From positions 17,788-81,787 of the forward strand of contig JAFGBH010000096.1 in the NCBI GenBank assembly GCA_016933215.1: a DNA stretch of 64,000 nucleotides. Reading direction: 5' to 3'. This DNA comes from Deltaproteobacteria bacterium (GTDB lineage: Bacteria; Desulfobacterota; Syntrophia; Syntrophales; UBA2210). The translations under genes and the position numbers were made by a program. Of the stretch, positions 1-64,000 are shown in pieces. Below the pieces are notes generated by a model. It saw only the letters and a program-made list of their open reading frames with translations, was not told where the DNA came from and did not search any database. Within the stretch, counting starts at the first letter, position 1; every line of letters begins with the position of its first letter.

Positions 1-778
1 CTCTCCTTATAATGTCGAGATAGACCAGTGCCGGCTTCACCATGATAATATCGGCACCTTCCTCGACATCGAGGGTAATTTCTCTCATCGCCTCATCACT
101 GTTGGGAGGATCCATCTGGTAGGTTGTTCTGTCACCGAACTGGGGCGCACCCTCTGCAGCCTCACGAAAGGGACCGTAGAAAGAAGAGGCGTACTTCGCA
201 GAATAGGCCATGATCGGCAGATCATCAAATCCGTCTTCATCGAGGGCATCCCGTATCGCAAGAACCTGACCATCCATCATTGCCGAAGGCGCAACCATAT
301 CGGCGCCCGCCTCGGCATGGGATACGGCAGTTTCCGCAAGGATTTCCAGTGTCGAATCGTTATCAACGTGATCACCATCGAGAAGCCCGCAGTGTCCGTG
401 GCTTGTATACTCACAGAGGCAGACATCCGTAATGACGAGAATATCGGGAACTGCATCCTTTATCTCCCGCACCGCCCGCTGAATGATTCCTCCCCTGTCA
501 TAGGCACCGGACCCCTCTTCATCCTTCTTTTCAGGAATTCCAAAGAGAAGCACAGCAGGTATGCCCAGATCTTTCGTTATTTTTACTTCCTTTACCAGAT
601 AATCGAGAGACATCTGAAAATTCCCGGGCATGGAGTCAATCGGCTTTTTGAGCTTCTTTCCGGCGGTCACAAAAAGAGGATAGACGAGGTCATCGACGGA
701 GAGACTCGTCTCCCTGATCATTCTTCTGAAATTTTCGTTCTTTCTTAATCTTCTGGGTCGGTACTCAGGGTAATTCAT
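1..778 (-). CDS. hemB: Porphobilinogen synthase (delta-aminolevulinate dehydratase), C-terminus cut by window edge
   Basis: Absent from the ORF track because it runs off the edge. My minus-strand translation from the ATG at 778 gives [37 protein letters not shown]... It contains the Cys-rich Zn motif [14 protein letters not shown] and the active-site region IIMVKPAL typical of HemB. Confidence 0.9.
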
Positions 779-807
779 GTGACAACTCCTTCTCGTCCGC
801 CTTTCGA

Positions 808-887
808 GCTGAATTGAACAGCGAGCGAATATAAAATAAAAATTTTTCCTTAATCCCGACGAGTCGGGATTGCGGGGAGCTTCAATG
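808..887 (-). repeat. Intergenic repeat element, copy A (contains hairpin AATCCCGAC-gag-GTCGGGATT)
   Basis: The reverse complement aligns by eye with 48255-48364. Shared blocks are GAAGCTCCCC, AATCCC..GGGATTAAGGAAAAA, ATTCGCTCGCT and GTTCA(A/G)TTC. Confidence 0.55.
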
Positions 888-888
888 T

Positions 889-2076
889 TCAACCCGAATT
901 TTTTATCTCTTCGTCCGTCAAATAGCATGCCGGATCGGGGCCCCAGATGTCGCCGGTAACAGACTCTCCCCGCGCCCTGAAATTTCCGCCACAAACGTCG
1001 AGCCACTGACAATCGACACATCGTCCCGTAACGTGGGCCTTCTTATTCTTCAATTGAGCCATCAGTTCATTGGAGGTATCCTGCCATATTTCGCTGAAGG
1101 AACGCTTTCGAATATTGCCGAAGGATATATTCCTCCAGAACTGGTCGGCATGGACCTCGCCATCCCAGCTCACACAGCCGATCCCCCGGCCCGAATTGTT
1201 CCCCTCATTCATTTGGAGAAGCCGTAACACTTCTCCGGCACGCTCCGGGTCCTCCCTCAGGAGTCGCATGTAAAGATAGGGGCCATCTGCATGGTTGTCC
1301 ACGGTGAGAACCTCTTTCCCAAATCCCCTGTCGAAGAGATCTTTCGTCCTGTCCATGATGAGATCGACCACTTTTTTCGTCTCTTCATGGGAAAGATCCT
1401 CTTCCATAAGCGCTGAACCGCGCCCCGAATAGACCAGGTGATAAAAACAGACCCGGGGGATATCTTCCCACTCCACAAGATCAAAAACGGCGGGAATCTC
1501 GCCTGCATTCTTCCGCGTTATGGTAAAGCGGAGTCCTACCTTAATCCCCTTCGCCTTACAGTTTTTTATTCCCCTCATGGCCGCATCAAATGCACCGGGA
1601 ACGCCCCTGAACTGATCGTTAATTTTCCCTATTCCGTCAAGACTCACACCGACATAGGAAAGTCCTATCTCGCTGAATATCTCGGCCTTTTCCTCGGTAA
1701 TCAGCGTACCGTTGGTAGAAATCACCGCCCTCATTCCCCTGTCGACGGCAAACTGCACAAGCTCCGGCAGGTCGGCTCTCATGAGGGGTTCACCGCCGGA
1801 AAAGAGAAGAACAGGAGAGCCAAACTCGGCAAGATCCGATATCAAAGCCTTTCCTTCTTCGGTGGTCAACTCGTCATCGTAATGGATATTCTGAGAGCTG
1901 GAGTAACAGTGAATGCATTTCAGGTTACATCGCCTCGTCACATTCCAGACCACGACAGGTCGTTTATCCTTTGAAAATTGCAAGAGGTGCGAGGGAAGTT
2001 TCCCCGACTCGGCACCGTAGCGAAGCACGTCTGAGGGCTCAACCCCTCCACAGTATAATTTAGAAATTCCTATCAT
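889..2076 (-). CDS. Radical SAM/SPASM protein of the AhbC/AhbD (NirJ-like) family, siroheme-dependent heme biosynthesis
   Basis: 395-aa ORF with a CxxxCxxC motif ([11 protein letters not shown]) and a C-terminal Cys cluster ([12 protein letters not shown]...ACYL). The N-terminus [17 protein letters not shown] is NirJ/Ahb-like. It overlaps cobA-hemD by 4 bp. AhbC and AhbD cannot be separated by eye. Confidence 0.75.
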
Positions 2077-3611
2077 TGTCTCTTCTCAAACCACTCTTTC
2101 ATTGCAGAAACGAGACCCGTTATCTCATAAGGGCCCTGAACTATATCCACCCTGAGGCCGGCCTTTTGTGCCGCCTTTTCGGTAACCGGCCCGATACAGG
2201 CAATCCTGATATTTTCGGGAAGATTTAAACCTTCCCCCATTATTGTCATAAAATTATTCACCGTCGAGGGACTTGTAAAGGTAATCACCTCAACTTTTCC
2301 CTCTTCAATGAGTTGTTCAAGCTCCTTCCCGTCTCTTCCGGAACTCACCGTCCGGTATGCAACCGCAACATCAATCCTGGCACCCAGTTTTTTCAGGCTC
2401 TCGGGTATCACATCACGGGCAACCTCGGCCCTCGGAAGGAGAACCCTTGCACCCTCCATATCCTGCCCTTTCAGTGCCGCAACGACACCCTCGGAAATGA
2501 ATTCTTCGGGCACGATATCCACGGGAATTCCACGTTTTTCTATGGCCGCTTGCGTGGCCGGACCGATCGTACAGATTTTTATTCCTTTAAGATCACGCAC
2601 ATCTTTCCCCGCCACGTTGAGGCGATCGAAGAAAAATCTGACGCCGTTGGCGCTGGTGAAGATGATCCAGTCGTAATCTTCGATTCGTTCCAGAGCACGG
2701 TCGAGATCGTCAAAACTCTTGGGCGGGACTATTTCAATCGTAGGAAAATGTATGACACGAACCCCTTCCTCGGAAAGGAGGGAAGCGAGTTCCCCGGATT
2801 GTTTCTCCGGTCTCGTAACAACAATTCCCCTTCCGAAAAGGGGTTTCGTTTCAAACCAGTTCAATTTCTCTCTCAGCCTTGCTACCTCACCCACAACGAA
2901 TATGGCTGGCGGGGTCATCTTTTTTTCTTCCGCCAGATCCGGTATATCACCGAGCGCTCCCGAGAGGGTAAACTGATCGTGTGTCGTTCCCCATCTGATT
3001 ATGGCAGCCGGCGTATCGGGACTTCTTCCGTTTTCCAGAAGACTCTCGACGATCTGCGGCAGGTTCTTGACCCCCATCAGAAAGACAAGGGTTTCTATCC
3101 CTGAGAGTTTCTCCCAGTCAATCCTGCTTTCATCTTTTTTCGGGTCTTCGTGGCCTGTAACAAAGGCAACGGTGGAGGTATGCTCACGATGGGTGAGCGG
3201 TATCCCGGCATAGGCGGGAACGGAAATGGCGGATGTGACTCCCGGTACTATCTCAAAAGGAATTCCCGCCTCGAAGAGGAACTCCGCCTCCTCTCCACCC
3301 CTTCCAAATATGAAGGGATCTCCCCCCTTCAGCCTAGCAACGGTATTGCCCTCCGAGGCCTCTCGTACCAGAATCCGGTTGATTTCATCCTGAACTACGG
3401 TATGATGACCGCCCTTTTTCCCAACATAGACGAGGCGTGCATCGGCTCGCGCATAACCGAGGATACCAGGAGCAACAAGGTAGTCATAGACTATAACATC
3501 CGATTTTTCGAGACACCTCACCGCCTTCACGGTCAGAAGCCCCGGGTCACCGGGGCCAGCACCTATAATATAGACCTTCCCTTTTTGCTTCATATCAGCA
3601 AAGTTCCCCAT
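2073..3611 (-). CDS. cobA-hemD: Fused uroporphyrinogen-III C-methyltransferase / uroporphyrinogen-III synthase
   Basis: 512 aa. The N-terminal SUMT motif is VYIIGAGPGDPGLLTVKAVRCLEKSDVIVYDYLV. The C-terminal half (from about residue 255) is HemD-like (GRGIVVTRP...IIFTSANGV). Confidence 0.9.
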   Translation of the reverse strand: MGNFADMKQKGKVYIIGAGPGDPGLLTVKAVRCLEKSDVIVYDYLVAPGILGYARADARLVYVGKKGGHHTVVQDEINRILVREASEGNTVARLKGGDPFIFGRGGEEAEFLFEAGIPFEIVPGVTSAISVPAYAGIPLTHREHTSTVAFVTGHEDPKKDESRIDWEKLSGIETLVFLMGVKNLPQIVESLLENGRSPDTPAAIIRWGTTHDQFTLSGALGDIPDLAEEKKMTPPAIFVVGEVARLREKLNWFETKPLFGRGIVVTRPEKQSGELASLLSEEGVRVIHFPTIEIVPPKSFDDLDRALERIEDYDWIIFTSANGVRFFFDRLNVAGKDVRDLKGIKICTIGPATQAAIEKRGIPVDIVPEEFISEGVVAALKGQDMEGARVLLPRAEVARDVIPESLKKLGARIDVAVAYRTVSSGRDGKELEQLIEEGKVEVITFTSPSTVNNFMTIMGEGLNLPENIRIACIGPVTEKAAQKAGLRVDIVQGPYEITGLVSAMKEWFEKRQ

Positions 3612-4557
3612 AGACCGAATCCAATACTGCCCTGCCTCCCCTGGAGAGGATAGTTTCAGCCAGGGAATTCCCCAACTCCTCCCCGTCTTCGATTGCTCCC
3701 CTTACCTCATCTTCTATAACGATTTTGCCGTCGATACTCCCCACGAGCCCTTTGAGAATCAGTATGTCTCCCCGCTTTCTTCCGATACATGCTATCGGCA
3801 CCTGACACCCCCCACCGAGAGTCCTGAGAAAGGCCCGTTCGGCCGATACCTCGGTAAAGGTTTCTCCGTGATTTAAAAAGGAAACCATCTCCCTTATTTC
3901 ATCATCATCTTTTCTCACCTCGATACAGAGCACACCCTGCCCTGCCGAAGGGAGCATCGTTTCAACCGGGATATACTGCGACACCTTCGTCGCCCACCCC
4001 ATTCTCTTCATCCCTGCGGCCGCGGCAATAATTCCCTCAAGACCCTCCGTTTCTATCTTCTTTATCCTGGTCCCGAGATTTCCCCGTATGGGAACTACCT
4101 CGATATCGGGGAGAAAATTCAGGAGCTGCATCCTCCTCCTGAGAGAACCCGTACCTATCCTCGCCCCCTTGGGAAGCTCCTCCATCTTCATGTTATATTT
4201 CGATATCAAGACGTCTCTCGGGTCCTCCCTCTCGGGAACCGCTGTAATCGCAAGCTCGTCGGGAAGCTCAACGGGAACGTCTTTCATGCTATGTACAGCA
4301 ATTCGTATCTCTTTTTGCAGAAGGGCCTCTTCTATCTCCTTTACGAAGACACCTTTCCCCCCTATTTTGACCAGGGAGATATTCTGCATTCTGTCGCCCC
4401 TTGTCTTTATGGGAACGATCTCGAGGGAGATGTCTCGATATTTGCCTTTAATCTTCTCGGCGATACAACGTGCCTGAACCAGCGCAAGTTCGCTTCCCCT
4501 GGTTCCAATCCTTATCGTTTCGATGCGAATGCCTCCAAACTTTATCGGTTTTTCCAC
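3595..4557 (-). CDS. hemC: Hydroxymethylbilane synthase (porphobilinogen deaminase)
   Basis: 320 aa. It has the IRIGTRGSELALVQA motif and RGNLGTRIKK. It lies in the heme cluster. Confidence 0.92.
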   Translation of the reverse strand: MEKPIKFGGIRIETIRIGTRGSELALVQARCIAEKIKGKYRDISLEIVPIKTRGDRMQNISLVKIGGKGVFVKEIEEALLQKEIRIAVHSMKDVPVELPDELAITAVPEREDPRDVLISKYNMKMEELPKGARIGTGSLRRRMQLLNFLPDIEVVPIRGNLGTRIKKIETEGLEGIIAAAAGMKRMGWATKVSQYIPVETMLPSAGQGVLCIEVRKDDDEIREMVSFLNHGETFTEVSAERAFLRTLGGGCQVPIACIGRKRGDILILKGLVGSIDGKIVIEDEVRGAIEDGEELGNSLAETILSRGGRAVLDSVYGELC

Positions 4558-4754
4558 ATGACAGGCTCGATTTCCCGTCTCGCCCCCGAAAGCTATCCCA
4601 TTTACTGCATAATTTCAACATCAACTTACAGGCACTTTTAAAAGCTTCCTGATTTCACAGGGGAAAAGATCCCCTATATAATCTCTGTCACTTATGATAT
4701 CATTTATAACATTACAGAAGATCGTTCGTTTCTTCGTTCGGCAGAGGGGGGGTC

Positions 4755-6083
4755 ATGGTCGAAAAAGTCATTATCATGGGGGCGGCCGGCCGGGATTTTC
4801 ACAACTTCAATGTCTACTTCAGGAACAATCCCCGCTATGAGGTGGTTGCCTTTACGGCAGCCCAGATACCGAATATCGAAGAGCGTCTCTATCCTCCCGA
4901 ACTTGCAGGAAACCAATATCCTGAAGGAATTCCCATATATCCCGAAGCCGACCTGCCCGATCTCATCAAAAGATTTACAACAGATCTGGTGGTCTTTTCA
5001 TACAGCGATGTCCCCCACACCGAGGTCATGCACAAGGCCTCTCTCGCCATGGCTCACGGCGCCGATTTCATCATTATCGGTGCGTTCTACACCATGCTGA
5101 AGGCACAAAGACCGGTTATAGCCGTATGCGCGGTACGAACGGGCTGCGGCAAGTCACAGACAACGAGAAAGGTCTGTTCCATTTTAAGGAATCTCAACAA
5201 AAAAGTCGTGGTGGTTCGCCACCCCATGCCTTACGGAGATTTGAGAGTTCAGGAAGTTCAGCGTTTTTCATCTTACGATGACTTCGAACGGCACAAGTGT
5301 ACCATCGAAGAGCTGGAAGAATACGAACCCCTCGTTGATCAGAAGATCGTCGTCTATGCCGGTGTCGATTACGAAAAGATTCTGAGGGAGGCGGAAAGGG
5401 AAGCAGACATCATTGTATGGGACGGGGGAAATAACGACACGCCCTTCTACCGGCCCGATATACACATCGTTCTTTTCGATCCCCATCGTGCAGGTCACGA
5501 ATTATCATACTTTCCCGGTGAAACGAATATGCGCATGGCCGATATCGCAATCATCAACAAGGTGGACACGGCATCACTTGCGCAGGTGGAACAGGTGAGA
5601 AAAAATATAGAGCTTCACAATGCAAAGGCCGAAATCGTTCTCGCCGAATCACCGGTCATTGTGAGCAGACCCGAGCGCATAAAGGGAAAACGGGTTCTCG
5701 TGGTTGAAGACGGCCCCACCCTTACCCACGGCGAGATGCCCTATGGTGCAGGCGTTATTGCGGCAAAGGAATTTCATGCCGCCGAGATCGTCGATCCGAG
5801 GCCATACGCTGAGGGTACCATTCATGAAACCTACCTTCGCTATCCCCACACCGGAGCTGTCCTCCCCGCAATGGGATACAGTGCCGATCAGATACGGGAC
5901 CTTGAGACTACCATTAACAGGGCTGACTGTGATCTTGTCCTTTTTGCCACACCGATTCATCTTACCCGAATTGTCTCAATCGAAAAGCCGGCCATTCGCG
6001 TACGGTATGAATATCAGGATCATGGAAGTCCCGCACTGGAGGAGATACTTATCGAAAGATTGAATTTACAACAACTACACTGA
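4755..6083 (+). CDS. COG2403-type P-loop protein (annotated in databases as cyclic 2,3-diphosphoglycerate synthetase-like / predicted GTPase)
   Basis: 442 aa. The N-terminus is MVEKVIIMGAAGRDFHNFNVYFRNNP and there is a P-loop-like AVRTGCGKSQTT. The family assignment is from memory; the bacterial function is unknown. Confidence 0.6.
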   Translation: MVEKVIIMGAAGRDFHNFNVYFRNNPRYEVVAFTAAQIPNIEERLYPPELAGNQYPEGIPIYPEADLPDLIKRFTTDLVVFSYSDVPHTEVMHKASLAMAHGADFIIIGAFYTMLKAQRPVIAVCAVRTGCGKSQTTRKVCSILRNLNKKVVVVRHPMPYGDLRVQEVQRFSSYDDFERHKCTIEELEEYEPLVDQKIVVYAGVDYEKILREAEREADIIVWDGGNNDTPFYRPDIHIVLFDPHRAGHELSYFPGETNMRMADIAIINKVDTASLAQVEQVRKNIELHNAKAEIVLAESPVIVSRPERIKGKRVLVVEDGPTLTHGEMPYGAGVIAAKEFHAAEIVDPRPYAEGTIHETYLRYPHTGAVLPAMGYSADQIRDLETTINRADCDLVLFATPIHLTRIVSIEKPAIRVRYEYQDHGSPALEEILIERLNLQQLH

Positions 6084-6101
6084 TAGCCTGCGGAAAAGAG
6101 G

Positions 6102-7040
6102 ATGGAAAAGGAAAAGAGGGAAATCCTGCTCGTCGCCCTCGGCGGCAATGCGCTTATCAAAAAGGGTCAAGCCGGTACCGTCGAAGAGCAATTCGAAAAC
6201 CTGAGGGTCCCTATAAGCCAGATCGCGCGACTCTCAAAAAGGTACCGCCTTATTATCACCCACGGAAACGGTCCCCAGGTGGGAAACCTGCTTCTGAAAC
6301 AGGAGTCCTGCGACAGGGTTCCAAAATTGCCGCTGGAGATCCTCGTCGCACAGACACAGGGTCAGATCGGATATATGATTGAGTCCACCCTGGACAGCGA
6401 GATCATGAAACAGAGAATCACTCCTCAGAGACCCCTGGTGAGTCTCATCAGCTATGTGGTGGTGGATGAAAAGGGACCTGCCTTTCGAAATCCCACAAAA
6501 CCAATCGGTCCGATCCTGACTGAAGATGAGGCAATCGCTCTTCCCCATCCTACCATCAAGACAAAAAAGGGATACCGTCGCGCCGTTGCCTCACCCAAGC
6601 CAATCACGATCGTGGAAAAAAGAGAAATCTCAAAGCTCATCGACATGGATTTTATCGTCGTCTGCTGCGGAGGTGGGGGAATCCCTGTCATACGCGAAGG
6701 CCGCTCCTTCTATGGTGTTGACGCCGTGATCGATAAAGACCTTGCAAGCGCAAAACTTGCGAAGGAGGTAAATGTTGACATCTTTCTGATCGCAACGGAC
6801 GTGAGGGGCATCTTTCTGAATTACGACAGGCCCGACCAGAAATATCTGAACACTATAACCGTTACGGAGGCGTCCAGATATCTCAACGAGGGGCATTTCC
6901 CCGAAGGTTCAATGGGTCCGAAGATCGAAGCCGCCATCGAGTTTCTGGAAGGAGGGGGAAAGAGGTCAATTATCACCTCGATTGCAACAATCGAAGACGC
7001 CATTGAGGGAAAGGGAGGTACTGAGATAATACGGGGATAA
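6102..7040 (+). CDS. arcC: Carbamate kinase
   Basis: 312 aa. It has LVALGGNAL, ITHGNGPQVGNLLL and a CCGGGGIPV motif, characteristic of the carbamate kinase family. Confidence 0.88.
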   Translation: MEKEKREILLVALGGNALIKKGQAGTVEEQFENLRVPISQIARLSKRYRLIITHGNGPQVGNLLLKQESCDRVPKLPLEILVAQTQGQIGYMIESTLDSEIMKQRITPQRPLVSLISYVVVDEKGPAFRNPTKPIGPILTEDEAIALPHPTIKTKKGYRRAVASPKPITIVEKREISKLIDMDFIVVCCGGGGIPVIREGRSFYGVDAVIDKDLASAKLAKEVNVDIFLIATDVRGIFLNYDRPDQKYLNTITVTEASRYLNEGHFPEGSMGPKIEAAIEFLEGGGKRSIITSIATIEDAIEGKGGTEIIRG

Positions 7041-7053
7041 GAGATGTAAAATC

Positions 7054-8157
7054 TTATTTCAGTCGCTTTCGTAATCCCCTCTCAACAGTCACAACGAAAT
7101 CCTGAACATTCGTGAGGATGGATCGTGCCGTAAGGGAACCGCGGTTTGCAAGCTTGTTCACGGCAAATTCAGACATATCGACGGTATAGAAATAGACAGG
7201 CCTCACCAGACCGTTTTGTTCCACTTTATAGGAGGGGACCATGTTTCCCGTGGCAATTGCGTGAAGCTGCGTGGCCATTGCAATAACGGTGGTTGCCCGC
7301 CTTGTTATGTTTCTCATTGCGTCCTGCGCTTCATAGACATCGGCGATAACCTCGGGAAGGGGTCCGTCATCTCTGATGGAACCGGCAAGAACAAAGGGAA
7401 CACTTTTCATTATCGCCGCCCGCATAATCCCGTCTCTAACAAGACCTTTATCAATTGCTTTTTTTATCGATCCGATACCCCGTATTCTTATTATCGCATC
7501 GAGATGATTGTAGTGGCCGAGTCTCACCGTTTGCTTCGAGTATATGTCCTGCCCGAGACCCGTTGCAAAAAAGGCAGCCTCCATATCATGGGTTGCGAGG
7601 GCGTTCCCCGCGAGAAGGGCATGAACATACCCTCCTTGTATCAGTTCCGCAAAGGCATTTCGTGCATCGCGGTCAAAGACAACGGCAGGCCCCAGCACCC
7701 AAACGATGAACCCTCGTTTTCTTTCAAACTCCAGAAGGTCATAAAGCTCATCGTAATCGATGGAAAAGGCCGTTTCCCTTGTTATTCTTGAGCGGAAGGC
7801 AAATTTCTCCGATGCATGTTCCGGAAAGTCAAAGGCCTTCGTATGGACAAATATCCCGTCCTCTCCGTTTTCGCCCCTCCCGCATGCGACGAAATCACCC
7901 GGTTTAAGATGACGAAATTCCTTCACGTGGAGAGAGTCTCCTCCTGTCCTCGCCACAACGCAGTCCATCCGGGAATCATCAAGAAGACGCCAGTCCCCCT
8001 TCTCTACATGAAAGTACTCCGGATATACCGATGTGGCATGATAATTTTCGGGTGCCACACCCTCTTTTTCGACCTTTTTGAACGTCACAAGAGGCGCGTC
8101 AAGAAATTCGGGCCGCTTGAAATCGGGGATTTTATACTCGGGAAGGGTGAATGACAT
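7054..8157 (-). CDS. TIGR00300 / LOR-SDH-domain family protein, putative archaeal-type ornithine cyclodeaminase
   Basis: The ORF runs 7054..8172, but the ATG at 8157 preceded by GAGGTG is the likelier start. The sequence (MSFTLPEYKIPDFKRPEF...) recalls the TIGR00300 family, which includes the OCD domain of cyanobacterial ArgZ/AgrE. This was not searched. Confidence 0.55.
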   Translation of the reverse strand: MSFTLPEYKIPDFKRPEFLDAPLVTFKKVEKEGVAPENYHATSVYPEYFHVEKGDWRLLDDSRMDCVVARTGGDSLHVKEFRHLKPGDFVACGRGENGEDGIFVHTKAFDFPEHASEKFAFRSRITRETAFSIDYDELYDLLEFERKRGFIVWVLGPAVVFDRDARNAFAELIQGGYVHALLAGNALATHDMEAAFFATGLGQDIYSKQTVRLGHYNHLDAIIRIRGIGSIKKAIDKGLVRDGIMRAAIMKSVPFVLAGSIRDDGPLPEVIADVYEAQDAMRNITRRATTVIAMATQLHAIATGNMVPSYKVEQNGLVRPVYFYTVDMSEFAVNKLANRGSLTARSILTNVQDFVVTVERGLRKRLK

Positions 8158-8180
8158 TTTTACACCTCGCAAAGCTTCTC

Positions 8181-8351
8181 GAGCATCAAAACCTTTGAGC
8201 GATCATTAGGATGTTTTTTGCAAATAAATCCTGGCGAAGCGGAAGAAGAGCGATTCCAATTGTCCGAACCCAAGGGCGAGTTTTGGAATCGCCTGTAGCA
8301 AGCCTTTGATTTATCAAAAAGCATCTGAGATGCGCGAAAAGGTGTTGCTGC
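8181..8351. repeat. Long imperfect palindrome (about 170 nt hairpin) in the hemA / TIGR00300-gene spacer
   Basis: The left arm 8181-8259 pairs with the reverse complement of 8283-8351. The innermost 10 bp are GCGATTCCAA / TTGGAATCGC, followed outward by GATAAATC, CATC..ATG and AAAGG blocks. The loop is 8260-8282. Confidence 0.5.
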
Positions 8352-8425
8352 TACGGTTCATCAACGTAAACGAGAAAAAAGTTATTGTTATATAAAAAAT
8401 GCCGTTAAATCAAACGGTACATCTG

Positions 8426-9688
8426 CTAATCCAGTTTGAAGAGTTTCTTGATGACCGCCACATAAGGATTGGCTCCGCCATTTTCACTTTCCTCTTTGAG
8501 ACCCGTTACCGGATCATGCAATATCTTGTTTATGATGGAATTGACGAGGATCTCCACATTTTCCCTCTCCCCTTCATCGAGATTTTTCATCCACGAACCG
8601 GCCCTCATCATCTCGCCCTTTATAATACTCTCCACTTTGCCCCTGAGATCGACAATCGTCGGGACAACCTGCAGGCGCTTGAGCCATCTGGAGAATTCTG
8701 CCACCTCTTCATCAATGATCGTCTCCGCTTTCTCCGCCTCATTGATGCGATTCTTCATGTTATCGTCCACAACACTCTGGAGATTGTCTATATTGTAGAG
8801 GTAGACATTGTCTGTCTTTCCGAGGGCAGGATCGACATCCCTGGGAACGGCAATATCAATGATAAAAAGGAGGCGGTTTTTTCGGCGTCTGAGGGCCGCG
8901 GCAACCATTTTTTCATCGATGATATAGCCGGGAGCGCCGGTGGAACTGATAATGATATCAACATCACTCAAAGCCTCGCCGAGAAGATCAAAACTCACCG
9001 TATCGCCATGAAGGTCATTCGCCATTGTCAGAGCGCGTTCATAAGTTCTGTTGGTAAAAATCACCTTTTTTACCCCATTACCTATCAGGTGCTTTGCTGC
9101 AAGCGCTGCCATTTCCCCGGCGCCTATGACAAGAGCATTTTTCCCCCGAAGATTTCCGAATATCTTTTTCGCGAGTTCCACGGCCGTGGAGCTCACCGAA
9201 ACGGCATTGTTTGAAATGGCCGTTTCCGTCCTCACCCTCTTTGCCACCCTGAAGGCATAGTGGAGCAATTTATTCAACATGACGCCGGTAGCTTCCTGCT
9301 CCACCGACCGGCGATAGGCATCCTTGACCTGACCCAGAATCTGGGGTTCACCCATAACCATTGAATCAAGACTGGAGGCAACCCTGAAAATATGCCTGAC
9401 AGCACTGTCATTCCGGTAAATATAGAGACATCGTTCCATCTCTTCCGATGAAAGGTTTCCATGGGAGAAAACGAGGTCTTTCAAATAAGTCTCTGCCGCG
9501 GCAACATCGAAGACATGGGCCAGAACTTCAACCCTGTTGCAGGTAGAAAGGTACAACGCTTCATTGATATAAGAGATTTTTTTTATCTTTTCAAAGGTAG
9601 CCGTATCGTCATCGCAGGAAATAGAAAGTTTCTCCCGTATCTCCAACGGCGCCGTTTTATGATTCATTCCAACAAGAATTATATCCAT
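8426..9688 (-). CDS. hemA: Glutamyl-tRNA reductase
   Basis: 420 aa. It has MNHKTAPLEIREKLS, the catalytic-Cys motif LSTCNRVEV and the NADPH fold VIGAGEMA. Confidence 0.93.
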   Translation of the reverse strand: MDIILVGMNHKTAPLEIREKLSISCDDDTATFEKIKKISYINEALYLSTCNRVEVLAHVFDVAAAETYLKDLVFSHGNLSSEEMERCLYIYRNDSAVRHIFRVASSLDSMVMGEPQILGQVKDAYRRSVEQEATGVMLNKLLHYAFRVAKRVRTETAISNNAVSVSSTAVELAKKIFGNLRGKNALVIGAGEMAALAAKHLIGNGVKKVIFTNRTYERALTMANDLHGDTVSFDLLGEALSDVDIIISSTGAPGYIIDEKMVAAALRRRKNRLLFIIDIAVPRDVDPALGKTDNVYLYNIDNLQSVVDDNMKNRINEAEKAETIIDEEVAEFSRWLKRLQVVPTIVDLRGKVESIIKGEMMRAGSWMKNLDEGERENVEILVNSIINKILHDPVTGLKEESENGGANPYVAVIKKLFKLD

Positions 9689-9689
9689 C

Positions 9690-10505
9690 TCAAATAAAAT
9701 TGTGGACCGTTACAAAAAATATATTTACCCCTACAAAGGTAAAAAGGAGGATAACAAAGGCAACAATAGAGAGAACGGCGACCTTCCTCCCCTTCCAGCC
9801 TATGGCGAATCTCTGATGCAGTAAAAGGGCATAGATGATCCACGATATCAGCGTTGATACCTGTTTGGGATCCCACTGCCAGTGACTCCCCCACACGTTT
9901 CGTGCCCAGACGGAACCCGCAATAATCCCCAACGTGAGGAGAAAAAATCCCGCGACAATACAGATGTTGTTAATCCTGTCGAGTTCCCTCAGGGAAGGAA
10001 GAAGGCGACTGAAACCGTAGGCCTTCTTGTTTCTGATAAGGTCATCCTGAACAAGATACATGATGCCGGAAAGACAGGCGAGAGCAAAGAGGGCACTCCC
10101 TGTGAGGGTCAGCATCACATGGATGGGAACCCAGGACCCCATTAATATGGCGGGAATTTCAGCATCCTCCACCAACCGGGCCGACGCCGTTATCGCCATT
10201 ACAAGGACGACGGGAGAAACAAAGGCACCGAGGACTCTTGTCTTTGTCTTTACCTGAAAAATGAGATAGATTCCCGAAACCGCCCAGGCAATAAATGAAA
10301 GGGATTCAAAGAGGTTTGTAACGGGGCTGTGTCCCGTCTCAACCCATCTGAAAATAATAGAGGTGGTATGAGCCGCAAAGGCAGAAAAAAGGACCCATGT
10401 GGACACCTTCGCGACCTGCACCCTCCTCACAACAAGAGAGGTGATATACCCGAGCATGCTCAGAAAATATAATACGAGCGCTATCTTAAAGAAGAGACTG
10501 CCCAT
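9690..10505 (-). CDS. CcsA/HemX-like cytochrome c assembly family membrane protein
   Basis: 271-aa polytopic membrane protein with the Trp-rich motif WGSHWQWDPKQ typical of CcsA/CcmC heme handlers. It sits immediately downstream of hemA, as hemX does in Bacillus. Confidence 0.7.
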   Translation of the reverse strand: MGSLFFKIALVLYFLSMLGYITSLVVRRVQVAKVSTWVLFSAFAAHTTSIIFRWVETGHSPVTNLFESLSFIAWAVSGIYLIFQVKTKTRVLGAFVSPVVLVMAITASARLVEDAEIPAILMGSWVPIHVMLTLTGSALFALACLSGIMYLVQDDLIRNKKAYGFSRLLPSLRELDRINNICIVAGFFLLTLGIIAGSVWARNVWGSHWQWDPKQVSTLISWIIYALLLHQRFAIGWKGRKVAVLSIVAFVILLFTFVGVNIFFVTVHNFI

Positions 10506-10543
10506 CGTTTACCATCCCTTTACCTGCATTCGATATCATCCGA

Positions 10544-11206
10544 TCATTTATCAGCCACAATGGCATCAACATCCACCTCTTCGCGGGTAAGATCGAAGAG
10601 TGTCTCCTTTACCCGCCCCCATTCTTCCTTCATTATATACTTTATGATCCCCGAATCAAAAACGGACTCAAACACTTCCTTGTTATCCTCCGGAGATTCC
10701 CCTCGGGTTATCATCTTCTCTCTCAGGGCACCCATAATGTCGAGGAGGATACCGTACTCGGGACCATAGGCCTGTTCGATTTCTTCCCTCAGCTTTCTTG
10801 CCATAATGGGACTTTTCCCGCCTGTCGATATGGCTATTGCAAGGTCTCCCGTCCTCACTATTGAGGGAACGATAAAATCGCACCGTTTCGGATCATCGAC
10901 GATATTGACAAGGATTCCTCTATCTTGCGAATCTCTATAGATTTTCTCATTCACTTCATCCCTGTCCGTTGCACCGACAACGATAAAGGCCCCCTTTATG
11001 TATCCGCTATCGTAGTCATCAGGAATGTGATCTATGATGTTCCCCTCTATCATCGCCGCAAGGCCGGGAGTAACGGCGTTGCTTACCACGATGACTTCGG
11101 CATCACACTCGAGCAGTTTCATTACCTTTCGCTCCGCAACGTCTCCGCCACCGACAACCACGCATCGTTTCTCTGAAACGTCGAGATAGATGGGATAGTA
11201 TTTCAC
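10544..11206 (-). CDS. sirC: Precorrin-2 dehydrogenase / sirohydrochlorin ferrochelatase (CysG N-terminal / SirC family)
   Basis: Rossmann motif VVVGGGDVAERKV. The longest ORF reaches 11272, but the GTG at 11206 preceded by AAAGGA gives the typical N-terminus (M)KYYPIYLDV. Confidence 0.75.
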   Translation of the reverse strand: MKYYPIYLDVSEKRCVVVGGGDVAERKVMKLLECDAEVIVVSNAVTPGLAAMIEGNIIDHIPDDYDSGYIKGAFIVVGATDRDEVNEKIYRDSQDRGILVNIVDDPKRCDFIVPSIVRTGDLAIAISTGGKSPIMARKLREEIEQAYGPEYGILLDIMGALREKMITRGESPEDNKEVFESVFDSGIIKYIMKEEWGRVKETLFDLTREEVDVDAIVADK

Positions 11207-11344
11207 ATTACATCCTTTCTCAAAAAAGATATGGTAAAAAAGGTGGTTATCACGAAGGTTCGCAAAATTCAAGCTACTTGAATTCTCATGAAAAAGGGGT
11301 TATAGATTTGAAGTGACAGTCGCTTCACCAAAGGGAGATAAACC

Positions 11345-12280
11345 ATGCCTGAGACAAAGGAAAAATGGATTGAAATTGTCATTTCGACACCGGAGGAATT
11401 AAGCGATTCATTATCAAACTTCATGGTTGAACTTGACACTCAGGGCGTATCCCAGGAGGAACCGGAGCAAAGTTCCTTTAATGACACCCCCGCTCTCAAA
11501 GCCAAAGAAGAACTCAAGGCATATCTACCCTTCGGTTCCGAAGCGGAAAAAAAGATCTCTTCATTACAAGTATATATGGATAGTCTTCATGAGATGTTCC
11601 CCGATCTGGAGAAGCCTGCATTTGTTACCCATACAATCGTCGACCCTGACTGGGGGGAACAATGGAAAAAGTATTTTAAACCTCTCAGGGTCAGTAAAAA
11701 TATTGTCATCAAACCCACATGGGAACGGTATCAAACGGGAGGCAGGGATATTGTCATCGATATCGATCCGGGAATGGCCTTCGGGACCGGCCAGCACCCT
11801 TCAACGCAGCTTTGTATCGTTGCAATCGAAGAGCTACTTTTGAAAGACAGGTCCTTCGATAAATGGACTGTTCTCGACATCGGAACGGGCACGGGCATAC
11901 TTGCGATATGCAGTGCGAAGCTCGGCTCCGACAGGGTTTTAGCAGTAGATATTGATGAAAAGGCGATAGAAATTGCCTCGAAAAACGTCGTCATAAACGG
12001 CGTGGACGAGAAGATAGAATTGATAAATGACAGCATATCGACCCGCAAGGGAACATTCAATCTCATCGTGGCCAACCTGACGGCAAAGACGCTGATACAG
12101 CTTAAACCCCAAATCATGAACATGACCGTTCCCGGAGGATATGTGATTGCATCGGGAATTATAGACCAGGACACGGAAGCTATTGAGAAGCACTTTGTAG
12201 CTGAAGATATGGCCATCCATGACATAAAAAGCGAACAGGAATGGTTTTGCTATACCTTTAAGAAACGGAACAGAAAGTGA
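11345..12280 (+). CDS. prmA: Ribosomal protein L11 methyltransferase
   Basis: 311 aa with IDPGMAFGTGQHPST and the SAM motif VLDIGTGTGILA. Confidence 0.9.
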   Translation: MPETKEKWIEIVISTPEELSDSLSNFMVELDTQGVSQEEPEQSSFNDTPALKAKEELKAYLPFGSEAEKKISSLQVYMDSLHEMFPDLEKPAFVTHTIVDPDWGEQWKKYFKPLRVSKNIVIKPTWERYQTGGRDIVIDIDPGMAFGTGQHPSTQLCIVAIEELLLKDRSFDKWTVLDIGTGTGILAICSAKLGSDRVLAVDIDEKAIEIASKNVVINGVDEKIELINDSISTRKGTFNLIVANLTAKTLIQLKPQIMNMTVPGGYVIASGIIDQDTEAIEKHFVAEDMAIHDIKSEQEWFCYTFKKRNRK

Positions 12281-13044
12281 CAATTCCACGGATCTTCTCC
12301 CCCGAAACCCTGCGAGAAGGAAAATTACTGGAAATAGAAAAGGGCAACTCCCAGTATATAAAGAATGTCCTGAGAATGAGACTAGGAGACAAACTTTCGC
12401 TCTTTGACGGCAGGGGATCAGAACATGAGGCCGTTATTGTTGATCTCTCAGAAGGAAGACTATCCCTAAAGATAGGGGAAAAGATACAAGTCGGGGTTTC
12501 AAATCTGAACGTCACCTTAGCCCAGTCCCTTCCAAAGGGTGGCAAAATGGATTTTATTATTCAAAAATCGACGGAACTCGGCGCAGACAGGATCATCCCC
12601 TTCATATCGTCCCGATCAATTCCACGACTATCAGAAACCAAGGCCGAGACCAAGTGCAAAAGATGGAGGAAAATCGCCATCGAGGCATCCCGGCAGTGCG
12701 GCAGGGCGAAGATACCCGAAGTGACCGGAATCGTTACCTTTGAAGAAATGCTCACGATGAGAGAAGATGAAAGTCTCGGCATCCTGTTATGGGAGGATGA
12801 GTCTGAAAGGGGCATCAAAGAAATACTGAGAGATGAAAGATACCGCCCTCTGGAAAAATTCTTCATCGTAGTGGGACCGGAGGGAGGATTGTCGAAGAAA
12901 GAGGTAGAAAAAGCAACCGCGCACAATTTCATTTCTGCAACGATGGGGACTCTTATCTTGAGAACCGAGACAGCTCCCCTCGCCATCCTCTCCATATTGC
13001 AGTATGAAAAAGGGATACATGGCAAAGCGGAACAGGGAGCCTGA
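12277..13044 (+). CDS. rsmE: 16S rRNA (uracil1498-N3)-methyltransferase
   Basis: 255 aa. It has an N-terminal PUA-like region, KMDFIIQKSTELGADRIIP and VVGPEGGLSKKEVE. It overlaps prmA by 4 bp, the common prmA-rsmE pairing. Confidence 0.88.
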   Translation: MTIPRIFSPETLREGKLLEIEKGNSQYIKNVLRMRLGDKLSLFDGRGSEHEAVIVDLSEGRLSLKIGEKIQVGVSNLNVTLAQSLPKGGKMDFIIQKSTELGADRIIPFISSRSIPRLSETKAETKCKRWRKIAIEASRQCGRAKIPEVTGIVTFEEMLTMREDESLGILLWEDESERGIKEILRDERYRPLEKFFIVVGPEGGLSKKEVEKATAHNFISATMGTLILRTETAPLAILSILQYEKGIHGKAEQGA

Positions 13045-13047
13045 GGT

Positions 13048-13512
13048 ATGTATATACACTATGGAGGGTTCTGGAGAAGGGGTCTCGCGTTTTTCATCGA
13101 CATCACCATACTCTACACCCTTTCTACGGCACTCTTTGCCACTTGGATAACTATTACACACACCCCGGTCGAATCTCACGAATTTTTTATTCTATCAAAT
13201 ACGACTCCCGAGATATTCATAGGGGTCATTCTTCCCTACTACGGAATATCAGTGCTTTTAAACATGACATACTTCACCTATTTTCACGGTACCATCGGTC
13301 AGACACCCGGGAAAAAGCTCCTCGGCCTTAAGGTTATAGACATAACAGGAAAAGAGATGACTCTCGGAATCGCCTTTCTACGCTGGGCCGGATATATAAT
13401 CTCAAAACTTGTTTTGTTTCTCGGCTTCATCTGGATTGCCTTTGACCGAAGGAAACAGGGCTGGCACGATAAAATAGCAGGAACCTGCGTTATCAGAACA
13501 AAAGCTGACTAA
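13048..13512 (+). CDS. RDD family membrane protein
   Basis: 154 aa with three hydrophobic segments. The terminal motif FDRRKQGWHDKIAGTCVI is typical of RDD domains. Confidence 0.75.
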   Translation: MYIHYGGFWRRGLAFFIDITILYTLSTALFATWITITHTPVESHEFFILSNTTPEIFIGVILPYYGISVLLNMTYFTYFHGTIGQTPGKKLLGLKVIDITGKEMTLGIAFLRWAGYIISKLVLFLGFIWIAFDRRKQGWHDKIAGTCVIRTKAD

Positions 13513-13571
13513 AAATACTTGACAAAAGAATAAAGATTGGATAACAAACGCTTTCCACATACGGTCTTTAT

Positions 13572-13647
13572 GGGTCGGTAGCTCAGTCGGTAGAGCACGG
13601 GACTGAAAATCCCGGTGTCGGCAGTTCGATTCTGCCCTGACCCACCA
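13572..13647 (+). tRNA. tRNA-Phe (anticodon GAA), CCA encoded
   Basis: 76 nt, folded by hand. The acceptor stem is GGGTCGG/CTGACCC, the D arm GCTC-AGTCGGTA-GAGC, and the anticodon stem CGGGA/TCCCG with loop CTGAAAA. The T arm is GGCAG-TTCGATT-CTGCC, and it ends in ACCA. Confidence 0.95.
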
Positions 13648-13686
13648 TTGGTATTAAGGGGTTAGTCACTTTGGCTGGCCCCTTTT
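13600..13686 (+). repeat. attL: direct repeat formed by the 3' 48 nt of tRNA-Phe plus downstream hairpin region
   Basis: 51 bp are identical to 33589-33639. The match then continues imperfectly (AAGGGGTTAG(T/C)CACTTTGGCTGGCCCCTTTT) to about 13686 / 33675. Confidence 0.85.
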
Positions 13687-14762
13687 TTCGTCCCAAAATC
13701 TGCAAATGTAACTGTTTTGTAACCACGCTGCTCATTTAGGTATATTTCCTGTTTCTGGGCTGCCAATTTCAGGTCATCGGCACTCACAATATTGTATCGC
13801 TCGAATACTGATCTTGTTTTATGTCCTGAAATCATCATAGCAACCCGCTCGGGAACACCAGCTCTCACCATATTTCTAACCGCTGTACGTCTCAAATCAT
13901 GGAATAGCTTTTTGCCTATTTTTGCTCCCTTGCATGCAGTATTCCACGACTTTCTTAACTGCTTTATCCTGTCGCTCCCGTTTTTGTTCGTAAACACATA
14001 AGGCGTCAGTTTACCGGCTTTTTTTCTTGCCTCCCATTGCGCATTAATAACCGTTTTCAACTCGTCATCAAGATAAACGATACGACCCTCGTTGTTCTTG
14101 GTCTCCCCAGCCTCAAGCCTCACAATGCCATTTTTAAGGTCAACGTGGCTCCACGTTAGCTTACTGATCTCTGACTTACGCCACCCTGACTTATAGGCAA
14201 AAGTCACAAAACCCCTTAAGTGTTCCGGTAATTTGCCCCTCAAGGCTAAAAACTCCTCATGCTCGAAGAAACCCTTCCTGACATTATTCTCTTTCAGCAT
14301 AGAGATGTAAGGAACCCTATCGACCTTCGGCGGAGTCTGCTGCGCACCGAGATTCAACATTCGCTTGAGTGCAGAAAGTTCACGATTGATTGTCGCGTTC
14401 TTCGCCTTTTCCATTTGCCTCTTCTCAACATATTTATTGATCAGGGGAGTCGTTATATCGACCACTTTCATACCTTCAAAGTAGTCTTTCAGGCGATCCA
14501 CGCTCCGCTCGGCACGGTCAAGAGACTTCTTACCGTTAATCCTATAGTCAGCAAGAAACTCTTCGGCCAACTCATCGAACCTCACTTTCTCAAAGTGCAC
14601 ACCCGGTATTTTACCCTGCGTAATTTCCCCTTCACGCTTTTTTAGTAAACCTCTCGCTACTCCCACTTTATCGCTATGGGTAGATTCGACATATGGCTTC
14701 CCGTTGCGATAGTACTTAATTGTGTAATTCTTTCCTCGTCTATAGATACATCCCATTTTCAC
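13662..14762 (-). CDS. int: Tyrosine-type site-specific recombinase (phage integrase family)
   Basis: 366 aa. The C-terminal catalytic signature is LFHDLRRTAV ... ISGHKTRSVFERYNIV (R..HxxR..Y). It is adjacent to the tRNA, and its last codons lie inside the att repeat. The start is GTG 14762 or ATG 14756. Confidence 0.9.
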   Translation of the reverse strand: MKMGCIYRRGKNYTIKYYRNGKPYVESTHSDKVGVARGLLKKREGEITQGKIPGVHFEKVRFDELAEEFLADYRINGKKSLDRAERSVDRLKDYFEGMKVVDITTPLINKYVEKRQMEKAKNATINRELSALKRMLNLGAQQTPPKVDRVPYISMLKENNVRKGFFEHEEFLALRGKLPEHLRGFVTFAYKSGWRKSEISKLTWSHVDLKNGIVRLEAGETKNNEGRIVYLDDELKTVINAQWEARKKAGKLTPYVFTNKNGSDRIKQLRKSWNTACKGAKIGKKLFHDLRRTAVRNMVRAGVPERVAMMISGHKTRSVFERYNIVSADDLKLAAQKQEIYLNEQRGYKTVTFADFGTKKGASQSD

Positions 14763-14968
14763 GCTCCTTTCCGGGATGGATTCGGCTTGACAAGTTGAAT
14801 GTCGTAGCCGAGGTAATCGGCAATCTGCTCAAGCTTTCTCAGGGAGATATTCACCTTCCCACCGAGGAACTTCGAGAGTTGACTCTCGTCGATCCCCAGA
14901 TCCTTGCTGAGCCGGTACGCCGTTACCTTTTCCCTTTTCAGGATTTCTCTTAGACGATTCGCCACCAT
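14759..14968 (-). CDS. XRE-family helix-turn-helix transcriptional regulator
   Basis: 69 aa with the HTH_3-like segment VTAYRLSKDLGIDESQLSKFLGGKVNISLRKLEQIADYLG. A GTGA overlap joins it to int. Confidence 0.75.
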   Translation of the reverse strand: MVANRLREILKREKVTAYRLSKDLGIDESQLSKFLGGKVNISLRKLEQIADYLGYDIQLVKPNPSRKGA

Positions 14969-15006
14969 ATGCTTCTTCTACCATATACTGGTATATATGT
15001 CAAGTA

Positions 15007-15252
15007 CTATCGGTATATCGTTTTGTTTGTCTCGATGAATTCATCGAGATCATTCACATCAAAATACAATTTGCGATCGGCCTCTCGTTTCACGACAGGT
15101 ATGTCGCCCGACCATGCAAGCTCACGCATTCCATACTCTCCCCGACCGAGGTACAGTGCTGCCTCTTTCAGGGTATACAGGCGTTTCCTCACTGGATTCG
15201 TAATCCCGTGTGCCTTCTTTGTTCCTTTGTCAGTCAGCGTTTGCGTCGCCAT
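15007..15252 (-). CDS. Excisionase/AlpA-like (HTH_17) DNA-binding protein
   Basis: 81 aa. The segment LYTLKEAALYLGRGEYGMRELAWSGDIPVVK resembles the excisionase-family MerR-like HTH. It sits upstream of the XRE gene and int. Confidence 0.65.
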   Translation of the reverse strand: MATQTLTDKGTKKAHGITNPVRKRLYTLKEAALYLGRGEYGMRELAWSGDIPVVKREADRKLYFDVNDLDEFIETNKTIYR

Positions 15253-15608
15253 GTAACCGTCCGGTAACCGTTTATTGAACTATTTAAACCTATCAATGGT
15301 TATCATTTCTCGGTGTTTCTTCCGCATTGAGAGAGAGGGGGGGGTACCGGCCATTTTCGGCTGCGGTGCGTGAAAATAACATCCCCCTATAAATATCCGA
15401 AAAACAAAAGGGACTGAATCTCAATTCAAATTGCCTCTTTCTCATCGTCTTTACGATCCTACGCCCAAATAAGTGTCGCGCAGATTGCCAAGATTGTTGG
15501 TCGCAATGAAAGAACGTATAGAAATGATTAAAATACTGCCAACTTTCATTACCCCTAAAGAAAACAAAAAAGACCAGTCGAACTCTTTGACGTAATGTTT
15601 CCCTCATC

Positions 15609-15980
15609 TCAGGCTTCATTACTTATCCGCACATTCAAAAGAGGATTTCTTGCCCGAGACTCAATGATATTTGCTTCGGTCTGATTGACCCTTTTTTTAA
15701 TCGCTCTGGCCTTTTTTAATCTTTTCCCTACCTCTACCCTCTCTTCGGGAGTTAGTTTCCTCCTCTTTGTAATTTTACATATGCCAAAGGGCATATAGGG
15801 GTATAGGGGACACGATTCGACCTGACAATCTACCTTGCCGTCGGTGTACCCGTTCATGCACTCGTAGCACTTTGCCAGCATCGCTTCTTTTCGGGTTAAT
15901 CTTTCGCCACTTAAATATTTCAACAATTCCCTCTTGCCGCTTGCCGTAATCCCATATTTTTCAATGTCGTTATGTTCCAT
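15609..15980 (-). CDS. Cys-rich (zinc-ribbon-like) small basic protein of mobile-element origin, function unknown
   Basis: The ATG at 15980 gives MEHNDIEKYG... (123 aa). It has the Cys cluster CYECMNGYTDGKVDCQVESCPLYPY. The longest ORF (to 16142) would overlap the rep gene. Confidence 0.5.
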   Translation of the reverse strand: MEHNDIEKYGITASGKRELLKYLSGERLTRKEAMLAKCYECMNGYTDGKVDCQVESCPLYPYMPFGICKITKRRKLTPEERVEVGKRLKKARAIKKRVNQTEANIIESRARNPLLNVRISNEA

Positions 15981-16713
15981 TTTTCTTCTCCTTTGGTTTA
16001 TATAAATCCGCCTCATCGAGATACTGCTGCCAGTGTTGCTTTCTGAAAAGGGTAGCGGGATGAAAAAGTTTGGGGTTTTCGATGAAATAGGGGTCTTCTG
16101 ATTTAAGGGCAATGATTCGGCAACACTGATGTACCGAGCCACCGTCTTTTAAACGGGCGGCGATATTTTCCGATGCGGTGACGGGTTTTAAATCCTTCCG
16201 TTTAGCTACCCATTCCCGGTATTCGTTATATACTTGAAGGACCTCTGCCACCCCATCCTCTAAAAGAACCCTCTCGTCGGCGTGATGCCTTATATATATA
16301 TTCTTTTCTTTCTTTTCTTTTGTGGGTGCCATTTTTGGCAACAGTTCCGTTGCCATTTTTGGCAATAGTCCGTTGCCATTTTTGCCATGTGTCATTTTCG
16401 GCGACAGCTGCCATTTGGTGTAATCTTTTTGAAGGCCATAGGAAATGATGAGGGTGGAGTCATCTTTAATGATAATTCTCCGTTTTGTAAGGTCCTTGAG
16501 GGCGCGTCCAATATGTCTTCTGTCCAATCCCGTTTTCTTTTGGAATGAGCTGATGCTGATTCGATCCGTCTTCTTTTTCCAGCCGTAGGTCTGTCGCAGG
16601 ATCACCCATAAAAGCCGCCACTGATTACCGGATAGTTGTAAGCGATAGAAAGCTTCCCCGATTTCATTTGCTATCTGCATATATCCGTTTTCTAACTGTG
16701 GGGTTCCGGACAT
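15970..16713 (-). CDS. Replication initiator-like protein (phage replication protein O N-terminal winged-helix type)
   Basis: The ATG at 16713 is preceded by GAGGGAG. The N-terminus NGYMQIANEIGEAFYRLQLSGNQWRLLWVILRQTYGWKK is RepO/DnaD-like. The central LPKMAT/LPKMAP repeats are encoded by the iterons. Confidence 0.6.
   Translation of the reverse strand: MSGTPQLENGYMQIANEIGEAFYRLQLSGNQWRLLWVILRQTYGWKKKTDRISISSFQKKTGLDRRHIGRALKDLTKRRIIIKDDSTLIISYGLQKDYTKWQLSPKMTHGKNGNGLLPKMATELLPKMAPTKEKKEKNIYIRHHADERVLLEDGVAEVLQVYNEYREWVAKRKDLKPVTASENIAARLKDGGSVHQCCRIIALKSEDPYFIENPKLFHPATLFRKQHWQQYLDEADLYKPKEKKNGT
16327..16420. repeat. Iteron-like direct repeats (putative origin of replication) inside the RepO-like gene
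   Basis: TGCCATTTTTGGCA occurs at 16327 and 16351 and TGCCATTTTTGCCA at 16374 (spacing 24/23 bp). Degenerate copies are TGTCATTTTCGGCG at 16390 and TGCCATTTGGTG at 16409. Confidence 0.6.
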
Positions 16714-16737
16714 GGTGATCTCCCTCAAAGTCTCAGC

Positions 16738-16929
16738 TCAGTTTTCCGTCTGAATCTTGCGCTGCTCCATGTAATCAATGATATCCTGCCAACAATACCT
16801 TACAGATCGTCCAACCTTGCAATAAGGTATGCCCCGGCCCAAGTGCCGATTGTTGCGAAGCGTGGATAATGCCATACCAGTCAAGCGTGACGTTTCCTTC
16901 TCTGTTAAATATCTGACTTTTGTTTCCAT
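16738..16929 (-). CDS. AlpA/excisionase-family HTH DNA-binding protein
   Basis: 63 aa. The segment YLTEKETSRLTGMALSTLRNNRHLGRGIPYCKVGRSVRY is typical of the HTH_17 family. Confidence 0.65.
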   Translation of the reverse strand: METKVRYLTEKETSRLTGMALSTLRNNRHLGRGIPYCKVGRSVRYCWQDIIDYMEQRKIQTEN

Positions 16930-17138
16930 CGAAGAACTCCTTTCTATATCTCTTTACCCCTATAGTTGGATTTCTCCAATCTCGAAGGCGAATAAGGGGG
17001 ACAAAACAAGACTGATGATTGGTATCTTATTGAATGTGTAAAGCAAAATATTCGAAATAATTATTGCGCACATCTCCAACAGGAGGGTTGGCGATCTTCA
17101 AGTTTTGTAGTTGGAGATTTAAAGTCGGGTGAAAGGGG

Positions 17139-18278
17139 CTAACTTTCGCCTGGGTTCAGATATCCTTTTATGCGGTTTGGACCAAGAAACTCTTTTTTTG
17201 ATGCCACTTCGATAGCAGCTTCTAATTTAGCCATGATCTGTGACAACATATCTTTTGAATTGTTGCCTCCTTGCAACTCTAATGTTTTCTTTTCTTCAGA
17301 TAGCCTTTCAATTTCTGCTATTAGTTCTGCTTTCGGATAATCTGTATAATCAACATCATTGATGCTCGGAGGGGGAACATCGAACTTTGGCCCATACGTA
17401 CCCGGCCGCTCACTATGTATGCGCTGAAATATATGAAAGTTACTTGGCAATTGCGACTTGTAGGTTACGTTTAAAAACTCTACGACTTTCCTGCTGATAT
17501 CGCGAAGAATTTGTTGATGTGCATCGTATTGTTTATTTCTTATTTTTCTGCTTCCGTGGGCTTTGCCAACATAATATAAGTGATCTTCTGATTTCAGAAT
17601 TTGAATGAAAGCGAGCCACGTTTTTGTATCTTCTCTCCGAAATCCTAAATCTTCATAGGAGTAAGTTTTCGGATCTCCGTTGCCAACCCTTACAATGATA
17701 TCAAGACCATTTTTATAAGAAATTGACACTGATTCTATATAGCATTCGGGGTCTGTCTTACCGTAGCTTGCTAACATGTCAGACATCTCTGGACGTTCAG
17801 TATCCGTCTGCTTTTCTAAACTTGAAGCATGCTTTTCTCGCCATTGATCAAGAATCTCTTCGTGCTGATTCTCAAACGCTTCTACATCGTCTGGGTGATA
17901 CAACCATTGAGAAAAATATTGTTCTCGCTCTTCTTGGGTATAAGCACGCGACAGCATGCCGAAATCATATCGGACGCACGCTTCTAATCGCGTGGGATTG
18001 GGTTCGTAAGGAACAAGTTTGTCCTGTCGCGCAAAATCAAAGATCGCCTCCCATCCAACCGACCATCTTTCCATTAACTCAATCCCGGTAATCGGCACGA
18101 ATAGCTCTTTGGGGGGTTCCGTGTCCCGGCGGTGGGGAAGTAGGGGGCCAAGTCCATCTACCGGGTTTAGTGGATCTGGTGCCTTAGTGATTCCCTTTGC
18201 CCTTTCGAGCTTCCTGAGCTCATCCTTCTGGGCTTCAGTGGGTTGGACCTCGTCCTTCTTGTTTTTATCTCCTGTCAT
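17139..18278 (-). CDS. Hypothetical protein (379 aa), no recognisable domain; charged N-terminus, coiled-coil-like C-terminus
   Basis: Long ORF in the co-directional minus-strand island operon. No motif was recognised by eye. Confidence 0.5.
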   Translation of the reverse strand: MTGDKNKKDEVQPTEAQKDELRKLERAKGITKAPDPLNPVDGLGPLLPHRRDTEPPKELFVPITGIELMERWSVGWEAIFDFARQDKLVPYEPNPTRLEACVRYDFGMLSRAYTQEEREQYFSQWLYHPDDVEAFENQHEEILDQWREKHASSLEKQTDTERPEMSDMLASYGKTDPECYIESVSISYKNGLDIIVRVGNGDPKTYSYEDLGFRREDTKTWLAFIQILKSEDHLYYVGKAHGSRKIRNKQYDAHQQILRDISRKVVEFLNVTYKSQLPSNFHIFQRIHSERPGTYGPKFDVPPPSINDVDYTDYPKAELIAEIERLSEEKKTLELQGGNNSKDMLSQIMAKLEAAIEVASKKEFLGPNRIKGYLNPGES

Positions 18279-18480
18279 TTTGCGCCTCCTGAAGCGCCTT
18301 GGCAGTAGATCCGAAGAAAGCGGTCAGGATACTGCTTTGTCGGTCTGCAGAACCTATCCCCGGAAAAATGATTATTTATTTACGTTCCTTTAAATCGACA
18401 TTGCGGAAATCTTAGTACAGGGTTCAGTCAAGGAGATTTTAGGTTGTAGGTATTCCAGATTAACTCTATTGGAAGGTCTG

Positions 18481-18789
18481 TTAGAAATTTAAAACGAATT
18501 CGGTCTCAGCAGCGTATCTGCGCCGGTCTTTCCAGACAGATTCTACACCATATCTTTCAACCAACTCCAGGGTGCTTTCACGTAACACCCGTTTGCTGCC
18601 TTCCGGTATGTCCAAGCAATCGAGGTATTCTCCTAAGAGTAACAGAGGATCTGACTCCCAATTATCCGGGACCGGAGCATTCTCGTCATGAACGAGACCA
18701 TCTCGATCATAAGCATCAAGAACACTCAAAACGCCCGAATAGTTGCTTAAGGCGTTTTGGAAATGCCTCTTTTTCTCCTTGTTATCCAT
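18481..18789 (-). CDS. Hypothetical acidic protein (about 102 aa)
   Basis: The ATG at 18789 (MDNKEKKRHF...) is preceded by a G-rich SD (AAGGGGGGGGGA). The longest ORF extends to 18924 through the G9 tract. The protein is rich in Asp/Glu. Confidence 0.45.
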   Translation of the reverse strand: MDNKEKKRHFQNALSNYSGVLSVLDAYDRDGLVHDENAPVPDNWESDPLLLLGEYLDCLDIPEGSKRVLRESTLELVERYGVESVWKDRRRYAAETEFVLNF

Positions 18790-19025
18790 TCCCCCCCCCT
18801 TAATCTTGTGGTCATAATTAATGATACGCTCCTGAAAATTTTTTTCAAGTAAGATTATATGTGTCCAACCTTTCATAGAATAACGCCTGCTAATCGTTGG
18901 GATTATATAAATGTGATTATCCAAGATTATAAATCGAAATGTTTATAGATTTAACGACTTGCTCACAAGTGAGGGCCGCTACGCGGCCCGCAGCTGGTGA
19001 AGCAAAAGGTTAGGCAGTTACTATG

Positions 19026-19553
19026 TTAGCCCATATGCTGAGCTGTTTTCGCAACTGGTTCTTCTCCCAGCAGGACCATTCCGAATTTTTCGTACCTGGT
19101 ATTCGTCTTTGGATCCAAGTCGTGCCATCTCGCCAAGAACTCGCGCTCGCGTAACCATGTCCGCCGGAAAGAGGACGGATCTTCAAATAGCAGTACGCCC
19201 TTTGCATGACCAATCAGAATCGCATAGTGCCCGTCATCGTAATCTTCGCGCCAATCTTGCAGCGTCATATACCTGTCTGCCCATGCCTGCAGCAGCACGA
19301 TCACAGGATACTCCTTATCTATAAAGTCCTTTATATCAGCCAATTGCCAGTTGTCGCCTGCCTTGACCTTGAATCCATAATCCTGCGCCACCTTAATCAT
19401 CCCTGAGACTGGCGTTCCTTCCTCTCCGGTTCCGAGCGCCTCCATCAGCTCATCTTCTCGAACATCCACGCCGTAATAAGCCATTACGGTCTGCAGGGCT
19501 TTGGCGCCACAATCAAAATCGAATGTTTGCCTGCCGATGTGCAGTTCAATCAC
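19026..19553 (-). CDS. Peptidase C39-like (papain-fold cysteine peptidase) domain protein
   Basis: 175 aa. The candidate catalytic Cys is in FDFDCGAKALQTVMAYYG and the His in DDGHYAILIGH, matching C39-like domain architecture. There is no signal peptide. Confidence 0.6.
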   Translation of the reverse strand: MIELHIGRQTFDFDCGAKALQTVMAYYGVDVREDELMEALGTGEEGTPVSGMIKVAQDYGFKVKAGDNWQLADIKDFIDKEYPVIVLLQAWADRYMTLQDWREDYDDGHYAILIGHAKGVLLFEDPSSFRRTWLREREFLARWHDLDPKTNTRYEKFGMVLLGEEPVAKTAQHMG

Positions 19554-20335
19554 TTGCTGCTCCTTTCTCCACGTACGATCCGAAGCGTCTCCTGGATCGA
19601 TTCCGCGAATGCTCTTCTAAGTCTGTTGATTGCTAAAACGTTTGGAGTCCGATCGATGTTCTTGTAGAGCCTTTCATTCGTCTCCTGAATAAGCGCTGGA
19701 GCCTTTAGCCCTACAGGCTTCATTTCGTTTACTGAATGGGCGGCACACACGTGCCCATACACAGTATAGTATTCCGAGCTATTCACTGTCACTTTTACGT
19801 CAGGCAGACGCTTTCGAAGTTCGCTGGCATACGTTTCAACATAGATCTCCGGGCAGTAATAAACCCGCTCCTTATCCAATCGTGAATGTTGAAAGTTCAT
19901 CAGGTCTATCTGATTGTCAGCAACACCTCGTGCTGTGACTGTTGAGTGACCGTCAAGAAGAAAGGTCGCTCCTTCCGCGATGCTGCTCTCTATCAAAGAG
20001 TGGAACGGCTTGAGATATCTTGACGACAGTGACGCGCGCAACTCCATTGATGGTTCATGTCCTGCAATATACACGGGTCTTCCGCGTACATCTTGCAACG
20101 GAACGCTGTCATCCAGCATTTCGGGATGCCGATTCCCTTCGATGACAATGCTGCAATACTGAAACACGAGATGCCTATTGCTCAGGATGTCGCGAAAATC
20201 GTACAGCCAGTTTGTATACCAATCAACATTCTGTACGAGAACGAAGAAATCCTCAGACAGTGATTCGAGAGGTATTTCATTCGGAATGACTACACCGCTG
20301 TGGGGAATAACTACGAGCAGATCCTGCGCTCCCAT
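19550..20335 (-). CDS. N-formylglutamate amidohydrolase (FGase) family / Zn-exopeptidase-fold amidohydrolase
   Basis: 261 aa. The blocks VVIPHSGVVIP, DWYTNWLY, IVIEGNRHP and FLLDGHST follow the FGase pattern (HxG..P, D..T, NR, D.HS). It overlaps the C39-like gene by 4 bp. Confidence 0.6.
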   Translation of the reverse strand: MGAQDLLVVIPHSGVVIPNEIPLESLSEDFFVLVQNVDWYTNWLYDFRDILSNRHLVFQYCSIVIEGNRHPEMLDDSVPLQDVRGRPVYIAGHEPSMELRASLSSRYLKPFHSLIESSIAEGATFLLDGHSTVTARGVADNQIDLMNFQHSRLDKERVYYCPEIYVETYASELRKRLPDVKVTVNSSEYYTVYGHVCAAHSVNEMKPVGLKAPALIQETNERLYKNIDRTPNVLAINRLRRAFAESIQETLRIVRGERSSK

Positions 20336-20452
20336 ACAAGCCTCCTGACTATTTCTGGAAGAAAAACCTACGCCCGCAAAGCAATAGAATCGATCAGCAG
20401 GAAAAAACCACTACTCAACAGAACCACTGTGGAAAAGGGATTGTTCCTGTCT

Positions 20453-20677
20453 TTATGACGCGCCCATAATGGCATAGGCGGGGTGCATTCCCCTTCTTTC
20501 CGGCCCGTCATATTCAGAAACGCCCATTCCCCTGATATGGTCAACACCGACGGTGACCCATCGCTTCTCAGAAGGACGGTAAAACCGCTTGATTTTCTTT
20601 TGAGCGAGCTGCTGATTGAGTATTCCACCAAGAAGATAGTCATACCCGTCATTGTTGTACTGTACTCGTATCAACAC
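20453..20677 (-). CDS. Small conserved hypothetical protein (74 aa; resembles the family I recall as GSU3473-like)
   Basis: MLIRVQYNNDGYDYL...KIKRFYRPSEKRWVTVGVDHIRG...YDGPERR. It is the first gene of the minus-strand cargo operon. The family assignment is from memory only. Confidence 0.5.
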   Translation of the reverse strand: MLIRVQYNNDGYDYLLGGILNQQLAQKKIKRFYRPSEKRWVTVGVDHIRGMGVSEYDGPERRGMHPAYAIMGAS

Positions 20678-20881
20678 TTTTCTCTCCCCCTCACTAAGAG
20701 ATGAATGTCTTATGAATACGTAATTCCATATAAACTATAAGAGGATGGCACGGAACTGTCAATTGGAAACTATAGTCAGAAAACATCAATGATTGGCTTC
20801 CGTCCTGAAAATGAGCGCTGCATTTAGCGAACGAGCAGATGAGAATCATTGACAGTTTTCACATAATGGTTTAATCATAAT

Positions 20882-20984
20882 GTTAGAGACACTGTTACCT
20901 CCTTTTGTAACAGCTGTCGATTCTACTATAATTCGTTTTACGGTCCCGGGCTATACAGCGTCGTAGCTCGGGACCACTTTTTTT
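20882..20984 (+). ncRNA. Putative small RNA, copy 1 (promoter-hairpin-terminator unit)
   Basis: Upstream are TTGACA (20849-20854) and an extended -10 TGgTTTAAT (20867-20875). Hairpin CTGTTAC/GTAACAG (20892-20913) has CCTCCTTTT in its loop. The terminator is GGTCCCGGGCT/AGCTCGGGACC (20942-20975) plus T7. A paralogue lies at 33219-33323. Confidence 0.4.
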
Positions 20985-21018
20985 ACACGACGTCTATATG
21001 GATACGGGTGGCATATAG

Positions 21019-21102
21019 ATGGATTTAATCATTGCATTCATCGGTCTGGTCGTAATCATATTTTTAGTATGCTGGACAATCAGTGAGATCTTCTTTAAAT
21101 AG
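21019..21102 (+). CDS. Candidate 27-aa hydrophobic peptide (MDLIIAFIGLVVIIFLVCWTISEIFFK)
   Basis: An ATG with GGGTGG 7 nt upstream. It is a single predicted TM helix with a charged tail, too short for the ORF track, and has no supporting homology. Confidence 0.25.
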   Translation: MDLIIAFIGLVVIIFLVCWTISEIFFK

Positions 21103-21340
21103 GGCTACATCTGAAAGTTCAAGATCGATTGTTCATCCATTAATGATGGCTTAGTTTTATACATTGCTTTTTCTGTACAATATTCCTTGTCATCACTGAG
21201 TAAAATTTTAGAAGGATGAATTCATCCTGGTTGCTCATTCCAGGGTGCTTGACATTTACGTTCCGATATAACAGATTATTTTCTGCTGTTGTAGCTTCTT
21301 GCTTGAAGCAATTTATTTTAAAACAGACTGAGGCAGATGT

Positions 21341-22279
21341 ATGAAAACAATTGTTACGCTGACGATGAACCCCGCCATTGATAAAAGCTCGAAGGTTGAC
21401 CATGTCATCGCGGAACGCAAACTGTACTGCCAAACTCCCTGTTTTGAACCGGGAGGCGGGGGAATCAATGTCACGAGAGCGATCAAAAAACTGGGGGGAG
21501 AATCTATCGCATTCTATCTCTCGGGAGGCCCGACAGGCGAAATGCTCCAATACCTGTTCAAGCAGGAGAACCTTGATCATCGCCCGATCCTGTTTGACGG
21601 ATGGACAAGGGAGAATCTGATTGTACTGGAAGAGTCCACGGGTCAGCAATACCGCTTTGGAATGCCCGGCCCACCCATATCCGAGCCGGAGTGGCAGCAA
21701 TGCCTGCACGAACTGTCTGCCTTTGGTCACAGGATTGACTTCATCGTCGCCAGCGGCAGCCTTCCGCAAGGAGTTCCGGACTCTTTTTACGCCAGCGTTG
21801 CCCGTATCGGAAAAAGCAGGGGTGCCCGGGTTATCGTGGATGCCTCGGGAGAAGCGCTTCGTCTCGCGCTGAACGAAGGTGTCTATCTGATCAAACCCAA
21901 TATCCGCGAGTTCAGAGAACTCAGTGGCGCCGGATTGGAGGACAATCTGGAGATAGAACATATGGCAATGGATATTGCCCGCAAGGGGAAATGCGGCGTG
22001 GTGGTTGTTTCACTCGGAGCCGCCGGTGTCCTGATGGCATCTGACGATGGCCATGAATATATCCAGCCGCCGCCCGTCCCGATCATAAGCAAGGTAGGCG
22101 CCGGAGACAGCATGGTGGCCGGTATTGTGCTGAGTTTGGCACGCGGCAATCCTCCGCGTGATGCCGTCAGATTCGGTGTGGCAGCTGGCACCGCGGCCGT
22201 CATGACATCCGGAACGGAACTGTGTCGGAGAGAAGACACCGAACGTCTGTACAGACAATTGACCCTGAAATCAGCATGA
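21341..22279 (+). CDS. PfkB-family carbohydrate kinase (1-phosphofructokinase / 6-phosphofructokinase II / tagatose-6-P kinase subfamily)
   Basis: 312 aa. It has MKTIVTLTMNPAIDK, GGGGINV and the C-terminal pfkB signature KVGAGDSMVAG. Confidence 0.85.
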   Translation: MKTIVTLTMNPAIDKSSKVDHVIAERKLYCQTPCFEPGGGGINVTRAIKKLGGESIAFYLSGGPTGEMLQYLFKQENLDHRPILFDGWTRENLIVLEESTGQQYRFGMPGPPISEPEWQQCLHELSAFGHRIDFIVASGSLPQGVPDSFYASVARIGKSRGARVIVDASGEALRLALNEGVYLIKPNIREFRELSGAGLEDNLEIEHMAMDIARKGKCGVVVVSLGAAGVLMASDDGHEYIQPPPVPIISKVGAGDSMVAGIVLSLARGNPPRDAVRFGVAAGTAAVMTSGTELCRREDTERLYRQLTLKSA

Positions 22280-22909
22280 GAGCGGAATGTCCTTCAGGAT
22301 TTGCTTACTGAGACAGGCGAAGTAACTTTTGTGAAAATTGCAGAGCTCAAAGTAAAATCACCTTATGAAAGATACGCAACCCAAGAAAAAGAAAAGAGTC
22401 AGGTATCCGATACCGGAAGAGGGGCCGTACCTTCCGAAGGAAAAGTACAGACAATCTTCCCCGAAATCATATCCGGTATTACAGGAGCGTATCGAACTGG
22501 TACGCTGACAGTCACATTGCTATCGCAAATTATAATCCTAAGTATGGTTTTTTCATCTGTTGAATTAGATGAGATAGCTACAATCAAATCTGACACTTGA
22601 CATATAGAGGTAGTAGCCATAGCCACCCTTCCGCCTGCTAATCTTTGGTATCGATTGAGCGCAAAAAGCCACCATTGCAACTACAAATCTTCAATGTTAA
22701 TCAGTGAAAAATACAAGTCCCAGCAATGATATTTTTGTAATATAATAAAATATTTGACTAATATCTTAATGAAGGATATTCTTCATCTTGGTTTTATTGA
22801 GAATTTGTTCTGTTTTAGCGTTATCGAGTTGACCTGAATTTTCAAAGTGAGGGAATTATGGTCAGACTATTGAAGCCCTGTTTCTCAAAAAGAGAGGCAG
22901 GGTTTTGTT

Positions 22910-23461
22910 TTGGATAGGTACAAAGGGCACTGCTCCACATTGTTTAAAAGCGTTTTTCGTTATGTTGCTCTCGATGTTGAGACAACGGGTCTGTCTCCCC
23001 GAAAAGGTCATAGGATAATCGAAGTAGGGGCAGTCGCCATTGAATATGGGAAACCAGTAGGAGAATTGTCGAGTCTTGTAAATTCCGGTAGAAAAATACC
23101 ATGTCAGACTGCGCGAATACACGGAATAACCGATGCAATGCTCACTAATCAGCCTTTGCCCGATGAAATAATGCCACGATTATGGGATTTCCTGAAGGAC
23201 AGTATTGTAATCGCCCATAATGCAAGGTTCGATGTTGAGTTTCTCAGACATGAATTTGGACTAATTTCATTACAGTTGGAGAATAAGGCTGTCTGTACAC
23301 TGGAAATGAGCAGAAAGCTCTATCCAGGGTTGCCCAATCACAGGCTCAATACCGTTTACAGATATTTGTTTGGAGAAAAGCCCGCGAATGTTCAAAGGCA
23401 TCGGGCGCTCGATGATGCGAAGATGACTGCCGCAATATGGCTTGAAATGGTTAAGCGATGA
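22910..23461 (+). CDS. DnaQ-like DEDDh 3'-5' exonuclease (DNA polymerase III epsilon-like), stand-alone, coupled to cas3
   Basis: 183 aa with a TTG start. The three motifs are ExoI ALDVETTGL, ExoII IAHNARFDVEFL and ExoIII HRALDDAKMTA. Its stop TGA overlaps the cas3 ATG (ATGA at 23458-23461). Confidence 0.8.
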   Translation: MDRYKGHCSTLFKSVFRYVALDVETTGLSPRKGHRIIEVGAVAIEYGKPVGELSSLVNSGRKIPCQTARIHGITDAMLTNQPLPDEIMPRLWDFLKDSIVIAHNARFDVEFLRHEFGLISLQLENKAVCTLEMSRKLYPGLPNHRLNTVYRYLFGEKPANVQRHRALDDAKMTAAIWLEMVKR

Positions 23462-26238
23462 ATAATGCGATAAAGGGCTATTATAGATATTGGGGCAAGG
23501 CGAGTTTCTCCGAAGGTGGCAATGATTCCTGTCATCTGCTCCCATATCACTGCCTTGATGTAGCAGCAGTGGGAGGAGAATTGTTGCGTGATGATGAGCG
23601 CCTGTGCCGCATATTGACAGAGATGACAGGGCTTGGAAAAGGCGTCATTGAAAACTGGTTGATGCTTTTTCTTGCCCTCCATGATGTTGGAAAATTTTCG
23701 GAGGGATTCCAGAATTTAAGAAGCGATCTTCTTTTGAGACTCCAAGGCCGTAAGAGCGATAAAACTTATTCTGTGCGACACGATTCTCTCGGATATCTCC
23801 TGTGGAAGAAACGTCTGTGGGATGTAGTGTGGACAGAAGGGTTTCTGGGTATTGATTCTTCGGAAAACGAAAAGAGATCGTGGGAGCGGACATTCGATTG
23901 CTTTGCTCAGGCTGTCACCGGGCACCATGGAAAGCCCCCAGAAAAAGAGGGCGCTAATAACTTAAGCCTTTCATTTAGCAGGTACTTTGGAACGGTTGAA
24001 ACAGTCGCATCTGAAGAATTTGTCTGTGATGTTGGAAAACTGTTCAGAAGAGAGAAAGTTACGCAGTTCAGTCTTTCTCCCAAAGAACTTAGGGGCAGTA
24101 TCCAGCGGGCATCGTGGATGCTTGCCGGAATAGCTGTGCTTAGTGACTGGATTGCATCGGGTTATTATTCATTTCATATGGAACCGTTGCCTTTTGAAAA
24201 ATACTGGCACCAATATGCCGTACCGGGGGCGAAAGAGGCAATAGCGAAAGCGGGGATTCTTCCCGCCGAGGCAAATAGAAATACATCGTTCAGTGTCCTT
24301 TTCCCATCCATCAAGAACCCAACCTCCCTGCAAAACAAGGCTGCAACCTGCCATATTAAAAGAGGCCCTCAGCTTTTTATTCTTGAGGACATAACCGGTT
24401 CAGGCAAGACCGAAGCTGCCCTGATACTTGCAAGCAGACTCATAAATGAGACTCACGGATCGGGGATTTATGTTGCGCTGCCCACAATGGCAACTGCAAA
24501 CGCAATGTATGATCGTCTGTCCTTGGCATACCGAAAACTATTTACAGATGAATCAATTCCTTCCCTTGTGCTTGCCCACAGCGCCCGTCATCTGTCAGGT
24601 GTGTTTCGAGAATCCATTCTTGATCAGGACGCGGCAAAGGATTCCAGCTACGATAACGGCGATGATTCCGCGACGGCCCTGTGCTCAGCATGGATTGCGG
24701 ACAACCGCAAGAAGTCTCTCCTTGCCGACGTCGGTGTGGGCACACTGGATCAGGCCCTGCTCGCGGTTTTGCCTTCCCGGCATCAGTCTCTGCGGTTGCT
24801 GGGGCTTTCGAGGCATATCTTGATAGTCGATGAAGTCCATGCATATGATTCATACACGCTTATGTTACTGAAAAATCTTCTTCAGTTCCATTCTGCCATG
24901 GGCGGGAGCGCCATACTCCTGTCAGCCACCCTACCTCTCGGAGTCAAACAGGACCTTATTGACAGTTTCAGCGAAGGGATGGGCCTCACACCGACGAGTC
25001 TTAACAAGAGGGATACCTATCCACTCTTTACGCATCTTTCTTCCAATGAAACGATTGAAGCACCAGTCGAAGATTATGAGGGCGTCAAGAGTTCTGTTGA
25101 CATTAATTTTATACATGACTCTCATAAAGTGTTAAAAATTATAGTGGATTCAGCAAGTGCCGGGCAATGTGTATGCTGGATCCGCAATACCGTGGATGAT
25201 GCAATGGATGCGTATGATGTATTGAAAGGTAGATTAGATCCCTCGCGATTAATCCTGTTTCATGCGCGATTTGCGATGGGAGACCGCCTCTCAATCGAAG
25301 AAAAGGTGCTGAAGGTCTTTGGGAAAACGAGCGGCTCAAATGATCGTGAAGGAAAGATTCTTATAGCAACACAGGTGGTAGAACAATCCCTTGACCTCGA
25401 CTTTGACGTAATGATCACAGACCTTGCACCAATTGACCTGATTATTCAGCGTGCGGGAAGGCTTCACCGTCACAGGCGCGATATCCATGGGAATCCGATA
25501 GTTGCTGGGAATATGCCGGATCAACGAGGGCTACCTTGCCTAAACATTTTTTCACCGCGTCTTGATATAGAAATAAAGAACGATTGGTATAAAACTGTGT
25601 TCCCGAAAGCCGCCTGGGTTTATACAAGCCATGGTCGATTGTGGCTAACGGCAACCTTGCTGGACAAAAAAGGGGGGTGGACAATGCCGGATGATGCTCG
25701 GGAGTTGATAGAGGCAGCTTTTTCCGATGAGCCTGAAACGACAATTCCTCCGCCCTTGCAGGAGCGGGACATGGAATCAGACGTGCAGGATATGGTTAGC
25801 AGATCTCTTGCAAAGATAAATGTGCTGAAATTGGAGGATGGCTACAGTGTTACACTAAATCAATGGCTCGACGATACCCAGGCAATGACGCGTCTCGGTG
25901 AGATAATGACAACGGTAAGGCTGGCAAGATGGGATGGAAAAGCATTGAGGCCCTGGTACGACAGGGGTGATTTCCCGTGGAACTTGAGCCAGGTTAATAT
26001 AAACGCCAAAAGAGTTTACTATGAAATGGAAGATAAGGATGCCGATGCCGGTCTGGCCGATGCCGTGCAATCCCTGAAATCAAAACTTGCCGACCGGGGG
26101 AAGTGGACAGTCCTCGTTCCTTTGACAAAGGTTGAAGATGAATGCTGGGAAGGATACGCAAGAAACATGCAGGGCGAAAGAATTACTTTGCTGTATTCAC
26201 CAGATACCGGTTTGAGATTTTACAGAAAGGGGAGATGA
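23458..26238 (+). CDS. cas3: CRISPR-associated helicase/HD nuclease Cas3, type I-E
   Basis: 926 aa. It has the HD domain (LPYHCLDVAAV, LHDVGKFS, VTGHHG), Walker A ITGSGKTEAA and the DEAH-like box LIVDEVHAYD. Confidence 0.95.
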   Translation: MNNAIKGYYRYWGKASFSEGGNDSCHLLPYHCLDVAAVGGELLRDDERLCRILTEMTGLGKGVIENWLMLFLALHDVGKFSEGFQNLRSDLLLRLQGRKSDKTYSVRHDSLGYLLWKKRLWDVVWTEGFLGIDSSENEKRSWERTFDCFAQAVTGHHGKPPEKEGANNLSLSFSRYFGTVETVASEEFVCDVGKLFRREKVTQFSLSPKELRGSIQRASWMLAGIAVLSDWIASGYYSFHMEPLPFEKYWHQYAVPGAKEAIAKAGILPAEANRNTSFSVLFPSIKNPTSLQNKAATCHIKRGPQLFILEDITGSGKTEAALILASRLINETHGSGIYVALPTMATANAMYDRLSLAYRKLFTDESIPSLVLAHSARHLSGVFRESILDQDAAKDSSYDNGDDSATALCSAWIADNRKKSLLADVGVGTLDQALLAVLPSRHQSLRLLGLSRHILIVDEVHAYDSYTLMLLKNLLQFHSAMGGSAILLSATLPLGVKQDLIDSFSEGMGLTPTSLNKRDTYPLFTHLSSNETIEAPVEDYEGVKSSVDINFIHDSHKVLKIIVDSASAGQCVCWIRNTVDDAMDAYDVLKGRLDPSRLILFHARFAMGDRLSIEEKVLKVFGKTSGSNDREGKILIATQVVEQSLDLDFDVMITDLAPIDLIIQRAGRLHRHRRDIHGNPIVAGNMPDQRGLPCLNIFSPRLDIEIKNDWYKTVFPKAAWVYTSHGRLWLTATLLDKKGGWTMPDDARELIEAAFSDEPETTIPPPLQERDMESDVQDMVSRSLAKINVLKLEDGYSVTLNQWLDDTQAMTRLGEIMTTVRLARWDGKALRPWYDRGDFPWNLSQVNINAKRVYYEMEDKDADAGLADAVQSLKSKLADRGKWTVLVPLTKVEDECWEGYARNMQGERITLLYSPDTGLRFYRKGR

Positions 26239-26239
26239 A

Positions 26240-27811
26240 ATGGAATTTAATCTTATTGAGGAAAGATGGATTCCCATATGCAGGAAGAGCGGCAGAGAAG
26301 AACAAATAGCCCCGTGGGAGATTACCGATTCCTATGAATCGGATCCCGTTATATCGCTGAGTGTGCCCAGGCCCGATTTTAACGGTGCCCTCATTCAGTT
26401 TCTCATAGGACTGGTGCAGACGACGACGGCTCCGAAGGACGAGGATGAATGGGAAGATTGTTTCGACACGCCACCTTCACCCAATAAGCTAAAAGTAGCC
26501 TTCGAGACAGTTAAACACGCCTTTAATCTTGGGGGAAACGGTGCGCGTTTTATGCAGGACTTTGATGCAATAGAAACCACTCCGCAAAACATATCCGGCC
26601 TCCTTATAGATTCTCCCGGTGAAAATACTCTGAAAAACAACGCGGATCACTTTATAAAACGAGGCAACATAAGTTGTATGTGTCCATCCTGTGCGGCGAC
26701 AGCACTTTTCGCACTCCAGACAAATGCGCCTGCGGGAGGTGTAGGCTATCGGGTATCTCTTAGGGGAGGCGGGCCACTTACGACACTTGTTGTTGGTGGT
26801 AGTGAGGAGGCAAACAGCCTATGGCAAACTGTATGGCTGAACATTGTTGAGAAAAATGAATTTCTCAGGATCTGTTGCGATTCCAAAAAGAAAGATGATC
26901 CCGATATGTTTCCCTGGATGGCGAAAACACGGACCAGCGAAAAACATACCGGTCATGACACGACACCGGAAGACATTAACCCTGCACAGATGTTCTGGGG
27001 AATGCCACGGCGTATACGTTTGAACATCGACGATGCAAACCAAGGGATGTGTGACATATGTGGCAGTTCCTCCAAAGAGATCGTTGATACATATATAACA
27101 AAGAACCATGGGGTAAATTATGTCGGGCCGTTTTTACATCCTCTTTCCCCGCACAGCAGGCAGGATGGTGTTCCATTCCCTGTTCATGCCCAGCCAGGCG
27201 GCGTTACCTACCGTCACTGGTTGGGCCTTGTGCAGGCAGACAAAAAAAATAATCGTGAGCCGGCACTTGTGGTCAATAAATTTGTCTCTCGTCAAAGGAG
27301 TGACTGGCCCTTGCGTCTCTGGGCCTTTGGATACGATATGGATAACATGAAGGCACGTTGCTGGTACGAATCAACCATGCCGCTCCTGCCTCTCGAAAAG
27401 GAACTACGTGAAGGATATGAGGACAATATTGCCAGCATGGTCATGGCCGCTTCGGAAGCTGTCAAGAACCTCAGGAGCTGTGTAAAGGCAGCGTGGTTTA
27501 AGAGGACTAAGGATAAAAAAGGGGACATGAATTTTCTCAGTAATTGCTTCTGGCAGAAGACGGAAGATGATTTCTATACTGTGTTAAGCAAGCTTAAAGC
27601 CGCTCTCGAAGAAGGAGACGGTAGTGATTTGATTCGCCAAGATTGGCATAAATGCATCTGCCGAACTGCTCTGTCTCTATTCGACGAAGCTGCCTGGAAC
27701 GGTCCCATAGAAGATGCCGATCCGAAACGGGTTGTCCTCGCACGACAGGAATTAGAGAGAAAAAATAATAGTAAAAAAATTAGGGAAGAATTGCTTGATC
27801 TGCCAGAATAA
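26240..27811 (+). CDS. cas8e: Cascade large subunit Cse1/CasA (Cas8e)
   Basis: 523 aa. The N-terminus MEFNLIEERWIPI is like E. coli CasA (NLLIDNWIPV). It sits right after cas3. Confidence 0.9.
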   Translation: MEFNLIEERWIPICRKSGREEQIAPWEITDSYESDPVISLSVPRPDFNGALIQFLIGLVQTTTAPKDEDEWEDCFDTPPSPNKLKVAFETVKHAFNLGGNGARFMQDFDAIETTPQNISGLLIDSPGENTLKNNADHFIKRGNISCMCPSCAATALFALQTNAPAGGVGYRVSLRGGGPLTTLVVGGSEEANSLWQTVWLNIVEKNEFLRICCDSKKKDDPDMFPWMAKTRTSEKHTGHDTTPEDINPAQMFWGMPRRIRLNIDDANQGMCDICGSSSKEIVDTYITKNHGVNYVGPFLHPLSPHSRQDGVPFPVHAQPGGVTYRHWLGLVQADKKNNREPALVVNKFVSRQRSDWPLRLWAFGYDMDNMKARCWYESTMPLLPLEKELREGYEDNIASMVMAASEAVKNLRSCVKAAWFKRTKDKKGDMNFLSNCFWQKTEDDFYTVLSKLKAALEEGDGSDLIRQDWHKCICRTALSLFDEAAWNGPIEDADPKRVVLARQELERKNNSKKIREELLDLPE

Positions 27812-27865
27812 TCGTAACAAGGACTGTTTTTTTAAAACTCTTTTATAACGAAAGGAGGTGTTTTT

Positions 27866-28369
27866 ATGAATGAGGGAAAGTATCTCAGATTTTCGAAGGA
27901 TTCGCCGGAGAGCAAGGCGTTGCTCGAGTGGTGGCGAGGGTTGGAAAATAATCGGGGTGATCGTGCCGCCCTCCGACGCTGTCGCAGCCTTACAGAAGTG
28001 GTGTTTGTTCCTTCTTATCACCGTTTGAGGCAGGAATTACTTCATTTCGGAAATGTAGACAGCGAGGGACTTGCAATAACCGTGGCCCTTGCTGCCCAAG
28101 TGAAGGCAGACAACTCCGAGCATACCCTTGCCCAGCAAATGGCTCTTCCCAAAGCGGGCGGCTCTGCCAAGGTAAGCGGTTTACGTTTCCGGCGACTGCT
28201 CAAGATCCAGCGCAGGGAAGATATGTATCACGCTATGATTAGAATCATGGCACTTTTGGGGAGTTCGCTTAACCTTATAAGCTTGGCCGAAAGCGTTTAC
28301 TGGTGGAATGATCTTACGAGAAAAAAGTGGGCATTCGAGTATTACACAAACGCTCCATCAGAAAAATGA
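27866..28369 (+). CDS. cse2: Cascade small subunit Cse2/CasB (Cas11e)
   Basis: 167 aa. The segment LLEWWRGLENNRGDRAALRRCRSLTEV is Cse2-like. It is in the canonical position. Confidence 0.88.
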   Translation: MNEGKYLRFSKDSPESKALLEWWRGLENNRGDRAALRRCRSLTEVVFVPSYHRLRQELLHFGNVDSEGLAITVALAAQVKADNSEHTLAQQMALPKAGGSAKVSGLRFRRLLKIQRREDMYHAMIRIMALLGSSLNLISLAESVYWWNDLTRKKWAFEYYTNAPSEK

Positions 28370-28392
28370 TCCCCTTAGAAAGGAGAAAAAAC

Positions 28393-29463
28393 ATGAGTAG
28401 ATTTATTCAATTGCACCTGCTTACTTCGTATCCGCCGTCAAATCTTAACAGGGATGACCTGGGACGTCCCAAGACCGCAGTGATGGGAGGCAAAACGCGC
28501 CTCCGTATTTCATCGCAAAGTCTTAAGCGTGCGTGGCGCAAGTCGGATGTCTTTGAAGAAGCGCTGGAATATCATATGGGTACCAGAACAAAGCGTATGG
28601 GATTAAAGATATATAAGGCTTTTCTGGAGGAAAAAGTTCCAGACAAGAAGGCAAAGGACTGGGCAAAACAAATCGCAGGACAATTCGGAAAATGCAAGAA
28701 ACAGACGGATTCAAACCCGCTGGAAGACTTGGAGATAGAACAGTTAGCTCATTTCAGTCCTGAAGAAGAGAACGCTATAAATGTTCTGATCGGCAAACTG
28801 GCGCTCGGCAGCGAAGGTCCGGATGAAAATGACCTCAAACTTTTGACAAAACAGCAAAGCGCCGTCGATATTTCTATGTTTGGAAGAATGCTTGCGGACA
28901 GCCCGGCTTATAACATTGAGGCGGCTGTTCAGGTTGCTCACGCGATAACTGTCCATGAAGTCGCGGTTGAAGACGATTATTTCACCGCTGTTGATGATCT
29001 GAACGAAGGCGAGGAGGATATGGGTGCCGGACATATCGGTGAGACCGAGTTCGCTGCCGGTGTGTATTATCTGTATGTGTGTATAAATAAAGAACTCCTG
29101 GTGAAAAATCTTAATGGTAATAAAGAGCTTGCCGACAAAGCCGTTGCCGCTCTTGTTGAAGCAGCCTCAAAAGTAGCGCCGACAGGCAAACAGAATAGTT
29201 TTGCCTCCCGCGCATATGCCTCCTACATTATGGCTGAAAAAGGTGATCAACAACCACGTTCGCTCTCCGTGGCCTACTTGAAGCCGGTTCGCGGAGATAA
29301 CGGGAGCGGTATTATGGCCGTTGCAATAAGAGAACTGGAAGAAAATCGAAGCAGGATGGAGAAAGTATATGGTCCGTGCGCCGATGAGTGTAAAAGCATG
29401 AACGCGGAGACAGGTGCGGGTGAGGGAAGCCTGAACGAGATAATCAACTTTATAAAGGAGTAA
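28393..29463 (+). CDS. cas7: Cascade backbone subunit Cas7e (CasC/Cse4)
   Basis: The ATG at 28393 is preceded by AGGAG. MSRFIQLHLLTSYPPSNLNRDDLGRPK...RISSQSLKRAWR closely parallels E. coli CasC. Confidence 0.93.
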   Translation: MSRFIQLHLLTSYPPSNLNRDDLGRPKTAVMGGKTRLRISSQSLKRAWRKSDVFEEALEYHMGTRTKRMGLKIYKAFLEEKVPDKKAKDWAKQIAGQFGKCKKQTDSNPLEDLEIEQLAHFSPEEENAINVLIGKLALGSEGPDENDLKLLTKQQSAVDISMFGRMLADSPAYNIEAAVQVAHAITVHEVAVEDDYFTAVDDLNEGEEDMGAGHIGETEFAAGVYYLYVCINKELLVKNLNGNKELADKAVAALVEAASKVAPTGKQNSFASRAYASYIMAEKGDQQPRSLSVAYLKPVRGDNGSGIMAVAIRELEENRSRMEKVYGPCADECKSMNAETGAGEGSLNEIINFIKE

Positions 29464-29469
29464 AAACCC

Positions 29470-30195
29470 ATGCGTGAATATCTTATGTTTAGACTTTACG
29501 GTCCAATGGCCTCTTGGGGCGATATCGCGGTGGGCGAATACCGGCCAAGCTACGCGCATCCGAGCAAATCGGCGGTACTGGGCATACTTGCCGCTGCCGT
29601 GGGCATGCGTCGCGAAGAAGAAGACAAACAGCGACAATTTGCCGATTCATACGGCTTTGCCGTACAGGTTCATGCCGCCGGGACACTCTTGCGCGATTAT
29701 CATACAATACAGGTGCCACCGAAACAAAGGGGTGTAAAGCATGCTACACGTCGTTCGGAACTTTTGGCCCCCCAACTGAACACCATCCTTTCAAGTCGAG
29801 ATTATAGGTGCGATGCCTTTTATACCATTGCAATCTGGGATCTCGTCGAACATCCGCCTTACAGCCTTGGTGAACTTGCCTCATCTCTCGCGTGTCCAGT
29901 ATTCACCATTTACCTCGGGCGTAAATCATGTCCGCCGTCACTCTCCATGCAAGCCCGCACTATAAGAGCGGAAAATCTAAAACAGGCCTTTTTGAATGTT
30001 AACTTCTCCGATAAGGATATACCGTCTGGTTTGCCAAAGAGCGGGCATATTGCGACCTACTGGGAAGGTAGCGATAGCGGTTTTGAAAGCGAACATGTCA
30101 TTATTCGTCGCGATAATCCTACAAGCCGCCGTCGGTGGCAGTTCGCGGATCGTGAAGAACGGTATGCGGGTGTTGCATCGGTGAAGGAGGGATAG
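29470..30195 (+). CDS. cas5: Cascade subunit Cas5e (CasD)
   Basis: 241 aa. MREYLMFRLYGPMASWGDIAVGEYRPS...SKSAVLGILAAAVG parallels E. coli CasD. Confidence 0.93.
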   Translation: MREYLMFRLYGPMASWGDIAVGEYRPSYAHPSKSAVLGILAAAVGMRREEEDKQRQFADSYGFAVQVHAAGTLLRDYHTIQVPPKQRGVKHATRRSELLAPQLNTILSSRDYRCDAFYTIAIWDLVEHPPYSLGELASSLACPVFTIYLGRKSCPPSLSMQARTIRAENLKQAFLNVNFSDKDIPSGLPKSGHIATYWEGSDSGFESEHVIIRRDNPTSRRRWQFADREERYAGVASVKEG

Positions 30196-30199
30196 GAAT

Positions 30200-30883
30200 A
30201 TGTATATGAGCAGGATTAAATTAAAGCGGGATGCGCCAAGTGTGAAGGAACTTGTGAAATTGCTGAGCGGCGATGGATATCAGGCACATCGCCTCATATG
30301 GAACCTTTATGCGGACACCAAGGAGAGAAAAAGGGATTTTCTTTACAGACAAGAGGGAGACGGTATTTGGCCCTTTTTCTATGCGGTATCGGAACGTTTC
30401 CCCATAGACAAAACCGGTACGTGGCAGATTGATTCTAAGAGCTACTCTCCGAAGTTATCAAAAGGGCAGCCACTATCCTTCGTCATTCGTGTTAATCCGA
30501 TTCGAGCAAAAAGAGATGAGCAAAACAAACTGCACAGACATGATATCGTAATGGATGCTAAAACCCATGCAAAGCAACAAGGAAACAGATTCGGCGGAGA
30601 TAAATCGCTGGCTGATCTGATTCAGGAAGAAGGCGCAAAATGGCTTGACGCGCGGTCGGAAAGATATGGATTTTCCATAGATCACAGCCATATTCGCGCA
30701 GACGGATACCGGCAACACGTTGTATATAAAAGAAAAGCCACATCTCCGATCCGCCTCAGCTCGCTGGATATTGGCGGAGTCCTTACCGTCATCGAACCGG
30801 ACCTCTTTGTAAAAACACTGCATACGGGCATCGGCCCAGCAAAGGGGTTTGGCTGCGGACTGATGCTGGTAAAAAGGATTTAA
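30200..30883 (+). CDS. cas6e: CRISPR RNA endoribonuclease Cas6e (CasE)
   Basis: 227 aa. The C-terminus GIGPAKGFGCGLMLV matches the CasE signature GIGPAKSMGCGLL. Confidence 0.93.
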   Translation: MYMSRIKLKRDAPSVKELVKLLSGDGYQAHRLIWNLYADTKERKRDFLYRQEGDGIWPFFYAVSERFPIDKTGTWQIDSKSYSPKLSKGQPLSFVIRVNPIRAKRDEQNKLHRHDIVMDAKTHAKQQGNRFGGDKSLADLIQEEGAKWLDARSERYGFSIDHSHIRADGYRQHVVYKRKATSPIRLSSLDIGGVLTVIEPDLFVKTLHTGIGPAKGFGCGLMLVKRI

Positions 30884-30885
30884 TC

Positions 30886-32107
<1,222 letters not shown>

Positions 32108-32167
32108 AAAGTTGGTAGAAAGTATCGATCTTTGAAAACTTAATATTGCCGAATATATACGAGAAGT
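32108..32167 (+). promoter_or_regulatory. CRISPR leader (60-bp AT-rich spacer between cas2 stop and first repeat)
   Basis: The position and AT-richness are as in E. coli-type I-E loci. No motif could be verified. Confidence 0.55.
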
Positions 32168-32989
32168 ATGTTCCCCGCATACGCGGGGATGAACCGGTAT
32201 CCATCAGCGGCATTGGTATCTATAACAAATGTTCCCCGCATACGCGGGGATGAACCGAACCGAGAACCGACATAACCGTAACGTGGGAAATGTTCCCCGC
32301 ATACGCGGGGATGAACCGGCGATACTGGATGGCAGAAAGACCGTCACCCGATGTTCCCCGCATACGCGGGGATGAACCGATACACCAATTAAATAAGCCT
32401 TATTATAACTAATGTTCCCCGCATACGCGGGGATGAACCGCATTATTTTGTTATTAACCTCCAAAAAAGGGGATGTTCCCCGCATACGCGGGGATGAACC
32501 GTCCTGTAATATGTTGCTGTCTTTATAGAGGTCATGTTCCCCGCATACGCGGGGATGAACCGTAGCTCCCGCAAGTCTATCCTGGGCTATAGTAATGTTC
32601 CCCGCATACGCGGGGATGAACCGCTATTGGAATAGTTCGCCTTTTTATAGTTCATATGTTCCCCGCATACGCGGGGATGAACCGACATTTGATCTTGTCC
32701 TTCGGCTCGTACTCATATGTTCCCCGCATACGCGGGGATGAACCGCCTTTTAGCGCGTCCTTCAGGTGACGGTGAAAATGTTCCCCGCATACGCGGGGAT
32801 GAACCGTTCCCGAATTTCGTCTACTAAGTCAATCGGATATGTTCCCCGCATACGCGGGGATGAACCGGGAAAATACAATGTCTTAACTACTCTGAAGGCA
32901 TGTTCCCCGCATACGCGGGGATGAACCGCTACGGTAGACGAGTCGCCTGTGTCAACGGTAATGTTCCCCGCATACGCGGGGATGAACCG
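32168..32989 (+). CRISPR. Type I-E CRISPR array, 14 repeats / 13 spacers
   Basis: The 29-nt repeat ATGTTCCCCGCATACGCGGGGATGAACCG recurs at an exact 61-nt period (32168, 32229 ... 32961). All 14 copies are identical, and the spacers are all 32 nt. The repeat has the I-E stem CCCCGC/GCGGGG. Confidence 0.97.
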
Positions 32990-33184
32990 CCGGTCGTATA
33001 TCCTATATGCAACGTTGGCGGAGACTCTTGGCGATGAAAACTCGGTGGATGCAATATTAATATGACGGGCCTGGTATGATTTCTGTTATTGATTGCCACC
33101 TACAATCAATAAACGATTATTACTTCCAAGATTCATTTATTACAGGAAGAACTTGTCCTCTGTCGAATTATCAGGAGAGGTTTA

Positions 33185-33212
33185 TTGACACTCGTCACCA
33201 TGATGTTATAAT
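33185..33212 (+). promoter_or_regulatory. Near-consensus sigma70 promoter (TTGACA-N16-TGtTATAAT) driving sRNA-like copy 2
   Basis: TTGACA is at 33185-33190, the extended -10 TGT at 33204-33206 and TATAAT at 33207-33212. Confidence 0.5.
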
Positions 33213-33218
33213 TGCGAA

Positions 33219-33323
33219 GAATTGGGACCATGTCCCTCCTTTTGTATGCATCTCATGCTAATCTACAGTTATTCGCTTCACGGTCCCGGGCTATACAGCG
33301 TCGTAGCTCGGGACCACTTTTTT
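33219..33323 (+). ncRNA. Putative small RNA, copy 2
   Basis: Hairpin GGGAC-cat-GTCCC (33224-33236) is followed by the CCTCCTTTTGTA block (33235-33246). The terminator GGTCCCGGGCT/AGCTCGGGACC (33282-33315) plus T6 is identical to copy 1. Confidence 0.4.
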
Positions 33324-33588
33324 CAAGCTTGCATATTCAGAGAGAATAGGCGTTGCAAACTTTCAGAAAGAAGCTTTTATTAGGTAACTCATTTTCAGAA
33401 AGATATTTTTTCGTGACAAAGAATATACAGGCAAGATAAGGGGAACTTCCGGGTTTAGAGTGTAACTAAAATGTAACTGTCAAAACCTAAAATAACCTCA
33501 CAAAACCAAAGATGATTAAAATTGGCTTTTGTAAGTAGTTGATATGCAAATAATTAAAATTGGTAGCGAATCGTCTGATTTTCTTTTA

Positions 33589-33675
33589 GGACTGAAAATC
33601 CCGGTGTCGGCAGTTCGATTCTGCCCTGACCCACCATTGATATGAAGGGGTTAGCCACTTTGGCTGGCCCCTTTT
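33589..33675 (+). repeat. attR: duplicated 3' fragment of tRNA-Phe (not a functional tRNA) plus downstream hairpin region
   Basis: It is identical to 13600-13650 over 51 bp and then imperfect. It lacks the 5' acceptor, D arm and 5' anticodon-stem strand. Confidence 0.85.
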
Positions 33676-33884
33676 TGGTTCTTCCTGGTTTCTTTCGAAA
33701 TCAATGGCGAAAAGGGAAGAATAGTGGCTGTGGTTCCTTACAATTACTGAGAAATTGAGCTTCTTTTTCGTTGATTTATCCACCCATTGCTGATATAGGC
33801 TTTGGGCCTGAATTTCAGTAAAATCAATGGCCACAAATCACCACAAGCCATTCAGGACTGCCACATATATCATAAGGATTTGAA

Positions 33885-35180
33885 ATGGAACGATTCCACG
33901 GCAAAAAAGAAAAATGCCTTCACAACAATGCGGGGGGTATTGCCGATTCCCCGTTAAAGATCTGCATTCTCACCTACAGAGGAAACCCCACCTGCGGCGG
34001 CCAGGGAGTATATGTAAAGAGGTTGAGCACTGCACTTCGGGATCTGGGACACAGCGTCGACGTGGTATCCGGTCCGCCCTATCCTCAATTGGATGACGGC
34101 GTAACCCTTCGAAAACTGCCAAGCCTGGACCTCTATAACCCTGATGACCTTTTCAGAGTTCCAAGCCTCAAGGAACTAACATCACCCATTAATCTCCTTG
34201 AATGGCTCGGGGTTTCGAGCGGTGGTTTTCCCGAACCCCTCACCTTCAGCCTGAGGGCTTACAATCTCTTCCGTAATAACGGACACGCCTATGACATCAT
34301 CCATGATAATCAATGTCTTGGCTACGGGCTGCTCGGCATCAATGCACTCGGGTTACCGCTGGTCGCCACGATCCACCATCCGATTACAGTGGACAGAGAC
34401 GTGGAGGTCGAGGCTGAAAGGCAATCCTGGAGAAAGCTGAAGGTCCTCAGATGGTATTCTTTCCTCGTCATGCAGGGAAGAACCTCGAGAAAGCTCTCGC
34501 ACATCATAACCGTTTCAGAGGCATCAAAAAAGGATATCGGCGGCGCATTCAGAATTCCCGCACGGAAATTCCGTGTCATTGCAAACGGAATCAATACGGA
34601 AACATTTTATCCCGAACCGGGTATAAAACGGCTTGAAAACCGTCTCATGGTAACGAACAGTGCCGATACACCACTCAAAGGACTCAGATACCTTCTTGAG
34701 GCGGTCGCTAACATACGAAAAAAACGTGCTATAACCCTTACCGTCATTGGCCAGCCCAAAAAGGGCGGTGTTATTGATACTCTCGTCAGAGACCTCGGTC
34801 TCGGAGACTGCGTCACATTCACCGGTCGAATTGACGATAATGAGTTCGCACGCTACTACGCTGAGGCAACAATGGCGGTTGTGCCCTCTATCTATGAAGG
34901 TTTCGGGCTCCCCGCCGGAGAGGCAATGGCATGCGGAGTACCGGTGATAAGCACCACGGGTGGCGCCCTTCCCGAGGTGGTGGGAGACGCAGGAATTCTC
35001 CTCCCCCCCGGTAACGCGAAGGCTCTGGAAAAGGCCATTGTAAACCTCCTCGATAATCCCGAAAAACGCGAGACTCTGGGAAGAGCCGGGTATAAAAGGG
35101 TTCTGAATAATTTTACATGGCGCAATACAGCAACGAATGTCGTTGATGTCTACCGAGAGGCCATCGATGCTCACCGTTGA
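33885..35180 (+). CDS. Glycosyltransferase, GT4 family (glycosyl transferases group 1)
   Basis: 431 aa. The N-terminus is ICILTYRGNPTCGGQGVYVKRLSTALRDLGHSVDVV and the C-terminal EX7E region is PSIYEGFGLPAGEAMACGVPVI. Confidence 0.85.
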   Translation: MERFHGKKEKCLHNNAGGIADSPLKICILTYRGNPTCGGQGVYVKRLSTALRDLGHSVDVVSGPPYPQLDDGVTLRKLPSLDLYNPDDLFRVPSLKELTSPINLLEWLGVSSGGFPEPLTFSLRAYNLFRNNGHAYDIIHDNQCLGYGLLGINALGLPLVATIHHPITVDRDVEVEAERQSWRKLKVLRWYSFLVMQGRTSRKLSHIITVSEASKKDIGGAFRIPARKFRVIANGINTETFYPEPGIKRLENRLMVTNSADTPLKGLRYLLEAVANIRKKRAITLTVIGQPKKGGVIDTLVRDLGLGDCVTFTGRIDDNEFARYYAEATMAVVPSIYEGFGLPAGEAMACGVPVISTTGGALPEVVGDAGILLPPGNAKALEKAIVNLLDNPEKRETLGRAGYKRVLNNFTWRNTATNVVDVYREAIDAHR

Positions 35181-35892
35181 TTTCAAAAAACTTGACCTTT
35201 CTCCCGGATTTCGTGTATTAGATGCAGGTTGCGGCGCAGGACGTCACCTCAGCGAGGCGTTCAGATACAAGGGCATCCACGTCGTCGGCATCGACCTCAA
35301 CAGAGAGGATGTTGTCACGGCGAAGAACACCCTGAAAATCATGCAGCACAAGGGGGAAGACGGGGGAGGGTCGTGGTTCGTTGCGAGAAGCGATATCACG
35401 CATATCCCATTTGAAGACGAATCCTTCGATATCGTTATATGCTCAGAGGTCCTTGAACACATTTACGCGCAGGAAAGGGCCGCTCGAGAGATAATCCGTG
35501 TATTAAAAACGGGAAAATCTTTAATAGTCAGTGTTCCACGTTATTTTCCCGAACGAATATGCTGGGCACTTTCCGAGGACTACCACACGGAAGAGGGGGG
35601 GCATATCAGGATATACAAGAGAAACGAGCTTGTGAAGCTGCTTGAGGGGGCAGGCGCCAGATGCATCTCGAAGGACTTCGCACATTCTCTCCACAGTCCC
35701 TACTGGTGGCTCAAATGCCTCGTGGGACATAAGAATGACAAGTCACCTCTTGTGAGGCTCTACCATAAATTTCTGGTCTGGGACATCATGAAAAAGCCAC
35801 TCCTCACACGAACGCTGGACAGGGTGTTAAACCCTTTCATAGCAAAGAGCATTGTATTATACCTAAAAAAGGGGAACCATTATGGAGCTTGA
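35167..35892 (+). CDS. Class I SAM-dependent methyltransferase (Methyltransf_11-like)
   Basis: It has the motif VLDAGCGAGRHL and CSEVLEHI. The start ATG 35167 (MLTVDFKK) is preferred over the ORF-track 35137. Confidence 0.8.
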   Translation: MLTVDFKKLDLSPGFRVLDAGCGAGRHLSEAFRYKGIHVVGIDLNREDVVTAKNTLKIMQHKGEDGGGSWFVARSDITHIPFEDESFDIVICSEVLEHIYAQERAAREIIRVLKTGKSLIVSVPRYFPERICWALSEDYHTEEGGHIRIYKRNELVKLLEGAGARCISKDFAHSLHSPYWWLKCLVGHKNDKSPLVRLYHKFLVWDIMKKPLLTRTLDRVLNPFIAKSIVLYLKKGNHYGA

Positions 35893-37000
35893 AATATCCC
35901 GTCGCGATTATTCCCTGCCGGTACAGGTAGAGTTACTCGCTTCTTCGATAGCTGATGTTCAGAAAGAAAGCGGGGAAATTCCCTGGCACGAAGGTGGAAA
36001 AACCGATCCCTGGGATCACGTTGAAGCTGCCATAGGGCTCAGCATCGGCGGATACTTTAAAGAAGCGAGAAGGGCCTTTGAGTGGTTGAAACAAACACAG
36101 CTTGATGACGGTTCCTGGTACTCCGCCTACAGAGATGAAAAACCGGAGGACATGACAAAAGAGAGCAACATGTCCTCATATATAGCCGTGGGGCTCTATC
36201 ACTATTATCTCATAACGAATGACAGGAAATTTCTTTCCTCCATGTGGCCCACCATGTCGGCCGGAATAGATTATGCGATAGGCCTTCAGGCACAAAGTGG
36301 TGAAATCTATTGGGCACGCAATCCACAGTGCATCGTAGACCCGATGGCGCTTCTGACGGGATCAAGTTCCGTTTTCATGAGCATAAAATGTGCACTTGCC
36401 ATTGCGTCGCTTCTGGGTCATGAAAAACCTGAGTGGCAGATGACGCTCAAAAAACTCGGTAATGCCATCCGAAGCAGACCGCATCTTTTTAACATGGAAA
36501 AGTCCCGCTTTTCCATGGACTGGTTCTACCCGGTGTTATGCGGAGCAATAACCGGTGATGAGGCCTGCAGCCGCATTGAAAAATCGTGGGATATCTTTGT
36601 CGTTGAAGATTTAGGGGTACGCTGCGTCTCCGACGAACCGTGGGTTACCATGGCAGAAACATCCGAGCTTGCACTGACGCTGATGGCTATCGGTAAGAAG
36701 GAGCTCGCCGAAACCATATTAAAATCAATAGACGACAAGAAATTTGATGACGGTTCCTACTGGTGTGGCGTAACCTTCCCCGCCAATATCATATGGCCGG
36801 AGGAAAAGACAACCTGGACAAATGCTGCAGTGCTTCTCGCAGCTGACGCAATTTATAATATCACTCCCGCCTCTTGCCTTTTCAACCATGCCTTCTGGGA
36901 ACAGCAAAATGCACGACAGTCTCAATCGAGACTGGACACAAAGGAACGGCATAGATTGTTCAGCAGGGAAGATACAGTCATCTCTCCTCAAAGAACGTGA
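35882..37000 (+). CDS. Prenyltransferase / squalene-oxidase-repeat (alpha-alpha toroid) protein
   Basis: 372 aa. QW-like repeats WLKQTQLDDGSWYS and KKFDDGSYWCG suggest a terpenoid cyclase / protein prenyltransferase fold. Confidence 0.65.
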   Translation: MELEISRRDYSLPVQVELLASSIADVQKESGEIPWHEGGKTDPWDHVEAAIGLSIGGYFKEARRAFEWLKQTQLDDGSWYSAYRDEKPEDMTKESNMSSYIAVGLYHYYLITNDRKFLSSMWPTMSAGIDYAIGLQAQSGEIYWARNPQCIVDPMALLTGSSSVFMSIKCALAIASLLGHEKPEWQMTLKKLGNAIRSRPHLFNMEKSRFSMDWFYPVLCGAITGDEACSRIEKSWDIFVVEDLGVRCVSDEPWVTMAETSELALTLMAIGKKELAETILKSIDDKKFDDGSYWCGVTFPANIIWPEEKTTWTNAAVLLAADAIYNITPASCLFNHAFWEQQNARQSQSRLDTKERHRLFSREDTVISPQRT

Positions 37001-37733
37001 AGGTCTGTTATCCTTGAGACGAGATCATAAGCCATATTATCTTAAAAAATTAGACCTGAAATTCCGGGGTTGGTATGTGAGGCACTTCCTTGAACCCCAT
37101 TTTACCTATCTGGGCAGGGGTTATGTCTTCATGAAGCCCTGGCATGTGGAGCTCTTTGGCGAACCCATCGTACTTGGAGATTATGCAACCGTTATCACCA
37201 CACCCGATCACAAGGTAAGACTGACAATATGGTCGGACAGTAAGGAAAGCGGGGGAATACAAATTGGCAATTATTGTCTCCTCTGTCCCGGGGTACGAAT
37301 ACAATCGGCATCGGGAATAACAATCGGTGACAACTGCATGATGGCAAGCAGTGCATACATTACCGATTCAGACTGGCACGCAGTGTACGACAGGGCCGAT
37401 CCCGTGGGGAAATCAGCACCGATCAGGATAGGAAACAATGTGTGGATAGGAGACGGTGCCATTGTATGCAAAGGAGTCACTATTGGTGATAACAGTGTAA
37501 TCGGTGCCAGGGCCGTCGTCGTGAGAGACATACCGCCAAACTCAATAGCAGCGGGAAACCCTGCAGAAGTGGTCAATGATATCGACACCGAAAAACCGAT
37601 GAGAACCAGGGCCGACTGGTTTTCCGAACCAAGGCTCTCATATCGTTTTAAAAAACTGGACAGAGTCATGCTTGAAGGCAATACCCTCCTGGGATGGTTG
37701 CGCTCCCTTCTCTTTCCGGTCAAAGGAGATTAG
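36909..37733 (+). CDS. Hexapeptide-repeat (LbH) acetyltransferase
   Basis: It has the hexapeptide run IGNNVWIGDGAIVCKGVTIGDNSVIGARAVVV. The start is uncertain: ATG 36909 implies a 92-nt overlap with the upstream gene, and TTG 37013 is an alternative. Confidence 0.75.
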   Translation: MHDSLNRDWTQRNGIDCSAGKIQSSLLKEREGLLSLRRDHKPYYLKKLDLKFRGWYVRHFLEPHFTYLGRGYVFMKPWHVELFGEPIVLGDYATVITTPDHKVRLTIWSDSKESGGIQIGNYCLLCPGVRIQSASGITIGDNCMMASSAYITDSDWHAVYDRADPVGKSAPIRIGNNVWIGDGAIVCKGVTIGDNSVIGARAVVVRDIPPNSIAAGNPAEVVNDIDTEKPMRTRADWFSEPRLSYRFKKLDRVMLEGNTLLGWLRSLLFPVKGD

Positions 37734-37748
37734 GAGACCGCTCTAACT

Positions 37749-39347
37749 ATGAAAATTGTGCTCGTTGCACCACCCTACCCTCTCGAAGAAATCCCCTCGC
37801 CGCCACTCGGAATATGTTACGCCGCTGCGGCATGCGAGGCAGCGGGGGCAGAAGTCGTCATCCTTGATTATATCGTACGCAAATACACACCCGAAAAGCT
37901 TATGACAGAACTCGACGCGTTAAAACCCGACGCCATCGGTACGTCCTCGGTAACGATGAACTTTACCGCCGCAGCCGACATCATGCGAACTGCAAAGAAC
38001 TTCAACCCCTCGATTATAACCATGATGGGAGGACCCCACGTTTCCTTCGATGTCGAAAGCACCCTCACCACCTACCCGGAAATAGACCTCATCGTTATCG
38101 GTGAGGGAGAGGAAACCCTGAAGGAACTTGTACCGTCAATCCGCGACAGGAGTTTATGGAAAGAGATAAAAGGAATAGCCTTTCATGAAAAGGGAGAAAT
38201 TGTCTTCACTGAGCCGCGGGAGCTTATACAGGACCTCGATACACTACCCATTCCGGCGAGGCATCTCCTCCCCATGTCCCGGTATCTGGCCCTCGGATTT
38301 CCCGTGAGCGTCATCACAAGCCGGGGATGTCCGAACCGATGCATATTCTGCCAGGGGAGAAGGATGGTGGGATACAAGGTCCGTCACAGGACACCGGAAC
38401 TTGTCGTCGATGAAATCGAGGATATCCTCTCCTATGGCTGGACCAGGATAAACATAGCCGACGACATATTTACGGCAAACAAAAAGAGGGTGCTCGAGTT
38501 CTGTAATGAGATAAAGAAACGCAACATATCATTTACCTGGAGTGCCTTCGCCAGGGTAAATACGGTGAACAGGGAAATCCTCCAAGCAATGAAGGAAGTG
38601 GGCTGTGACAGTGTAAGCTTCGGTATCGAATCGGGAAACCCAGAAATGCTGAAGAGGATAAAAAAGGGTATCACCCTGGATCAGGCGAGAAAGGCAACGA
38701 AATACTGCAAGGATGCCGGAATGATAGCCCACGCTTCCTTCATGGTAGGCCTCCCGGGGGAATCGAGAGAAACCATGAATGACTCGCGAGACTTCGCAGA
38801 AGAACTCGACATTCTTTACGGATACCACTTTCTTGCACCCTTCCCCGGAACCACGGTGAGAGAAAGAATCGAGGATTATGATCTTGAGATCCTCACCAAT
38901 GACTGGAACCTCTATGACGCCAACAGCCCCATCGTCAGGACCTCACAGCTGGCACCCGAAGATATGGAAAATTTCGTTTCAGACGTCACCGTAATGTACC
39001 AGGATGAATGGAGGAAAACCGAAAAAAAATATCATGAGGGAACGTGCTCACCGGAAGACCACATAAAGATCGAGGGATTTTACAGAACAGAGATTATCTT
39101 TCGTCTGCTCTCCCAAGACCTGATAGAGACAATTATCACCCCGGAAGATGAAGAAGATCCCGCCGGCAAACTGTGCGATAAGCTCTCGGAGATAATGGCA
39201 GACATTGGATGTAACGGACTGGTGAAACGGACAATCATGAGCCTTCTGGATGCAAAATACATAAAGTCGAAAATAAGTGACGGCACCATTTCATGGTACT
39301 GGACCCACAACAATCGCCTTGACGAGCTACCAGTCTCTCATCCCTGA
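37749..39347 (+). CDS. B12-binding-domain radical SAM protein (class B)
   Basis: 532 aa. The N-terminal cobalamin-binding-like region is KIVLVAPPYPL...PLGICYAAAA and the radical SAM cluster is SRGCPNRCIFCQG. Confidence 0.85.
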   Translation: MKIVLVAPPYPLEEIPSPPLGICYAAAACEAAGAEVVILDYIVRKYTPEKLMTELDALKPDAIGTSSVTMNFTAAADIMRTAKNFNPSIITMMGGPHVSFDVESTLTTYPEIDLIVIGEGEETLKELVPSIRDRSLWKEIKGIAFHEKGEIVFTEPRELIQDLDTLPIPARHLLPMSRYLALGFPVSVITSRGCPNRCIFCQGRRMVGYKVRHRTPELVVDEIEDILSYGWTRINIADDIFTANKKRVLEFCNEIKKRNISFTWSAFARVNTVNREILQAMKEVGCDSVSFGIESGNPEMLKRIKKGITLDQARKATKYCKDAGMIAHASFMVGLPGESRETMNDSRDFAEELDILYGYHFLAPFPGTTVRERIEDYDLEILTNDWNLYDANSPIVRTSQLAPEDMENFVSDVTVMYQDEWRKTEKKYHEGTCSPEDHIKIEGFYRTEIIFRLLSQDLIETIITPEDEEDPAGKLCDKLSEIMADIGCNGLVKRTIMSLLDAKYIKSKISDGTISWYWTHNNRLDELPVSHP

Positions 39348-39986
39348 TATTTCTTCGGGGACCCTTCCCTTCTCCAGCCTTTGCAACACCCCGAGTGTTT
39401 TCATCATGGGAAGTTCGGCAAACAACCCCGATGCGAGCGCCTTTTTATAGATGAAGTAGGGGGCCTGACCGCCCATATTGGGATCGGGAAAAATATCATG
39501 TATGGCAAGAAAACCGCCGGGGATTACATAAGGGGCCCAGGAGGTATAATCGGCAAAGGCCGATTCATAGGTATGACTTCCATCGATAAAAACGAGAGAA
39601 AGCGGCATGGACCAGGATCTGGCAACCACCTGCGATGATGAAACGATGGGAACAACCGTCTCTTCGAGCGAGGCATCTTCGATTGCCTTTCTGAACAACC
39701 TGAAGGTGTCAATCTTTCCCGCCTCGCGGTCGAAAAGATCGGGATCAAAATATTCCTCGCCGGGTTGCTGCTCTTCGGAGCCTCTGTGATGATCTATCGA
39801 GAAGAGTATTTCTGCGTTCTCCCTGCAGCCGATACCCAGATAGAGCGTCGATTTACCGCAGTAACCACCGATCTCGAGACAGGGTCCCAGGGTACTCGCC
39901 TCTTTCGCAAGTTCATAAAGCCTTTTACCTTCATCCCCATCGAGAAAACCCCTGACGGACATCGATTCTATATCTTCAATCTTCAT
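39327..39986 (-). CDS. Class I SAM-dependent methyltransferase (Methyltransf_24 / O-methyltransferase-like)
   Basis: 219 aa with LEIGGYCGKSTLYLG and FIDGSHTYESAFADY. It overlaps the rSAM gene convergently by 21 nt. Confidence 0.7.
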   Translation of the reverse strand: MKIEDIESMSVRGFLDGDEGKRLYELAKEASTLGPCLEIGGYCGKSTLYLGIGCRENAEILFSIDHHRGSEEQQPGEEYFDPDLFDREAGKIDTFRLFRKAIEDASLEETVVPIVSSSQVVARSWSMPLSLVFIDGSHTYESAFADYTSWAPYVIPGGFLAIHDIFPDPNMGGQAPYFIYKKALASGLFAELPMMKTLGVLQRLEKGRVPEEISGMRDW

Positions 39987-40009
39987 ATACTTATTTCCTT
40001 CTCAGACTT

Positions 40010-40474
40010 TTATAAGACCGGATCTCCTTCGACTTTTCTCAACTGCCAGGTCCCATGAACGATGCTGCATATCTCGCCAGTTTCGTCCTTCAATTCGAGG
40101 TCCATGGAATAGTCCGCCTTTCCATTTTTCTCGGCCATGGCTCTGATTTCTTCAACCCTCTCGGGGCTCAGAGAAACCTCGAGCGTGACGGCCGATGCAG
40201 CCGGGCGCCTGTACCGTATTGATACTTCTTTAACGATTGGAAAATATTTCGTAATATCAAAAGATACCGCGAACATGACGCCCCCTGAAAACTCTGCCAG
40301 GGTAAAGAGAGAGCCGGCATACATGGTGCCGATATGGTTGAGATTCGGTTCCAGAGGCAACGACAGTTTCGTATAGCGATCACGCAGTTCAACGATCCTG
40401 ATTCCCATCTTTTCAATAATCTTCACGGCCGTTTCCAGATATCCTACGATGTCTTTATATTTCTCGTCAATCAT
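40010..40474 (-). CDS. Hotdog-fold thioesterase (YiiD C-terminal / DUF4442-like)
   Basis: 154 aa. The segment LNHIGTMYAGSLFTLAEFSGGVMF is typical of the PaaI/YiiD_C hotdog family. Confidence 0.65.
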   Translation of the reverse strand: MIDEKYKDIVGYLETAVKIIEKMGIRIVELRDRYTKLSLPLEPNLNHIGTMYAGSLFTLAEFSGGVMFAVSFDITKYFPIVKEVSIRYRRPAASAVTLEVSLSPERVEEIRAMAEKNGKADYSMDLELKDETGEICSIVHGTWQLRKVEGDPVL

Positions 40475-40494
40475 GCATACCCCCCCGTTTGTGG

Positions 40495-41268
40495 TTATAA
40501 TCTCGCCGCCATTACCGCCGCACCTATCGCACCATTTACCTGCGCAGATTCAAGCACTTCGATTGACATTTTAAGCCTGTTTTCCAGCGCCTTCACCACA
40601 CCCATATTCTTTGCCACCCCGCCGGTCATCATAAGGGGCTCACCAACGCCAATCCTCTTGGCCAGCGCCGAAATCCTCGACGCCACCGAGTCGTGTATAC
40701 CCGCGATGATGTTCTCCCTTTTTTCCCCTTTCGATATGAGGGAAATGACTTCCGACTCGGCAAATACCGTACAGATGCTGCTTATCTTTGACGGTCTTTC
40801 GGACTTCAGCGATTTTGCCCCGAAATCGCCCAGATCCACCTCGAGCGCCCGTGCCATGACCTCAAGAAACCTCCCCGTCCCGGCGGCACATTTGTCGTTC
40901 ATGGCAAAATCCCTGACCCGGCCTTCCGAATCTACGACCATCGCCTTGCTGTCCTGGCCGCCCACATCAATAATCGACCGTACCTGAGGATTCAGAAAAT
41001 GGGCGCCTGTTCCGTGACAGATGATTTCGGTTATCGCTTTATCGGCGAATTTCACACTGTTTCTACCGTACCCCGTGGAGACTACCCTGTCAATGGACTG
41101 GGCATCCATACCGAGTTCTTTAAGGAGTTCATCGAGGACCCTCCGCCCCGCCTGCTCGGCATTGTAACCGGTAAAGTCCACCCTCGTGCCCTTCACCTCT
41201 CCATCGACGATAACTGCCGCCTTTGCGGTTATGGAACCTATGTCAACCCCTGCCGTAATCATAATCAC
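40495..41268 (-). CDS. 2-hydroxyacyl-CoA dehydratase activator (BcrA/BadF/HgdC-type ATPase, CoA-enzyme activase)
   Basis: 257 aa. It has the ASKHA motifs GVDIGSITAKA, DVGGQDSK and CAAGTGRFLE. Confidence 0.85.
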   Translation of the reverse strand: MIMITAGVDIGSITAKAAVIVDGEVKGTRVDFTGYNAEQAGRRVLDELLKELGMDAQSIDRVVSTGYGRNSVKFADKAITEIICHGTGAHFLNPQVRSIIDVGGQDSKAMVVDSEGRVRDFAMNDKCAAGTGRFLEVMARALEVDLGDFGAKSLKSERPSKISSICTVFAESEVISLISKGEKRENIIAGIHDSVASRISALAKRIGVGEPLMMTGGVAKNMGVVKALENRLKMSIEVLESAQVNGAIGAAVMAARL

Positions 41269-41337
41269 CCTGCCGTCAAAAGAGTATCATTTACGCTATT
41301 GCCACTCATTATCGTGCAGCACTTCTTCCCTTTGCCG

Positions 41338-42570
41338 CTATTTCTTCTGCCGTATCATCTCCATGAAGGCGTCGATTCTCGTCTCCGTCTGACTCTCGGA
41401 AAAGCTCCGCTCGTCAACCATGTGAGATTCGATGATAAGGGAGGGTATCCCCTTCTCTCTCTGCACCGCTCTCTGAATATCATACTGCCCCAGCGAGTAG
41501 GGCTTGCAGCTCCGGTTTGAATGCATCACAAAGCCGTCCACATCGTATTTGTCAACCATTTCGAGGACAATTTTTATCATCTCGTCCACACCGATATTCA
41601 GATAAATTCTGGTATATCCTTCCGCCATTGAGTCAAGGAAATTATTTTCATCCATGTATTTCAATGAGCCGCACCAGGCCGACGTATAGGTGTCCGCAAC
41701 GAGACAGGCATCGTGTGAAGCGAATTTTTCGGAAAGCCACTTGATTCGATACCAGATCGGAAGGTTGTCCCAGAGGAGCCGGTACCGCTCATTCGGTATG
41801 GCGCTTATCCCCTCGGCAACCCGCCCCCTCATCTCTTCAAGAAGATCCCGGTAAAAATCGATCGTTTCCTGAGTTCCCCTCAGCGTGACGATGAGGGCAA
41901 GAAAAAAGAAGGCATCGAAGCAGGTCATCGGAGAGGGCTTATTCATGGCCGTGTCAAGCACCTCCTGCCACAGCTGCTGCCCCTCTACAGAAAGGCGCCC
42001 CACCTCTTTTATCCTGTCGTGGTCAAACTTTTTTCCGCATACCCCTTCGAGGAAGCCTGTGTATTCATCGATCTGTTTTCTCACATATTTTTTTGCCTCA
42101 TCGGCATACTCGGTGTGACAGAAGGGTGTATCGAATATAAAAAGCGGAATATCGTAATAGCGTGCTTGAACCTCATACCACTTCAATACGGTCCCGCATA
42201 TATTGTTGCAGCAGATCAGCATGTCAGGTTTCGGGAGCCCCCCTATGGGACCGCCATCAACGAGTGAACAGCCGATATCCGATCTCGCATAGGAGCAGAT
42301 ATCACCACTGTAGCCCAACTCCTCTGCCCTTTCGCACAGTTCTCCCCCCATCTTCGAGGCACCGATCATGGCTCCGTGATTCTCAGGATAGACCGGGATG
42401 ACGTCCATGGCGATAAGGGGCTCCACCGGTCCGCCGCTGGTAATCCAGGCAACCTTTTTACCGGTCTCACCGGCAGTCTTGGCCTCTATATAGTAATTCG
42501 TCATGATATCTCTCATCTTCTTTGCCGATTTCATTTTTCTCTTTTCTTTTTCCTGAGCTTCACCAGCCAT
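41338..42570 (-). CDS. 2-hydroxyacyl-CoA dehydratase family, D-component subunit (HgdA/HadB-like)
   Basis: 410 aa. KKVAWITSGGPVEPLIAMDVIPVYPENHGA is typical of the HGD-D family. It is adjacent to the partner subunit and the activase. Confidence 0.8.
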   Translation of the reverse strand: MAGEAQEKEKRKMKSAKKMRDIMTNYYIEAKTAGETGKKVAWITSGGPVEPLIAMDVIPVYPENHGAMIGASKMGGELCERAEELGYSGDICSYARSDIGCSLVDGGPIGGLPKPDMLICCNNICGTVLKWYEVQARYYDIPLFIFDTPFCHTEYADEAKKYVRKQIDEYTGFLEGVCGKKFDHDRIKEVGRLSVEGQQLWQEVLDTAMNKPSPMTCFDAFFFLALIVTLRGTQETIDFYRDLLEEMRGRVAEGISAIPNERYRLLWDNLPIWYRIKWLSEKFASHDACLVADTYTSAWCGSLKYMDENNFLDSMAEGYTRIYLNIGVDEMIKIVLEMVDKYDVDGFVMHSNRSCKPYSLGQYDIQRAVQREKGIPSLIIESHMVDERSFSESQTETRIDAFMEMIRQKK

Positions 42571-42584
42571 AAAATCTCTCCTTA

Positions 42585-43703
42585 TTAGAGCATATGAATA
42601 AAGGTCTCAAATCTCGTCTTTAACTGCGCTTCCGACGGGAGACTGTCTTCCACCTCGAGAAGCATACTGGGAATATTCTCCCTGTCGAGAAACTCCTTCA
42701 TATAGGGGTAATCAAAATCGTGGGGATCGCAGAACTTGAGGAGGAGGAAGACGACACCTCCGGCATCATGTTTTTTCACTATTCTTACTATATTATCTCC
42801 TCTCGCGGTGTTTGACAGATGTTTTGCGGGACAGACCAGTCTTTCGGCATACCGTGCGGCGATCGATTCCACGGGATTGCCGTTCTCTTCAATGGTTCCT
42901 TCGAAATATCGGGAGCCCGTACAGAGATCATCCCAGACGACGACGCCCCCCGAATCTTCGATAATGGTATAGACATTGGGATGATCGCAGACGCTCCCCG
43001 CCAGGACAAGCCTCTTTTTTCCTTCGCTCTTCCCGGAGCGCCCCCCCTTTTTCAGCGCTTCTTTCAGCAGGGAAAGTTTTACCAGAAGATCGTCCCTCTC
43101 CATTATCATCGATGCCCGTGTGACGGCCCAGAGGTCTCTTCCACTCAGGATCCCGGGTTCTTTTGAGTGCATCTCATACAAAGCCTTGAGGGATCTCCGT
43201 ATATTGTTGTACCTCGTTATCGCTGTTTTCAGTTTATCATCGGTGATTGTGACGCCGAGGCCCCTTTCGAGATCGAGCCGGAACTTTTTCAGGATATCGG
43301 CGAAATATTCCCTTGAACTCTCGGTGTTGAGCTTGACCGGGAGAACCACATCGGCAAAAAACCCGAAGTTCGTATTCAGACGCCATATATCTGAAAGCCT
43401 CTGGATAGAATCGCAGGTATGGGGGAATACCGTCCCATCAAGAAAATCCAGCCTCCCTTCCAGCGCCTCTTCCAGCGCCCCCCTGACAAGCGAGCAGCAA
43501 TAGGGCTGCAGATGGGAATCGGCCAGCGTGATATCGCCTCCCGTCCCGAAAAGCCTTATCGGGTGCACACCCGACGCTGATATAATCTCCTCGGGTGTAT
43601 AGGAGCAGAAGTATCCTATTATTCTTTTACCGCTCTTCTTCAGTTCCCTTGAATACTCGTAGGGATTCTCCGCCACTCGATAAAAATCATTGAGGACTTC
43701 CAT
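42585..43703 (-). CDS. 2-hydroxyacyl-CoA dehydratase family, D-component subunit (HgdB/HadC-like)
   Basis: 372 aa. It has RIIGYFCSYTPEEIISASGVHPIRLFG and conserved Cys residues (QPYCCSLVR). Confidence 0.8.
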   Translation of the reverse strand: MEVLNDFYRVAENPYEYSRELKKSGKRIIGYFCSYTPEEIISASGVHPIRLFGTGGDITLADSHLQPYCCSLVRGALEEALEGRLDFLDGTVFPHTCDSIQRLSDIWRLNTNFGFFADVVLPVKLNTESSREYFADILKKFRLDLERGLGVTITDDKLKTAITRYNNIRRSLKALYEMHSKEPGILSGRDLWAVTRASMIMERDDLLVKLSLLKEALKKGGRSGKSEGKKRLVLAGSVCDHPNVYTIIEDSGGVVVWDDLCTGSRYFEGTIEENGNPVESIAARYAERLVCPAKHLSNTARGDNIVRIVKKHDAGGVVFLLLKFCDPHDFDYPYMKEFLDRENIPSMLLEVEDSLPSEAQLKTRFETFIHML

Positions 43704-43880
43704 AGCTTCTCCTTATCACATTTGAAAAAAGACAAACCGAACACCACATTTGAAAAGATATATACCCCCCGGGTAAAATCGACAGATCATTGAACAGGGA
43801 GCACATACCATTTACATGTCGAATTTTTCAATGAAAAAAAGATTTACACATGGTAATAAAAACGAGGGGGGAACGGTATC

Positions 43881-45599
43881 ATGTACGAGAAAAAACCCTG
43901 GTTGAAATTCTACGGTGATGTTCCTGTATCTATCGATTATCCCCGCATCAGCATGCATGAATCCCTCATGCGGTCAGTGGAAAAAAATCCCGATTCCATT
44001 GCCTATGATTTTATAGGGACCAGATCTTCCTACAGAAAATTTGCCGAAGATATAGAACGGCTGGCGAATGCCCTTTCACACCTCGGACTCGGAAAGGGTG
44101 ACTGCATCACCATAGCAATGCCGACCACCCCGCAGGGTATTATATGCTTCTATGCAGCAAACAGGCTCGGCGCCGTCGCGAGCATGATACCCCCGGAATC
44201 GACGGCCGAAGAAATCAGGTTTTACCTGAATATAAGCAAAAGCAACTTTGCACTGATCCTTGATGTTACCTACCCTTCTTTCAGGAAGATAATGGGCGAT
44301 ACGAACCTGGAAGTCATTATAGTGACAAACGTAGGAGATTGTCTGCCCGGAGCAAAAAGGATCGGCTATTATATGACGAAAGGGAGGAAATTTTCCCCTT
44401 TGCCGAAGGGTTCACACGTGAGGTGGTGGAAGGAGCTTATGAAAAAAAGGTATCCCCCGGCACCGGAGGAAAATGGTAATGCCGATGATCTTGCTGTGAT
44501 ACTCTTCAGCGGGGGGACAACGGGAACTCCCAAGGGAGTTATGCTCTCCAATCTGAATTTCATCAGCGAAGGCATGCAGGCCGCCGCCTGGGGAAACTTC
44601 TCATCTGAAGATTCGATCCTTACCTCGCTTCCCCTCTTTCATGGGTTCGGTCTCGGTGTCTGCGTCAATGCCATCTTCATGGGCGGGGGCGCCTGCATCA
44701 TGACACCCACCTCGAAACCGGAGAGCATAGCAAGCCTGATCAGAGAAAAGAAGCCGACCTTCATTGTCGGCGTCCCCACGTTGTACGAATCTCTGAGCCG
44801 CAGCAGGAACTTTCAGGGTGCAGATCTCCGTCATCTCAAAGCTGCCTTCAGCGGTGCCGATACGCTCCCGAGACGGGTAAAGGAGGATTTCGAGGAAAGG
44901 GTCCGAACCTGCGGAGGAAACATAAGGCTTCTCGAAGGGTATGGCCTCACGGAGGCGGTCACCGCCATTATGGCAACACCACTCACGGAATACAGGGAGG
45001 GAAGTATCGGGATACCTTACCCGGACATGCTTGCAAAGATCGTGAAAAAAGGCACGACGAAAGAGGCACCCGTCGGCGAGGATGGCGAGCTTTGCATTCA
45101 CGGACCTCCCGTAATGCTCGGGTATCTTGGCGAGCCCGAAGCAACGGCACAAACCCTTAGAAAACACGCCGACGGCAGGACATGGCTCCATACCGGTGAT
45201 ATTGTGAGCATGGATGAGGATGGCTTCTTCTATTATAAGCTGCGCCTCAAGAGGATGATCAAATCCTCCGGAATGATCGTGTATCCGGGCCAGGTCGAAG
45301 CGGTACTTCTGAATCATCCAAACGTTGAAGCAGCCTGCGTCATAGGAATACCAGACCAACATCAGGGAGAGCGGGTCAAGGGATTTGTTGTCCTGAAAGA
45401 GCCTCCCGAGGCGGGAAAAAAGATGGAAGAGATTCTCATAGATCACTGCCGGAAAAGTCTGATACGGTGGAGTTGCCCCTCTGAAGTGGAGTTCCGAAAA
45501 GATCTCCCCCTGACACCGGCAGGAAAGATTGCCTTTCGTGAACTCGAGGAAGAAGAAATCGAAAAACCGAGACTTGAGGAAAGATCAGGAAAGAAATAA
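43881..45599 (+). CDS. AMP-dependent acyl-CoA synthetase/ligase
   Basis: 572 aa with the AMP-binding motif ILFSGGTTGTPKGV and the GYGLTE and TGD motifs. Confidence 0.85.
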   Translation: MYEKKPWLKFYGDVPVSIDYPRISMHESLMRSVEKNPDSIAYDFIGTRSSYRKFAEDIERLANALSHLGLGKGDCITIAMPTTPQGIICFYAANRLGAVASMIPPESTAEEIRFYLNISKSNFALILDVTYPSFRKIMGDTNLEVIIVTNVGDCLPGAKRIGYYMTKGRKFSPLPKGSHVRWWKELMKKRYPPAPEENGNADDLAVILFSGGTTGTPKGVMLSNLNFISEGMQAAAWGNFSSEDSILTSLPLFHGFGLGVCVNAIFMGGGACIMTPTSKPESIASLIREKKPTFIVGVPTLYESLSRSRNFQGADLRHLKAAFSGADTLPRRVKEDFEERVRTCGGNIRLLEGYGLTEAVTAIMATPLTEYREGSIGIPYPDMLAKIVKKGTTKEAPVGEDGELCIHGPPVMLGYLGEPEATAQTLRKHADGRTWLHTGDIVSMDEDGFFYYKLRLKRMIKSSGMIVYPGQVEAVLLNHPNVEAACVIGIPDQHQGERVKGFVVLKEPPEAGKKMEEILIDHCRKSLIRWSCPSEVEFRKDLPLTPAGKIAFRELEEEEIEKPRLEERSGKK

Positions 45600-45643
45600 A
45601 AAAATAAAGAACGGATATTCTACCGGAAAAAAAATCATTTCGC

Positions 45644-45673
45644 TTGACATACAAATCTTCTTATTTTTATAGT
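45644..45673 (+). promoter_or_regulatory. Candidate sigma70 promoter of the ABC transporter operon (TTGACA-N18-TATAGT)
   Basis: TTGACA is at 45644-45649 and TATAGT at 45668-45673, about 120 nt upstream of the livM-like start. Confidence 0.4.
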
Positions 45674-45792
45674 AGCGTCGATGTGTATTTCTCCTATGAG
45701 CCGATCCAACTTCAACTACTATATTATTATTCCCATGTTGCATATTTTCTGCATCATTTTTTTGATAAGGACTCTGAAAATGAGGTATTCCT

Positions 45793-46863
45793 ATGGATAT
45801 GAAGCGTGAGTACTACGAGGACATTGAGCTCTTCTCGAGCGGTGTAGTTCTTTTCTGGTCGGCGGCATTTCTCGTTTTTCTCTTCACCTTACCCCTCTGG
45901 GCGGAAAGCTATTACATCTATCTCCTCAATCTTATCATGGTCCATGTAATACTCGCCGTCGGACTCAATATTCTCGTAGGCTACACCGGCCAGATATCCC
46001 TTGGACACGCGGGCTTTTTTGCCATCGGGGCTTATGCTACGGTCTTTCTCATATCTTATTTTCATGTTCCCTTCCTCATTGCACTGCCTGCTGCAGGTCT
46101 GATCGCCGCTTTTTTCGGATTCCTTCTCGGACTCCCCGCGCTGAGGCTGGAAGGTCCCTATCTTGCAATCGCGACCCTCGGTTTCGGCCTCGCCATCATG
46201 CATATCATCGGAAGATGGGACATCTTCGGGGGACGTATGGGTCTGCATGCCCCGGCACTGGACTTGGGAATCCCGAAAGCAGGGCTCAGCATTATCCTGG
46301 ATTCGGATATCAAGATGTACTACCTGATACTCGTTATTACCATCCTTATGGTGGTGGGAGCTATTAACCTCATGAAGACGAGAATCGGAAGGGCCTTTGT
46401 TGCCATACGCGACAGCGACATTGCAGCTGAGGTCATGGGGGTAAATCTCACCATCTACAAGACCCTTGCCTTTGCGGTAAGCGCCTTTTATGCTGGGATT
46501 GCCGGCGGCCTCTTCGGATTCGTTCTCGGATTCTTCGACCCCTTCACCTTCAATCTCATCCTCTCGATAATCTTTCTGGTAATGGTCGTTGTGGGAGGCC
46601 TGGGCTCAATACTGGGCCCGATTATGGGGGCAACACTGATTACCTACCTCCAATATGACCTCCTCAAAAACATCTCCGAAGCCCCTTATGTTGGCGATCT
46701 CCTCGTTGCATTTTCCAGAAGATGGCTTACCGTTGTGGGTCTGGAAAATTTCGGAAGTATCGTGCTCGGTCTCATCATGATAACGATCATCATTTTTGAG
46801 CCGCTCGGCATGTTCGGAATCTGGATACGGATAAAGAAGTACTGGAAGGCATGGCCTTTCTGA
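45793..46863 (+). CDS. livM: Branched-chain amino acid-type ABC transporter permease (LivM family)
   Basis: 356-aa polytopic protein with NILVGYTGQISLGHAGFFAIGAY. Confidence 0.85.
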   Translation: MDMKREYYEDIELFSSGVVLFWSAAFLVFLFTLPLWAESYYIYLLNLIMVHVILAVGLNILVGYTGQISLGHAGFFAIGAYATVFLISYFHVPFLIALPAAGLIAAFFGFLLGLPALRLEGPYLAIATLGFGLAIMHIIGRWDIFGGRMGLHAPALDLGIPKAGLSIILDSDIKMYYLILVITILMVVGAINLMKTRIGRAFVAIRDSDIAAEVMGVNLTIYKTLAFAVSAFYAGIAGGLFGFVLGFFDPFTFNLILSIIFLVMVVVGGLGSILGPIMGATLITYLQYDLLKNISEAPYVGDLLVAFSRRWLTVVGLENFGSIVLGLIMITIIIFEPLGMFGIWIRIKKYWKAWPF

Positions 46864-46892
46864 TCGAAATATAAAAATAAGGTGGGAACAAT

Positions 46893-47765
46893 ATGATAGG
46901 ACAACTCATCGTCGAGGGACTGGCAATCGGTGCCTGTTATGGTTTATTCGCGATAGCCTTCGTAATCATCTACAAGACCTCCGATGTGATAAATTTCGCC
47001 CAGGGTGAGATGGCGATGCTCTCCACCTTTGTGGCATATCATATACTCACCTTTTATCACTACCCCTTCTGGCTTGCCTTTATCCTCACCATGGTATTCG
47101 CCGTTCTGCTCGGAATCGTAGTGGAATTCGCCTTCCTCCGCCCGGCGAAGGAACCGTCTGTACTCGGTCTCATCGTGATTACGCTGGGCGCGGAAATGCT
47201 CCTTATGGGGCTGGCGGGGTGGAAATGGGGCGCCGAGCAAAAGGCCTTTCAGTTCCCCATGTCCTTTCAGGTTACTCACGAACCGATCAAGGGCGTCATA
47301 ATAAACGACTGGGCCATAGGGGTCTTTGTGACGACAGCTATTCTAATGGTGGTTCTCTACCTCTTTTTTAAATATACCCGTCTCGGCGTTGCAATGAAGG
47401 CAACTCAGCAGAATAAAAATGCCGCAAAAATTATGGGGATCAGAGTCGAACGGGTATTTTCCTTTGCCTGGGGTCTCAGTTCTCTTCTGGGAGCGGTGGC
47501 CGCCATGTTTTTTGCCGCCCGGGCCACACTGGACCCTAATTACATGATGGAACCCTTTTTGAGGGCATTTGCAGCGGCCGTACTTGGAGGCCTCATGAGC
47601 ATTCCCGGTGTTGTAATAGGCGGCGAGCTCTTCGGCCTGATAGAGAATTTTTTCGGCTACATGTGGCCGGAGTGGAAACCGATTGTGGCCTTTCTCGTCA
47701 TTATTGTTGTTCTCTGTATAAGGCCCAGCGGACTTTTTGCGAAGCATTACGTGAAAAAGGTTTAG
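46893..47765 (+). CDS. livH: Branched-chain amino acid-type ABC transporter permease (LivH family)
   Basis: 290 aa with QLIVEGLAIGACYGLFAIAFVIIYKTSDVINFAQGE. Confidence 0.88.
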   Translation: MIGQLIVEGLAIGACYGLFAIAFVIIYKTSDVINFAQGEMAMLSTFVAYHILTFYHYPFWLAFILTMVFAVLLGIVVEFAFLRPAKEPSVLGLIVITLGAEMLLMGLAGWKWGAEQKAFQFPMSFQVTHEPIKGVIINDWAIGVFVTTAILMVVLYLFFKYTRLGVAMKATQQNKNAAKIMGIRVERVFSFAWGLSSLLGAVAAMFFAARATLDPNYMMEPFLRAFAAAVLGGLMSIPGVVIGGELFGLIENFFGYMWPEWKPIVAFLVIIVVLCIRPSGLFAKHYVKKV

Positions 47766-47776
47766 TGAAAGACCCC

Positions 47777-48232
47777 ATGATGAGAATGAGATTTTTTGTC
47801 CTTCTTCCGACGCTCGCTTCCCTTTGCTTCATCGGCCTTCTCGGATGTGCCGCCATGAATAAAGATATGGGGGTCGTTTTTGAAAAACCGAAGATAGAAA
47901 AGGCCGTTCGCGAATATTTTGATGCCGAGATAGAACGGGACTTCAAAAAGGTTTATGAACATCTTGCGCCGTCATCCAGCTACAGGCTCTCCCACACCTA
48001 CGAAGAGTATCTGGCGGAGATGGAGTCATCCCCCGTAAGGATAAAGGAGTACGATCTTATTGAAATTCATGACCTGATGACGAATGAGGACAGGGAACGA
48101 TATCCCTCGGTCGAAAAATTCGCCCGGGTCGAAGTGGAAATAACCTTTTTCTATACCGACACTGAAGACAATCTTAGCGTCAATTTTGACTTCAGGTTTA
48201 TCAAGGAAAAGGGGCGGTGGTATAAGGACTGA
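47777..48232 (+). CDS. Small lipoprotein of unknown function embedded in the ABC operon
   Basis: The ATG at 47777 gives MMRMRFFVLLPTLASLCFIGLLGCAAM, with an LLGC lipobox. The ORF-track start 47663 would overlap livH. Confidence 0.55.
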   Translation: MMRMRFFVLLPTLASLCFIGLLGCAAMNKDMGVVFEKPKIEKAVREYFDAEIERDFKKVYEHLAPSSSYRLSHTYEEYLAEMESSPVRIKEYDLIEIHDLMTNEDRERYPSVEKFARVEVEITFFYTDTEDNLSVNFDFRFIKEKGRWYKD

Positions 48233-48254
48233 CGGCTATCAAAGGATTTATTAT

Positions 48255-48364
48255 CGAAGCTCCCCTTAATCCCGTATAAAAGGGATTAAGGAAAAACGTA
48301 TTTTTTATTCGCTCGCTAACCCCGCTCAAAGCAACGGGGTATGGGCTTGCTGTTCAGTTCAATG
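48255..48364 (+). repeat. Intergenic repeat element, copy B (hairpin CCTTAATCCC-gtataaaa-GGGATTAAGG, with extra internal hairpin)
   Basis: It aligns with the reverse complement of 808-887. It carries an insertion of about 33 nt (AACCCCGCTCAAAGCAACGGGGTATGGGCTTGCT region). Confidence 0.55.
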
Positions 48365-48433
48365 ACCTGACAATTGTTCAGGTTGAGATATTAGATTTCC
48401 GGGAGTCTAAAAACTTAAAACAAGGAGGGTATC

Positions 48434-49630
48434 ATGAAAACGAAGAGACATTTTTTTGTAATGGTCACGTTTTCCATCGCTTTACTTCTGGTCTTTGCCT
48501 CTCCGGGTCTTGCAGGAAAGGCAGGTTTCGACAAAAAAGAGATCAGGATAGCGCAGTGGGGACCGCAGACGGGGCCTGCCGCGCCATGGGGCTCGGTAGC
48601 CAGGGGAAGTGCCATTCTCTTCAATCTCGTCAATGAAGAGGGCGGCATTCACGGAAGGAAGATAAAATATTTCATTCGGGACGATCAGTACAACCCGGCG
48701 CTCTGTAAGGCCGCTGTCAAAGAACTGGTTGAGAGACAAGGCATCTTTGCCTTTGTGGGCGGTGTATCGAGTGCGAGCGGCCTCGCCGTGAAAGATTATC
48801 TTGAGGAAAACAAGGTCATCTGGGTCGGCCCGGCAACGGCGGTCAACGAATATGTATTTCCTGTTGATCCTTATCTCTTTGCCGTTTATCCCCTCTATCA
48901 GGATGAGGCGAGCATTCTCACAAAATACCTTGTGGAGAAAATGAAGTTCAGGAAGATCGGATTCTTTTACCAGAACGATTCCTACGGAAAAAACGGTCTG
49001 GTTGGATGTAAAGATCGCCTCAAAACCTACGGAATGGAACTGGTAGAGGAGATTCCCGTCGAACCCGGTGAAAAGGACCTGGCGTCCCAGATGCTGAAAT
49101 TCAAGAATTCAGGCGCCGAAACGGTCATAATATGGTCAAATCCCACCATCGCGACTATTGCCCTTAAGACCTGTGCGACCATTGACTACAAACCCCAGTG
49201 GGTTTCATCGAATACGCTGTCCGATTATCCCCTCATGTTCAAGATCACGGAAGGCCTGTGGGAAGGTGTCATCACCGGGGCCTTCGGTATTATGCCACAG
49301 TCAGACGATCCCCTGATGGTAAAGTACCGGGAGGCAGGAAAGAGAATGACCCCGGACGAAAGGTGGGGCACATTTTACACCGCAGGTATACTCTTTGCCG
49401 AACCCCTCGTAGAGGCACTGAAGATGGTGGGAAAAGACCTCAGTACCGAGGCCTGCCTGAAGGCATTGAACTCCATCCAGGGCTTCCAGGGACTAGGACC
49501 CAAGATATACTGGAGTGAGGATATGCATCAGGGTTCCGCCTCGGTTATGATCATGAAATGCGGCCCCGGTGCCAGCTATGAAGTCCTCCAGGACTGGACG
49601 GCAAACGACCTGGCCACCTGGAAAAAGTAA
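48434..49630 (+). CDS. ABC transporter periplasmic substrate-binding protein (LivK / Peripla_BP_6 family), paralogue 1
   Basis: 398 aa with the signal peptide MKTKRHFFVMVTFSIALLLVFASPGLAG and KEIRIAQWGPQTGPAAPWG. Confidence 0.88.
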   Translation: MKTKRHFFVMVTFSIALLLVFASPGLAGKAGFDKKEIRIAQWGPQTGPAAPWGSVARGSAILFNLVNEEGGIHGRKIKYFIRDDQYNPALCKAAVKELVERQGIFAFVGGVSSASGLAVKDYLEENKVIWVGPATAVNEYVFPVDPYLFAVYPLYQDEASILTKYLVEKMKFRKIGFFYQNDSYGKNGLVGCKDRLKTYGMELVEEIPVEPGEKDLASQMLKFKNSGAETVIIWSNPTIATIALKTCATIDYKPQWVSSNTLSDYPLMFKITEGLWEGVITGAFGIMPQSDDPLMVKYREAGKRMTPDERWGTFYTAGILFAEPLVEALKMVGKDLSTEACLKALNSIQGFQGLGPKIYWSEDMHQGSASVMIMKCGPGASYEVLQDWTANDLATWKK

Positions 49631-49721
49631 CAACCGTGAAGTTCTAATACGGGGCTGGCGATCATACGTCAGCCCCGAAAGCTATGATTCATGTTTTATG
49701 AATTCGCAGAAGGAGTACAAA

Positions 49722-50939
49722 ATGAAATCGAGAAGCACTCTACTTGTGATGGTATCGCTTGCCGCCGTTGTTTTTTTGGCACTTGCACCAGCAACGTATG
49801 CCGGACAGCCGGGGTTCGACGATAAGGAGATCAGAATTGCGCAGTTCAGTCCCCAGACCGGCCCCGCCGCTCCATGGGGAGCGGTGGCCCGCGGCAGTGG
49901 ACTTCTGTTTGATTTAGTGAATGAAGAAGGGGGCATTCACGGGAGGACCATAAAATATTACATCCGCGATTCCCAATACAATCCGGCACTGGCACAGGCG
50001 GCGGTAAAAGAGCATGTGGAGAAAAAGGGCATTTTTGCCTTTACCGGCGGCGTATCCGGAGCAGGCGGTCAAGCAGTCAAGGATTATCTTGCGAAAAACA
50101 AGATTCTCTGGGTTGTCCCGGGAACGGCAGCACTGAATACCGTGGCAGACAGGGAAAAGGTTTTCCCGCCGAGTCCCTACCGGTTCTGCTCCTACCCCCT
50201 TTTTGAAGATGAAGCGAGCATTGTTACGAAGTACGCCGTGGAGAAACTGGGATATAAAAAGATTGGCTTCCTCTACCAGAACGACGTCTTCGGAAAAGGC
50301 GGCCTTACAGGATGCAAACAGCGTCTGGCTTCCTATGGCATGGAACTGGTGGAAGCGATTCCCGTTGAGCCGACGGAAAAGGACCTGGCGTCGCAGATGC
50401 TGAGGTTGAAAAATTCCGGAGCAGAATGTGTCCTTATGTGGGTGAGTCCAACGCTCTCAGTCATCACCCTGAAGACCTGTGAAACAATTCAGTACAAGCC
50501 GCAATGGATTGCCTTCGACGGACTCTCCGATTATCAACTCATGCATAACATTACCGGCGGGCTCTTCGAAGGGGTTATTACTGCGGCATTCGTCCCACCG
50601 CCTGATTCCGATGACCCTCGGGTGGCGAAATATCGCGAGGTCGCCAAAAGACTGGCGCCGGAGGAGCGGTGGGGAACATTTTACCTTGCGGGAATGCTCT
50701 TTTCAGAGCCACTGGTCGAAGCGCTCAGAAAGGTGGGGAGAAATCTGAGCACCGAGGCATGCATCAAGGAACTCAACACATTCAGGAACTGGAAAGGCCT
50801 GGGGGCACCGATCACATGGACAGAAAACTGCCATCAGGGAACTGATTCCGTTCAGATACAGAAGTGCGGCCCGGAAGGAACGTATATTTTGCTCCAGGAC
50901 TGGACGGCAAACGATCTGGCCACCTGGAAGAAGAAATAA
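49722..50939 (+). CDS. ABC transporter periplasmic substrate-binding protein, paralogue 2 (tandem duplicate)
   Basis: The ATG at 49722 follows AGGAG and gives the signal peptide MKSRSTLLVMVSLAAVVFLALAPATYAG. It is highly similar to paralogue 1 along its whole length. Confidence 0.88.
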   Translation: MKSRSTLLVMVSLAAVVFLALAPATYAGQPGFDDKEIRIAQFSPQTGPAAPWGAVARGSGLLFDLVNEEGGIHGRTIKYYIRDSQYNPALAQAAVKEHVEKKGIFAFTGGVSGAGGQAVKDYLAKNKILWVVPGTAALNTVADREKVFPPSPYRFCSYPLFEDEASIVTKYAVEKLGYKKIGFLYQNDVFGKGGLTGCKQRLASYGMELVEAIPVEPTEKDLASQMLRLKNSGAECVLMWVSPTLSVITLKTCETIQYKPQWIAFDGLSDYQLMHNITGGLFEGVITAAFVPPPDSDDPRVAKYREVAKRLAPEERWGTFYLAGMLFSEPLVEALRKVGRNLSTEACIKELNTFRNWKGLGAPITWTENCHQGTDSVQIQKCGPEGTYILLQDWTANDLATWKKK

Positions 50940-50953
50940 GGGAGGATTAAGAA

Positions 50954-50984
50954 GCGGGGCCGGTCTCTCCCGATTCGGCCCCGC
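50954..50984 (+). terminator. GC-rich stem-loop after the binding-protein genes (possible partial terminator/attenuator)
   Basis: GCGGGGCCG-13 nt-CGGCCCCGC. There is no clear U-tract, so it may act as an RNA-stability or attenuation element. Confidence 0.35.
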
Positions 50985-51051
50985 TCGATTGCAACAATGG
51001 TATAGGGATATCAGGCTTACTACTTTATTGCAGTATATGGGGTAACAGTAC

Positions 51052-51825
51052 ATGGCCCATTTCAAGATTGAAAACCTCAGCATAAGTTTCGGCGGCCTCA
51101 GGGCGGTGAACAACGTCAGCTTCAATGTGGAGAAGAATACTATATTTTCCATTATCGGCCCCAACGGTTCCGGGAAGACGACCATATTCAATCTCATCAG
51201 CGGAATATACAGCCCCGACAGTGGGAGGGTGCTCCTGGAGGATGAAAATCTCATCGGTTACCTGCCCGACAAGATCGCACGAAGGGGAGTCGCCCGTACC
51301 TTTCAGAACATAGAACTTTTCACGAACGCCACCGTCATGGATAACCTTATGCTCGGGCGTCATATTCATATGAAAACCGGTATATGGGGCGGGGCGACCA
51401 TGTGGGGAAGACGATCGCGAACGGCCCGGGAAGAGATAGCAAACCGGGAGATCGTGGAAGGCATCGTTGATTTTCTCGAACTACAGTCGGTGAGAGACCA
51501 GTTTGTGGCAAATCTCCCCTACGGAAAGAGAAAGCTGGTCGAACTGGGGCGTGCCCTTGCTCTGGAACCGACCGTCCTTCTTCTTGATGAACCCTCGGCG
51601 GGGATGAACACGGAAGAAAAAGAGGATCTCAATATCTGGATCAAGGATATACAGGAAGACTACAAGGTCACCATACTCCTCATCGAACATGATATGAATA
51701 TGATTATGGGGATCTCAGACAGGATATTTGCCATGAACCAGGGAGAAAAGATTGTAGAGGGAACGCCCGAAGAGGTGCAGAGTCACCCGCAGGTAATCGA
51801 GGCCTATCTCGGAGAGGAGAACTGA
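51052..51825 (+). CDS. livG: ABC transporter ATP-binding protein (LivG family)
   Basis: 257 aa with Walker A GPNGSGKTT, the signature motif and Walker B LLLDEPSAG. Confidence 0.9.
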   Translation: MAHFKIENLSISFGGLRAVNNVSFNVEKNTIFSIIGPNGSGKTTIFNLISGIYSPDSGRVLLEDENLIGYLPDKIARRGVARTFQNIELFTNATVMDNLMLGRHIHMKTGIWGGATMWGRRSRTAREEIANREIVEGIVDFLELQSVRDQFVANLPYGKRKLVELGRALALEPTVLLLDEPSAGMNTEEKEDLNIWIKDIQEDYKVTILLIEHDMNMIMGISDRIFAMNQGEKIVEGTPEEVQSHPQVIEAYLGEEN

Positions 51826-52598
51826 TGCTCAAGGTAAAGAACATTGAAACCTGGTACGACCTGATACGGGCCCTTCACGGCATCTCTTTTGAAGTAAAGG
51901 AAGGAGACATTGTGACGCTCCTCGGTTCCAACGGCGCGGGCAAAACAACGACACTGAAAACGATCATGCAGATACTTGAGGACGAAGACCAGCCGGAAAA
52001 GGGCTCAATAGAATTTCTTGGTGAGAGGATCGATAAAAAGGACACTGAAGAAATCGTGAGGAGGGGAATTACCTATGTCCCCGAGGGCCGGGAGGTCTTC
52101 CCGGAGCTGACCGTCATGGAAAACATCCAGATGGGCGCCTATACCAGAAAGGACAGAAAGAACATAAAGGACGACATTGAACGGGTCTTCGTTCACTTCC
52201 CCATTCTTAAAGAAAGGGAGAAACAGCAGGCGGGATATCTGAGCGGCGGTGAACAGCAGATGCTCGCCATAGGCAGGGCACTTATGAGCCGTCCAAAACT
52301 GATGATGCTCGATGAACCATCACTGGGTCTCTCCCCTCTCCTGACGAAGCAGATATTCAATATAATTCAGGACATTAACCGCGAAGGCGTTACGATCCTT
52401 CTCGTTGAACAGAATGTCAATATGGCACTGAAATATGCAAATTTTGCCTTTCTGATGGAAAACGGACGAATCGTCCGCGCCGACAGGCCGGAGGTACTGC
52501 GAGAGGACGAGGACGTGAAGGAATTCTACCTCGGAATCGCCACGGAAACCTCTGTCAAGGGATACAAGCGGTACAGGAGAAAAGTGAGATTTCGCTGA
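51825..52598 (+). CDS. livF: ABC transporter ATP-binding protein (LivF family)
   Basis: 257 aa with Walker A GSNGAGKTT, LSGGEQQML and MMLDEPSLGL. Confidence 0.9.
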   Translation: MLKVKNIETWYDLIRALHGISFEVKEGDIVTLLGSNGAGKTTTLKTIMQILEDEDQPEKGSIEFLGERIDKKDTEEIVRRGITYVPEGREVFPELTVMENIQMGAYTRKDRKNIKDDIERVFVHFPILKEREKQQAGYLSGGEQQMLAIGRALMSRPKLMMLDEPSLGLSPLLTKQIFNIIQDINREGVTILLVEQNVNMALKYANFAFLMENGRIVRADRPEVLREDEDVKEFYLGIATETSVKGYKRYRRKVRFR

Positions 52599-52624
52599 GA
52601 AGATATGAAAAACCGGGAGGAAAA

Positions 52625-54430
52625 ATGGAAGCTGACACCCTGCCCAAGGCGTTAATGGCAATGGCCGAAAGACAGCCCGATCGGGTCGCCATGAGAATGA
52701 AGGATCTCGGCATATGGCATGATATTACCTGGGCCGAATATCTGGAAAAGGTGAAACAGGTTGCCCTGGGACTTCATGAACTGGGGGTAAAAAAGGGCGA
52801 TCACTGCTCCATTATTGGTGAAAACAAGCCTGAATGGCTCTTCTCGGCAATGGGCGTCATGTCGATCGGCGCCACCTTTGTCGGGGTCTACACCACGAAC
52901 CCAACCAAGGAATGCGAATACGTGGTGGGCCATTCCAAGTCTGTCGTCTACATATGCGAAGATGAGGAGCAGCTTGACAAGGCCCTCGAATGTCGTGATA
53001 ATACCCCGGATTTAAATAAAATTATCGTATGGGACATGGAGGGGCTCAGGGCCTTCAAAGATCCTATGGTCATGAGCTTTGATGATCTCCTGGAGCTTGG
53101 CAAAGACAGCAATAAAAATAATCCGGCCCTTTTCCAGGGTCTTATCGAGCGGGGAAGTCCGAAGGATATCGCCTCGATCATTTACACATCAGGAACGACA
53201 GGCCCTCCGAAGGGGGCTTTGCTCAACCATGAGGGATACCTCTGGGTGGGGAAACAGGCTGCCTTGATCACGCAGTCCCGAATTGATGACGAATCCATCT
53301 CTTTTCTCCCCCTGAACCATGTCTATGAACAGATATTTGACCTCATGATGCACCTCACGGTGGGACATATCGTCAATTTCACCGAAAACACCGATACGGT
53401 CATGAACGACATGAAGGAAGTCTCACCCACGGTCTTTCATGCCGTACCGAGAATATGGGAGAAGTACTATTCAGGCATCGTCATAAAGATGGATGACGCC
53501 ACCTGGTTCAAGAGAACCTGCTATACCATCGCGGTAAAGATAGGATCACGGTACAACTCGGCCAAGCTCGCCGGCGAAAAAATACCGCTCTGGCTCTTCC
53601 TCGCCTATCAGCTTGCCTACTTTGCCGTCTTCTGGAAGTTGAAAGAGCGCCTCGGATTTGACCGTGTTCGTCTCGGTTTTTCCGGTGCGGCGCCGATATC
53701 CCACGAAATACTCAGGTACTTTCAGAGCATCGGCATCCCCATCCGCGAAGGCTATGGCATGACGGAAACATCGGGAATCACCCACATGTCGGATGAAAAG
53801 AATTTCAAGCTGGGAACAGTGGGGAAGGCGCTCCCGGGCACCGATGTAAAAATAGGAGAAGACGGGGAGATCATCGTCAGACACAAAGGAATCTTTCAGG
53901 GTTACTACCGGGATGAGGAAAATACGAAAAACGCCCTCATCGATGGCTGGCTCCACACGGGGGACGTGGGAGAAATCGATGAAGAGGGCTATCTCAAGAT
54001 AACAGACCGTCTGAAGGACCTTATCATTACCGCCGGGGGCAAGAATATCGCTCCACAATACATCGAGAATCTCCTGAAGTTTTCACCCTATATCAACGAT
54101 GCCGTCGTCATCGGTGACGGGAGAAAGTATCTCTCGGCCATCATCGTCATTGACGAGGAAAACGTGGTCAAGTATGCCCAGGACAGGAAGGTTCAGTACA
54201 CCACCTTCGCCAGCATGACAAAGACGGAGGATGTCGTAGAGCTCATACAGCAGGAGATTGACAAGGTGAACCGGCAGATGGCGCGGGTCGAAAATATCAG
54301 AAAATTCCAGATCCTCGACAAGAAACTCTACACCGAGGACGGCGAAGTGACACCCACCATGAAGGTGAAGCGAAAGTTCATCAACGAATACTACCGTGAT
54401 CTCATCGAGTCGATGTACCGGGAAGGATAA
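52625..54430 (+). CDS. Long-chain-type AMP-dependent acyl-CoA synthetase
   Basis: 601 aa with IIYTSGTTGPPKGA, GYGMTE and TGDVG. Confidence 0.85.
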   Translation: MEADTLPKALMAMAERQPDRVAMRMKDLGIWHDITWAEYLEKVKQVALGLHELGVKKGDHCSIIGENKPEWLFSAMGVMSIGATFVGVYTTNPTKECEYVVGHSKSVVYICEDEEQLDKALECRDNTPDLNKIIVWDMEGLRAFKDPMVMSFDDLLELGKDSNKNNPALFQGLIERGSPKDIASIIYTSGTTGPPKGALLNHEGYLWVGKQAALITQSRIDDESISFLPLNHVYEQIFDLMMHLTVGHIVNFTENTDTVMNDMKEVSPTVFHAVPRIWEKYYSGIVIKMDDATWFKRTCYTIAVKIGSRYNSAKLAGEKIPLWLFLAYQLAYFAVFWKLKERLGFDRVRLGFSGAAPISHEILRYFQSIGIPIREGYGMTETSGITHMSDEKNFKLGTVGKALPGTDVKIGEDGEIIVRHKGIFQGYYRDEENTKNALIDGWLHTGDVGEIDEEGYLKITDRLKDLIITAGGKNIAPQYIENLLKFSPYINDAVVIGDGRKYLSAIIVIDEENVVKYAQDRKVQYTTFASMTKTEDVVELIQQEIDKVNRQMARVENIRKFQILDKKLYTEDGEVTPTMKVKRKFINEYYRDLIESMYREG

Positions 54431-54435
54431 GATAG

Positions 54436-55359
54436 CTACAGATCTTCAGGGGTAAAGGCAACCACCTCATCAATAGAGGCGCTTCCTGTGAATATCATGG
54501 CGAGACGGTCCACGCCCAGTGCGATTCCCGAAGACTCCGGCATGTTGGAAAGGGCATTGAGAAACTTCTCCGGCACGGGATAGGCATTCTTTCCCGAACT
54601 TCGCCGAAACTCTTCTTCCTTATGAAACCGTTTTCTCTGTTCCTCCGTGTCGGTAAGCTCTGAGAATGCATTGGCAAGCTCAAGTCCCGCCATATAGATC
54701 TCGAAACGTTCAGCGACCGAGGGATCCTTCTTTTTTTTTCGTGCCAGAGATCCGAGCGATAGGGGATAATCGTAGAGAAAGGTGGGGTTCTTTTTTCCTA
54801 AATTCGGTTCGATCTCGGCCACCATAATCTCATCGAAACATCCCTCATGAATGGCCTCTTCCGGTGACAGGGAGGAATACTCTTGAAAGGCCTCCCTCAC
54901 CGATATCCGCTCCCAGGGTTTTGTAAGATCAATTACTCGTCCCTGATAGTTGATTGTTTTTGCAAATCCAAGCTCCCCGGCGACAAACAGAAAGAGATCC
55001 TCGCACTCATCCATCATATCGAGGTAGTCGATTTCGGCACGATACCACTCGAGGAGGGTAAACTCGTCAATATGGAGCCTCCCCCTTTCACCCTTCCGGA
55101 AACAATGGGAAATCTGGAATATTCTGTGAAATCCCGAGGCCAGGAGCCTCTTCATGCAGAGCTCCGGTGAGGTATGGAGGAACCAGCCGTCGGCAGGAAT
55201 TGCGTCGATGTGAGATTCCGGTGCCAGCGTTGGTACTCTGAGCGGTGTCTCAATCTCCAGGTAATCACGATCCGTAAAAAACCGGCGGATCGCCCGAATC
55301 ATTTCCGCACGGGTCGTGAGTGCCTTTTTTCGCTTCTGCAGTAACAGCTTTTCATCCAT
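54436..55359 (-). CDS. epmA: Elongation factor P--(R)-beta-lysine ligase (GenX/PoxA)
   Basis: 307 aa. It is a truncated class II LysRS-like protein with IRRFFTDRDYLEIETP, HTSPELCMKRLL and FRKGERGRLHIDEFTLLEWY. It is next to efp. Confidence 0.85.
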   Translation of the reverse strand: MDEKLLLQKRKKALTTRAEMIRAIRRFFTDRDYLEIETPLRVPTLAPESHIDAIPADGWFLHTSPELCMKRLLASGFHRIFQISHCFRKGERGRLHIDEFTLLEWYRAEIDYLDMMDECEDLFLFVAGELGFAKTINYQGRVIDLTKPWERISVREAFQEYSSLSPEEAIHEGCFDEIMVAEIEPNLGKKNPTFLYDYPLSLGSLARKKKKDPSVAERFEIYMAGLELANAFSELTDTEEQRKRFHKEEEFRRSSGKNAYPVPEKFLNALSNMPESSGIALGVDRLAMIFTGSASIDEVVAFTPEDL

Positions 55360-55385
55360 AAGGAAAGTATTCTTTTACGGCTATG

Positions 55386-55418
55386 TAAAAAGTGAAGCTC
55401 CCCGCCGACAGGGCGGGG
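55386..55418 (-). terminator. Probable intrinsic terminator downstream of efp
   Basis: The minus strand reads CCCCGCC-ctgtc-GGCGGGG followed by AGCTTCACTTTTT. The stem is 7 bp and GC-rich. Confidence 0.45.
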
Positions 55419-55578
55419 CTTGCGGGTGCACCCCCGATCAAGGTTCGATTGCAAACCAAGGAGCTTCTTTGCAGCCCTCCGATTTATCGGCTCGTTATTT
55501 CCTGATAAATCTGGCAGTTACAATAGTGACAAAGGATGCGACGTAACACAATTCTGCGAAACAGGATTTACGAGGCAG

Positions 55579-56142
55579 TTATTCTTTTACCCGTGTGAGG
55601 TATTCCCCTGTCCGTGTATCGACCCGTATCTTCTCCCCCTCCACCACGAAGGGGGGCACCTGAACGGTGGCGCCGGTTTCGACAATGACGGGTTTTGTCT
55701 TTCCTGTGACGGAATCACCCTTTGCCCAGGGATCGGCCTTGGTCACGAGAAGATCGACAAAATTGGGAACGGTAATACCGATGGGTCGCGTCCCAAAGAA
55801 GAGTATCTCCACCTCCAGGTTATCGATGAGGTACTTCGATGCATCCTCCATCTGATCTTCTGTGAGGTACACCTGCTCATAGGTCTCGTTGTCCATGAAA
55901 CAGTATTTATTTTCTTCCTGATAGAGATACTGCATCTTTTTTTCCTCGAGCTTTGCCGGCTCGAAGCTGTCGACGGAACGATAGGTCCGCTCAAACTGGG
56001 TTCCGTTTATCATGTTCTTCAGTTTGCACCGGTAGAGGGCCTGCCCCTTTCCGGGCTTTGAAAACTCGAAGTCGGTAATCACATAAGGATCGCCGTCTAT
56101 CTGAATCTTCAGATTTTTCTTTAGGTCACTTGCGCTGTACAT
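55579..56142 (-). CDS. efp: Translation elongation factor P
   Basis: 187 aa. The loop FSKPGKGQA carries the conserved modifiable Lys. Confidence 0.95.
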   Translation of the reverse strand: MYSASDLKKNLKIQIDGDPYVITDFEFSKPGKGQALYRCKLKNMINGTQFERTYRSVDSFEPAKLEEKKMQYLYQEENKYCFMDNETYEQVYLTEDQMEDASKYLIDNLEVEILFFGTRPIGITVPNFVDLLVTKADPWAKGDSVTGKTKPVIVETGATVQVPPFVVEGEKIRVDTRTGEYLTRVKE

Positions 56143-56392
56143 AATACTGTCCCTGTTTTTTGAAAGTTTATACGGATTTGTTCTTCTAATCTATTTAGCA
56201 ATCCATGTCAAAACAAAGTTGTGCACATCTCCTGCGCCCTTGGGAAAAAGCTCGAAAGACATTTGCTAGGCTATCCGACACAAATCTCTATTGAAAATTG
56301 ACAATCTCTTCGGATAGCGGTAGAGTTAGTCTCTCATAAGGCGGGATTTAAAGACTAACCGGCACAGGATTTAAAAAAGAGGCGCTCCTCCG

Positions 56393-56911
56393 ATGAGCAC
56401 AACCAGGGTAAACAAGACTCAACTCTGTATCGGTATCACTGCACTTTTGGTCGGAGTCCTCGTCTATCTCGTTGACCGCCCACCTGATACCGCCTATTTC
56501 CTCACCGGATGGGCAAAGAATATCAGCCTCTACGGCAGAATTCCGACTATCTTCGGTCCTGTCGGCAAAAATTTTCCCGCCTTTGCACATGTCTTTTCTT
56601 TTATCCTCATCACGGCAGGCATCCTCGGCTCCCGCAGAAGAGGATATCTTTATATTTGTATATTCTGGCTTTTCATTGACGGTGCCTTCGAACTGGGACA
56701 GAGATACGACTCTCTACCTCTTATGTTCATTCCCTCATGGTTTGAAGGAATCCCCTTCCTCGAGAACACGGCCAACTTCTTTCGCCTCGGAACCTTTGAC
56801 TATCGGGACCTCGCCTCCTTTTTTCTCGGTACCGTTGTAGCCTATATCGTGCTTTTAGTAACCATGGAAAGGAGGGAGTTTCATGAAACAGAAGTACATC
56901 AGATTTTGTAA
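56393..56911 (+). CDS. Hypothetical membrane protein (4-5 TM segments)
   Basis: 172-aa hydrophobic ORF upstream of, and overlapping the start of, the acylase gene. No family was recognised. Confidence 0.45.
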   Translation: MSTTRVNKTQLCIGITALLVGVLVYLVDRPPDTAYFLTGWAKNISLYGRIPTIFGPVGKNFPAFAHVFSFILITAGILGSRRRGYLYICIFWLFIDGAFELGQRYDSLPLMFIPSWFEGIPFLENTANFFRLGTFDYRDLASFFLGTVVAYIVLLVTMERREFHETEVHQIL

Positions 56912-59300
56912 CATTACCGCGTCGCTGGGTCTCGCTTTTCTGCTCGTTATCGGGTTTATCACGATAATCGGAACAGGATCGAGTGACAGCGATCGAAAAT
57001 CGACGGTGGAGATTACCCGCGATGACAAAGGCGTCTGGTTCATCAGCGGTGAAGAGGAGGACAGTCTCTACGATGTATTCGCCGCTATGGGCTATGCCGT
57101 CGCCACGGATCGTCTCTGGCAGGCGGAGACCTTCAGGCGAACCGCCAGGGGAAGGCTGGCGGAGATATTCGGGGCTGATTACGTGGAACAAGACGTCCTG
57201 GTACGCACTACGGGCTATTCCGACCAGGAACTGGAGGACGGTTTCGATTCACTCGACTCGGAATCGAAGAACGTGATAAAGGGCTACGTAAAGGGCTTCA
57301 ACAAACGCATTTCCGAAGTTCGTGCCGATCCGGCGCTCCTTCCCTTTGAGTTCTATGCTGTGGGCGATCAACTCGGCATAGAATTCTTCCCCGAAGACTG
57401 GACGCCGGAAGATGTGATGGCATTGGCCGCACTGATGTTCAGAAATTTCGATCCCGAGGCGCAGAAAATGGGTCAGATCGACAATGCGGCACTGTACCAG
57501 GGTCTCACACTGATATATGGAGGCATGCAGGGTGCTGCCATGTTCGAAGACCTCCGCTGGACCAACGACCCCGATGCACTCACTTACATCCCCAAGGGAA
57601 TCGGGCCCCTTGAATCGAAGGAGAAAGCTCCATCGGCGCTTATGGAAAATCCCCCCTCAATCCCCGACGTGAGAGAGGTGGCGAAAAACATGGCCGCAGC
57701 GCGCTCACGTATCGAGGAAAACCTGAAGAAGATCGGCGCCGACATAAAAATGGGGAGCTATGCCTGGGTGGTATCGGGTGACAAAACGGATTCGGGAAAT
57801 CCGATCATCTATTCCGGCCCCCAGATGGGCTTTTCCGTTCCCTCCATCATTCTTGAGGGTTCCATCAGGGCGGGAGGACTCGACGTATCGGGAATGGCAA
57901 TCGCGGGACTTCCCGCAATCGTGATCGGACGCACGCCGCACCACGCCTGGTCGATGCAGGTGGGACACGCCCGCACCGTGGATTATTACTTTGAAGCTCC
58001 CTCGGCGGTAACACTCGACAGGATGGAGACTATCCACGTGGCAGGGGATGACGACGTAATTCTCCCTGTCTGGAGAACCGCTCACGGACCGGTGGTCAAC
58101 CCCCTCCCCTACGACCCGGCCACCTATGTGCCGGACCCCGAAAACCCCATAATCTCATGGAAATATTCACACTGGGAGTATGAATTTCAGGCCATCAGCG
58201 CCTGGCTCAAATTCGCCCGTGCCGAAAGCATGGACGACTTCGGCGAGGCGATAGAGCTTGTCCCCGTATCACAGCACTTCTGCTACGCCGACCGGGACGG
58301 CAACATCGCCTACTGGATGTCGGGGAGGACTCCCGTTCGTTCCTACGGCGAATGGCGGCTTCCCCAGGGTGCCGTTGGGACACCTCTTGAATGGGATGCG
58401 GCCGTTCTTATCCCCCGTTCCACCGACCGCAACACCGACCGGGGCTACTACTGCGGTTGGAATAACAAGACAAACGCAGGCTACGAAAACTCGTTGAACA
58501 ACCTCTCCTACTTCTTCGGCCCCTTCCATCGGGCCCACGTGGTGGATGACTATCTCTCGGAGAACGACGATCTCACCTTCGATGATGTGCGGGATCTTGC
58601 CCTCAACATCGCCACCACCGACTCCTTTGGCGGCGGGGGAAATCCCTGGAAATTCGCGGCTGATTACTTCACCAATGCAGTGAATAATGAGCCCTTCGAT
58701 CAGGATCGTGCCGATGCCCTCGACCTTCTCGATGACTGGGACGGACATTTTGTCGACGGAGGTTCGTCAGAGTGGCCGGAGGGAGAAGACCGTGCCGACG
58801 CGTGGATACTTATGGATGCCTGGATCAGAGAGGTGCTTGACCTCACATTCGAGGAACTGGTCCCTCTGGGCGGTCAGAATGATCAGGTCCTCTTCAACGT
58901 CCTCCTCCACGACCTCCTGCCGGGGGGAATCGAAAATTACTACGACTGGTATCTCCCCTACGATTCCTATGACGAGATTATCGTCGAGGCACTCGATAAT
59001 GTCCTTGACGATCTCGGGGCGACACCCTGGGGAGAAGATGCAAGGGGTGCTATCGTATTTAACCACGATCTTCTGGGACCGGTATGGGAGATGCCCTTCT
59101 CGTCACGTTCCACCTACGCACACTGCGTCGAGTTCGGCGGTTCGGGTCCCGTCGGGATCGAGAGCATGTTCCCCCTGGGAGAATCGGGAACCATCCTTAT
59201 GGATGAATTCGGCGCACCCGATTTCGACCCCAATTTCTTGAGCATGACGGACGTCTATGACGACTTTTCACACCGGGAGTTTCCCCTCTTCACTCCCTGA
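56883..59300 (+). CDS. Penicillin acylase family protein (Ntn hydrolase, peptidase S45; possibly acyl-homoserine-lactone/penicillin amidase)
   Basis: 805 aa with an N-terminal signal/anchor. The candidate Ntn nucleophile is in GSYAWVVSGDKTDSGNPIIYSGPQMG (compare SNMW in PGA). Confidence 0.85.
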   Translation: MKQKYIRFCNITASLGLAFLLVIGFITIIGTGSSDSDRKSTVEITRDDKGVWFISGEEEDSLYDVFAAMGYAVATDRLWQAETFRRTARGRLAEIFGADYVEQDVLVRTTGYSDQELEDGFDSLDSESKNVIKGYVKGFNKRISEVRADPALLPFEFYAVGDQLGIEFFPEDWTPEDVMALAALMFRNFDPEAQKMGQIDNAALYQGLTLIYGGMQGAAMFEDLRWTNDPDALTYIPKGIGPLESKEKAPSALMENPPSIPDVREVAKNMAAARSRIEENLKKIGADIKMGSYAWVVSGDKTDSGNPIIYSGPQMGFSVPSIILEGSIRAGGLDVSGMAIAGLPAIVIGRTPHHAWSMQVGHARTVDYYFEAPSAVTLDRMETIHVAGDDDVILPVWRTAHGPVVNPLPYDPATYVPDPENPIISWKYSHWEYEFQAISAWLKFARAESMDDFGEAIELVPVSQHFCYADRDGNIAYWMSGRTPVRSYGEWRLPQGAVGTPLEWDAAVLIPRSTDRNTDRGYYCGWNNKTNAGYENSLNNLSYFFGPFHRAHVVDDYLSENDDLTFDDVRDLALNIATTDSFGGGGNPWKFAADYFTNAVNNEPFDQDRADALDLLDDWDGHFVDGGSSEWPEGEDRADAWILMDAWIREVLDLTFEELVPLGGQNDQVLFNVLLHDLLPGGIENYYDWYLPYDSYDEIIVEALDNVLDDLGATPWGEDARGAIVFNHDLLGPVWEMPFSSRSTYAHCVEFGGSGPVGIESMFPLGESGTILMDEFGAPDFDPNFLSMTDVYDDFSHREFPLFTP

Positions 59301-59333
59301 TTGTGGATTGTGAAGACTGAGGGAATATGATAT

Positions 59334-59369
59334 AACGCCCCACCAGCTTTTGTGGGGCGTTATTATTTT
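59334..59369 (+). terminator. Rho-independent terminator after the acylase gene
   Basis: AACGCCCCAC-cagctttt-GTGGGGCGTT (10-bp stem) followed by ATTATTTTC. Confidence 0.6.
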
Positions 59370-59391
59370 CTGAAGGTATTGTATAAACTCC

Positions 59392-61302
59392 ATGACAAAA
59401 CTCTTACGGCTTTTCATATTCGCGTTGGCAGCGATACTCCTGCTGGCGAGTTATCTCCCTTCTGCCTTCGCAGGGCAGGACTCCGTCTACGTCCCCGGCG
59501 AGATACTGATCAAGTATAAAGGGCATGTAAAAGAATCCCGTATCAGGGAGATCCAATCGAAATGGGGATTACACACGAAAAAGTCATTCAAACGTTTCGG
59601 TATGCGCCACGTCACACTCCCCGATAGCATGAGCGTCGAAGAGGCACAAGACGTCCTGAGATACGATCCTGATGTCGAGTATGTGGAACCAAACTATCGG
59701 CGTCATCCCCAGGAAACGATACCGAACGATACCGATTTTGATCAACTCTGGGGTCTCAACAATACGGGACAGAGGGTAAATGGATGGAGAGGCACACCCG
59801 ACGCTGATATCGATGCTCCTGAGGCATGGGACCTGTTTCAGGGAAGCAGCGATACCATTATTGCCGTTATCGATACCGGCGTGGACTATAACCATCAAGA
59901 CCTGGCCGGTACTATATGGATGAACCCCGGTGAAATCCCCGGAAATGGGCTGGACGATGACGGAAACGGGTATATTGACGATGTCCGCGGTTGGGATTTC
60001 TATACCGGTGATAATGAGCCCCTAGACAATGACAGTCATGGGACACATGTTGCGGGTATCATCGCCGCCGAAATGAATAACAATGAGGGCATCTCCGGTG
60101 TATCTCCGGGTACCCGGATCATGCCGCTTCGATTCATGAACGGAGACGGCAGTGTGAGTGATGAGATCGACGCCATCAACTATGCCATTGAAAAGGGTGT
60201 AAACATCATCAACATGAGCTTTGGAAGCTATACCTTCAGCTTTTCTGAACGGGAGGCAATGTCAGATGCCGGTCAGGCCGGCGTCCTTTTTGTTGCGGCG
60301 GCGGGAAACAAAAACAATGATAATGACGGGAGCAGTTCGCTCTATCCTGCGAGCTACAACCTTTCGAACATAATCTCCGTCGCTGCCACTGATCAGGATG
60401 ACGGTCGCTGGTACGATTCAAACTATGGTGCACTATCGGTAGACGTGGGGGCACCGGGTGTCAATATCTACAGCACAACGCCCGGCAACGCTTATTCCTT
60501 CAAAAACGGCACCTCCATGGCGACACCCCATGTAGCGGGACTCGCCGCACTTCTCTGGGGATTCGACCCAAGCTTAACCCATCTGCAGGTCAGAGATGTA
60601 ATTTTCGCAACTGTTGATCCTCTGACTTCACTCGACGGCATCACGACCACAGGAGGCCGAATCAATGCCTATAATGCCTTAACCTACACGCTTCCCGATC
60701 CCCCTGAGGAACCCGACAACCTTGGGGCAACGACAGGATCATCATCGTCAATCACACTTACCTGGGCCTACAATTCCGAAGAAGAAACGGGATTCATCAT
60801 CGAGAGAAGAGAAACGGGGGATGCTCTGTATCAAGAAATCGGTTCAGTCCCTCCTAACACCGAAACCTACCGAGACACGGGACTTCATGAGGGAACCTCA
60901 TATTCCTACCGAATTCTTGCCTATAATGCGGGCGGTAGGTCAACCTATTCAAATGAAGCGGAAGCGACGACCAATCCGGAAGCACCGAGAAGTCTTGTGA
61001 TTGAAGAGACATCAAGCAGAGAACTTACCCTCTCCTGGACAGACAGATCATCGAAAGAGGACGGATTCATCATCGAGAGAAAAACTGAAGAGGAACCCTT
61101 CATGGAAATTGCCAGACTTCCACTTAATGCAGAAACCTACGAGGATCAGGGGCTTAAATCTTCAACCACCTACGAATACCGAGTACGAGCATATAAGGAC
61201 GACAACTATTCTTCATACTCCAACGAAGAATCCGCCACAACCTTAGCGGGTGGCGGCGGGGGTGGAGGGAGCTGCTTTATCACATCGTTAATTTCACAAT
61301 AG
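59392..61302 (+). CDS. Secreted subtilisin-like serine protease (peptidase S8) with two FN3 domains and Gly-rich/CFI C-terminal tail
   Basis: 636 aa with a signal peptide. The catalytic triad motifs are AVIDTGVD, SHGTHVAG and GTSMATPHVAG. Two segments of about 90 aa are FN3-like (ITLTWAY..., LTLSWTD...). Confidence 0.9.
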   Translation: MTKLLRLFIFALAAILLLASYLPSAFAGQDSVYVPGEILIKYKGHVKESRIREIQSKWGLHTKKSFKRFGMRHVTLPDSMSVEEAQDVLRYDPDVEYVEPNYRRHPQETIPNDTDFDQLWGLNNTGQRVNGWRGTPDADIDAPEAWDLFQGSSDTIIAVIDTGVDYNHQDLAGTIWMNPGEIPGNGLDDDGNGYIDDVRGWDFYTGDNEPLDNDSHGTHVAGIIAAEMNNNEGISGVSPGTRIMPLRFMNGDGSVSDEIDAINYAIEKGVNIINMSFGSYTFSFSEREAMSDAGQAGVLFVAAAGNKNNDNDGSSSLYPASYNLSNIISVAATDQDDGRWYDSNYGALSVDVGAPGVNIYSTTPGNAYSFKNGTSMATPHVAGLAALLWGFDPSLTHLQVRDVIFATVDPLTSLDGITTTGGRINAYNALTYTLPDPPEEPDNLGATTGSSSSITLTWAYNSEEETGFIIERRETGDALYQEIGSVPPNTETYRDTGLHEGTSYSYRILAYNAGGRSTYSNEAEATTNPEAPRSLVIEETSSRELTLSWTDRSSKEDGFIIERKTEEEPFMEIARLPLNAETYEDQGLKSSTTYEYRVRAYKDDNYSSYSNEESATTLAGGGGGGGSCFITSLISQ

Positions 61303-61394
61303 GAGCTTTATCTTATATAAGAGAAAAAGGCCGGGTGCTGTGGTAGTCTCCTTTTTATTACATTCTGACGAAACGAGAGAGGGTTTCGGCCTTT

Positions 61395-63125
61395 TTATAT
61401 CCTCGTTACCCTGAACACCTCTTCGATGGTGGTAACACCCTCGAGGATCTTTCTCGCACCGTCACGAACAAGCGTCGTCATCCCTCCCTTTACCGCGTCC
61501 CTGCGAATCAGATTCGAATCGGAGGTCTTCAATATCAGTCTTTTCAGGTGATCGTCGAGGACCATCATCTCAAAGATGGCCATTCTCCCCCGGTATCCCG
61601 TATTCATGCATTCTGGGCAGCCGACATTCCCGTATATCCTCCTTCCCTCGAGCATATCCTTGTCAATGCCGACCTTCGACAGTGATTTGTCGTCAGGTGT
61701 ATACTCCTCCTTACATTCGGGACAGAGCACCCTGACCAGTCTCTGGGCAATTATCGCTATAACGGAAGAAGATACAAGGAAGGGTTCGATTCCCATATCG
61801 GTAATACGGGTGATCGCACTGGCCGCATCATTCGTATGGAGGGTGGAGAAGACGAGATGTCCGGTAAGAGACGACTGGATGGCTATCTCCGCTGTTTCCC
61901 TGTCACGTACCTCCCCCACGAGAATCACATCGGGGTCCTGCCTGACGATAGAGCGGAGCCCCTTTGCAAAGGTAAGATCGATCTTGGGGTTGACCTGGAT
62001 CTGCCCTATCCCCTCGATCTGATATTCAATCGGGTCCTCGATGGTAATGATGTTGATTTCAGGCTTGTTTATGGTCGAGAGGGCCGCATAGAGGGTGGTT
62101 GTCTTTCCGCTTCCCGTGGGACCTGTGACGAGGATGATTCCGTTCGGCGATCGTATAAGATCGTCGAAGAGGTCAAATCGTTCTGGGTCGATTCCCAGAT
62201 CGGTGAGCCTGAAAATCACCCCTGTCTTGTCGAGAAGCCTGAGAACAACCCTCTCACCAAATGCGGTGGGAATTGTGGACACACGAATATCGATGATTTT
62301 GTCACCGACCTTGATATCAATCCTTCCGTCCTGGGGAAGTCTCTTTTCGGCGATGTTGAGTTTCGCCATAATTTTGACCCTCGAGACGAGTGAGGACTGC
62401 ACCCTCTTCGGAATCTTCAGGACATTGTAGAGGACCCCGTCGATCCGGTTTCTCACTGCCAGGGTATTCTGATAGGGTTCTATATGGATGTCGCTTGCCC
62501 GCTCCTTAACGGCACGGGAAAGCATGAGATTGACCAGTTTTATTATCGGCGCGTCACTTGTGTCGTCAAGAAGGTCGGCAGTCTCCTCGATCTCCGAGAT
62601 GATGCGGTCGGGGGACTCTTCGTTCATGTCCTGGATGAATTCCTCGGCCGATTCTCTCCCCCTGTCATAGGCCTGGTTTATAGCGGAGAGTATCGCCGCC
62701 TGGGTGGAAAGGACAATCCCGCCTCCGCCCTTACCGAGGAGGCGACGAAGATCATCAACAGATTGAAAATCAGTGGGATCATTCACGGCTATAAAATGCT
62801 CCTCCGGTGTTTCGAAGGGGACCATTCTGTGTTTCTTGAGGTACTGAATGGGCATCTTTTTCGTATAGCCCACGTCAAGATCCTCAGTGGGAAGCTCGGG
62901 ACGAAAGGGGATATCAAACTGCCGGCTCATCGCCTCGAGAAACTCTGCCTCCGGCAGGAGCTTTTTCTGAACGATTATATCCATGATGCTTCCCCCCGTC
63001 TCGGCATGGGTGTTCAGGATATCTTCGACAGCTTCCTCGGAAAGTCCCAATCCCTCGAGGGGAGAGCTTGGAATCATCGTTTCTCTTACATCGATGAATT
63101 TTGTTTCCTTCGCTTTTTGATTCAT
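61395..63125 (-). CDS. gspE: Type II secretion system ATPase GspE (PilB/GspE family)
   Basis: 576 aa with Walker A GPTGSGKTTT and the Asp/His boxes. The tetracysteine motif is CPECKEEY...CPECMNTGYRGR. It lies directly downstream of a secretin gene. Confidence 0.85.
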   Translation of the reverse strand: MNQKAKETKFIDVRETMIPSSPLEGLGLSEEAVEDILNTHAETGGSIMDIIVQKKLLPEAEFLEAMSRQFDIPFRPELPTEDLDVGYTKKMPIQYLKKHRMVPFETPEEHFIAVNDPTDFQSVDDLRRLLGKGGGGIVLSTQAAILSAINQAYDRGRESAEEFIQDMNEESPDRIISEIEETADLLDDTSDAPIIKLVNLMLSRAVKERASDIHIEPYQNTLAVRNRIDGVLYNVLKIPKRVQSSLVSRVKIMAKLNIAEKRLPQDGRIDIKVGDKIIDIRVSTIPTAFGERVVLRLLDKTGVIFRLTDLGIDPERFDLFDDLIRSPNGIILVTGPTGSGKTTTLYAALSTINKPEINIITIEDPIEYQIEGIGQIQVNPKIDLTFAKGLRSIVRQDPDVILVGEVRDRETAEIAIQSSLTGHLVFSTLHTNDAASAITRITDMGIEPFLVSSSVIAIIAQRLVRVLCPECKEEYTPDDKSLSKVGIDKDMLEGRRIYGNVGCPECMNTGYRGRMAIFEMMVLDDHLKRLILKTSDSNLIRRDAVKGGMTTLVRDGARKILEGVTTIEEVFRVTRI

Positions 63126-63134
63126 GCAATGAGC

Positions 63135-64000
63135 CTACTTCTCGATCTTATGCCTTCGATAGGTCTTGATGACCCCTTCCTCTACTTCTTTGATCTCGCT
63201 CTCTTTCTCTTCGAAAAGGGTCTTCGCCTCGACGGGACTCTCCACGATATGGGGGGTAATGAATATGAAGAGGTTCCTCTTTTCACTCGATTCGCTCTGA
63301 TATTTGAATAACCAGCCGAGAAGCGGGATATCTCCAAGCAGCGGCACCTTGTATGTCGTATTCGAGATATCGTCTCCGATGAGACCGCCTATCACGATGG
63401 TGTTTTTATCCTTGATCGTCACCGCCGTTTTCGTGGTCCGTTTGAGCGTCGTCGGCCTTATATCTTCCTCCGAAACAAGTTTCGTAACCTCCTGGAATAT
63501 GTCGAGGCGGACGAACCGTTCCTGGCTGATCTGCGGGGTTATCTTCAGCGTCACGCCCACATCCTTATACTCATAGCTGCTGTAATCAAAGTCGGTTGTC
63601 GAGGTTTCCTGCCTTGTCTGATAGGGCACATTTTCTCCCACATATATCTCGGCCTCCTCGTTGTCCAGGGTGAGTATCTGGGGGGTTGACAGGATATGGA
63701 CGTCGTTGTCCTTCTGGTATGCCTGCAAAACGGCACCCAGACTGGGAAACATGACACCACCGATATTTATATACTCCTCGAAGATGCCCACTGCAAGGCC
63801 CTCGGGAAAGTTGATGTAACCCGTCGTGGGATCGGGGGTGGGTATGATTCCCCCGCCGGTAAATCCTCCCCCCACAATCTGGTTACTGTCGCTGTGGACG
63901 CGTTCCCCCCCTATCCATTCCACCCCGCCCTTGAATCCCTTGTCAACGTTTACCTCCATGATCAACGCCTCTATGTAGACCATGGGACGCGGAATATCGA
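63135..64000 (-). CDS. gspD: Type II secretion system secretin GspD, C-terminal part (N-terminus beyond window)
   Basis: It has the secretin domain LSTPQILTLDNEEAEIYVGENVPY and VPLLGDIPLLGWLFK. The reading frame stays open to the window edge, so the M at 63983 is internal. Confidence 0.85.
   Translation of the reverse strand, partial: DIPRPMVYIEALIMEVNVDKGFKGGVEWIGGERVHSDSNQIVGGGFTGGGIIPTPDPTTGYINFPEGLAVGIFEEYINIGGVMFPSLGAVLQAYQKDNDVHILSTPQILTLDNEEAEIYVGENVPYQTRQETSTTDFDYSSYEYKDVGVTLKITPQISQERFVRLDIFQEVTKLVSEEDIRPTTLKRTTKTAVTIKDKNTIVIGGLIGDDISNTTYKVPLLGDIPLLGWLFKYQSESSEKRNLFIFITPHIVESPVEAKTLFEEKESEIKEVEEGVIKTYRRHKIEK

Follow-up and report, generated by a model that had tools for sequence, protein, structure and literature searches.

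A probable 20-kb genomic island with a complete type I-E CRISPR-Cas system in the tRNA-Phe gene of a Syntrophales bacterium

The stretch of Syntrophales DNA analysed here (the window, 64 kb) has an intact tRNA-Phe gene whose 3' part is found again to the right of a large group of genes (Table 1). The exact core of this direct repeat comprises positions 29-76 of the tRNA and the following 3 nt, as an earlier note on this DNA had claimed, and has no extension to the left. Rightwards the similarity continues imperfectly through a terminator-like hairpin followed by a T-run, so that 84 of 87 positions are identical (mismatches at 13651, 13655 and 13666) and the two copies are collinear. Two 24-mers taken from the repeat have two exact occurrences each in the window (0.00 expected from shuffles) and remain limited to two when up to 3 mismatches are allowed; there is therefore no third copy in the window. 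The sequence to the right of the attR hairpin matches the attB of a related contig (L184).

Table 1. Features of the tRNA-Phe locus (window coordinates)
Feature	Position	Strand	Evidence or remark
tRNA-Phe(GAA), intact	13572-13647	+	ARAGORN; Rfam tRNA 70.8 bits
attL	13600-13686	+	51-nt exact core 13600-13650, then imperfect extension through terminator hairpin
Tyrosine integrase (int), 364 aa	13662-14756 (ORF to 14762)	-	PF00589 85.7 bits; phrog_1 integrase; gene call
Candidate arm-type integrase doublet TGTAAC-N5-TGTAAC (P' arm)	13707-13723	+	inside int 3' end
XRE/Cro-type HTH regulator	14759-14968	-	PF13443, PF01381; PHROG repressor families
HTH_17 protein, candidate excisionase (recombination directionality factor)	15007-15252	-	PF12728; phrog_66 excisionase/regulator
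Two small hypothetical genes (108 aa, ~123 aa)	15293-15980	-	ORFs, gene calls
Lambda O-like replication initiator RepO	15970-16713	-	PF04492 78 bits; TIGR01610; PHROG O-like families
Candidate replication origin: 2.5 x 24-bp iterons in repO, then A/T-rich tract	16327-16384		TRF; sequence
AlpA-like HTH_17 regulator	16738-16929	-	PF12728
379-aa backbone protein, hypothetical	17139-18278	-	11 homologues only
int-alpA RNA motif, sub-threshold	18297-18364	-	RF02996 29.3 bits vs gathering score 35.8; full-length match
Cargo: small hypothetical gene, C39 peptidase, FGase-like amidohydrolase, small hypothetical gene	18481-20652	-	
Stand-alone C39 peptidase	19026-19553	-	
FGase-like amidohydrolase	19550-20335	-	
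PfkB-family hexose kinase and small hypothetical gene	21341-22600	+	PF00294 173 bits; TIGR03168 301 bits
CRISPR-associated DEDDh (DnaQ-like) exonuclease	22910-23461	+	PF00929; PADLOC DEDDh CAS-associated
Type I-E cas operon	23458-32107	+	Pfam; NCBIfam Cas1e, Cas2e, Cas3
cas3	23458-26238	+	
cas8e/cse1	26240-27811	+	
cas11/cse2	27866-28369	+	
cas7	28327-29463	+	
cas5	29470-30195	+	
cas6e	30200-30883	+	
cas1e	30886-31806	+	
cas2e	31784-32107	+	
Leader (60 nt) and CRISPR array	32108-32989	+	downstream of cas2
Candidate ~100-nt small RNA	33185-33325	+	12/12 sigma-70 promoter, strong intrinsic terminator
Candidate arm-type integrase doublet TGTAAC-N5-TGTAAC (P arm)	33461-33477	+	~110 bp inside attR
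attR	33589-33675	+	51-nt exact core 33589-33639, displaced host 3' tRNA half, terminator hairpin

A tyrosine integrase gene adjoins the tRNA. Its 3' end does fall in the repeat, as first read, but in the imperfect part and short of the perfect 51 nt, with the stop codon inside the terminator hairpin. The catalytic residues are present (R in SGWRKSE, HDLRRT, GH and Y in FERYNIV, aligned to XerA 4a8e). Homologues of the integrase lie next to tRNA-Phe in four other Syntrophales genomes, and tRNA-Leu genes are also sites of its relatives. These relatives adjoin tRNA genes and delimit islands with tRNA-derived repeats, of 9.4 kb in L084 and 6.4 kb in L180/L181. The tRNA-Leu island L084 has an integrase 63% identical to that described here and carries genes for an HK97 capsid protein, protease, portal, HNH and TerL, and thereby resembles capsid-forming PICIs in its architecture. 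The doublet TGTAAC-N5-TGTAAC occurs exactly twice in the 64 kb (0.00 expected), once just inside each island end, and the 12-mer AAATGTAACTGT is common to both sites. Their position is as expected of integrase arm sites, for which they are candidates.

The XRE, Xis-like, RepO-like and AlpA-like genes on the minus strand, recognised earlier from the sequence, agree with the ORF and Pfam results. The candidate excisionase has a homologue at 53% identity in the L084 island. RepO shares with phage lambda O the N-terminal O domain (PF04492, TIGR01610) and, like ori-lambda, its gene has iterons and an A/T-rich tract right after this domain. It is only 23-29% identical to phage O proteins, and there are 2.5 iterons of 24 bp versus four of ~19 bp in lambda; no P-like helicase loader was recognised in the island. 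The two small genes next to repO have no match in Pfam, PHROG or PADLOC. A fold search with the 379-aa protein gave no match. The genes of its 11 homologues lie beside HTH_17 or HTH_3 and replication genes, an integrase being present in L171-L173 only. The gene for the 379-aa protein has the int-alpA motif match in its 5' leader. The cargo segment with the C39 peptidase has no PADLOC match. The small RNA candidate, which has no match in Rfam, has a fold z-score of -4.1 and lies inside the island, adjoining attR.

Half of the island length, at 22.9-33.0 kb, belongs to CRISPR-Cas: a gene for a DEDDh exonuclease is followed by a type I-E cas operon with its complete gene set (cas3, cas8e, cas11, cas7, cas5, cas6e, cas1e and cas2e) and by a CRISPR array. 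Cas1e and Cas2e score 386 and 122 bits with their NCBIfam models; for Cas3 the cas3_core and cas3_HD models are above cut-off and the full-length PRK09694 reaches 512 bits, below its 569-bit cut-off. The DEDDh gene, which likely codes for a prespacer trimmer, overlaps the start of cas3 and is also found upstream of cas3 in the four closest loci (L089-L092), whose cas operons are 81-88% identical in nucleotide sequence. In L090 the cas module (22956-32989 of the window) has a different context, separate from the tRNA-Phe island backbone, which suggests a possible stepwise construction of the island. The array has 14 identical 29-nt repeats and 13 spacers of 32 nt with a period of 61 nt. One of six spacers tested, spacer 3 (32319-32350), matches a tailed-phage contig: the 27 fixed positions agree, and positions 18, 24 and 30 carry the 3 mismatches. 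On its 5' side the protospacer is flanked by ATG, a candidate PAM. At least one spacer thus probably derives from a tailed-phage gene family, and the island would therefore deliver ready-made adaptive immunity.

Six metagenomic contigs of close relatives (L184, L185, L187-L190), with flanks 82-94% identical in DNA to the window, have the site empty. In these contigs the order PrmA-RsmE-RDD-tRNA-Phe is joined directly to the glycosyltransferase gene of the right flank, ~250 bp after a tRNA-Phe identical to that of the window. When aligned to the window, these contigs match up to 13687/13688 and again from 33589 onwards, the break falling exactly at the repeat. The tetranucleotide composition between 13 and 34 kb is foreign (z = 2.6-5.9) and host-like outside; the correlation with host 4-mer usage is 0.54-0.74, versus 0.74-0.95 (mostly at least 0.83) for host windows, and the edges of the plateau in tetranucleotide distance coincide with the repeats. 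The GC content is 0.467 for the island and 0.489 and 0.505 for its flanks. Between the integrase half and the cas half the correlation is r = 0.80, and between either of them and the host 0.56-0.77, while host segments reach 0.91-0.94 among themselves. Within the island GC is lower at 14-19 kb (0.43-0.45) than in the cas region (0.47-0.52). Empty sites and composition support the earlier proposal that 13.6-33.6 kb is one acquired element; the note had overlooked its main cargo, the type I-E CRISPR-Cas system. The island was found in one population only.

Positions 13600-33588 (19,989 bp, counting one core copy) are best read as one integrative genomic island that the Syntrophales bacterium acquired by horizontal transfer, a reading to which we assign a probability of about 0.85. 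Strands would have been exchanged within or beside the anticodon loop when the tyrosine integrase recombined the attP of the element with tRNA-Phe. With a tRNA 3' half and terminator of its own, the element would have left tRNA-Phe intact at attL and moved the host 3' half to attR. The 5' part of the present tRNA-Phe would be host DNA and its sequence from about the anticodon loop onwards element-derived. The HTH_17 protein adjoining int would act as excisionase, the XRE and AlpA-like proteins as regulators, and the excised circle would replicate from the iterons within repO. The rest of the island, ~13 kb, is cargo, mostly the CRISPR-Cas system with its DEDDh gene and 13-spacer array. Resemblance of the two terminators could reflect adaptation of the element to its host lineage; gene conversion between the repeats explains it equally well.

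The island belongs to a known kind. Its closest precedent, GI-24 of Vibrio cholerae, excises as a unit, as nested PCR revealed (PMC6360697). Both are non-conjugative, of similar size (GI-24 has 17 kb), bounded by attL and attR, and equipped with a tyrosine integrase and a complete type I-E CRISPR-Cas system, and in both cases the same site is empty in related strains; another V. cholerae island, VPI-6, has 29 kb and a type I-F system. GI-24 lies between VC0289 and VC0290 and not in tRNA-Phe, and the host phyla differ. Further features of the Syntrophales island are its iteron-bearing lambda O-like replicon and the DEDDh gene fused to the operon start, and excision of this island is a prediction.

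A class of tRNA-targeting islands with tyrosine integrases reportedly has its crossover in the anticodon loop, a description attributed to Williams in 2002 (Nucleic Acids Res). As in such islands, the repeat runs from the anticodon stem through the tRNA 3' end and int adjoins the regenerated tRNA; unlike in them, the identity block includes the tRNA terminator (84/87) and the int stop lies within the hairpin. The backbone order of alpA-like regulator, replication initiator, xis and int is that of PICIs, while the size of 20 kb and the absence of packaging and capsid genes in Pfam and PHROG searches set the island apart from them.

Its intact parts suggest that the island may still be excisable. 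It could instead be a remnant, integrated once and no longer able to excise or transfer. JGI metagenomes scanned for the att pattern yielded 0 matches to an attP junction or excised circle, domain searches of the island ORFs found no relaxase, coupling protein, T4SS or secretion genes, and a single population has the island. Loss of function is nevertheless somewhat unlikely: integrase, Xis-like gene and RepO are all full length, the 51-nt cores and the 14 CRISPR repeats are identical, and no pseudogenes were seen. A composite origin by tandem accretion, in which an integrase-RepO element of ~5-7 kb settled in tRNA-Phe beside a CRISPR-Cas island that was already there and had no integrase, with later loss of the internal att, appears quite unlikely. 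The islands of integrase relatives have indeed only 6.4-9.4 kb against the 20 kb found here, the cas module exists elsewhere in L090, GC differs between the two parts, and four tandem att copies in Syntrophaceae UBA4054 (L015) demonstrate that accretion occurs at tRNA-Phe. Yet there is one integrase and no additional att at up to 3 mismatches, each outer end has the 12-mer and the doublet a short way inside it, and both halves are foreign and closer to each other than to the host. Even with such a history, the present unit between functional att sites would be the whole 20 kb.

Packaging of the island by a helper phage, as a PICI-like satellite, is improbable. The cf-PICI-like L084 with its related integrase and the alpA-rep-xis-int layout speak for this lifestyle; the island is larger than typical satellites, however, and none of its ORFs matched virion structural, lysis, capsid, portal, terminase, terS, ppi, cpm or known packaging-redirection functions in Pfam and PHROGs. 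An assembly chimera caused by the 51-87 bp repeat can be given hardly any credit. The source is a metagenome-assembled genome, short-read Logan contigs end at the repeat, and the attR junction is carried by one metagenomic assembly only; but GCA_016938315.1, assembled independently, covers attL together with 17 kb of the island and differs there by 3 SNPs, typical reads are longer than the repeat, arm motifs pair both ends, and the compositional borders match the repeats. That second assembly differs at 13651, extending the exact repeat there to 55 nt.

Carriage of CRISPR-Cas systems by mobile islands is a known route for immunity to spread by gene transfer. The preferred reading, a horizontally acquired integrative island, provides a clean, fully delimited example of a small tRNA-integrating element that carries an entire adaptive immune system as cargo, with adaptation genes, a gene for an exonuclease that is likely a prespacer trimmer, leader and loaded array. 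Its host is from an uncultured, slow-growing syntrophic lineage in which such transfers have seldom been documented, and sister populations supply the empty site for comparison. It adds evidence for the spread of CRISPR-Cas on integrative elements beyond Vibrio and Pseudomonas, leaving unchanged the known workings of such islands and of type I-E systems. The compact 20-kb unit with int, xis, att sites, a candidate RepO origin and the type I-E system could serve for immunity-transfer tests.

A more speculative reading, which we consider a long shot, is that of a satellite-like self-replicating integrative element that would wield its own type I-E system and DEDDh trimmer against phages or rival mobile elements. 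A capsid-forming satellite (L084) in the same integrase clade, a backbone like satellite regulatory and replication modules, and the spacer targeting a tailed phage are in line with it. Phage ICP1 turns CRISPR-Cas on the PLE satellite, and the element would, if this were true, be the mirror image of that conflict. The small RNA candidate, which has no match in Rfam, has a fold z-score of -4.1 and lies inside the island, adjoining attR.

The 20-kb DNA segment is inserted in tRNA-Phe between the copies of a direct repeat, and its genes for recombination, replication and CRISPR-Cas are intact. Empty sites, foreign composition and the repeat together bear out the integrative island described in an earlier note. 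The host belongs to the Syntrophales; for its RsmE, the best-matching species representatives are Syntrophaceae genomes (57% identity). A contig near-identical to that of the window is present in the MAG GCA_016938315.1, and exact look-up of the 364-aa integrase retrieved the same population only.

The gene order PrmA-RsmE-RDD-tRNA-Phe is kept in ~20 Syntrophales species, and an integrase homologue adjoins tRNA-Phe in four of them, showing that this tRNA gene is a recurrent target. The distant Syntrophales genomes identified through RsmE (<=57% identity) yielded no empty site, keeping the left flank and tRNA-Phe while being too distant to share the right flank. Closer relatives were found through homologues of the right-flank glycosyltransferase (89-97% identical). 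Four of their metagenomic contigs (L185, L187-L189) have PrmA-RsmE-RDD-tRNA-Phe followed ~250 bp on by the glycosyltransferase and then by a methyltransferase gene, a 372-aa gene, a hexapeptide-repeat gene and a radical-SAM gene. Two short contigs, L184 and L190, cover just tRNA-Phe directly joined to the same right flank, whose identity to the window is 94% in L184. The relatives thus have the left flank of the window joined to its right flank at the repeat, the configuration that the earlier note had proposed to search for. Blastn alignments of the left flank stop at window position 13687/13688 and those of the right flank start at 33589. To the right of the hairpin the attR sequence matches attB of L184 while that of attL does not, as expected for attL = B-core-P' and attR = P-core-B'.

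The composition plot suggested earlier reveals foreign DNA from ~13 to ~34 kb. Relative to the flanks, the tetranucleotide distance climbs at ~13 kb, stands 2.6-5.9 SD above host windows and falls at ~34 kb. The GC content is 0.467 in the island and 0.489 and 0.505 in its flanks. The 4-mer correlation between the integrase half and the cas half is 0.80 (r), compared to 0.56-0.77 for either half with host segments and 0.91-0.94 for host segments among themselves. The region 57000-59300, at a penicillin-amidase-family gene (56883-59300), has a local GC content of 0.57 and a mild tetranucleotide deviation, and appears ordinary.

Features of the island and its integration site (window positions)
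Feature	Position	Strand	Remarks
tRNA-Phe(GAA)	13572-13647	+	sole tRNA in window (ARAGORN); Rfam score 70.8 bits
attL core	13600-13650		
Tyrosine integrase	near tRNA; stop at 13662	-	PF00589; catalytic residues aligned to XerA
Doublet, left	13707-13723		exact
XRE-type regulator	backbone	-	
HTH_17 protein (Xis-like)	backbone	-	matches excisionase PHROG
Doublet, third copy	15252-15268	+	one mismatch
Two small genes	backbone	-	no assigned function
RepO, lambda O-like initiator	backbone	-	
Iterons inside repO	16327-16384		2.5 tandem copies of 24 bp
Second HTH_17, AlpA-like protein	backbone	-	
379-aa protein	17139-18278	-	
Candidate int-alpA RNA motif	18297-18364	-	in leader of 379-aa gene; sub-threshold match
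Stand-alone C39 cysteine peptidase	within 19026-20335	-	175 aa
FGase-like amidohydrolase	within 19026-20335	-	261 aa; overlaps C39 gene
PfkB hexose kinase	further along island from backbone		
Type I-E CRISPR-Cas locus	22910-32989		complete
DEDDh exonuclease	overlaps cas3 start		PADLOC: CAS-associated
cas genes	after cas3		cas8e, cas11, cas7, cas5, cas6e, cas1e, cas2e
Leader and array	after cas genes		60-nt leader; 14 identical 29-nt repeats, 13 spacers of 32 nt
Predicted transcript	33185-33325	+	
Doublet, right	33461-33477		exact
attR core	33589-33639		

Alignment of the two repeat copies, also called for by the earlier note, confirmed its account of them: direct comparison gave 51/51 identical nt with zero extension to the left and 84/87 matching positions in the extended repeat. 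The repeat starts in the anticodon stem (tRNA position 29) and continues through the tRNA 3' end to a terminator-like hairpin followed by a T-run, the integrase ORF ending within its imperfect part. Two 24-mers derived from the repeat, searched with up to 3 mismatches, have exactly two sites each in the 64 kb while shuffled sequences expect 0.00; the repeat is therefore not due to chance and a third, internal att copy is absent from the window. Strand exchange would occur in the anticodon loop. Scanning JGI metagenomes for a degenerate att pattern gave no matches. The att alignment places the attR hairpin closer to the attL copy of the element than to the attB hairpins of the nearest relatives, which fits both an element copy derived from this very host lineage, as proposed previously, and gene conversion between the repeats. 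At position 13651 (10604 in the matching contig L001), the first mismatch after the core, GCA_016938315.1 has A where the window has G, making its exact repeat 55 nt long. This difference may be a plain polymorphism or the outcome of gene conversion between the two att sites.

The doublet TGTAAC-N5-TGTAAC has two exact sites in the window (chance expectation 0.00), both just within an island end and oriented alike, and the 12-mer AAATGTAACTGT is likewise limited to these two sites. Arm-type integrase sites, for which the doublets are candidates judging from their sequence, are arranged like this on the P' and P arms of one attP; the DNA beside attR is thereby linked to the integrase located 20 kb away. 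The third, inexact copy of the doublet directly precedes the Xis-like gene and may be a binding site for the integrase or a regulator.

The 20 kb could alternatively have been gathered stepwise, by accretion at tRNA-Phe. The integrase belongs to a very large family (6742 matches at E <= 1e-60, best identity 78%) whose members adjoin tRNA-Leu genes and define far smaller islands. One of 6.4 kb (L180/L181), bounded by tRNA-derived repeats, codes for HTH_17, helicase, HTH_17 and integrase. Another of 9.4 kb (IMG/VR contig L084, 66-9498), between tRNA-Leu(TAA) repeats, combines an integrase 63% identical to that of the window with HK97 capsid, prohead protease, portal, HNH and TerL genes, an architecture like that of capsid-forming PICIs. 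The cas module also occurs with other upstream neighbours in metagenomic contigs (81-88% nucleotide identity), whose similarity to the window is confined to 22956-32989; in L090, one of the closest type I-E loci, DEDDh is preceded by an HTH-plus-M78 peptidase gene and a 179-aa ORF without Pfam match, and not by the island backbone. Accretion is possible at tRNA-Phe, as shown by four tandem att copies in Syntrophaceae bacterium UBA4054 (L015 11334-16960). There, the 3' part of the tRNA, starting at the anticodon loop, recurs three more times downstream at intervals of 1.5-2.1 kb, every copy having a hairpin of its own; one segment codes for a Fic/DOC protein and no integrase was found in the region. 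However, the window has no internal att copy, and the doublet and 12-mer at both outer ends link the attR side to the integrase. A stepwise origin is possible but unlikely and, even if it took place, the whole 20 kb is a unit now bounded by matching att sites. The earlier claim of a single element holds for the present-day island, with this reservation on its origin.

The minus-strand integrase, XRE, Xis-like, RepO-like and AlpA-like genes reported previously are all present, as found by profile matches. That description was accurate as far as given, but missed the type I-E locus, in which every cas ORF is full length. In all four closest type I-E loci (L089-L092, Cas3 83-87% identical) the DEDDh gene is directly upstream of cas3, and it therefore belongs to the CRISPR-Cas system; its product is probably a prespacer trimmer, as presumed from DnaQ-like domains in type I-E adaptation generally. 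A search of IMG/VR with six spacers, every sixth position left free (27 fixed bases), gave a match for spacer 3 and none for the other five. The spacer 3 protospacer (L177 9768-9799, minus strand) is in a phrog_874 gene of the tailed-phage contig IMGVR_UViG_3300047135_000002, which codes for TerS, TerL, portal, protease and major head protein. The 27 fixed bases make a chance match very unlikely; the three mismatches, at positions 18, 24 and 30, are also codon third positions. The protospacer 5' flank is ATG, a working PAM of the E. coli I-E system. The window itself is not targeted by any spacer. The island would provide immunity against tailed phages.

The HTH_17 protein is the putative excisionase, and replication would start from the iterons after excision. 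These iterons and the A/T-rich tract that follows them lie directly after the N-terminal O domain, resembling ori-lambda. Integrase and O-protein relatives in known phages are just 23-29% identical. Pfam, PHROG, PADLOC and NCBIfam have no match for the 379-aa protein, and its AlphaFold2 model (pLDDT 69.7) has no Foldseek match at E <= 0.001 in PDB or BFVD. Its family is very small (11 proteins) and neighbours an HTH_17/HTH_3 gene and a replication gene (Prim-Pol/AAA_25, DUF3987 or RepO), as in the comparison loci L171 and L174, with an integrase alongside in L171-L173. In the leader of its gene, the Rfam int-alpA RNA motif is matched over its full length with a score of 29.3 bits, below the gathering threshold of 35.8.

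None of the island genes was recognised as coding for a relaxase, secretion, capsid, terminase or lysis function. A prophage was rejected since virion and lysis genes are absent, an ICE or IME for lack of relaxase and secretion genes, and a PICI for lack of capsid and terminase genes; a phage satellite armed with CRISPR-Cas is improbable. Among described elements, Vibrio cholerae GI-24 is the nearest: this 17-kb island has an integrase and a type I-E system, and excises as one piece; a type I-F system is carried in the same manner by VPI-6 (PMC6360697). The window island is the same kind of element as GI-24 and differs from it in host, target site, replicon and DEDDh gene.

PADLOC has no match for the C39 peptidase/amidohydrolase pair. 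The non-coding parts of the island show no similarity to any of the comparison loci, and the candidate transcript close to attR has no match in Rfam or similarity in other loci. It would be ~100 nt long and lie between the CRISPR array and attR, where a perfect sigma-70 promoter (TTGACA-16-TATAAT, extended -10 TG) is followed ~70 nt 3' by a 13-bp GC-rich hairpin with a T-run (fold z-score -4.1).

Follow-up and report, generated by a model that had tools for sequence, protein, structure and literature searches.

A family of predicted small RNAs with an exposed anti-Shine-Dalgarno motif on a tRNA-Phe island, Mu-like prophages and a defence-gene array

Two similar units bracket the type I-E CRISPR-Cas genes of an integrative island in the 64-kb stretch of DNA analysed here (the window), which raises the question of what these units encode and whether they act on the genes between them. 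The original prediction was that they are paralogous regulatory RNAs whose targets might be the ribosome-binding sites of island or cas genes. Our analysis bears out the first part of this view, in that the units are paralogous, self-contained, predicted transcription units on the island that are apparently non-coding and have homologues elsewhere, and it points away from a dedicated link to cas genes.

Two units on a tRNA-Phe island

The window corresponds to contigs of a MAG that carries the label 'Deltaproteobacteria bacterium' (GCA_016938315.1). The island (~20 kb, 13600..33676) lies in tRNA-Phe and was delimited from its gene content and from an 88-nt direct repeat with 97% identity (att repeats at 13600-13687 and 33589-33676), which is a piece of tRNA-Phe together with its downstream terminator. 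It contains an integrase, HTH genes, a RepO-like gene, a divergent accessory operon, pfkB, a DnaQ-like exonuclease, a complete type I-E cas operon, a 14-repeat CRISPR array and both units. Copy 1 is located upstream of the cas operon and copy 2 just downstream of the array, ~265 nt from attR, so the cas-CRISPR block sits between the twins.

Both units were recovered on the plus strand where they had been predicted, copy 1 at 20849-20984 and copy 2 at 33185-33323, and shuffled sequence gave no such match. Within the 64 kb, the block CCTCCTTTTGTA is found at 20898 and 33235 and nowhere else (0.27 chance matches expected with ≤1 mismatch), and the 34-nt hairpin GGTCCCGGGCTATACAGCGTCGTAGCTCGGGACC is found at 20942 and 33282 only, compared with 0 occurrences in 100 shuffles. 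A repeat finder aligned 20922-20983 with 33262-33323 over 62 nt at 92% identity, and all five mismatches fall within the first 18 nt, leaving the last ~45 nt identical between the copies, in agreement with the identical terminator of 44 nt described originally. The intrinsic terminators identified by a terminator scan occupy 20942..20984 in copy 1 (ending in T7) and 33282..33323 in copy 2 (ending in T6), both on the plus strand. Their stem has 13 pairs (8 G-C, with G-U pairs included in the count) around a loop of 8, which corrects the 11-bp stem first proposed. Simple terminator function does not explain identity over 45 nt that extends to the loop; this identity points to gene conversion or an additional constraint.

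The promoter of copy 2 (33185..33212, plus strand) scored 12/12 in a promoter scan, with TTGACA, a 16-nt spacer, an upstream TGt and TATAAT, and is the near-consensus extended promoter that had been claimed for it. The copy 1 promoter (20849..20878, plus strand) scored 10/12 and aligns to the consensus promoter of copy 2. Its -35 element is TTGACA (20849-20854), and its -10 element is either TGG-TTTAAT (20867-20875, spacer 15), as placed by alignment with copy 2, or AATCAT (20873-20878, spacer 18), as placed by the scanner; in either placement it is weaker than that of copy 2. The predicted RNAs, 20883..20984 for copy 1 and 33221..33323 for copy 2, are each ~100 nt long and fold far better than shuffled sequences (z = -6.1, with -38.5 kcal/mol, for copy 1; z = -4.7 for copy 2). 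A 61-aa ORF at 33076-33261 does exist, but it spans the copy 2 promoter, and ORFs on either strand of the units are not conserved, in keeping with the earlier judgement that no convincing protein is encoded.

Homologues, predicted folds and the conserved motif

Known RNA families did not account for the units. At the gathering threshold, Rfam 15 matched only tRNA-Phe in the whole window, and at E ≤ 10 the regions around both copies gave only lncRNA/sRNA noise below 22 bits, so that no Rfam family, including alpha-r14, c4 antisense RNA, sRNA-Xcc1 and riboswitches, matches them. Blastn searches of plasmid and phage collections returned no match to the units, three pattern scans of IMG/VR returned nothing or chance matches only, and neither INPHARED nor IMG/VR contained a matching phage record. 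Exact look-up in a protein collection of the spurious ORFs that overlie the units identified no further copies. A single scan of genome contigs for the seed plus GGTCCCGGG, in a collection of species representatives from which the source genome is absent, gave one match, in Syntrophaceae UBA6078. We judged it to be due to chance because it overlaps the stop codon of one gene and the coding sequence of a convergent one and has neither promoter nor terminator.

Metagenomes did contain relatives. A pattern that fixed only the -35 element, the 12-nt block and the T-run matched 29 loci, two of which (L025 and L023) are real; the other 27 were rejected because they lack a terminator or because the block is the reverse complement of the ribosome-binding site of a real gene, an explanation checked directly for L020 only. 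The L025 unit (4939-5076, minus strand) resembles copy 2 from ~45 nt before the -35 element through ~45 nt beyond the terminator, and the L023 unit (2608-2745, minus strand) has the 5′ hairpin of copy 1 (25 nt identical) and an entirely different terminator. Features for which the pattern had not selected were nevertheless present in both, namely a -10 element at 16-nt spacing (TATACT with TG in L025, TATAAT in L023), a strong terminator and the 5′ loop hairpin, and scans identified a promoter and a terminator in each of the four members.

We used these four founding members to build a covariance model, R1, which scores them at 82-113 bits (111.7 bits for copy 1 over 20883-20983 and 86.9 bits for copy 2) as compared with <24 bits for the chance pattern matches. 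Run with filters off over the window, and over 30 other loci, R1 gave nothing else above 24 bits. Synteny-guided retrieval anchored on the protein adjoining the L023 unit led to two diverged syntenic members outside the build set, which R1 detected at 35.9 bits (L050:1029-1125) and 26.8 bits (L046:10701-10796). The family thus comprises six distinct members; the pattern scan and the covariance model together located four members beyond the original pair, and the Rfam search that had been suggested as a check gave no match to the units.

The predicted folds place the conserved block where it would be accessible. In copy 1, the 5′ hairpin (20888..20918, plus strand) has an inner stem of 7 bp that closes the 8-nt loop CUCCUUUU (20899-20906, within the block CCTCCTTTTGTA at 20898-20909) and extends to 11 bp with one bulged C. 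The same 11-bp hairpin, bulged C and loop are predicted for L025, and three pairs differ between the two by compensated changes. L023 retains the inner 5-6 bp (its fold pairs 5), which makes CUCCUUUU the loop of the 5′ hairpin in three of the four members folded. The exception is copy 2, in which the stem has been lost and the block (33235-33246, plus strand) is single-stranded between two small hairpins. Of the two copies, only copy 1 therefore displays the block in a hairpin loop, which corrects the original description of a short 5′ hairpin followed by the block in each.

On the four-sequence alignment, 82% of cells pair, compared with 26-38% when the partners were slid, and in the prophage subgroup the terminator of L050 shows a compensatory U-A to C-G switch; the 5′ hairpin is weak in L046. 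With six distinct members, three of them closely related, covariation support is thin, supportive rather than conclusive. By contrast with the flanks, the linker and even the whole terminator, all of which vary, CCUCCUU is invariant in six of six members. The block reads ACCUCCUUGUA in L050 and L046, with a U-run two bases shorter, a kind of variant that our exact-pattern scans would overlook, and ~8 nt are invariant overall. Judged from these aligned sequences, conservation of the units is highest in the C/U-rich block, and the accessible C/U-rich anti-Shine-Dalgarno block of the original prediction stands, being loop-exposed in three of the four folds.

These features suggest how the RNAs would act. 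We consider it moderately probable that the units represent a new mobile-element-borne, moron-like family of trans-acting sRNAs that occlude Shine-Dalgarno (SD) sites. Each would be an independent gene with a constitutive promoter for a non-coding RNA of ~100 nt, ordered as promoter, 5′ hairpin, short linker and strong intrinsic terminator, and together they would be paralogues in a small, previously uncatalogued sRNA family on mobile DNA. Their functional core would be ACCUCCUU, a pyrimidine motif that does not vary among the members and is presented either at the tip of a hairpin or in single-stranded sequence. The anti-SD tail of 16S rRNA has this very sequence, and in the predicted folds the seed, which complements AAGGAGGU, is accessible. 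The motif would pair with strong SD regions (AAGGAGGU-like) of target mRNAs and, by occluding the ribosome-binding site, would lower translation.

Such a mode of action has precedents. In the alpha-r14/NfeR1 sRNAs, the seed that blocks ribosome-binding sites consists of anti-SD motifs located where the RNA is unpaired (PMC10746234). Like the units, alpha-r14/NfeR1 ('cuckoo') and AbcR of alpha-proteobacteria combine an ultraconserved anti-SD seed with variable stems, and they are present as multiple paralogous copies per genome, as are the twin units; they silence mRNAs through occlusion of the ribosome-binding site (PMC10746234). Because the exposed ACCUCCUU matches this design, we infer that the units act in trans by the same occlusion, and by analogy ACCUCCUU probably blocks ribosome-binding sites. 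The likeness is one of design, since there is neither a sequence nor an Rfam relationship. Alpha-r14/NfeR1 carries its motif CCUCCUCCC in three hairpins, whereas the units have a single ACCUCCUU(UU)GUA in one hairpin, and the hosts of the units are 'Deltaproteobacteria' MAGs and metagenomes rather than alpha-proteobacteria, with the units carried on prophages and islands.

Genomic contexts and mobility

The units were found in three types of context, the island, L025 and the L023 group, which have no protein homologues in common. In L023, L050 and L046 the units follow tail-fibre genes of Mu-like prophages; in L023 and its relatives (L046-L049) the unit comes directly after the tail-fibre and 140-aa genes, as illustrated by L047, a Mu-like prophage with tail-fibre genes and then the unit. 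The L023-type unit adjoins a convergent AAA_15 (PtuA/AriA-like) ATPase module. In a more distant Mu-like prophage, L052, retrieved through Gp48, the unit is absent. The units are therefore self-contained, lie among mobile-element genes and are present or absent between related elements, as are prophage morons.

Prophage morons and prophage sRNAs such as DicF and IpeX are autonomous promoter-gene-terminator units between phage operons, and classic morons encode proteins. The units are likewise autonomous modules, but apparently non-coding, and to our knowledge none of the known prophage sRNAs (e.g. DicF, IpeX) is related to them in sequence. A self-contained promoter-gene-terminator module of this kind would behave as a moron by being dropped between other genes, here on carriers that would comprise a tRNA-Phe island, Mu-like prophages and a defence-gene array.

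L025 shows the boundaries of such a module. Its unit lies within an array of co-oriented accessory and defence genes (AbiGi, PDC-S45, PDC-S31, an LmuA-like protease, DUF2971 and DUF4328), antisense to the array, and the locus holds repeated intergenic elements that we call D2 and D3. An empty site reads D2-CTTCCTGTAGT-D3, and the filled site reads D2-CTTCCTGAAGT-(~230-nt unit)-CTTCCTGAAGT-D3-like, so the unit is a discrete ~230-nt module flanked by an 11-nt direct repeat, CTTCCTGAAGT. These junctions recur in diverged form at copy 2. As judged from alignment with L025 and analysis of the junction motif, the conserved stretch 5′ of its promoter (33138..33184, plus strand) contains the near-palindrome TTACAGGAAG (CTTC-NN-GAAG type), and the stretch 3′ of its terminator (33324..33372, plus strand), AAGCTTGCATATTCAGAGAGAATAGGCGTT ... 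TTTCAGAAAGAAGC, ends in the second copy of the junction motif. These flanks, ~45 nt on each side, are more than an sRNA gene strictly requires. D2-like repeats also occur elsewhere in the island of the window.

The arrangement in L025 resembles sRNA-Xcc1, an ORF-less integron cassette in which an sRNA gene is a small mobile module in an accessory array, and L025 may be an integron-like array. However, the D2/D3 flanks do not fold as attC hairpins, their folds being matched by those of shuffled sequences (z about +1), L025 shows no integron integrase, and the sequences are unrelated to sRNA-Xcc1. We therefore rejected identity with an integron gene cassette. Some other intergenic regions of L025 are hairpin-like.

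Neighbouring genes do not account for the units. Copy 1 and L025 each have a divergently oriented gene upstream, and the gene upstream of the L023 unit has its own terminator, 8 nt before the -35 element of the unit. This arrangement excludes 3′ UTRs as an explanation of the units, and the homologues thereby dispose of this alternative, which the original prediction itself had named. The analysis establishes the anatomy of the units and their kinship as a family, and finds them independent of their neighbours and without a coding signal: each founding unit has its own promoter and Rho-independent terminator irrespective of flanking ORFs, and seed and structure are conserved where no ORF is.

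Alternatively, the unit could be no more than a module of promoter and terminator, or what is left of decaying mobile DNA (for example an insulator, a recombination scar or an outward promoter that belonged to a former element), so that its RNA would have no function in trans and the twins would be direct repeats of a rearrangement. The discrete insertion within an 11-nt direct repeat in L025 and the conservation with copy 2 of flanks beyond the RNA are consistent with this idea. So is the structure of copy 1, which is a mosaic, with a 5′ part identical to L023 over 25 nt and a 3′ part identical to copy 2; together with the identical terminators (3′ 45 nt), it points to recombination or gene conversion among family members. 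However, a remnant would not have retained consensus promoters, a loop motif with 8 unvarying nt and compensated changes in its stem across contexts that are otherwise unrelated, and neither an integrase nor a transposase was found in the gene content between the two copies. We consider it unlikely that the units are such remnants, and retain the reading of trans-acting sRNA genes carried as modules.

Candidate targets and alternative roles

Pairing of the RNAs was predicted against the ribosome-binding sites of 26 island genes. The best site for copy 1 was that of cse2/cas11 (27848..27868, plus strand), where ACGAAAGGAGGUG pairs over 13 bp with the loop region at a predicted -19.6 kcal/mol, and the best for copy 2 was that of cas6e (30183..30202, plus strand), where GAAGGAGGGAUA pairs over 12 bp with the copy 2 variant UCCCUCCUU at a predicted -21.7 kcal/mol; duplexes with the remaining island sites ranged from -4 to -17 kcal/mol. 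These are candidate targets only. Complements of the 12-mer with ≤2 mismatches numbered 10, compared with 5.2 ± 2.2 expected, and are not significantly enriched, and scanning the whole window with RNAduplex, using the 60-nt 5′ parts as queries, produced long interactions without meaning, which were set aside. Cse2 and cas6e have the most canonical SDs of the island, and their pairing is not distinguished from that of a generic strong SD. Thus, the proposed search for island targets did single out these two genes among the 26, but as its strongest SDs, and the target predictions carry little weight because any anti-SD sequence 'finds' strong ribosome-binding sites.

These results bear on the possibility that the twin RNAs are dedicated regulators of CRISPR-Cas that repress Cascade subunits, copy 1 acting on cse2 and copy 2 on cas6e. 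The units flank the cas-CRISPR block, the two genes have the best pairing energies, and a UCCCUCC specific to copy 2 lengthens its pairing to GGAGGGA of cas6e. Nonetheless, no unit was present within 10 kb of six type I-E loci with Cas1 89-92% identical (retrieved by anchoring on Cas1 and representing about three distinct contexts), and cas genes are not near L025, L023, L046 or L050. Because six close type I-E loci lack a unit, the family is not CRISPR-specific, and the targeting of cas genes raised at the outset loses its basis as a dedicated link, with homologues in contexts that have no CRISPR.

Resemblance to CRISPR-associated RNAs is likewise limited to location. CreA/CreT, CreR and RNA anti-CRISPRs are small non-coding units beside cas genes or arrays, as are the units here, but they are defined by degenerate CRISPR repeats, and none are present near the units. 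A repeat scan (at least 18 of 29 matches) gave only chance-level matches outside the array, far from the units, and we rejected a CreTA, CreR or RNA anti-CRISPR identity on these grounds; on the plus strand, the 8-nt 5′ handle is confined to the array. Array spacers compared with the units and with the homologue loci showed no match. We consider a dedicated role in CRISPR regulation rather improbable; the family appears to be a mobile-element accessory and not a CRISPR component, and its link to CRISPR appears incidental.

A related idea, which we regard as distinctly improbable, is that the units are mobile 'RNA morons' that tune host or co-resident immunity and, on this island, throttle Cascade subunits. 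The loop would mimic the 3′ tail of 16S rRNA (ACCUCCUU) and titrate or occlude the strongest SD sites, with copy 1 throttling cse2 and copy 2, through its UCCCUCC variant, cas6e. If this were true, the units would be an RNA-level governor, or an RNA anti-CRISPR of a new type that is not a repeat mimic, residing beside the system it controls.

The same pyrimidine block could instead reflect a gene on the other strand. On the minus strand, AAAAGGAGGUAACAUGG supplies a perfect SD and a start codon, and all four members examined have a minus-strand SD and ATG (GTG in copy 1), 4-6 nt apart, as expected if the unit were the cis-antisense partner of an opposite-strand mini-ORF in the manner of a type I toxin-antitoxin or CreT. 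However, the ORFs that follow are of 3, 5, 20 and 32 codons, unrelated and not hydrophobic, and promoter scans revealed no convincing minus-strand promoter. The conserved CAUG is accounted for by the hairpin, of which it forms the 5′ arm; copy 1 has C in place of A there, with a compensating change on the other arm. Type I antitoxins (Sok, Sib, IstR) are small RNAs with their own promoter and terminator, as are the units, whose pyrimidine-rich region could similarly mask a ribosome-binding site, but the units have no conserved hydrophobic toxin ORF opposite or adjacent, and the earlier suggestion of an antitoxin finds no partner. A 27-aa hydrophobic ORF lies beside copy 1 only, and its ribosome-binding site pairs poorly (-10.9 kcal/mol). 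A cis-antisense function thus seems very improbable.

Copy 1 is oriented into an operon that runs from the 27-aa ORF through pfkB and onward to the cas genes, and no other consensus promoter is present in 20985-21340, which would suit a terminator-controlled 5′ leader of the attenuator or riboswitch type. We regard this as highly unlikely, since other members have no co-oriented downstream gene, an alternative anti-terminator pairing is absent, the terminator is very strong (13 pairs, U7) and no Rfam riboswitch matches. Least credible, and in our view extremely unlikely, is an attenuator-like small or leader peptide on the plus strand (MLPPFV..., with CCTCCT as Pro-Pro codons): ATG-TTA-CCT-CCT-TTT-GTA is present in L023 and L025 and five of seven variable columns of TCTAC..ACGG (copy 1, copy 2, L025) are at third codon positions, but this bias is not significant when three frames are allowed (about p = 0.1), an SD is absent and the AUG is buried in the stem, CTG replaces ATG in copy 1, in copy 2 the frame is shifted and interrupted by an in-frame TAA, that of L025 reaches the terminator without a stop codon, the C-terminus of L023 is unrelated, the 2-nt deletion in the block of L050 and L046 breaks the frame, and copy 2, L025 and L023 are followed by a convergent gene or by none.

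We therefore return to a family of trans-acting sRNAs that would occlude SD sites. The principle is not new, since sRNAs of the anti-SD type are familiar, as are those encoded by prophages. The regulatory RNAs of uncultured Deltaproteobacteria/Desulfobacterota, and those of their prophages and islands, are almost uncharted. If the RNA is expressed, its anti-SD motif would offer a simple seed for target identification, and the family would represent a non-coding 'moron' that spreads between prophages, defence arrays and an island with a CRISPR locus.

The integrative island and the D2 repeat

The window contains an integrative island of ∼20 kb (13600-33676) inserted in tRNA-Phe and bounded by att repeats of 88 nt that are 97% identical. 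Genes for an integrase, HTH proteins and a RepO-like protein occupy its tRNA-proximal end, and its cargo is a complete type I-E CRISPR-Cas locus, which extends from cas3 to cas2 and includes a 14-repeat array.

The island shares an intergenic repeat, D2 (∼70-90 nt, ending GATTAGCAGGCG), with L025, a metagenome contig that carries a homologous predicted sRNA unit. D2 was found upstream of accessory genes, at 18883-18952 and 22630-22691 in the window (both on the minus strand) and at 3478-3568, 4784-4874 and 10775-10865 in L025; the first window copy matched L025 with an E-value of 2e-8 (nhmmer), and the repeat does not form a hairpin. Positions 1-13573 of L025 hold 11 co-oriented ORFs of accessory or defence type separated by short repeats, an arrangement that resembles a cassette array. 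Certain stretches between the ORFs are hairpin-like, such as 2685-2825 (z = −2.9), and a 170-nt segment comprising an upstream region and an N-terminus occurs twice, at 3621 and 5885.

Sequences flanking copy 1

The promoters of copy 1, a predicted sRNA unit, and of its divergent upstream neighbour, a 74-aa gene, both contain the 10-mer ATTGACAGTT, in inverted orientation and 84 nt apart (window 20754-20763 and 20848-20857). The −35 context of these promoters was found again in the L025 unit.

Directly 3′ of the copy 1 terminator, on the plus strand, is a hydrophobic ORF of 27 codons (MDLIIAFIGLVVIIFLVCWTISEIFFK; window 21021-21104) preceded by a weak Shine-Dalgarno sequence, GGTGG. It had no match in the protein collection and no counterpart adjoining other family members. 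A small membrane protein is one possible product, a toxin-like peptide another.

Genes downstream of the unit in Mu-like prophages

The end of the tail-fibre region is a typical prophage hotspot for defence genes or morons. In four Mu-like prophage loci (L046-L049), a convergent module is inserted there, downstream of the unit. In L047-L049 it consists of genes for 110-aa and 140-aa proteins, an AAA_15/SMC_N ATPase (PtuA/AriA-like) and a 125-aa protein, and in L046 of 83-, 246- (weak PAPS_reduct), 141-, 435- (AAA_15/SMC_N) and 136-aa genes together with a PDDEXK nuclease.

Features of the type I-E locus

The first CRISPR repeat begins only about 60 nt after the cas2 stop codon (window 32108-32168), so that the leader is either unusually short or overlaps the end of cas2. 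At the other end of the locus, the cas3 start codon is overlapped by a stand-alone gene for an RNase_T/DnaQ-like exonuclease (window 22940-23461). All six of the related type I-E loci that were retrieved (L040-L045) have the same gene upstream of cas3. The exonuclease seems to be a conserved accessory in this I-E lineage, perhaps with a role in prespacer trimming.

Follow-up and report, generated by a model that had tools for sequence, protein, structure and literature searches.

Cas4 is a cas-encoded nuclease that processes the 3' overhangs of prespacers for Cas1-Cas2; its fold is PD-(D/E)xK and contains an Fe-S cluster, and the enzyme works in complex with Cas1 and recognises the PAM. For systems that lack Cas4, it is an open question in the field which enzymes generate the 3' ends of prespacers in vivo. 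Trimming of prespacer 3' overhangs has been demonstrated for a DEDDh exonuclease domain fused to Cas2, and, according to the same work on the Cas2/DEDDh trimmer-integrase, exonucleases of the host are able to do likewise in trans (PMC10284694). The DnaQ and ExoT exonucleases of E. coli trim prespacers bound to Cas1-Cas2 in vitro (10.1101/608976), and in vivo neither is required for prespacer 3' ends, the candidate exonucleases of this organism being redundant as well as dispensable (PMC9699676). Stand-alone DEDDh exonucleases are described as widespread ancillary components of CRISPR-Cas loci in a passage of Wang et al. (2023; PMC10284694) that cites Makarova 2020.

The DNA analysed here, referred to as the window, is a stretch of 64,000 nucleotides from a Deltaproteobacteria bacterium (contig JAFGBH010000096.1). 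It includes a gene for a DnaQ-like DEDDh 3'-5' exonuclease located directly upstream of cas3. As stated in a preliminary description of this DNA, the DEDDh gene is the first gene of the cas operon. A complete type I-E set followed by a CRISPR array lies downstream (Table 1). The assignment to type I-E is given by the presence of all eight cas genes (cas3, cse1, cse2, cas7e, cas5e, cas6e, cas1e and cas2e), identified with Pfam and NCBIfam models, together with repeats of 29 nt. The TGA stop codon of the DEDDh gene (23459-23461) overlaps the ATG of cas3 (23458-23460) in an ATGA, as described previously, and the gap between cas3 and cse1 is 1 nt. The DEDDh gene borders cas3, with cas1-cas2 on the opposite side of the operon. 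The exonuclease is encoded separately from Cas2, which is unfused, by a gene located 8.3 kb upstream; Cas_Cas2CT1978 was the sole domain found in Cas2e by Pfam, with no fused exonuclease domain.

Table 1. Features of the DEDDh-cas locus and the surrounding island in the window.
Feature	Position	Strand	Details and evidence
Left 88-nt direct repeat, putative attL	13600..13687	+	tRNA-Phe 3' half and 40 nt; repeat search
Sigma-70-like promoter candidate, TTGACT / 17 nt / TATTCT	22754..22782	+	consensus scan, consensus match only; region aligns with upstream region of L005
Terminator-like hairpin followed by T-run	22871..22907	+	between promoter candidate and DEDDh start; folding
DEDDh (DnaQ-like) 3'-5' exonuclease gene	22940..23461	+	173 aa from TTG 22940; alternative TTG 22910 gives 183 aa
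Exo I motif DVETTG, catalytic D12 and E14	22973..22990	+	translation; D12 invariant and E14 conserved in ≥90% (37 relatives)
Exo II motif HNARFD, catalytic D98	23216..23233	+	translation; H93, N94, A95, F97 and D98 invariant (37 relatives)
Exo III motif HRALDD, catalytic H154 and D159, 'h' subtype	23399..23416	+	H154, R155, A156, L157 and D159 invariant (37 relatives)
ATGA junction, DEDDh stop/cas3 start	23458..23461	+	sequence; translational coupling possible
cas3, HD nuclease and helicase, 926 aa	23458..26238	+	Pfam Cas3_HD 2e-38, Cas3-like_C_2 1e-38; NCBIfam cas3_core 237.9 bits
cse1/cas8e	26240..27811	+	Pfam CRISPR_Cse1 4.6e-123
cse2/cas11	27866..28369	+	Pfam CRISPR_Cse2 5.3e-14
cas7e	28393..29463	+	Pfam Cas_CT1975 7.1e-104; start taken from L001 gene call
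cas5e	29470..30195	+	Pfam Cas_Cas5d 1.6e-39
cas6e	30200..30883	+	Pfam CRISPR_assoc 7.1e-46
cas1e	30886..31806	+	Pfam Cas_Cas1 1.6e-15; 79-89% identical to Cas1 of L005, L007 and L015
cas2e, 107 aa	31784..32107	+	Pfam Cas_Cas2CT1978 1.1e-36; NCBIfam Cas2e
CRISPR array, 14 copies of 29-nt repeat ATGTTCCCCGCATACGCGGGGATGAACCG, 32-nt spacers	32168..32989	+	repeat search, spacing 61 nt
Right 88-nt repeat, putative attR	33589..33676	+	97% identical, just past CRISPR array; repeat search

The DEDDh gene had been assigned a 183-aa ORF at 22910-23461 (+ strand). The reading frame, the motifs and the stop are as claimed, whereas 183 aa is the length of the maximal ORF only. Homologues are mostly 171-178 aa long, and their ATG lines up with the TTG at 22940, giving a protein of 173 aa, which is also the length in the NCBI gene call for a 99% identical relative (P0001). 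The start is ambiguous between TTG 22910 and TTG 22940 because the codon equivalent to 22940 is CTG in locus L005, where the frame extends back to a GTG/TTG at the position equivalent to 22910. The catalytic domain is identical with either start, and residue numbers given here follow the 173-aa version.

The translation contains all three Exo motifs reported for this ORF (DVETTG, HNARFD and HRALDD). Loss of catalytic residues was checked by alignment with 37 relatives, in which D12, E14, D98, H154 and D159 are invariant or nearly so. With an intact ORF and conserved motifs, a pseudogene was ruled out. In an HMM search, the ORF matched Pfam RNase_T (PF00929) with an E value of 4.1e-35 and 122.2 bits (cut-off 24) across positions 1-163 of the 164-position profile, and it scored 110.4 bits against the NCBIfam epsilon-family domain model TIGR00573 (cut-off 71.5). 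The AlphaFold2 model of the protein is confident (mean pLDDT 91.8) and has an RNase H-like alpha/beta fold, with query-normalised TM-scores of 0.85-0.88 in Foldseek comparisons with the exonuclease domains of PolC, DinG and epsilon. The conserved residues suggest a catalytically competent stand-alone 3'-5' exonuclease, the activity being predicted.

As judged by single-sequence comparison, the protein is closest to a PolC-type exonuclease of known structure (2p1j, 1e-27), followed by epsilon (2e-18) and the Cas2-fused domain (8fy9, 2.2e-13), and profile comparison gave 1.9e-43 for 2p1j versus 4e-22 for 8fy9. This order, with the Cas2-fused domain as the most distant of the three, suggests independent recruitment. 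Matches to the NCBIfam families of DnaQ-DinG fusions were also obtained (NF005981, 2.6e-34; TIGR01407, 4.5e-31). The 'DEDDh, CAS associated' model included in cas-typing sets (PADLOC PDLC01247) matched the window DEDDh with an E value of 1.2e-40. However, DEDDh proteins that are not linked to cas genes match this model equally well or better (1e-44 to 8e-32), so that it behaves as a generic domain model and a match to it says no more than that the domain is present.

Since its product resembles E. coli epsilon in sequence (E = 2e-18) and in fold (TM 0.87), the gene might be taken for that of the proofreading subunit (DnaQ) of the host DNA polymerase III, standing beside cas by chance, and some source databases do label relatives 'DNA polymerase III subunit epsilon'. 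However, the protein comprises the exonuclease domain only (173-183 aa), without a C-terminal segment matching epsilon beyond residue ~180, and its scores fall far short of the equivalog cut-offs for TIGR01406 (119.6 bits versus 222.7) and NF004316 (113.5 versus 196). In addition, the gene is part of a mobile island, and its relatives are specifically linked to cas3 (see below). On these grounds the identity with epsilon was rejected as highly improbable.

The whole locus lies inside an island of ~20 kb that is bounded by 88-nt tRNA-Phe repeats spaced 19,989 nt apart, with an integrase gene (matching Phage_integrase) adjoining the tRNA-Phe at 13572-13647. This agrees with the preliminary description, in which the system was called mobile. 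The 160-nt leader upstream of the DEDDh gene has a fold z of -2.99, and its hairpin and U-tract are also kept in L005. A match of the leader to rnk_leader (Rfam) was sub-threshold (27.5 bits versus 50, E = 0.02), and membership in this family was not accepted.

Relatives with at least 44% identity to the window DEDDh, referred to as the clade, were found at 14 distinct loci, a small sample picked for long contigs. A gene for cas3, or a cas3 stub, is located downstream on the same strand at 11 of these 14 loci, and the DEDDh-cas3 linkage is thus conserved. As a background, DEDDh loci with no more than 43% identity were used (37 metagenome and 51 viral loci), and cas linkage was seen at none of the 88 (0/37 and 0/51, respectively). 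The linkage is not due to chance. Since the relatives keep the pairing, the DEDDh gene is genuinely linked to CRISPR as an accessory gene. Genes of this kind have been recognised before, and its role in CRISPR is a predicted one. The clade is lineage-restricted, being found mainly in metagenome-assembled genomes of Desulfobacterota and Anaerolineae.

In a scan of genome contigs, the single DEDDh protein matched three loci, including one clade member (L011). The matches listed in a scan of metagenome contigs with the clade alignment were mostly distant DEDDh proteins (36-43% identity), which served as the background control, and the only closer ones among them were L014, L015 and L068. No clade member was present in the plasmid collection (best identity no more than 42%), and none of the 40 best plasmid records of I-E cas3 had an adjacent or joined DEDDh. 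Likewise, neither clade members nor cas linkage were seen in viral contigs.

The neighbours upstream of the clade DEDDh vary in almost every lineage, and downstream lies cas3 or what is left of it. An ATGA is found at the DEDDh stop at 12 of the 14 clade loci, including loci whose cas3 no longer starts there. The overlap, which involves a conserved N-terminus of Cas3, dates back to the ancestor of the entire clade. Type I-C loci with Cas4 are also headed by a clade DEDDh (L094; also L008, L014 and L096).

One explanation for this arrangement is that the exonuclease is a partner of Cas3 in interference. Made in step with Cas3, it would digest from free 3' ends the single-stranded DNA that the Cas3 helicase-nuclease exposes after R-loop nicking and so complete the destruction of the target, and it could shorten Cas3 products to prespacer precursors for primed adaptation. 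This would be in keeping with an adjacency to cas3 that is conserved across type I-E and type I-C loci, with or without Cas4, with the ancestral ATGA overlap onto the cas3 start, and with an exonuclease-then-helicase order as in DnaQ-DinG fusions (NF005981, TIGR01407 and 8zef). However, the DEDDh stays where Cas3 has been swapped for variants of 33-35% identity or for an I-C-type Cas3, which argues against a specific co-evolving interface with Cas3, and it is intact where cas3 is gone. Moreover, Cas3 has an HD nuclease of its own. A DEDDh-Cas3 fusion was absent from the 120 best matches to a chimeric query of DEDDh and the Cas3 HD domain, a weak negative given that matches to DEDDh only were also absent from that list. 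An interference partner is considered unlikely.

As judged from the sequences downstream of DEDDh, Cas3-Cascade cassettes have been swapped at several clade loci, leaving cas3 stubs of 8-133 codons just downstream of the exonuclease gene. The Cas3 N-terminus MNN..YYRYWGK is common to the window cas3 and the stubs in L002 and L102, the latter retaining 77 aa. Small ORFs that follow DEDDh in L008, L094 and L099 had no similarity to Cas3 and were left out of the stub count. Retention of DEDDh during replacement of the cassettes indicates that a cognate Cas3 is not needed.

Pairwise identities point in the same direction. For DEDDh and Cas1, the outlier is L015 (45-48% and 79-81%, respectively, as compared with 60-63% and 87-89% in other pairs), whereas for Cas3 and Cas7 the outlier is the window (33-37%). 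At the level of sequence, the divergence of DEDDh thus tracks that of Cas1-Cas2 and not that of the adjacent Cas3 or Cas7, an agreement based on four or five loci. It could simply reflect retention of both flanks during exchange of the middle cassette. Cas2 is 98-107 aa long and unfused across clade loci, and such a short Cas2 fits a separately supplied exonuclease.

The same exchange of cassettes has another possible meaning. The DEDDh could be a resident general exonuclease of repair or processing, outside the CRISPR pathway, whose 3' end together with the 5' end of cas3 forms a hot spot for recombination and insertion. The gene would then be the fixed left border of a variable cas/defence island and would be co-transcribed by position only. 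Effector cassettes have been replaced repeatedly just downstream of it, leaving the cas3 stubs, and genes for toxin-antitoxin, Abi, Fic and WYL proteins lie between DEDDh and cas3 in L008, L095 and L096. In L008, three copies of the DEDDh 3' end bracket RhuM and SLFN-ATPase cassettes. Intact DEDDh copies with all catalytic residues (P0058 and P0021) persist at cas-less loci. At the syntenic chromosomal sites L099 and L103, which lack adjacent cas genes, DEDDh diverges at a rate similar to, or slightly above, that of flanking housekeeping genes. Identities in three syntenic pairs are 67-88% for DEDDh and 54-91% for the flanking housekeeping genes, values that fit long vertical residence.

Against a resident gene, the upstream neighbours vary in almost every lineage while the downstream one stays cas3 or its remnant, and in the window DEDDh and the cas operon move together as parts of a mobile island. 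A clade-ancestral overlap of 4 nt with a conserved Cas3 N-terminus is unexpected for a mere insertion target. The cas-less loci could also be recent deletions, as L102 has kept its stub and L099 is syntenic with L102. A resident exonuclease appears rather doubtful. Were DEDDh merely a positional neighbour, the finding would be an ordinary one.

The reading preferred here, with a probability of roughly 45%, is that DEDDh is a lineage-restricted CRISPR accessory exonuclease, promoter-proximal in the I-E operon and ancestrally coupled to cas3, which would most likely trim prespacers in trans. The free exonuclease would act on prespacers bound by Cas1-Cas2 and shorten their single-stranded 3' overhangs, mirroring the Cas2-fused DEDDh in cis and the E. 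coli DnaQ and ExoT in vitro, and the spacer length would be set by the footprint of the integrase and not by the nuclease. An island that carries its own DEDDh gene may be less dependent on the exonucleases of its recipients as it moves horizontally. A role in adaptation rather than interference is suggested by the Cas1-Cas2-like divergence of DEDDh, its retention through cassette swaps and the unfused Cas2. The functional reading put forward in the preliminary description, in which the gene serves as the system's own prespacer trimmer or is connected with priming by Cas3, would be only an analogy.

Several observations weaken assignment as a simple trimmer. Type I-C loci already equipped with Cas4 are headed by the clade as well (L094), intact DEDDh persists without cas genes (L099 and L103), and the protein has no specific kinship to the Cas2-fused domain. 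In addition, the gene and cas1-cas2 occupy opposite ends of the operon, and DnaQ and ExoT are dispensable in E. coli in vivo (PMC9699676).

A more elaborate version, considered quite improbable, would join trimming to both Cas3 and cassette exchange. A dedicated exonuclease, translationally coupled to Cas3 and made in a fixed ratio with it, would act on Cas3 products and make integration-ready prespacers in primed adaptation. Its 3' end and the first codons of cas3 would also serve as a recombination anchor, with the conserved cas1-cas2 on the opposite side, letting Cas3-Cascade cassettes, even of other subtypes, be replaced with no loss of the adaptation machinery or the trimmer.

A CRISPR island with its own stand-alone DEDDh and an ordinary Cas2 would be a cleaner test system for trimming in trans, with a single dedicated gene to follow. 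The related loci, where the exonuclease and Cas1-Cas2 stay and the Cas3-Cascade between them is exchanged, also bear on the turnover of effector modules, for example under anti-CRISPR pressure.

The stand-alone DEDDh architecture is not new in kind. No paper on a DEDDh-cas3 operon was found in the searchable literature, outside which lie the texts of Makarova 2015/2020, Makarova & Koonin 2015 and Drabavicius 2018. Nor was a description found there of a conserved clade in which an ATGA joins DEDDh to cas3, the exonuclease gene survives the exchange of cassettes and copies remain once cas has been lost. The Shmakov 2018 preprint includes neither DEDDh nor DnaQ, and 'exonuclease' occurs in it once, in the reference list (RecJ).

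The closest solved relative by sequence is the PolC-type protein 2p1j of Thermotoga maritima (39-40% identity), which is similar in size and likewise has the exonuclease domain only; we know of no CRISPR context for it. In DnaQ-DinG fusions, such as S. aureus DinG (8zef, TM 0.88), a DEDDh domain is N-terminal to an SF2 helicase-like module, which is the order of DEDDh and Cas3 here. However, DinG is a single polypeptide with a helicase of a different family, whereas the window DEDDh and Cas3 are separate proteins. The fold of Cas4 is unrelated to that of DEDDh. As type I-E lacks Cas4, there is a niche that the DEDDh gene might fill, although the co-occurrence of clade DEDDh with Cas4 in I-C loci indicates that it is not simply a Cas4 substitute.

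The Cas2/DEDDh trimmer-integrases (Megasphaera NM10-related, 8fy9-8fyd; Cas2-DnaQ of S. thermophilus DGCC7710, 8h18) are likewise from type I-E systems without Cas4 and are encoded within the cas operon. Their exonuclease domain has the same fold and catalytic set as the window DEDDh (TM 0.85 for 8h18 and 0.81 for 8fyc, 27% identity). However, it is fused to Cas2, whereas the window DEDDh is a separate protein that is accompanied by an ordinary 107-aa Cas2e and encoded at the cas3 end. The E. coli DnaQ and ExoT are also free 3'-5' exonucleases of the DEDDh family that act in trans, but they are housekeeping enzymes unlinked to cas, whereas the window gene is carried on the CRISPR island.

The DEDDh gene encodes a DnaQ-like 3'-5' exonuclease. 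Its ORF was confirmed by translation, and the product carries all three exonuclease motifs ascribed to it in the preliminary description (see table). Pfam RNase_T matches the product over its full length (E=4.1e-35), and with the epsilon-family domain model NCBIfam TIGR00573 it scores 110.4 bits, above the cut-off of 71.5. The gene is intact and conserved: D12, D98, H154 and D159 (numbering of a 173-aa version) are invariant across 37 aligned relatives, at least 90% of which also have E14. The length of 183 aa originally given holds for the maximal ORF, but homologues are mostly 171-178 aa long and start at the position of TTG 22940. This start would yield 173 aa, as in the NCBI call for P0001, a 99%-identical homologue. 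As the equivalent codon is CTG in L005, one of the contig loci with a DEDDh relative, and an upstream extension is in frame there, the start is placed at either 22910 or 22940; either one leaves the catalytic domain unaffected.

DEDDh is the first gene of the operon, its stop codon TGA overlapping the ATG of cas3 (ATGA at 23458-23461) as previously described. The Cas3 protein (926 aa, HD and helicase domains) is followed by cse1, cse2, cas7, cas5, cas6e, cas1 and cas2, the last with an unfused product of 107 aa, and behind cas2 lies an array of 14 repeats (29-nt repeats, 32-nt spacers); together they form a complete type I-E system. Upstream of DEDDh, a promoter-like site (TTGACT, 17 nt, TATTCT) occurs at 22754-22782. 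About 90 nt past it, directly 5' of the DEDDh start, lies a strong terminator-like hairpin followed by a U-tract (22871-22907). Both sequences are kept in L005 (about 9880-10000). The leader folds at z = -3.0, and its sole Rfam match was to rnk_leader, sub-threshold at E=0.02; the hairpin may serve as an attenuator or insulator or be a small RNA.

Coordinates of features in the window and in related loci
Feature	Locus	Position (nt)	Strand	Remark
DEDDh ORF	window	22910-23461	+	maximal ORF
Motif DVETTG	window	22973-22990	+	by translation
Motif HNARFD	window	23216-23233	+	by translation
Motif HRALDD	window	23399-23416	+	by translation
tRNA-Phe	window	13572-13647
Direct repeat, 88 nt	window	13600-13687 and 33589-33676		tRNA-Phe 3' half + 40 nt; 97% identical
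Phage_integrase gene	window	13662-14762	-	tyrosine-type; adjoins tRNA-Phe
cas3 stub	L002	8519-8920		133 codons
cas3 stub	L102	10519-10752		77 codons
cas3 stub	L015	2162-2230		22 codons
cas3 stub, putative	L005	10555-10581		8 codons; too short for similarity to be confirmed
cas3 stub	L095	12648-12782		44 codons; directly before resident, different cas3

The system had been called mobile, and given the integrase gene and the flanking tRNA-Phe repeats, it is indeed carried on an integrative island. The two repeat copies are 19,989 nt apart and bound an island of ~20 kb that holds the whole DEDDh-cas-CRISPR locus, with HTH, excisionase-like and Rep_O-like genes also at its left end. Four tandem iteron-like repeats of ~19 nt (TGCCATTTTTGGCAACAGT) at 16327-16408, in or beside the Rep_O-like gene, are compatible with the integrated element having a replication origin there. 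Another direct repeat, of 62 nt and 92% identity between copies, contains a GC-rich hairpin and a T-run. It is found 5' of the PfkB gene (20922-20983) and just past the CRISPR array (33262-33323), the copies bracketing a 12.3-kb PfkB-DEDDh-cas-array segment, and may derive from terminator duplication or be left over from the insertion of a module.

The best 120 protein matches to DEDDh are all at least 54% identical, and the few with a named source are from metagenome-assembled genomes of Deltaproteobacteria/Desulfobacterota and Anaerolineae. Genomic context was surveyed in 14 distinct loci of the clade (at least 44% identity), chosen for long contigs and in several cases from related samples, and in 11 of these DEDDh is followed on the same strand by cas3 or what remains of it, which upholds the linkage. 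The identical ATGA overlap with an I-E cas3 is seen in the window/L001 and L007, while I-E cas genes lie 62-69 nt 3' of DEDDh in L005 and L015, and 2.2 kb 3' in L095, with a WYL regulator between. An I-C-type cas3 follows at +53 nt in L004/L011, at +0.75 kb in L094, whose I-C system is complete with Cas4 and Cas1, and at +1.2 kb in L014. In L008-10 and L096-98 it lies about 5 kb downstream, beyond toxin-antitoxin, Abi, SLFN-ATPase and Fic genes. L002/L003 (133 aa) and L102 (77 aa) have no more than a truncated cas3, and cas genes are absent within 10 kb in L099-101 and L103-104. Neighbours 5' of DEDDh vary in most lineages. For background DEDDh genes (at most 43% identity, at least 3 kb of downstream sequence), no cas matches were found near 37 metagenomic loci among the matches listed or near 51 viral loci, and in a plasmid collection the 40 best I-E cas3 records all lacked an adjacent DEDDh. 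Association with cas3 is thus a property of one restricted clade, not of I-E systems in general.

Twelve of the 14 loci retain the ATGA at the DEDDh stop, among them loci where cas3 has ceased to start there, and stubs of the window-type Cas3 N-terminus (MNN..YYRYWGK..HLLPYHCLDVAA) can be read from its ATG. The retained ATGA and the stubs show that the overlapping arrangement is ancestral and that the downstream Cas3-Cascade cassette was replaced or deleted several times, with breakpoints in the 5' end of cas3. L008 carries the terminal ~130-150 nt of DEDDh three times (8037-8099, 10360-10510 and 12289-12423); the copies flank RhuM and SLFN/AlbA-ATPase cassettes that lie between DEDDh and a type I-C locus, and the triplication recurs in L009 and L010. 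These copies resemble the footprint of serial insertions and mark the junction at the DEDDh 3' end as an insertion or recombination hot spot. L015 has, 5' of DEDDh, what is left of an I-C-type Cas3 N-terminus (128-412; 63% identical to residues 3-53 of L011 Cas3) and a 328-aa ORF assigned to no family (378-1361), as well as an additional 280-aa gene between cas6e and cas1.

Among the window, L005, L007 and L015, pairwise identities are 79-89% for Cas1, 76-87% for Cas2 and 45-63% for DEDDh, and Cas3 and Cas7 of the window are 33-37% identical to those of the other three. DEDDh, Cas1 and Cas2 share one pattern of relationships, with L015 as the outlier, from which that of Cas3 and Cas7, with the window as the outlier, differs. 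Effector gene order also varies, cas6e preceding cas7 in L005 and L007. One adaptation module is common to divergent I-E effector variants.

As to function, all of which we infer, the best-supported mechanism is that DEDDh would trim the 3' ends of Cas1-Cas2-bound prespacers in trans (confidence 0.45). Precedents are the Cas2/DEDDh trimmer-integrase (PMC10284694) and, in vitro, E. coli DnaQ and ExoT (10.1101/608976). Trimming is further suggested by the I-E loci lacking both Cas4 and a Cas2 fusion, by the agreement of DEDDh divergence with that of Cas1-Cas2, and by its tolerance of Cas3-Cascade replacement. Against it, DEDDh adjoins cas3 rather than cas1-cas2. The clade is also present in Cas4-bearing I-C systems, and in E. 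coli neither DnaQ nor ExoT is required in vivo for prespacer 3' ends (PMC9699676); both likewise count against trimming, as does the survival of intact DEDDh copies after cas loss. Where loci are syntenic, DEDDh identity is 67-88% and that of flanking housekeeping genes 54-91%, hence DEDDh can stay long at one site, cas genes present or not. A helper role, in which DEDDh would assist Cas3 in degrading targets or in priming, is improbable. That it is a resident repair exonuclease, a mere anchor of a variable cas and defence locus, is unlikely, if somewhat less so than the helper role.

The AlphaFold2 model of DEDDh is confident (mean pLDDT 91.8, pTM 0.87), and Foldseek gave query-normalised TM values of 0.81-0.88 to PolC, S. 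aureus DinG, E. coli epsilon, the S. thermophilus Cas2 DnaQ domain (8h18) and Megasphaera Cas2-DEDDh (8fyc). Among solved structures, the nearest by sequence is 2p1j, a stand-alone exonuclease of PolC type from T. maritima (1e-27), followed by epsilon (2e-18) and Cas2-DEDDh (2e-13), and a profile search returned the identical order. It is very improbable that DEDDh is Pol III epsilon, the replicative proofreader, since it falls far under the NCBIfam equivalog cut-offs; the protein is an exonuclease domain alone. Nor is it the Cas2-fused domain in detached form, the sequence being nearer to PolC-type enzymes and epsilon.

Stand-alone DEDDh exonucleases are widespread ancillary components of CRISPR loci, according to PMC10284694, citing Makarova 2020. 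The window gene matches the 'DEDDh, CAS associated' model of cas-typing sets, as do unlinked DEDDh genes equally well, and the model is generic. Unlike members of the Cas2/DEDDh fusion family, the window gene is not fused and has no specific kinship to them, and it is therefore placed outside that family. The observations added here are that the ATGA coupling to cas3 is ancestral, that the gene is retained when effector cassettes are swapped and persists where cas genes have been lost, and that it is carried on an island. None of these was found in the literature searched, the coverage of which is incomplete. No result on the locus contradicts current models, and as a tractable natural system it lends itself to tests of in-trans trimming.
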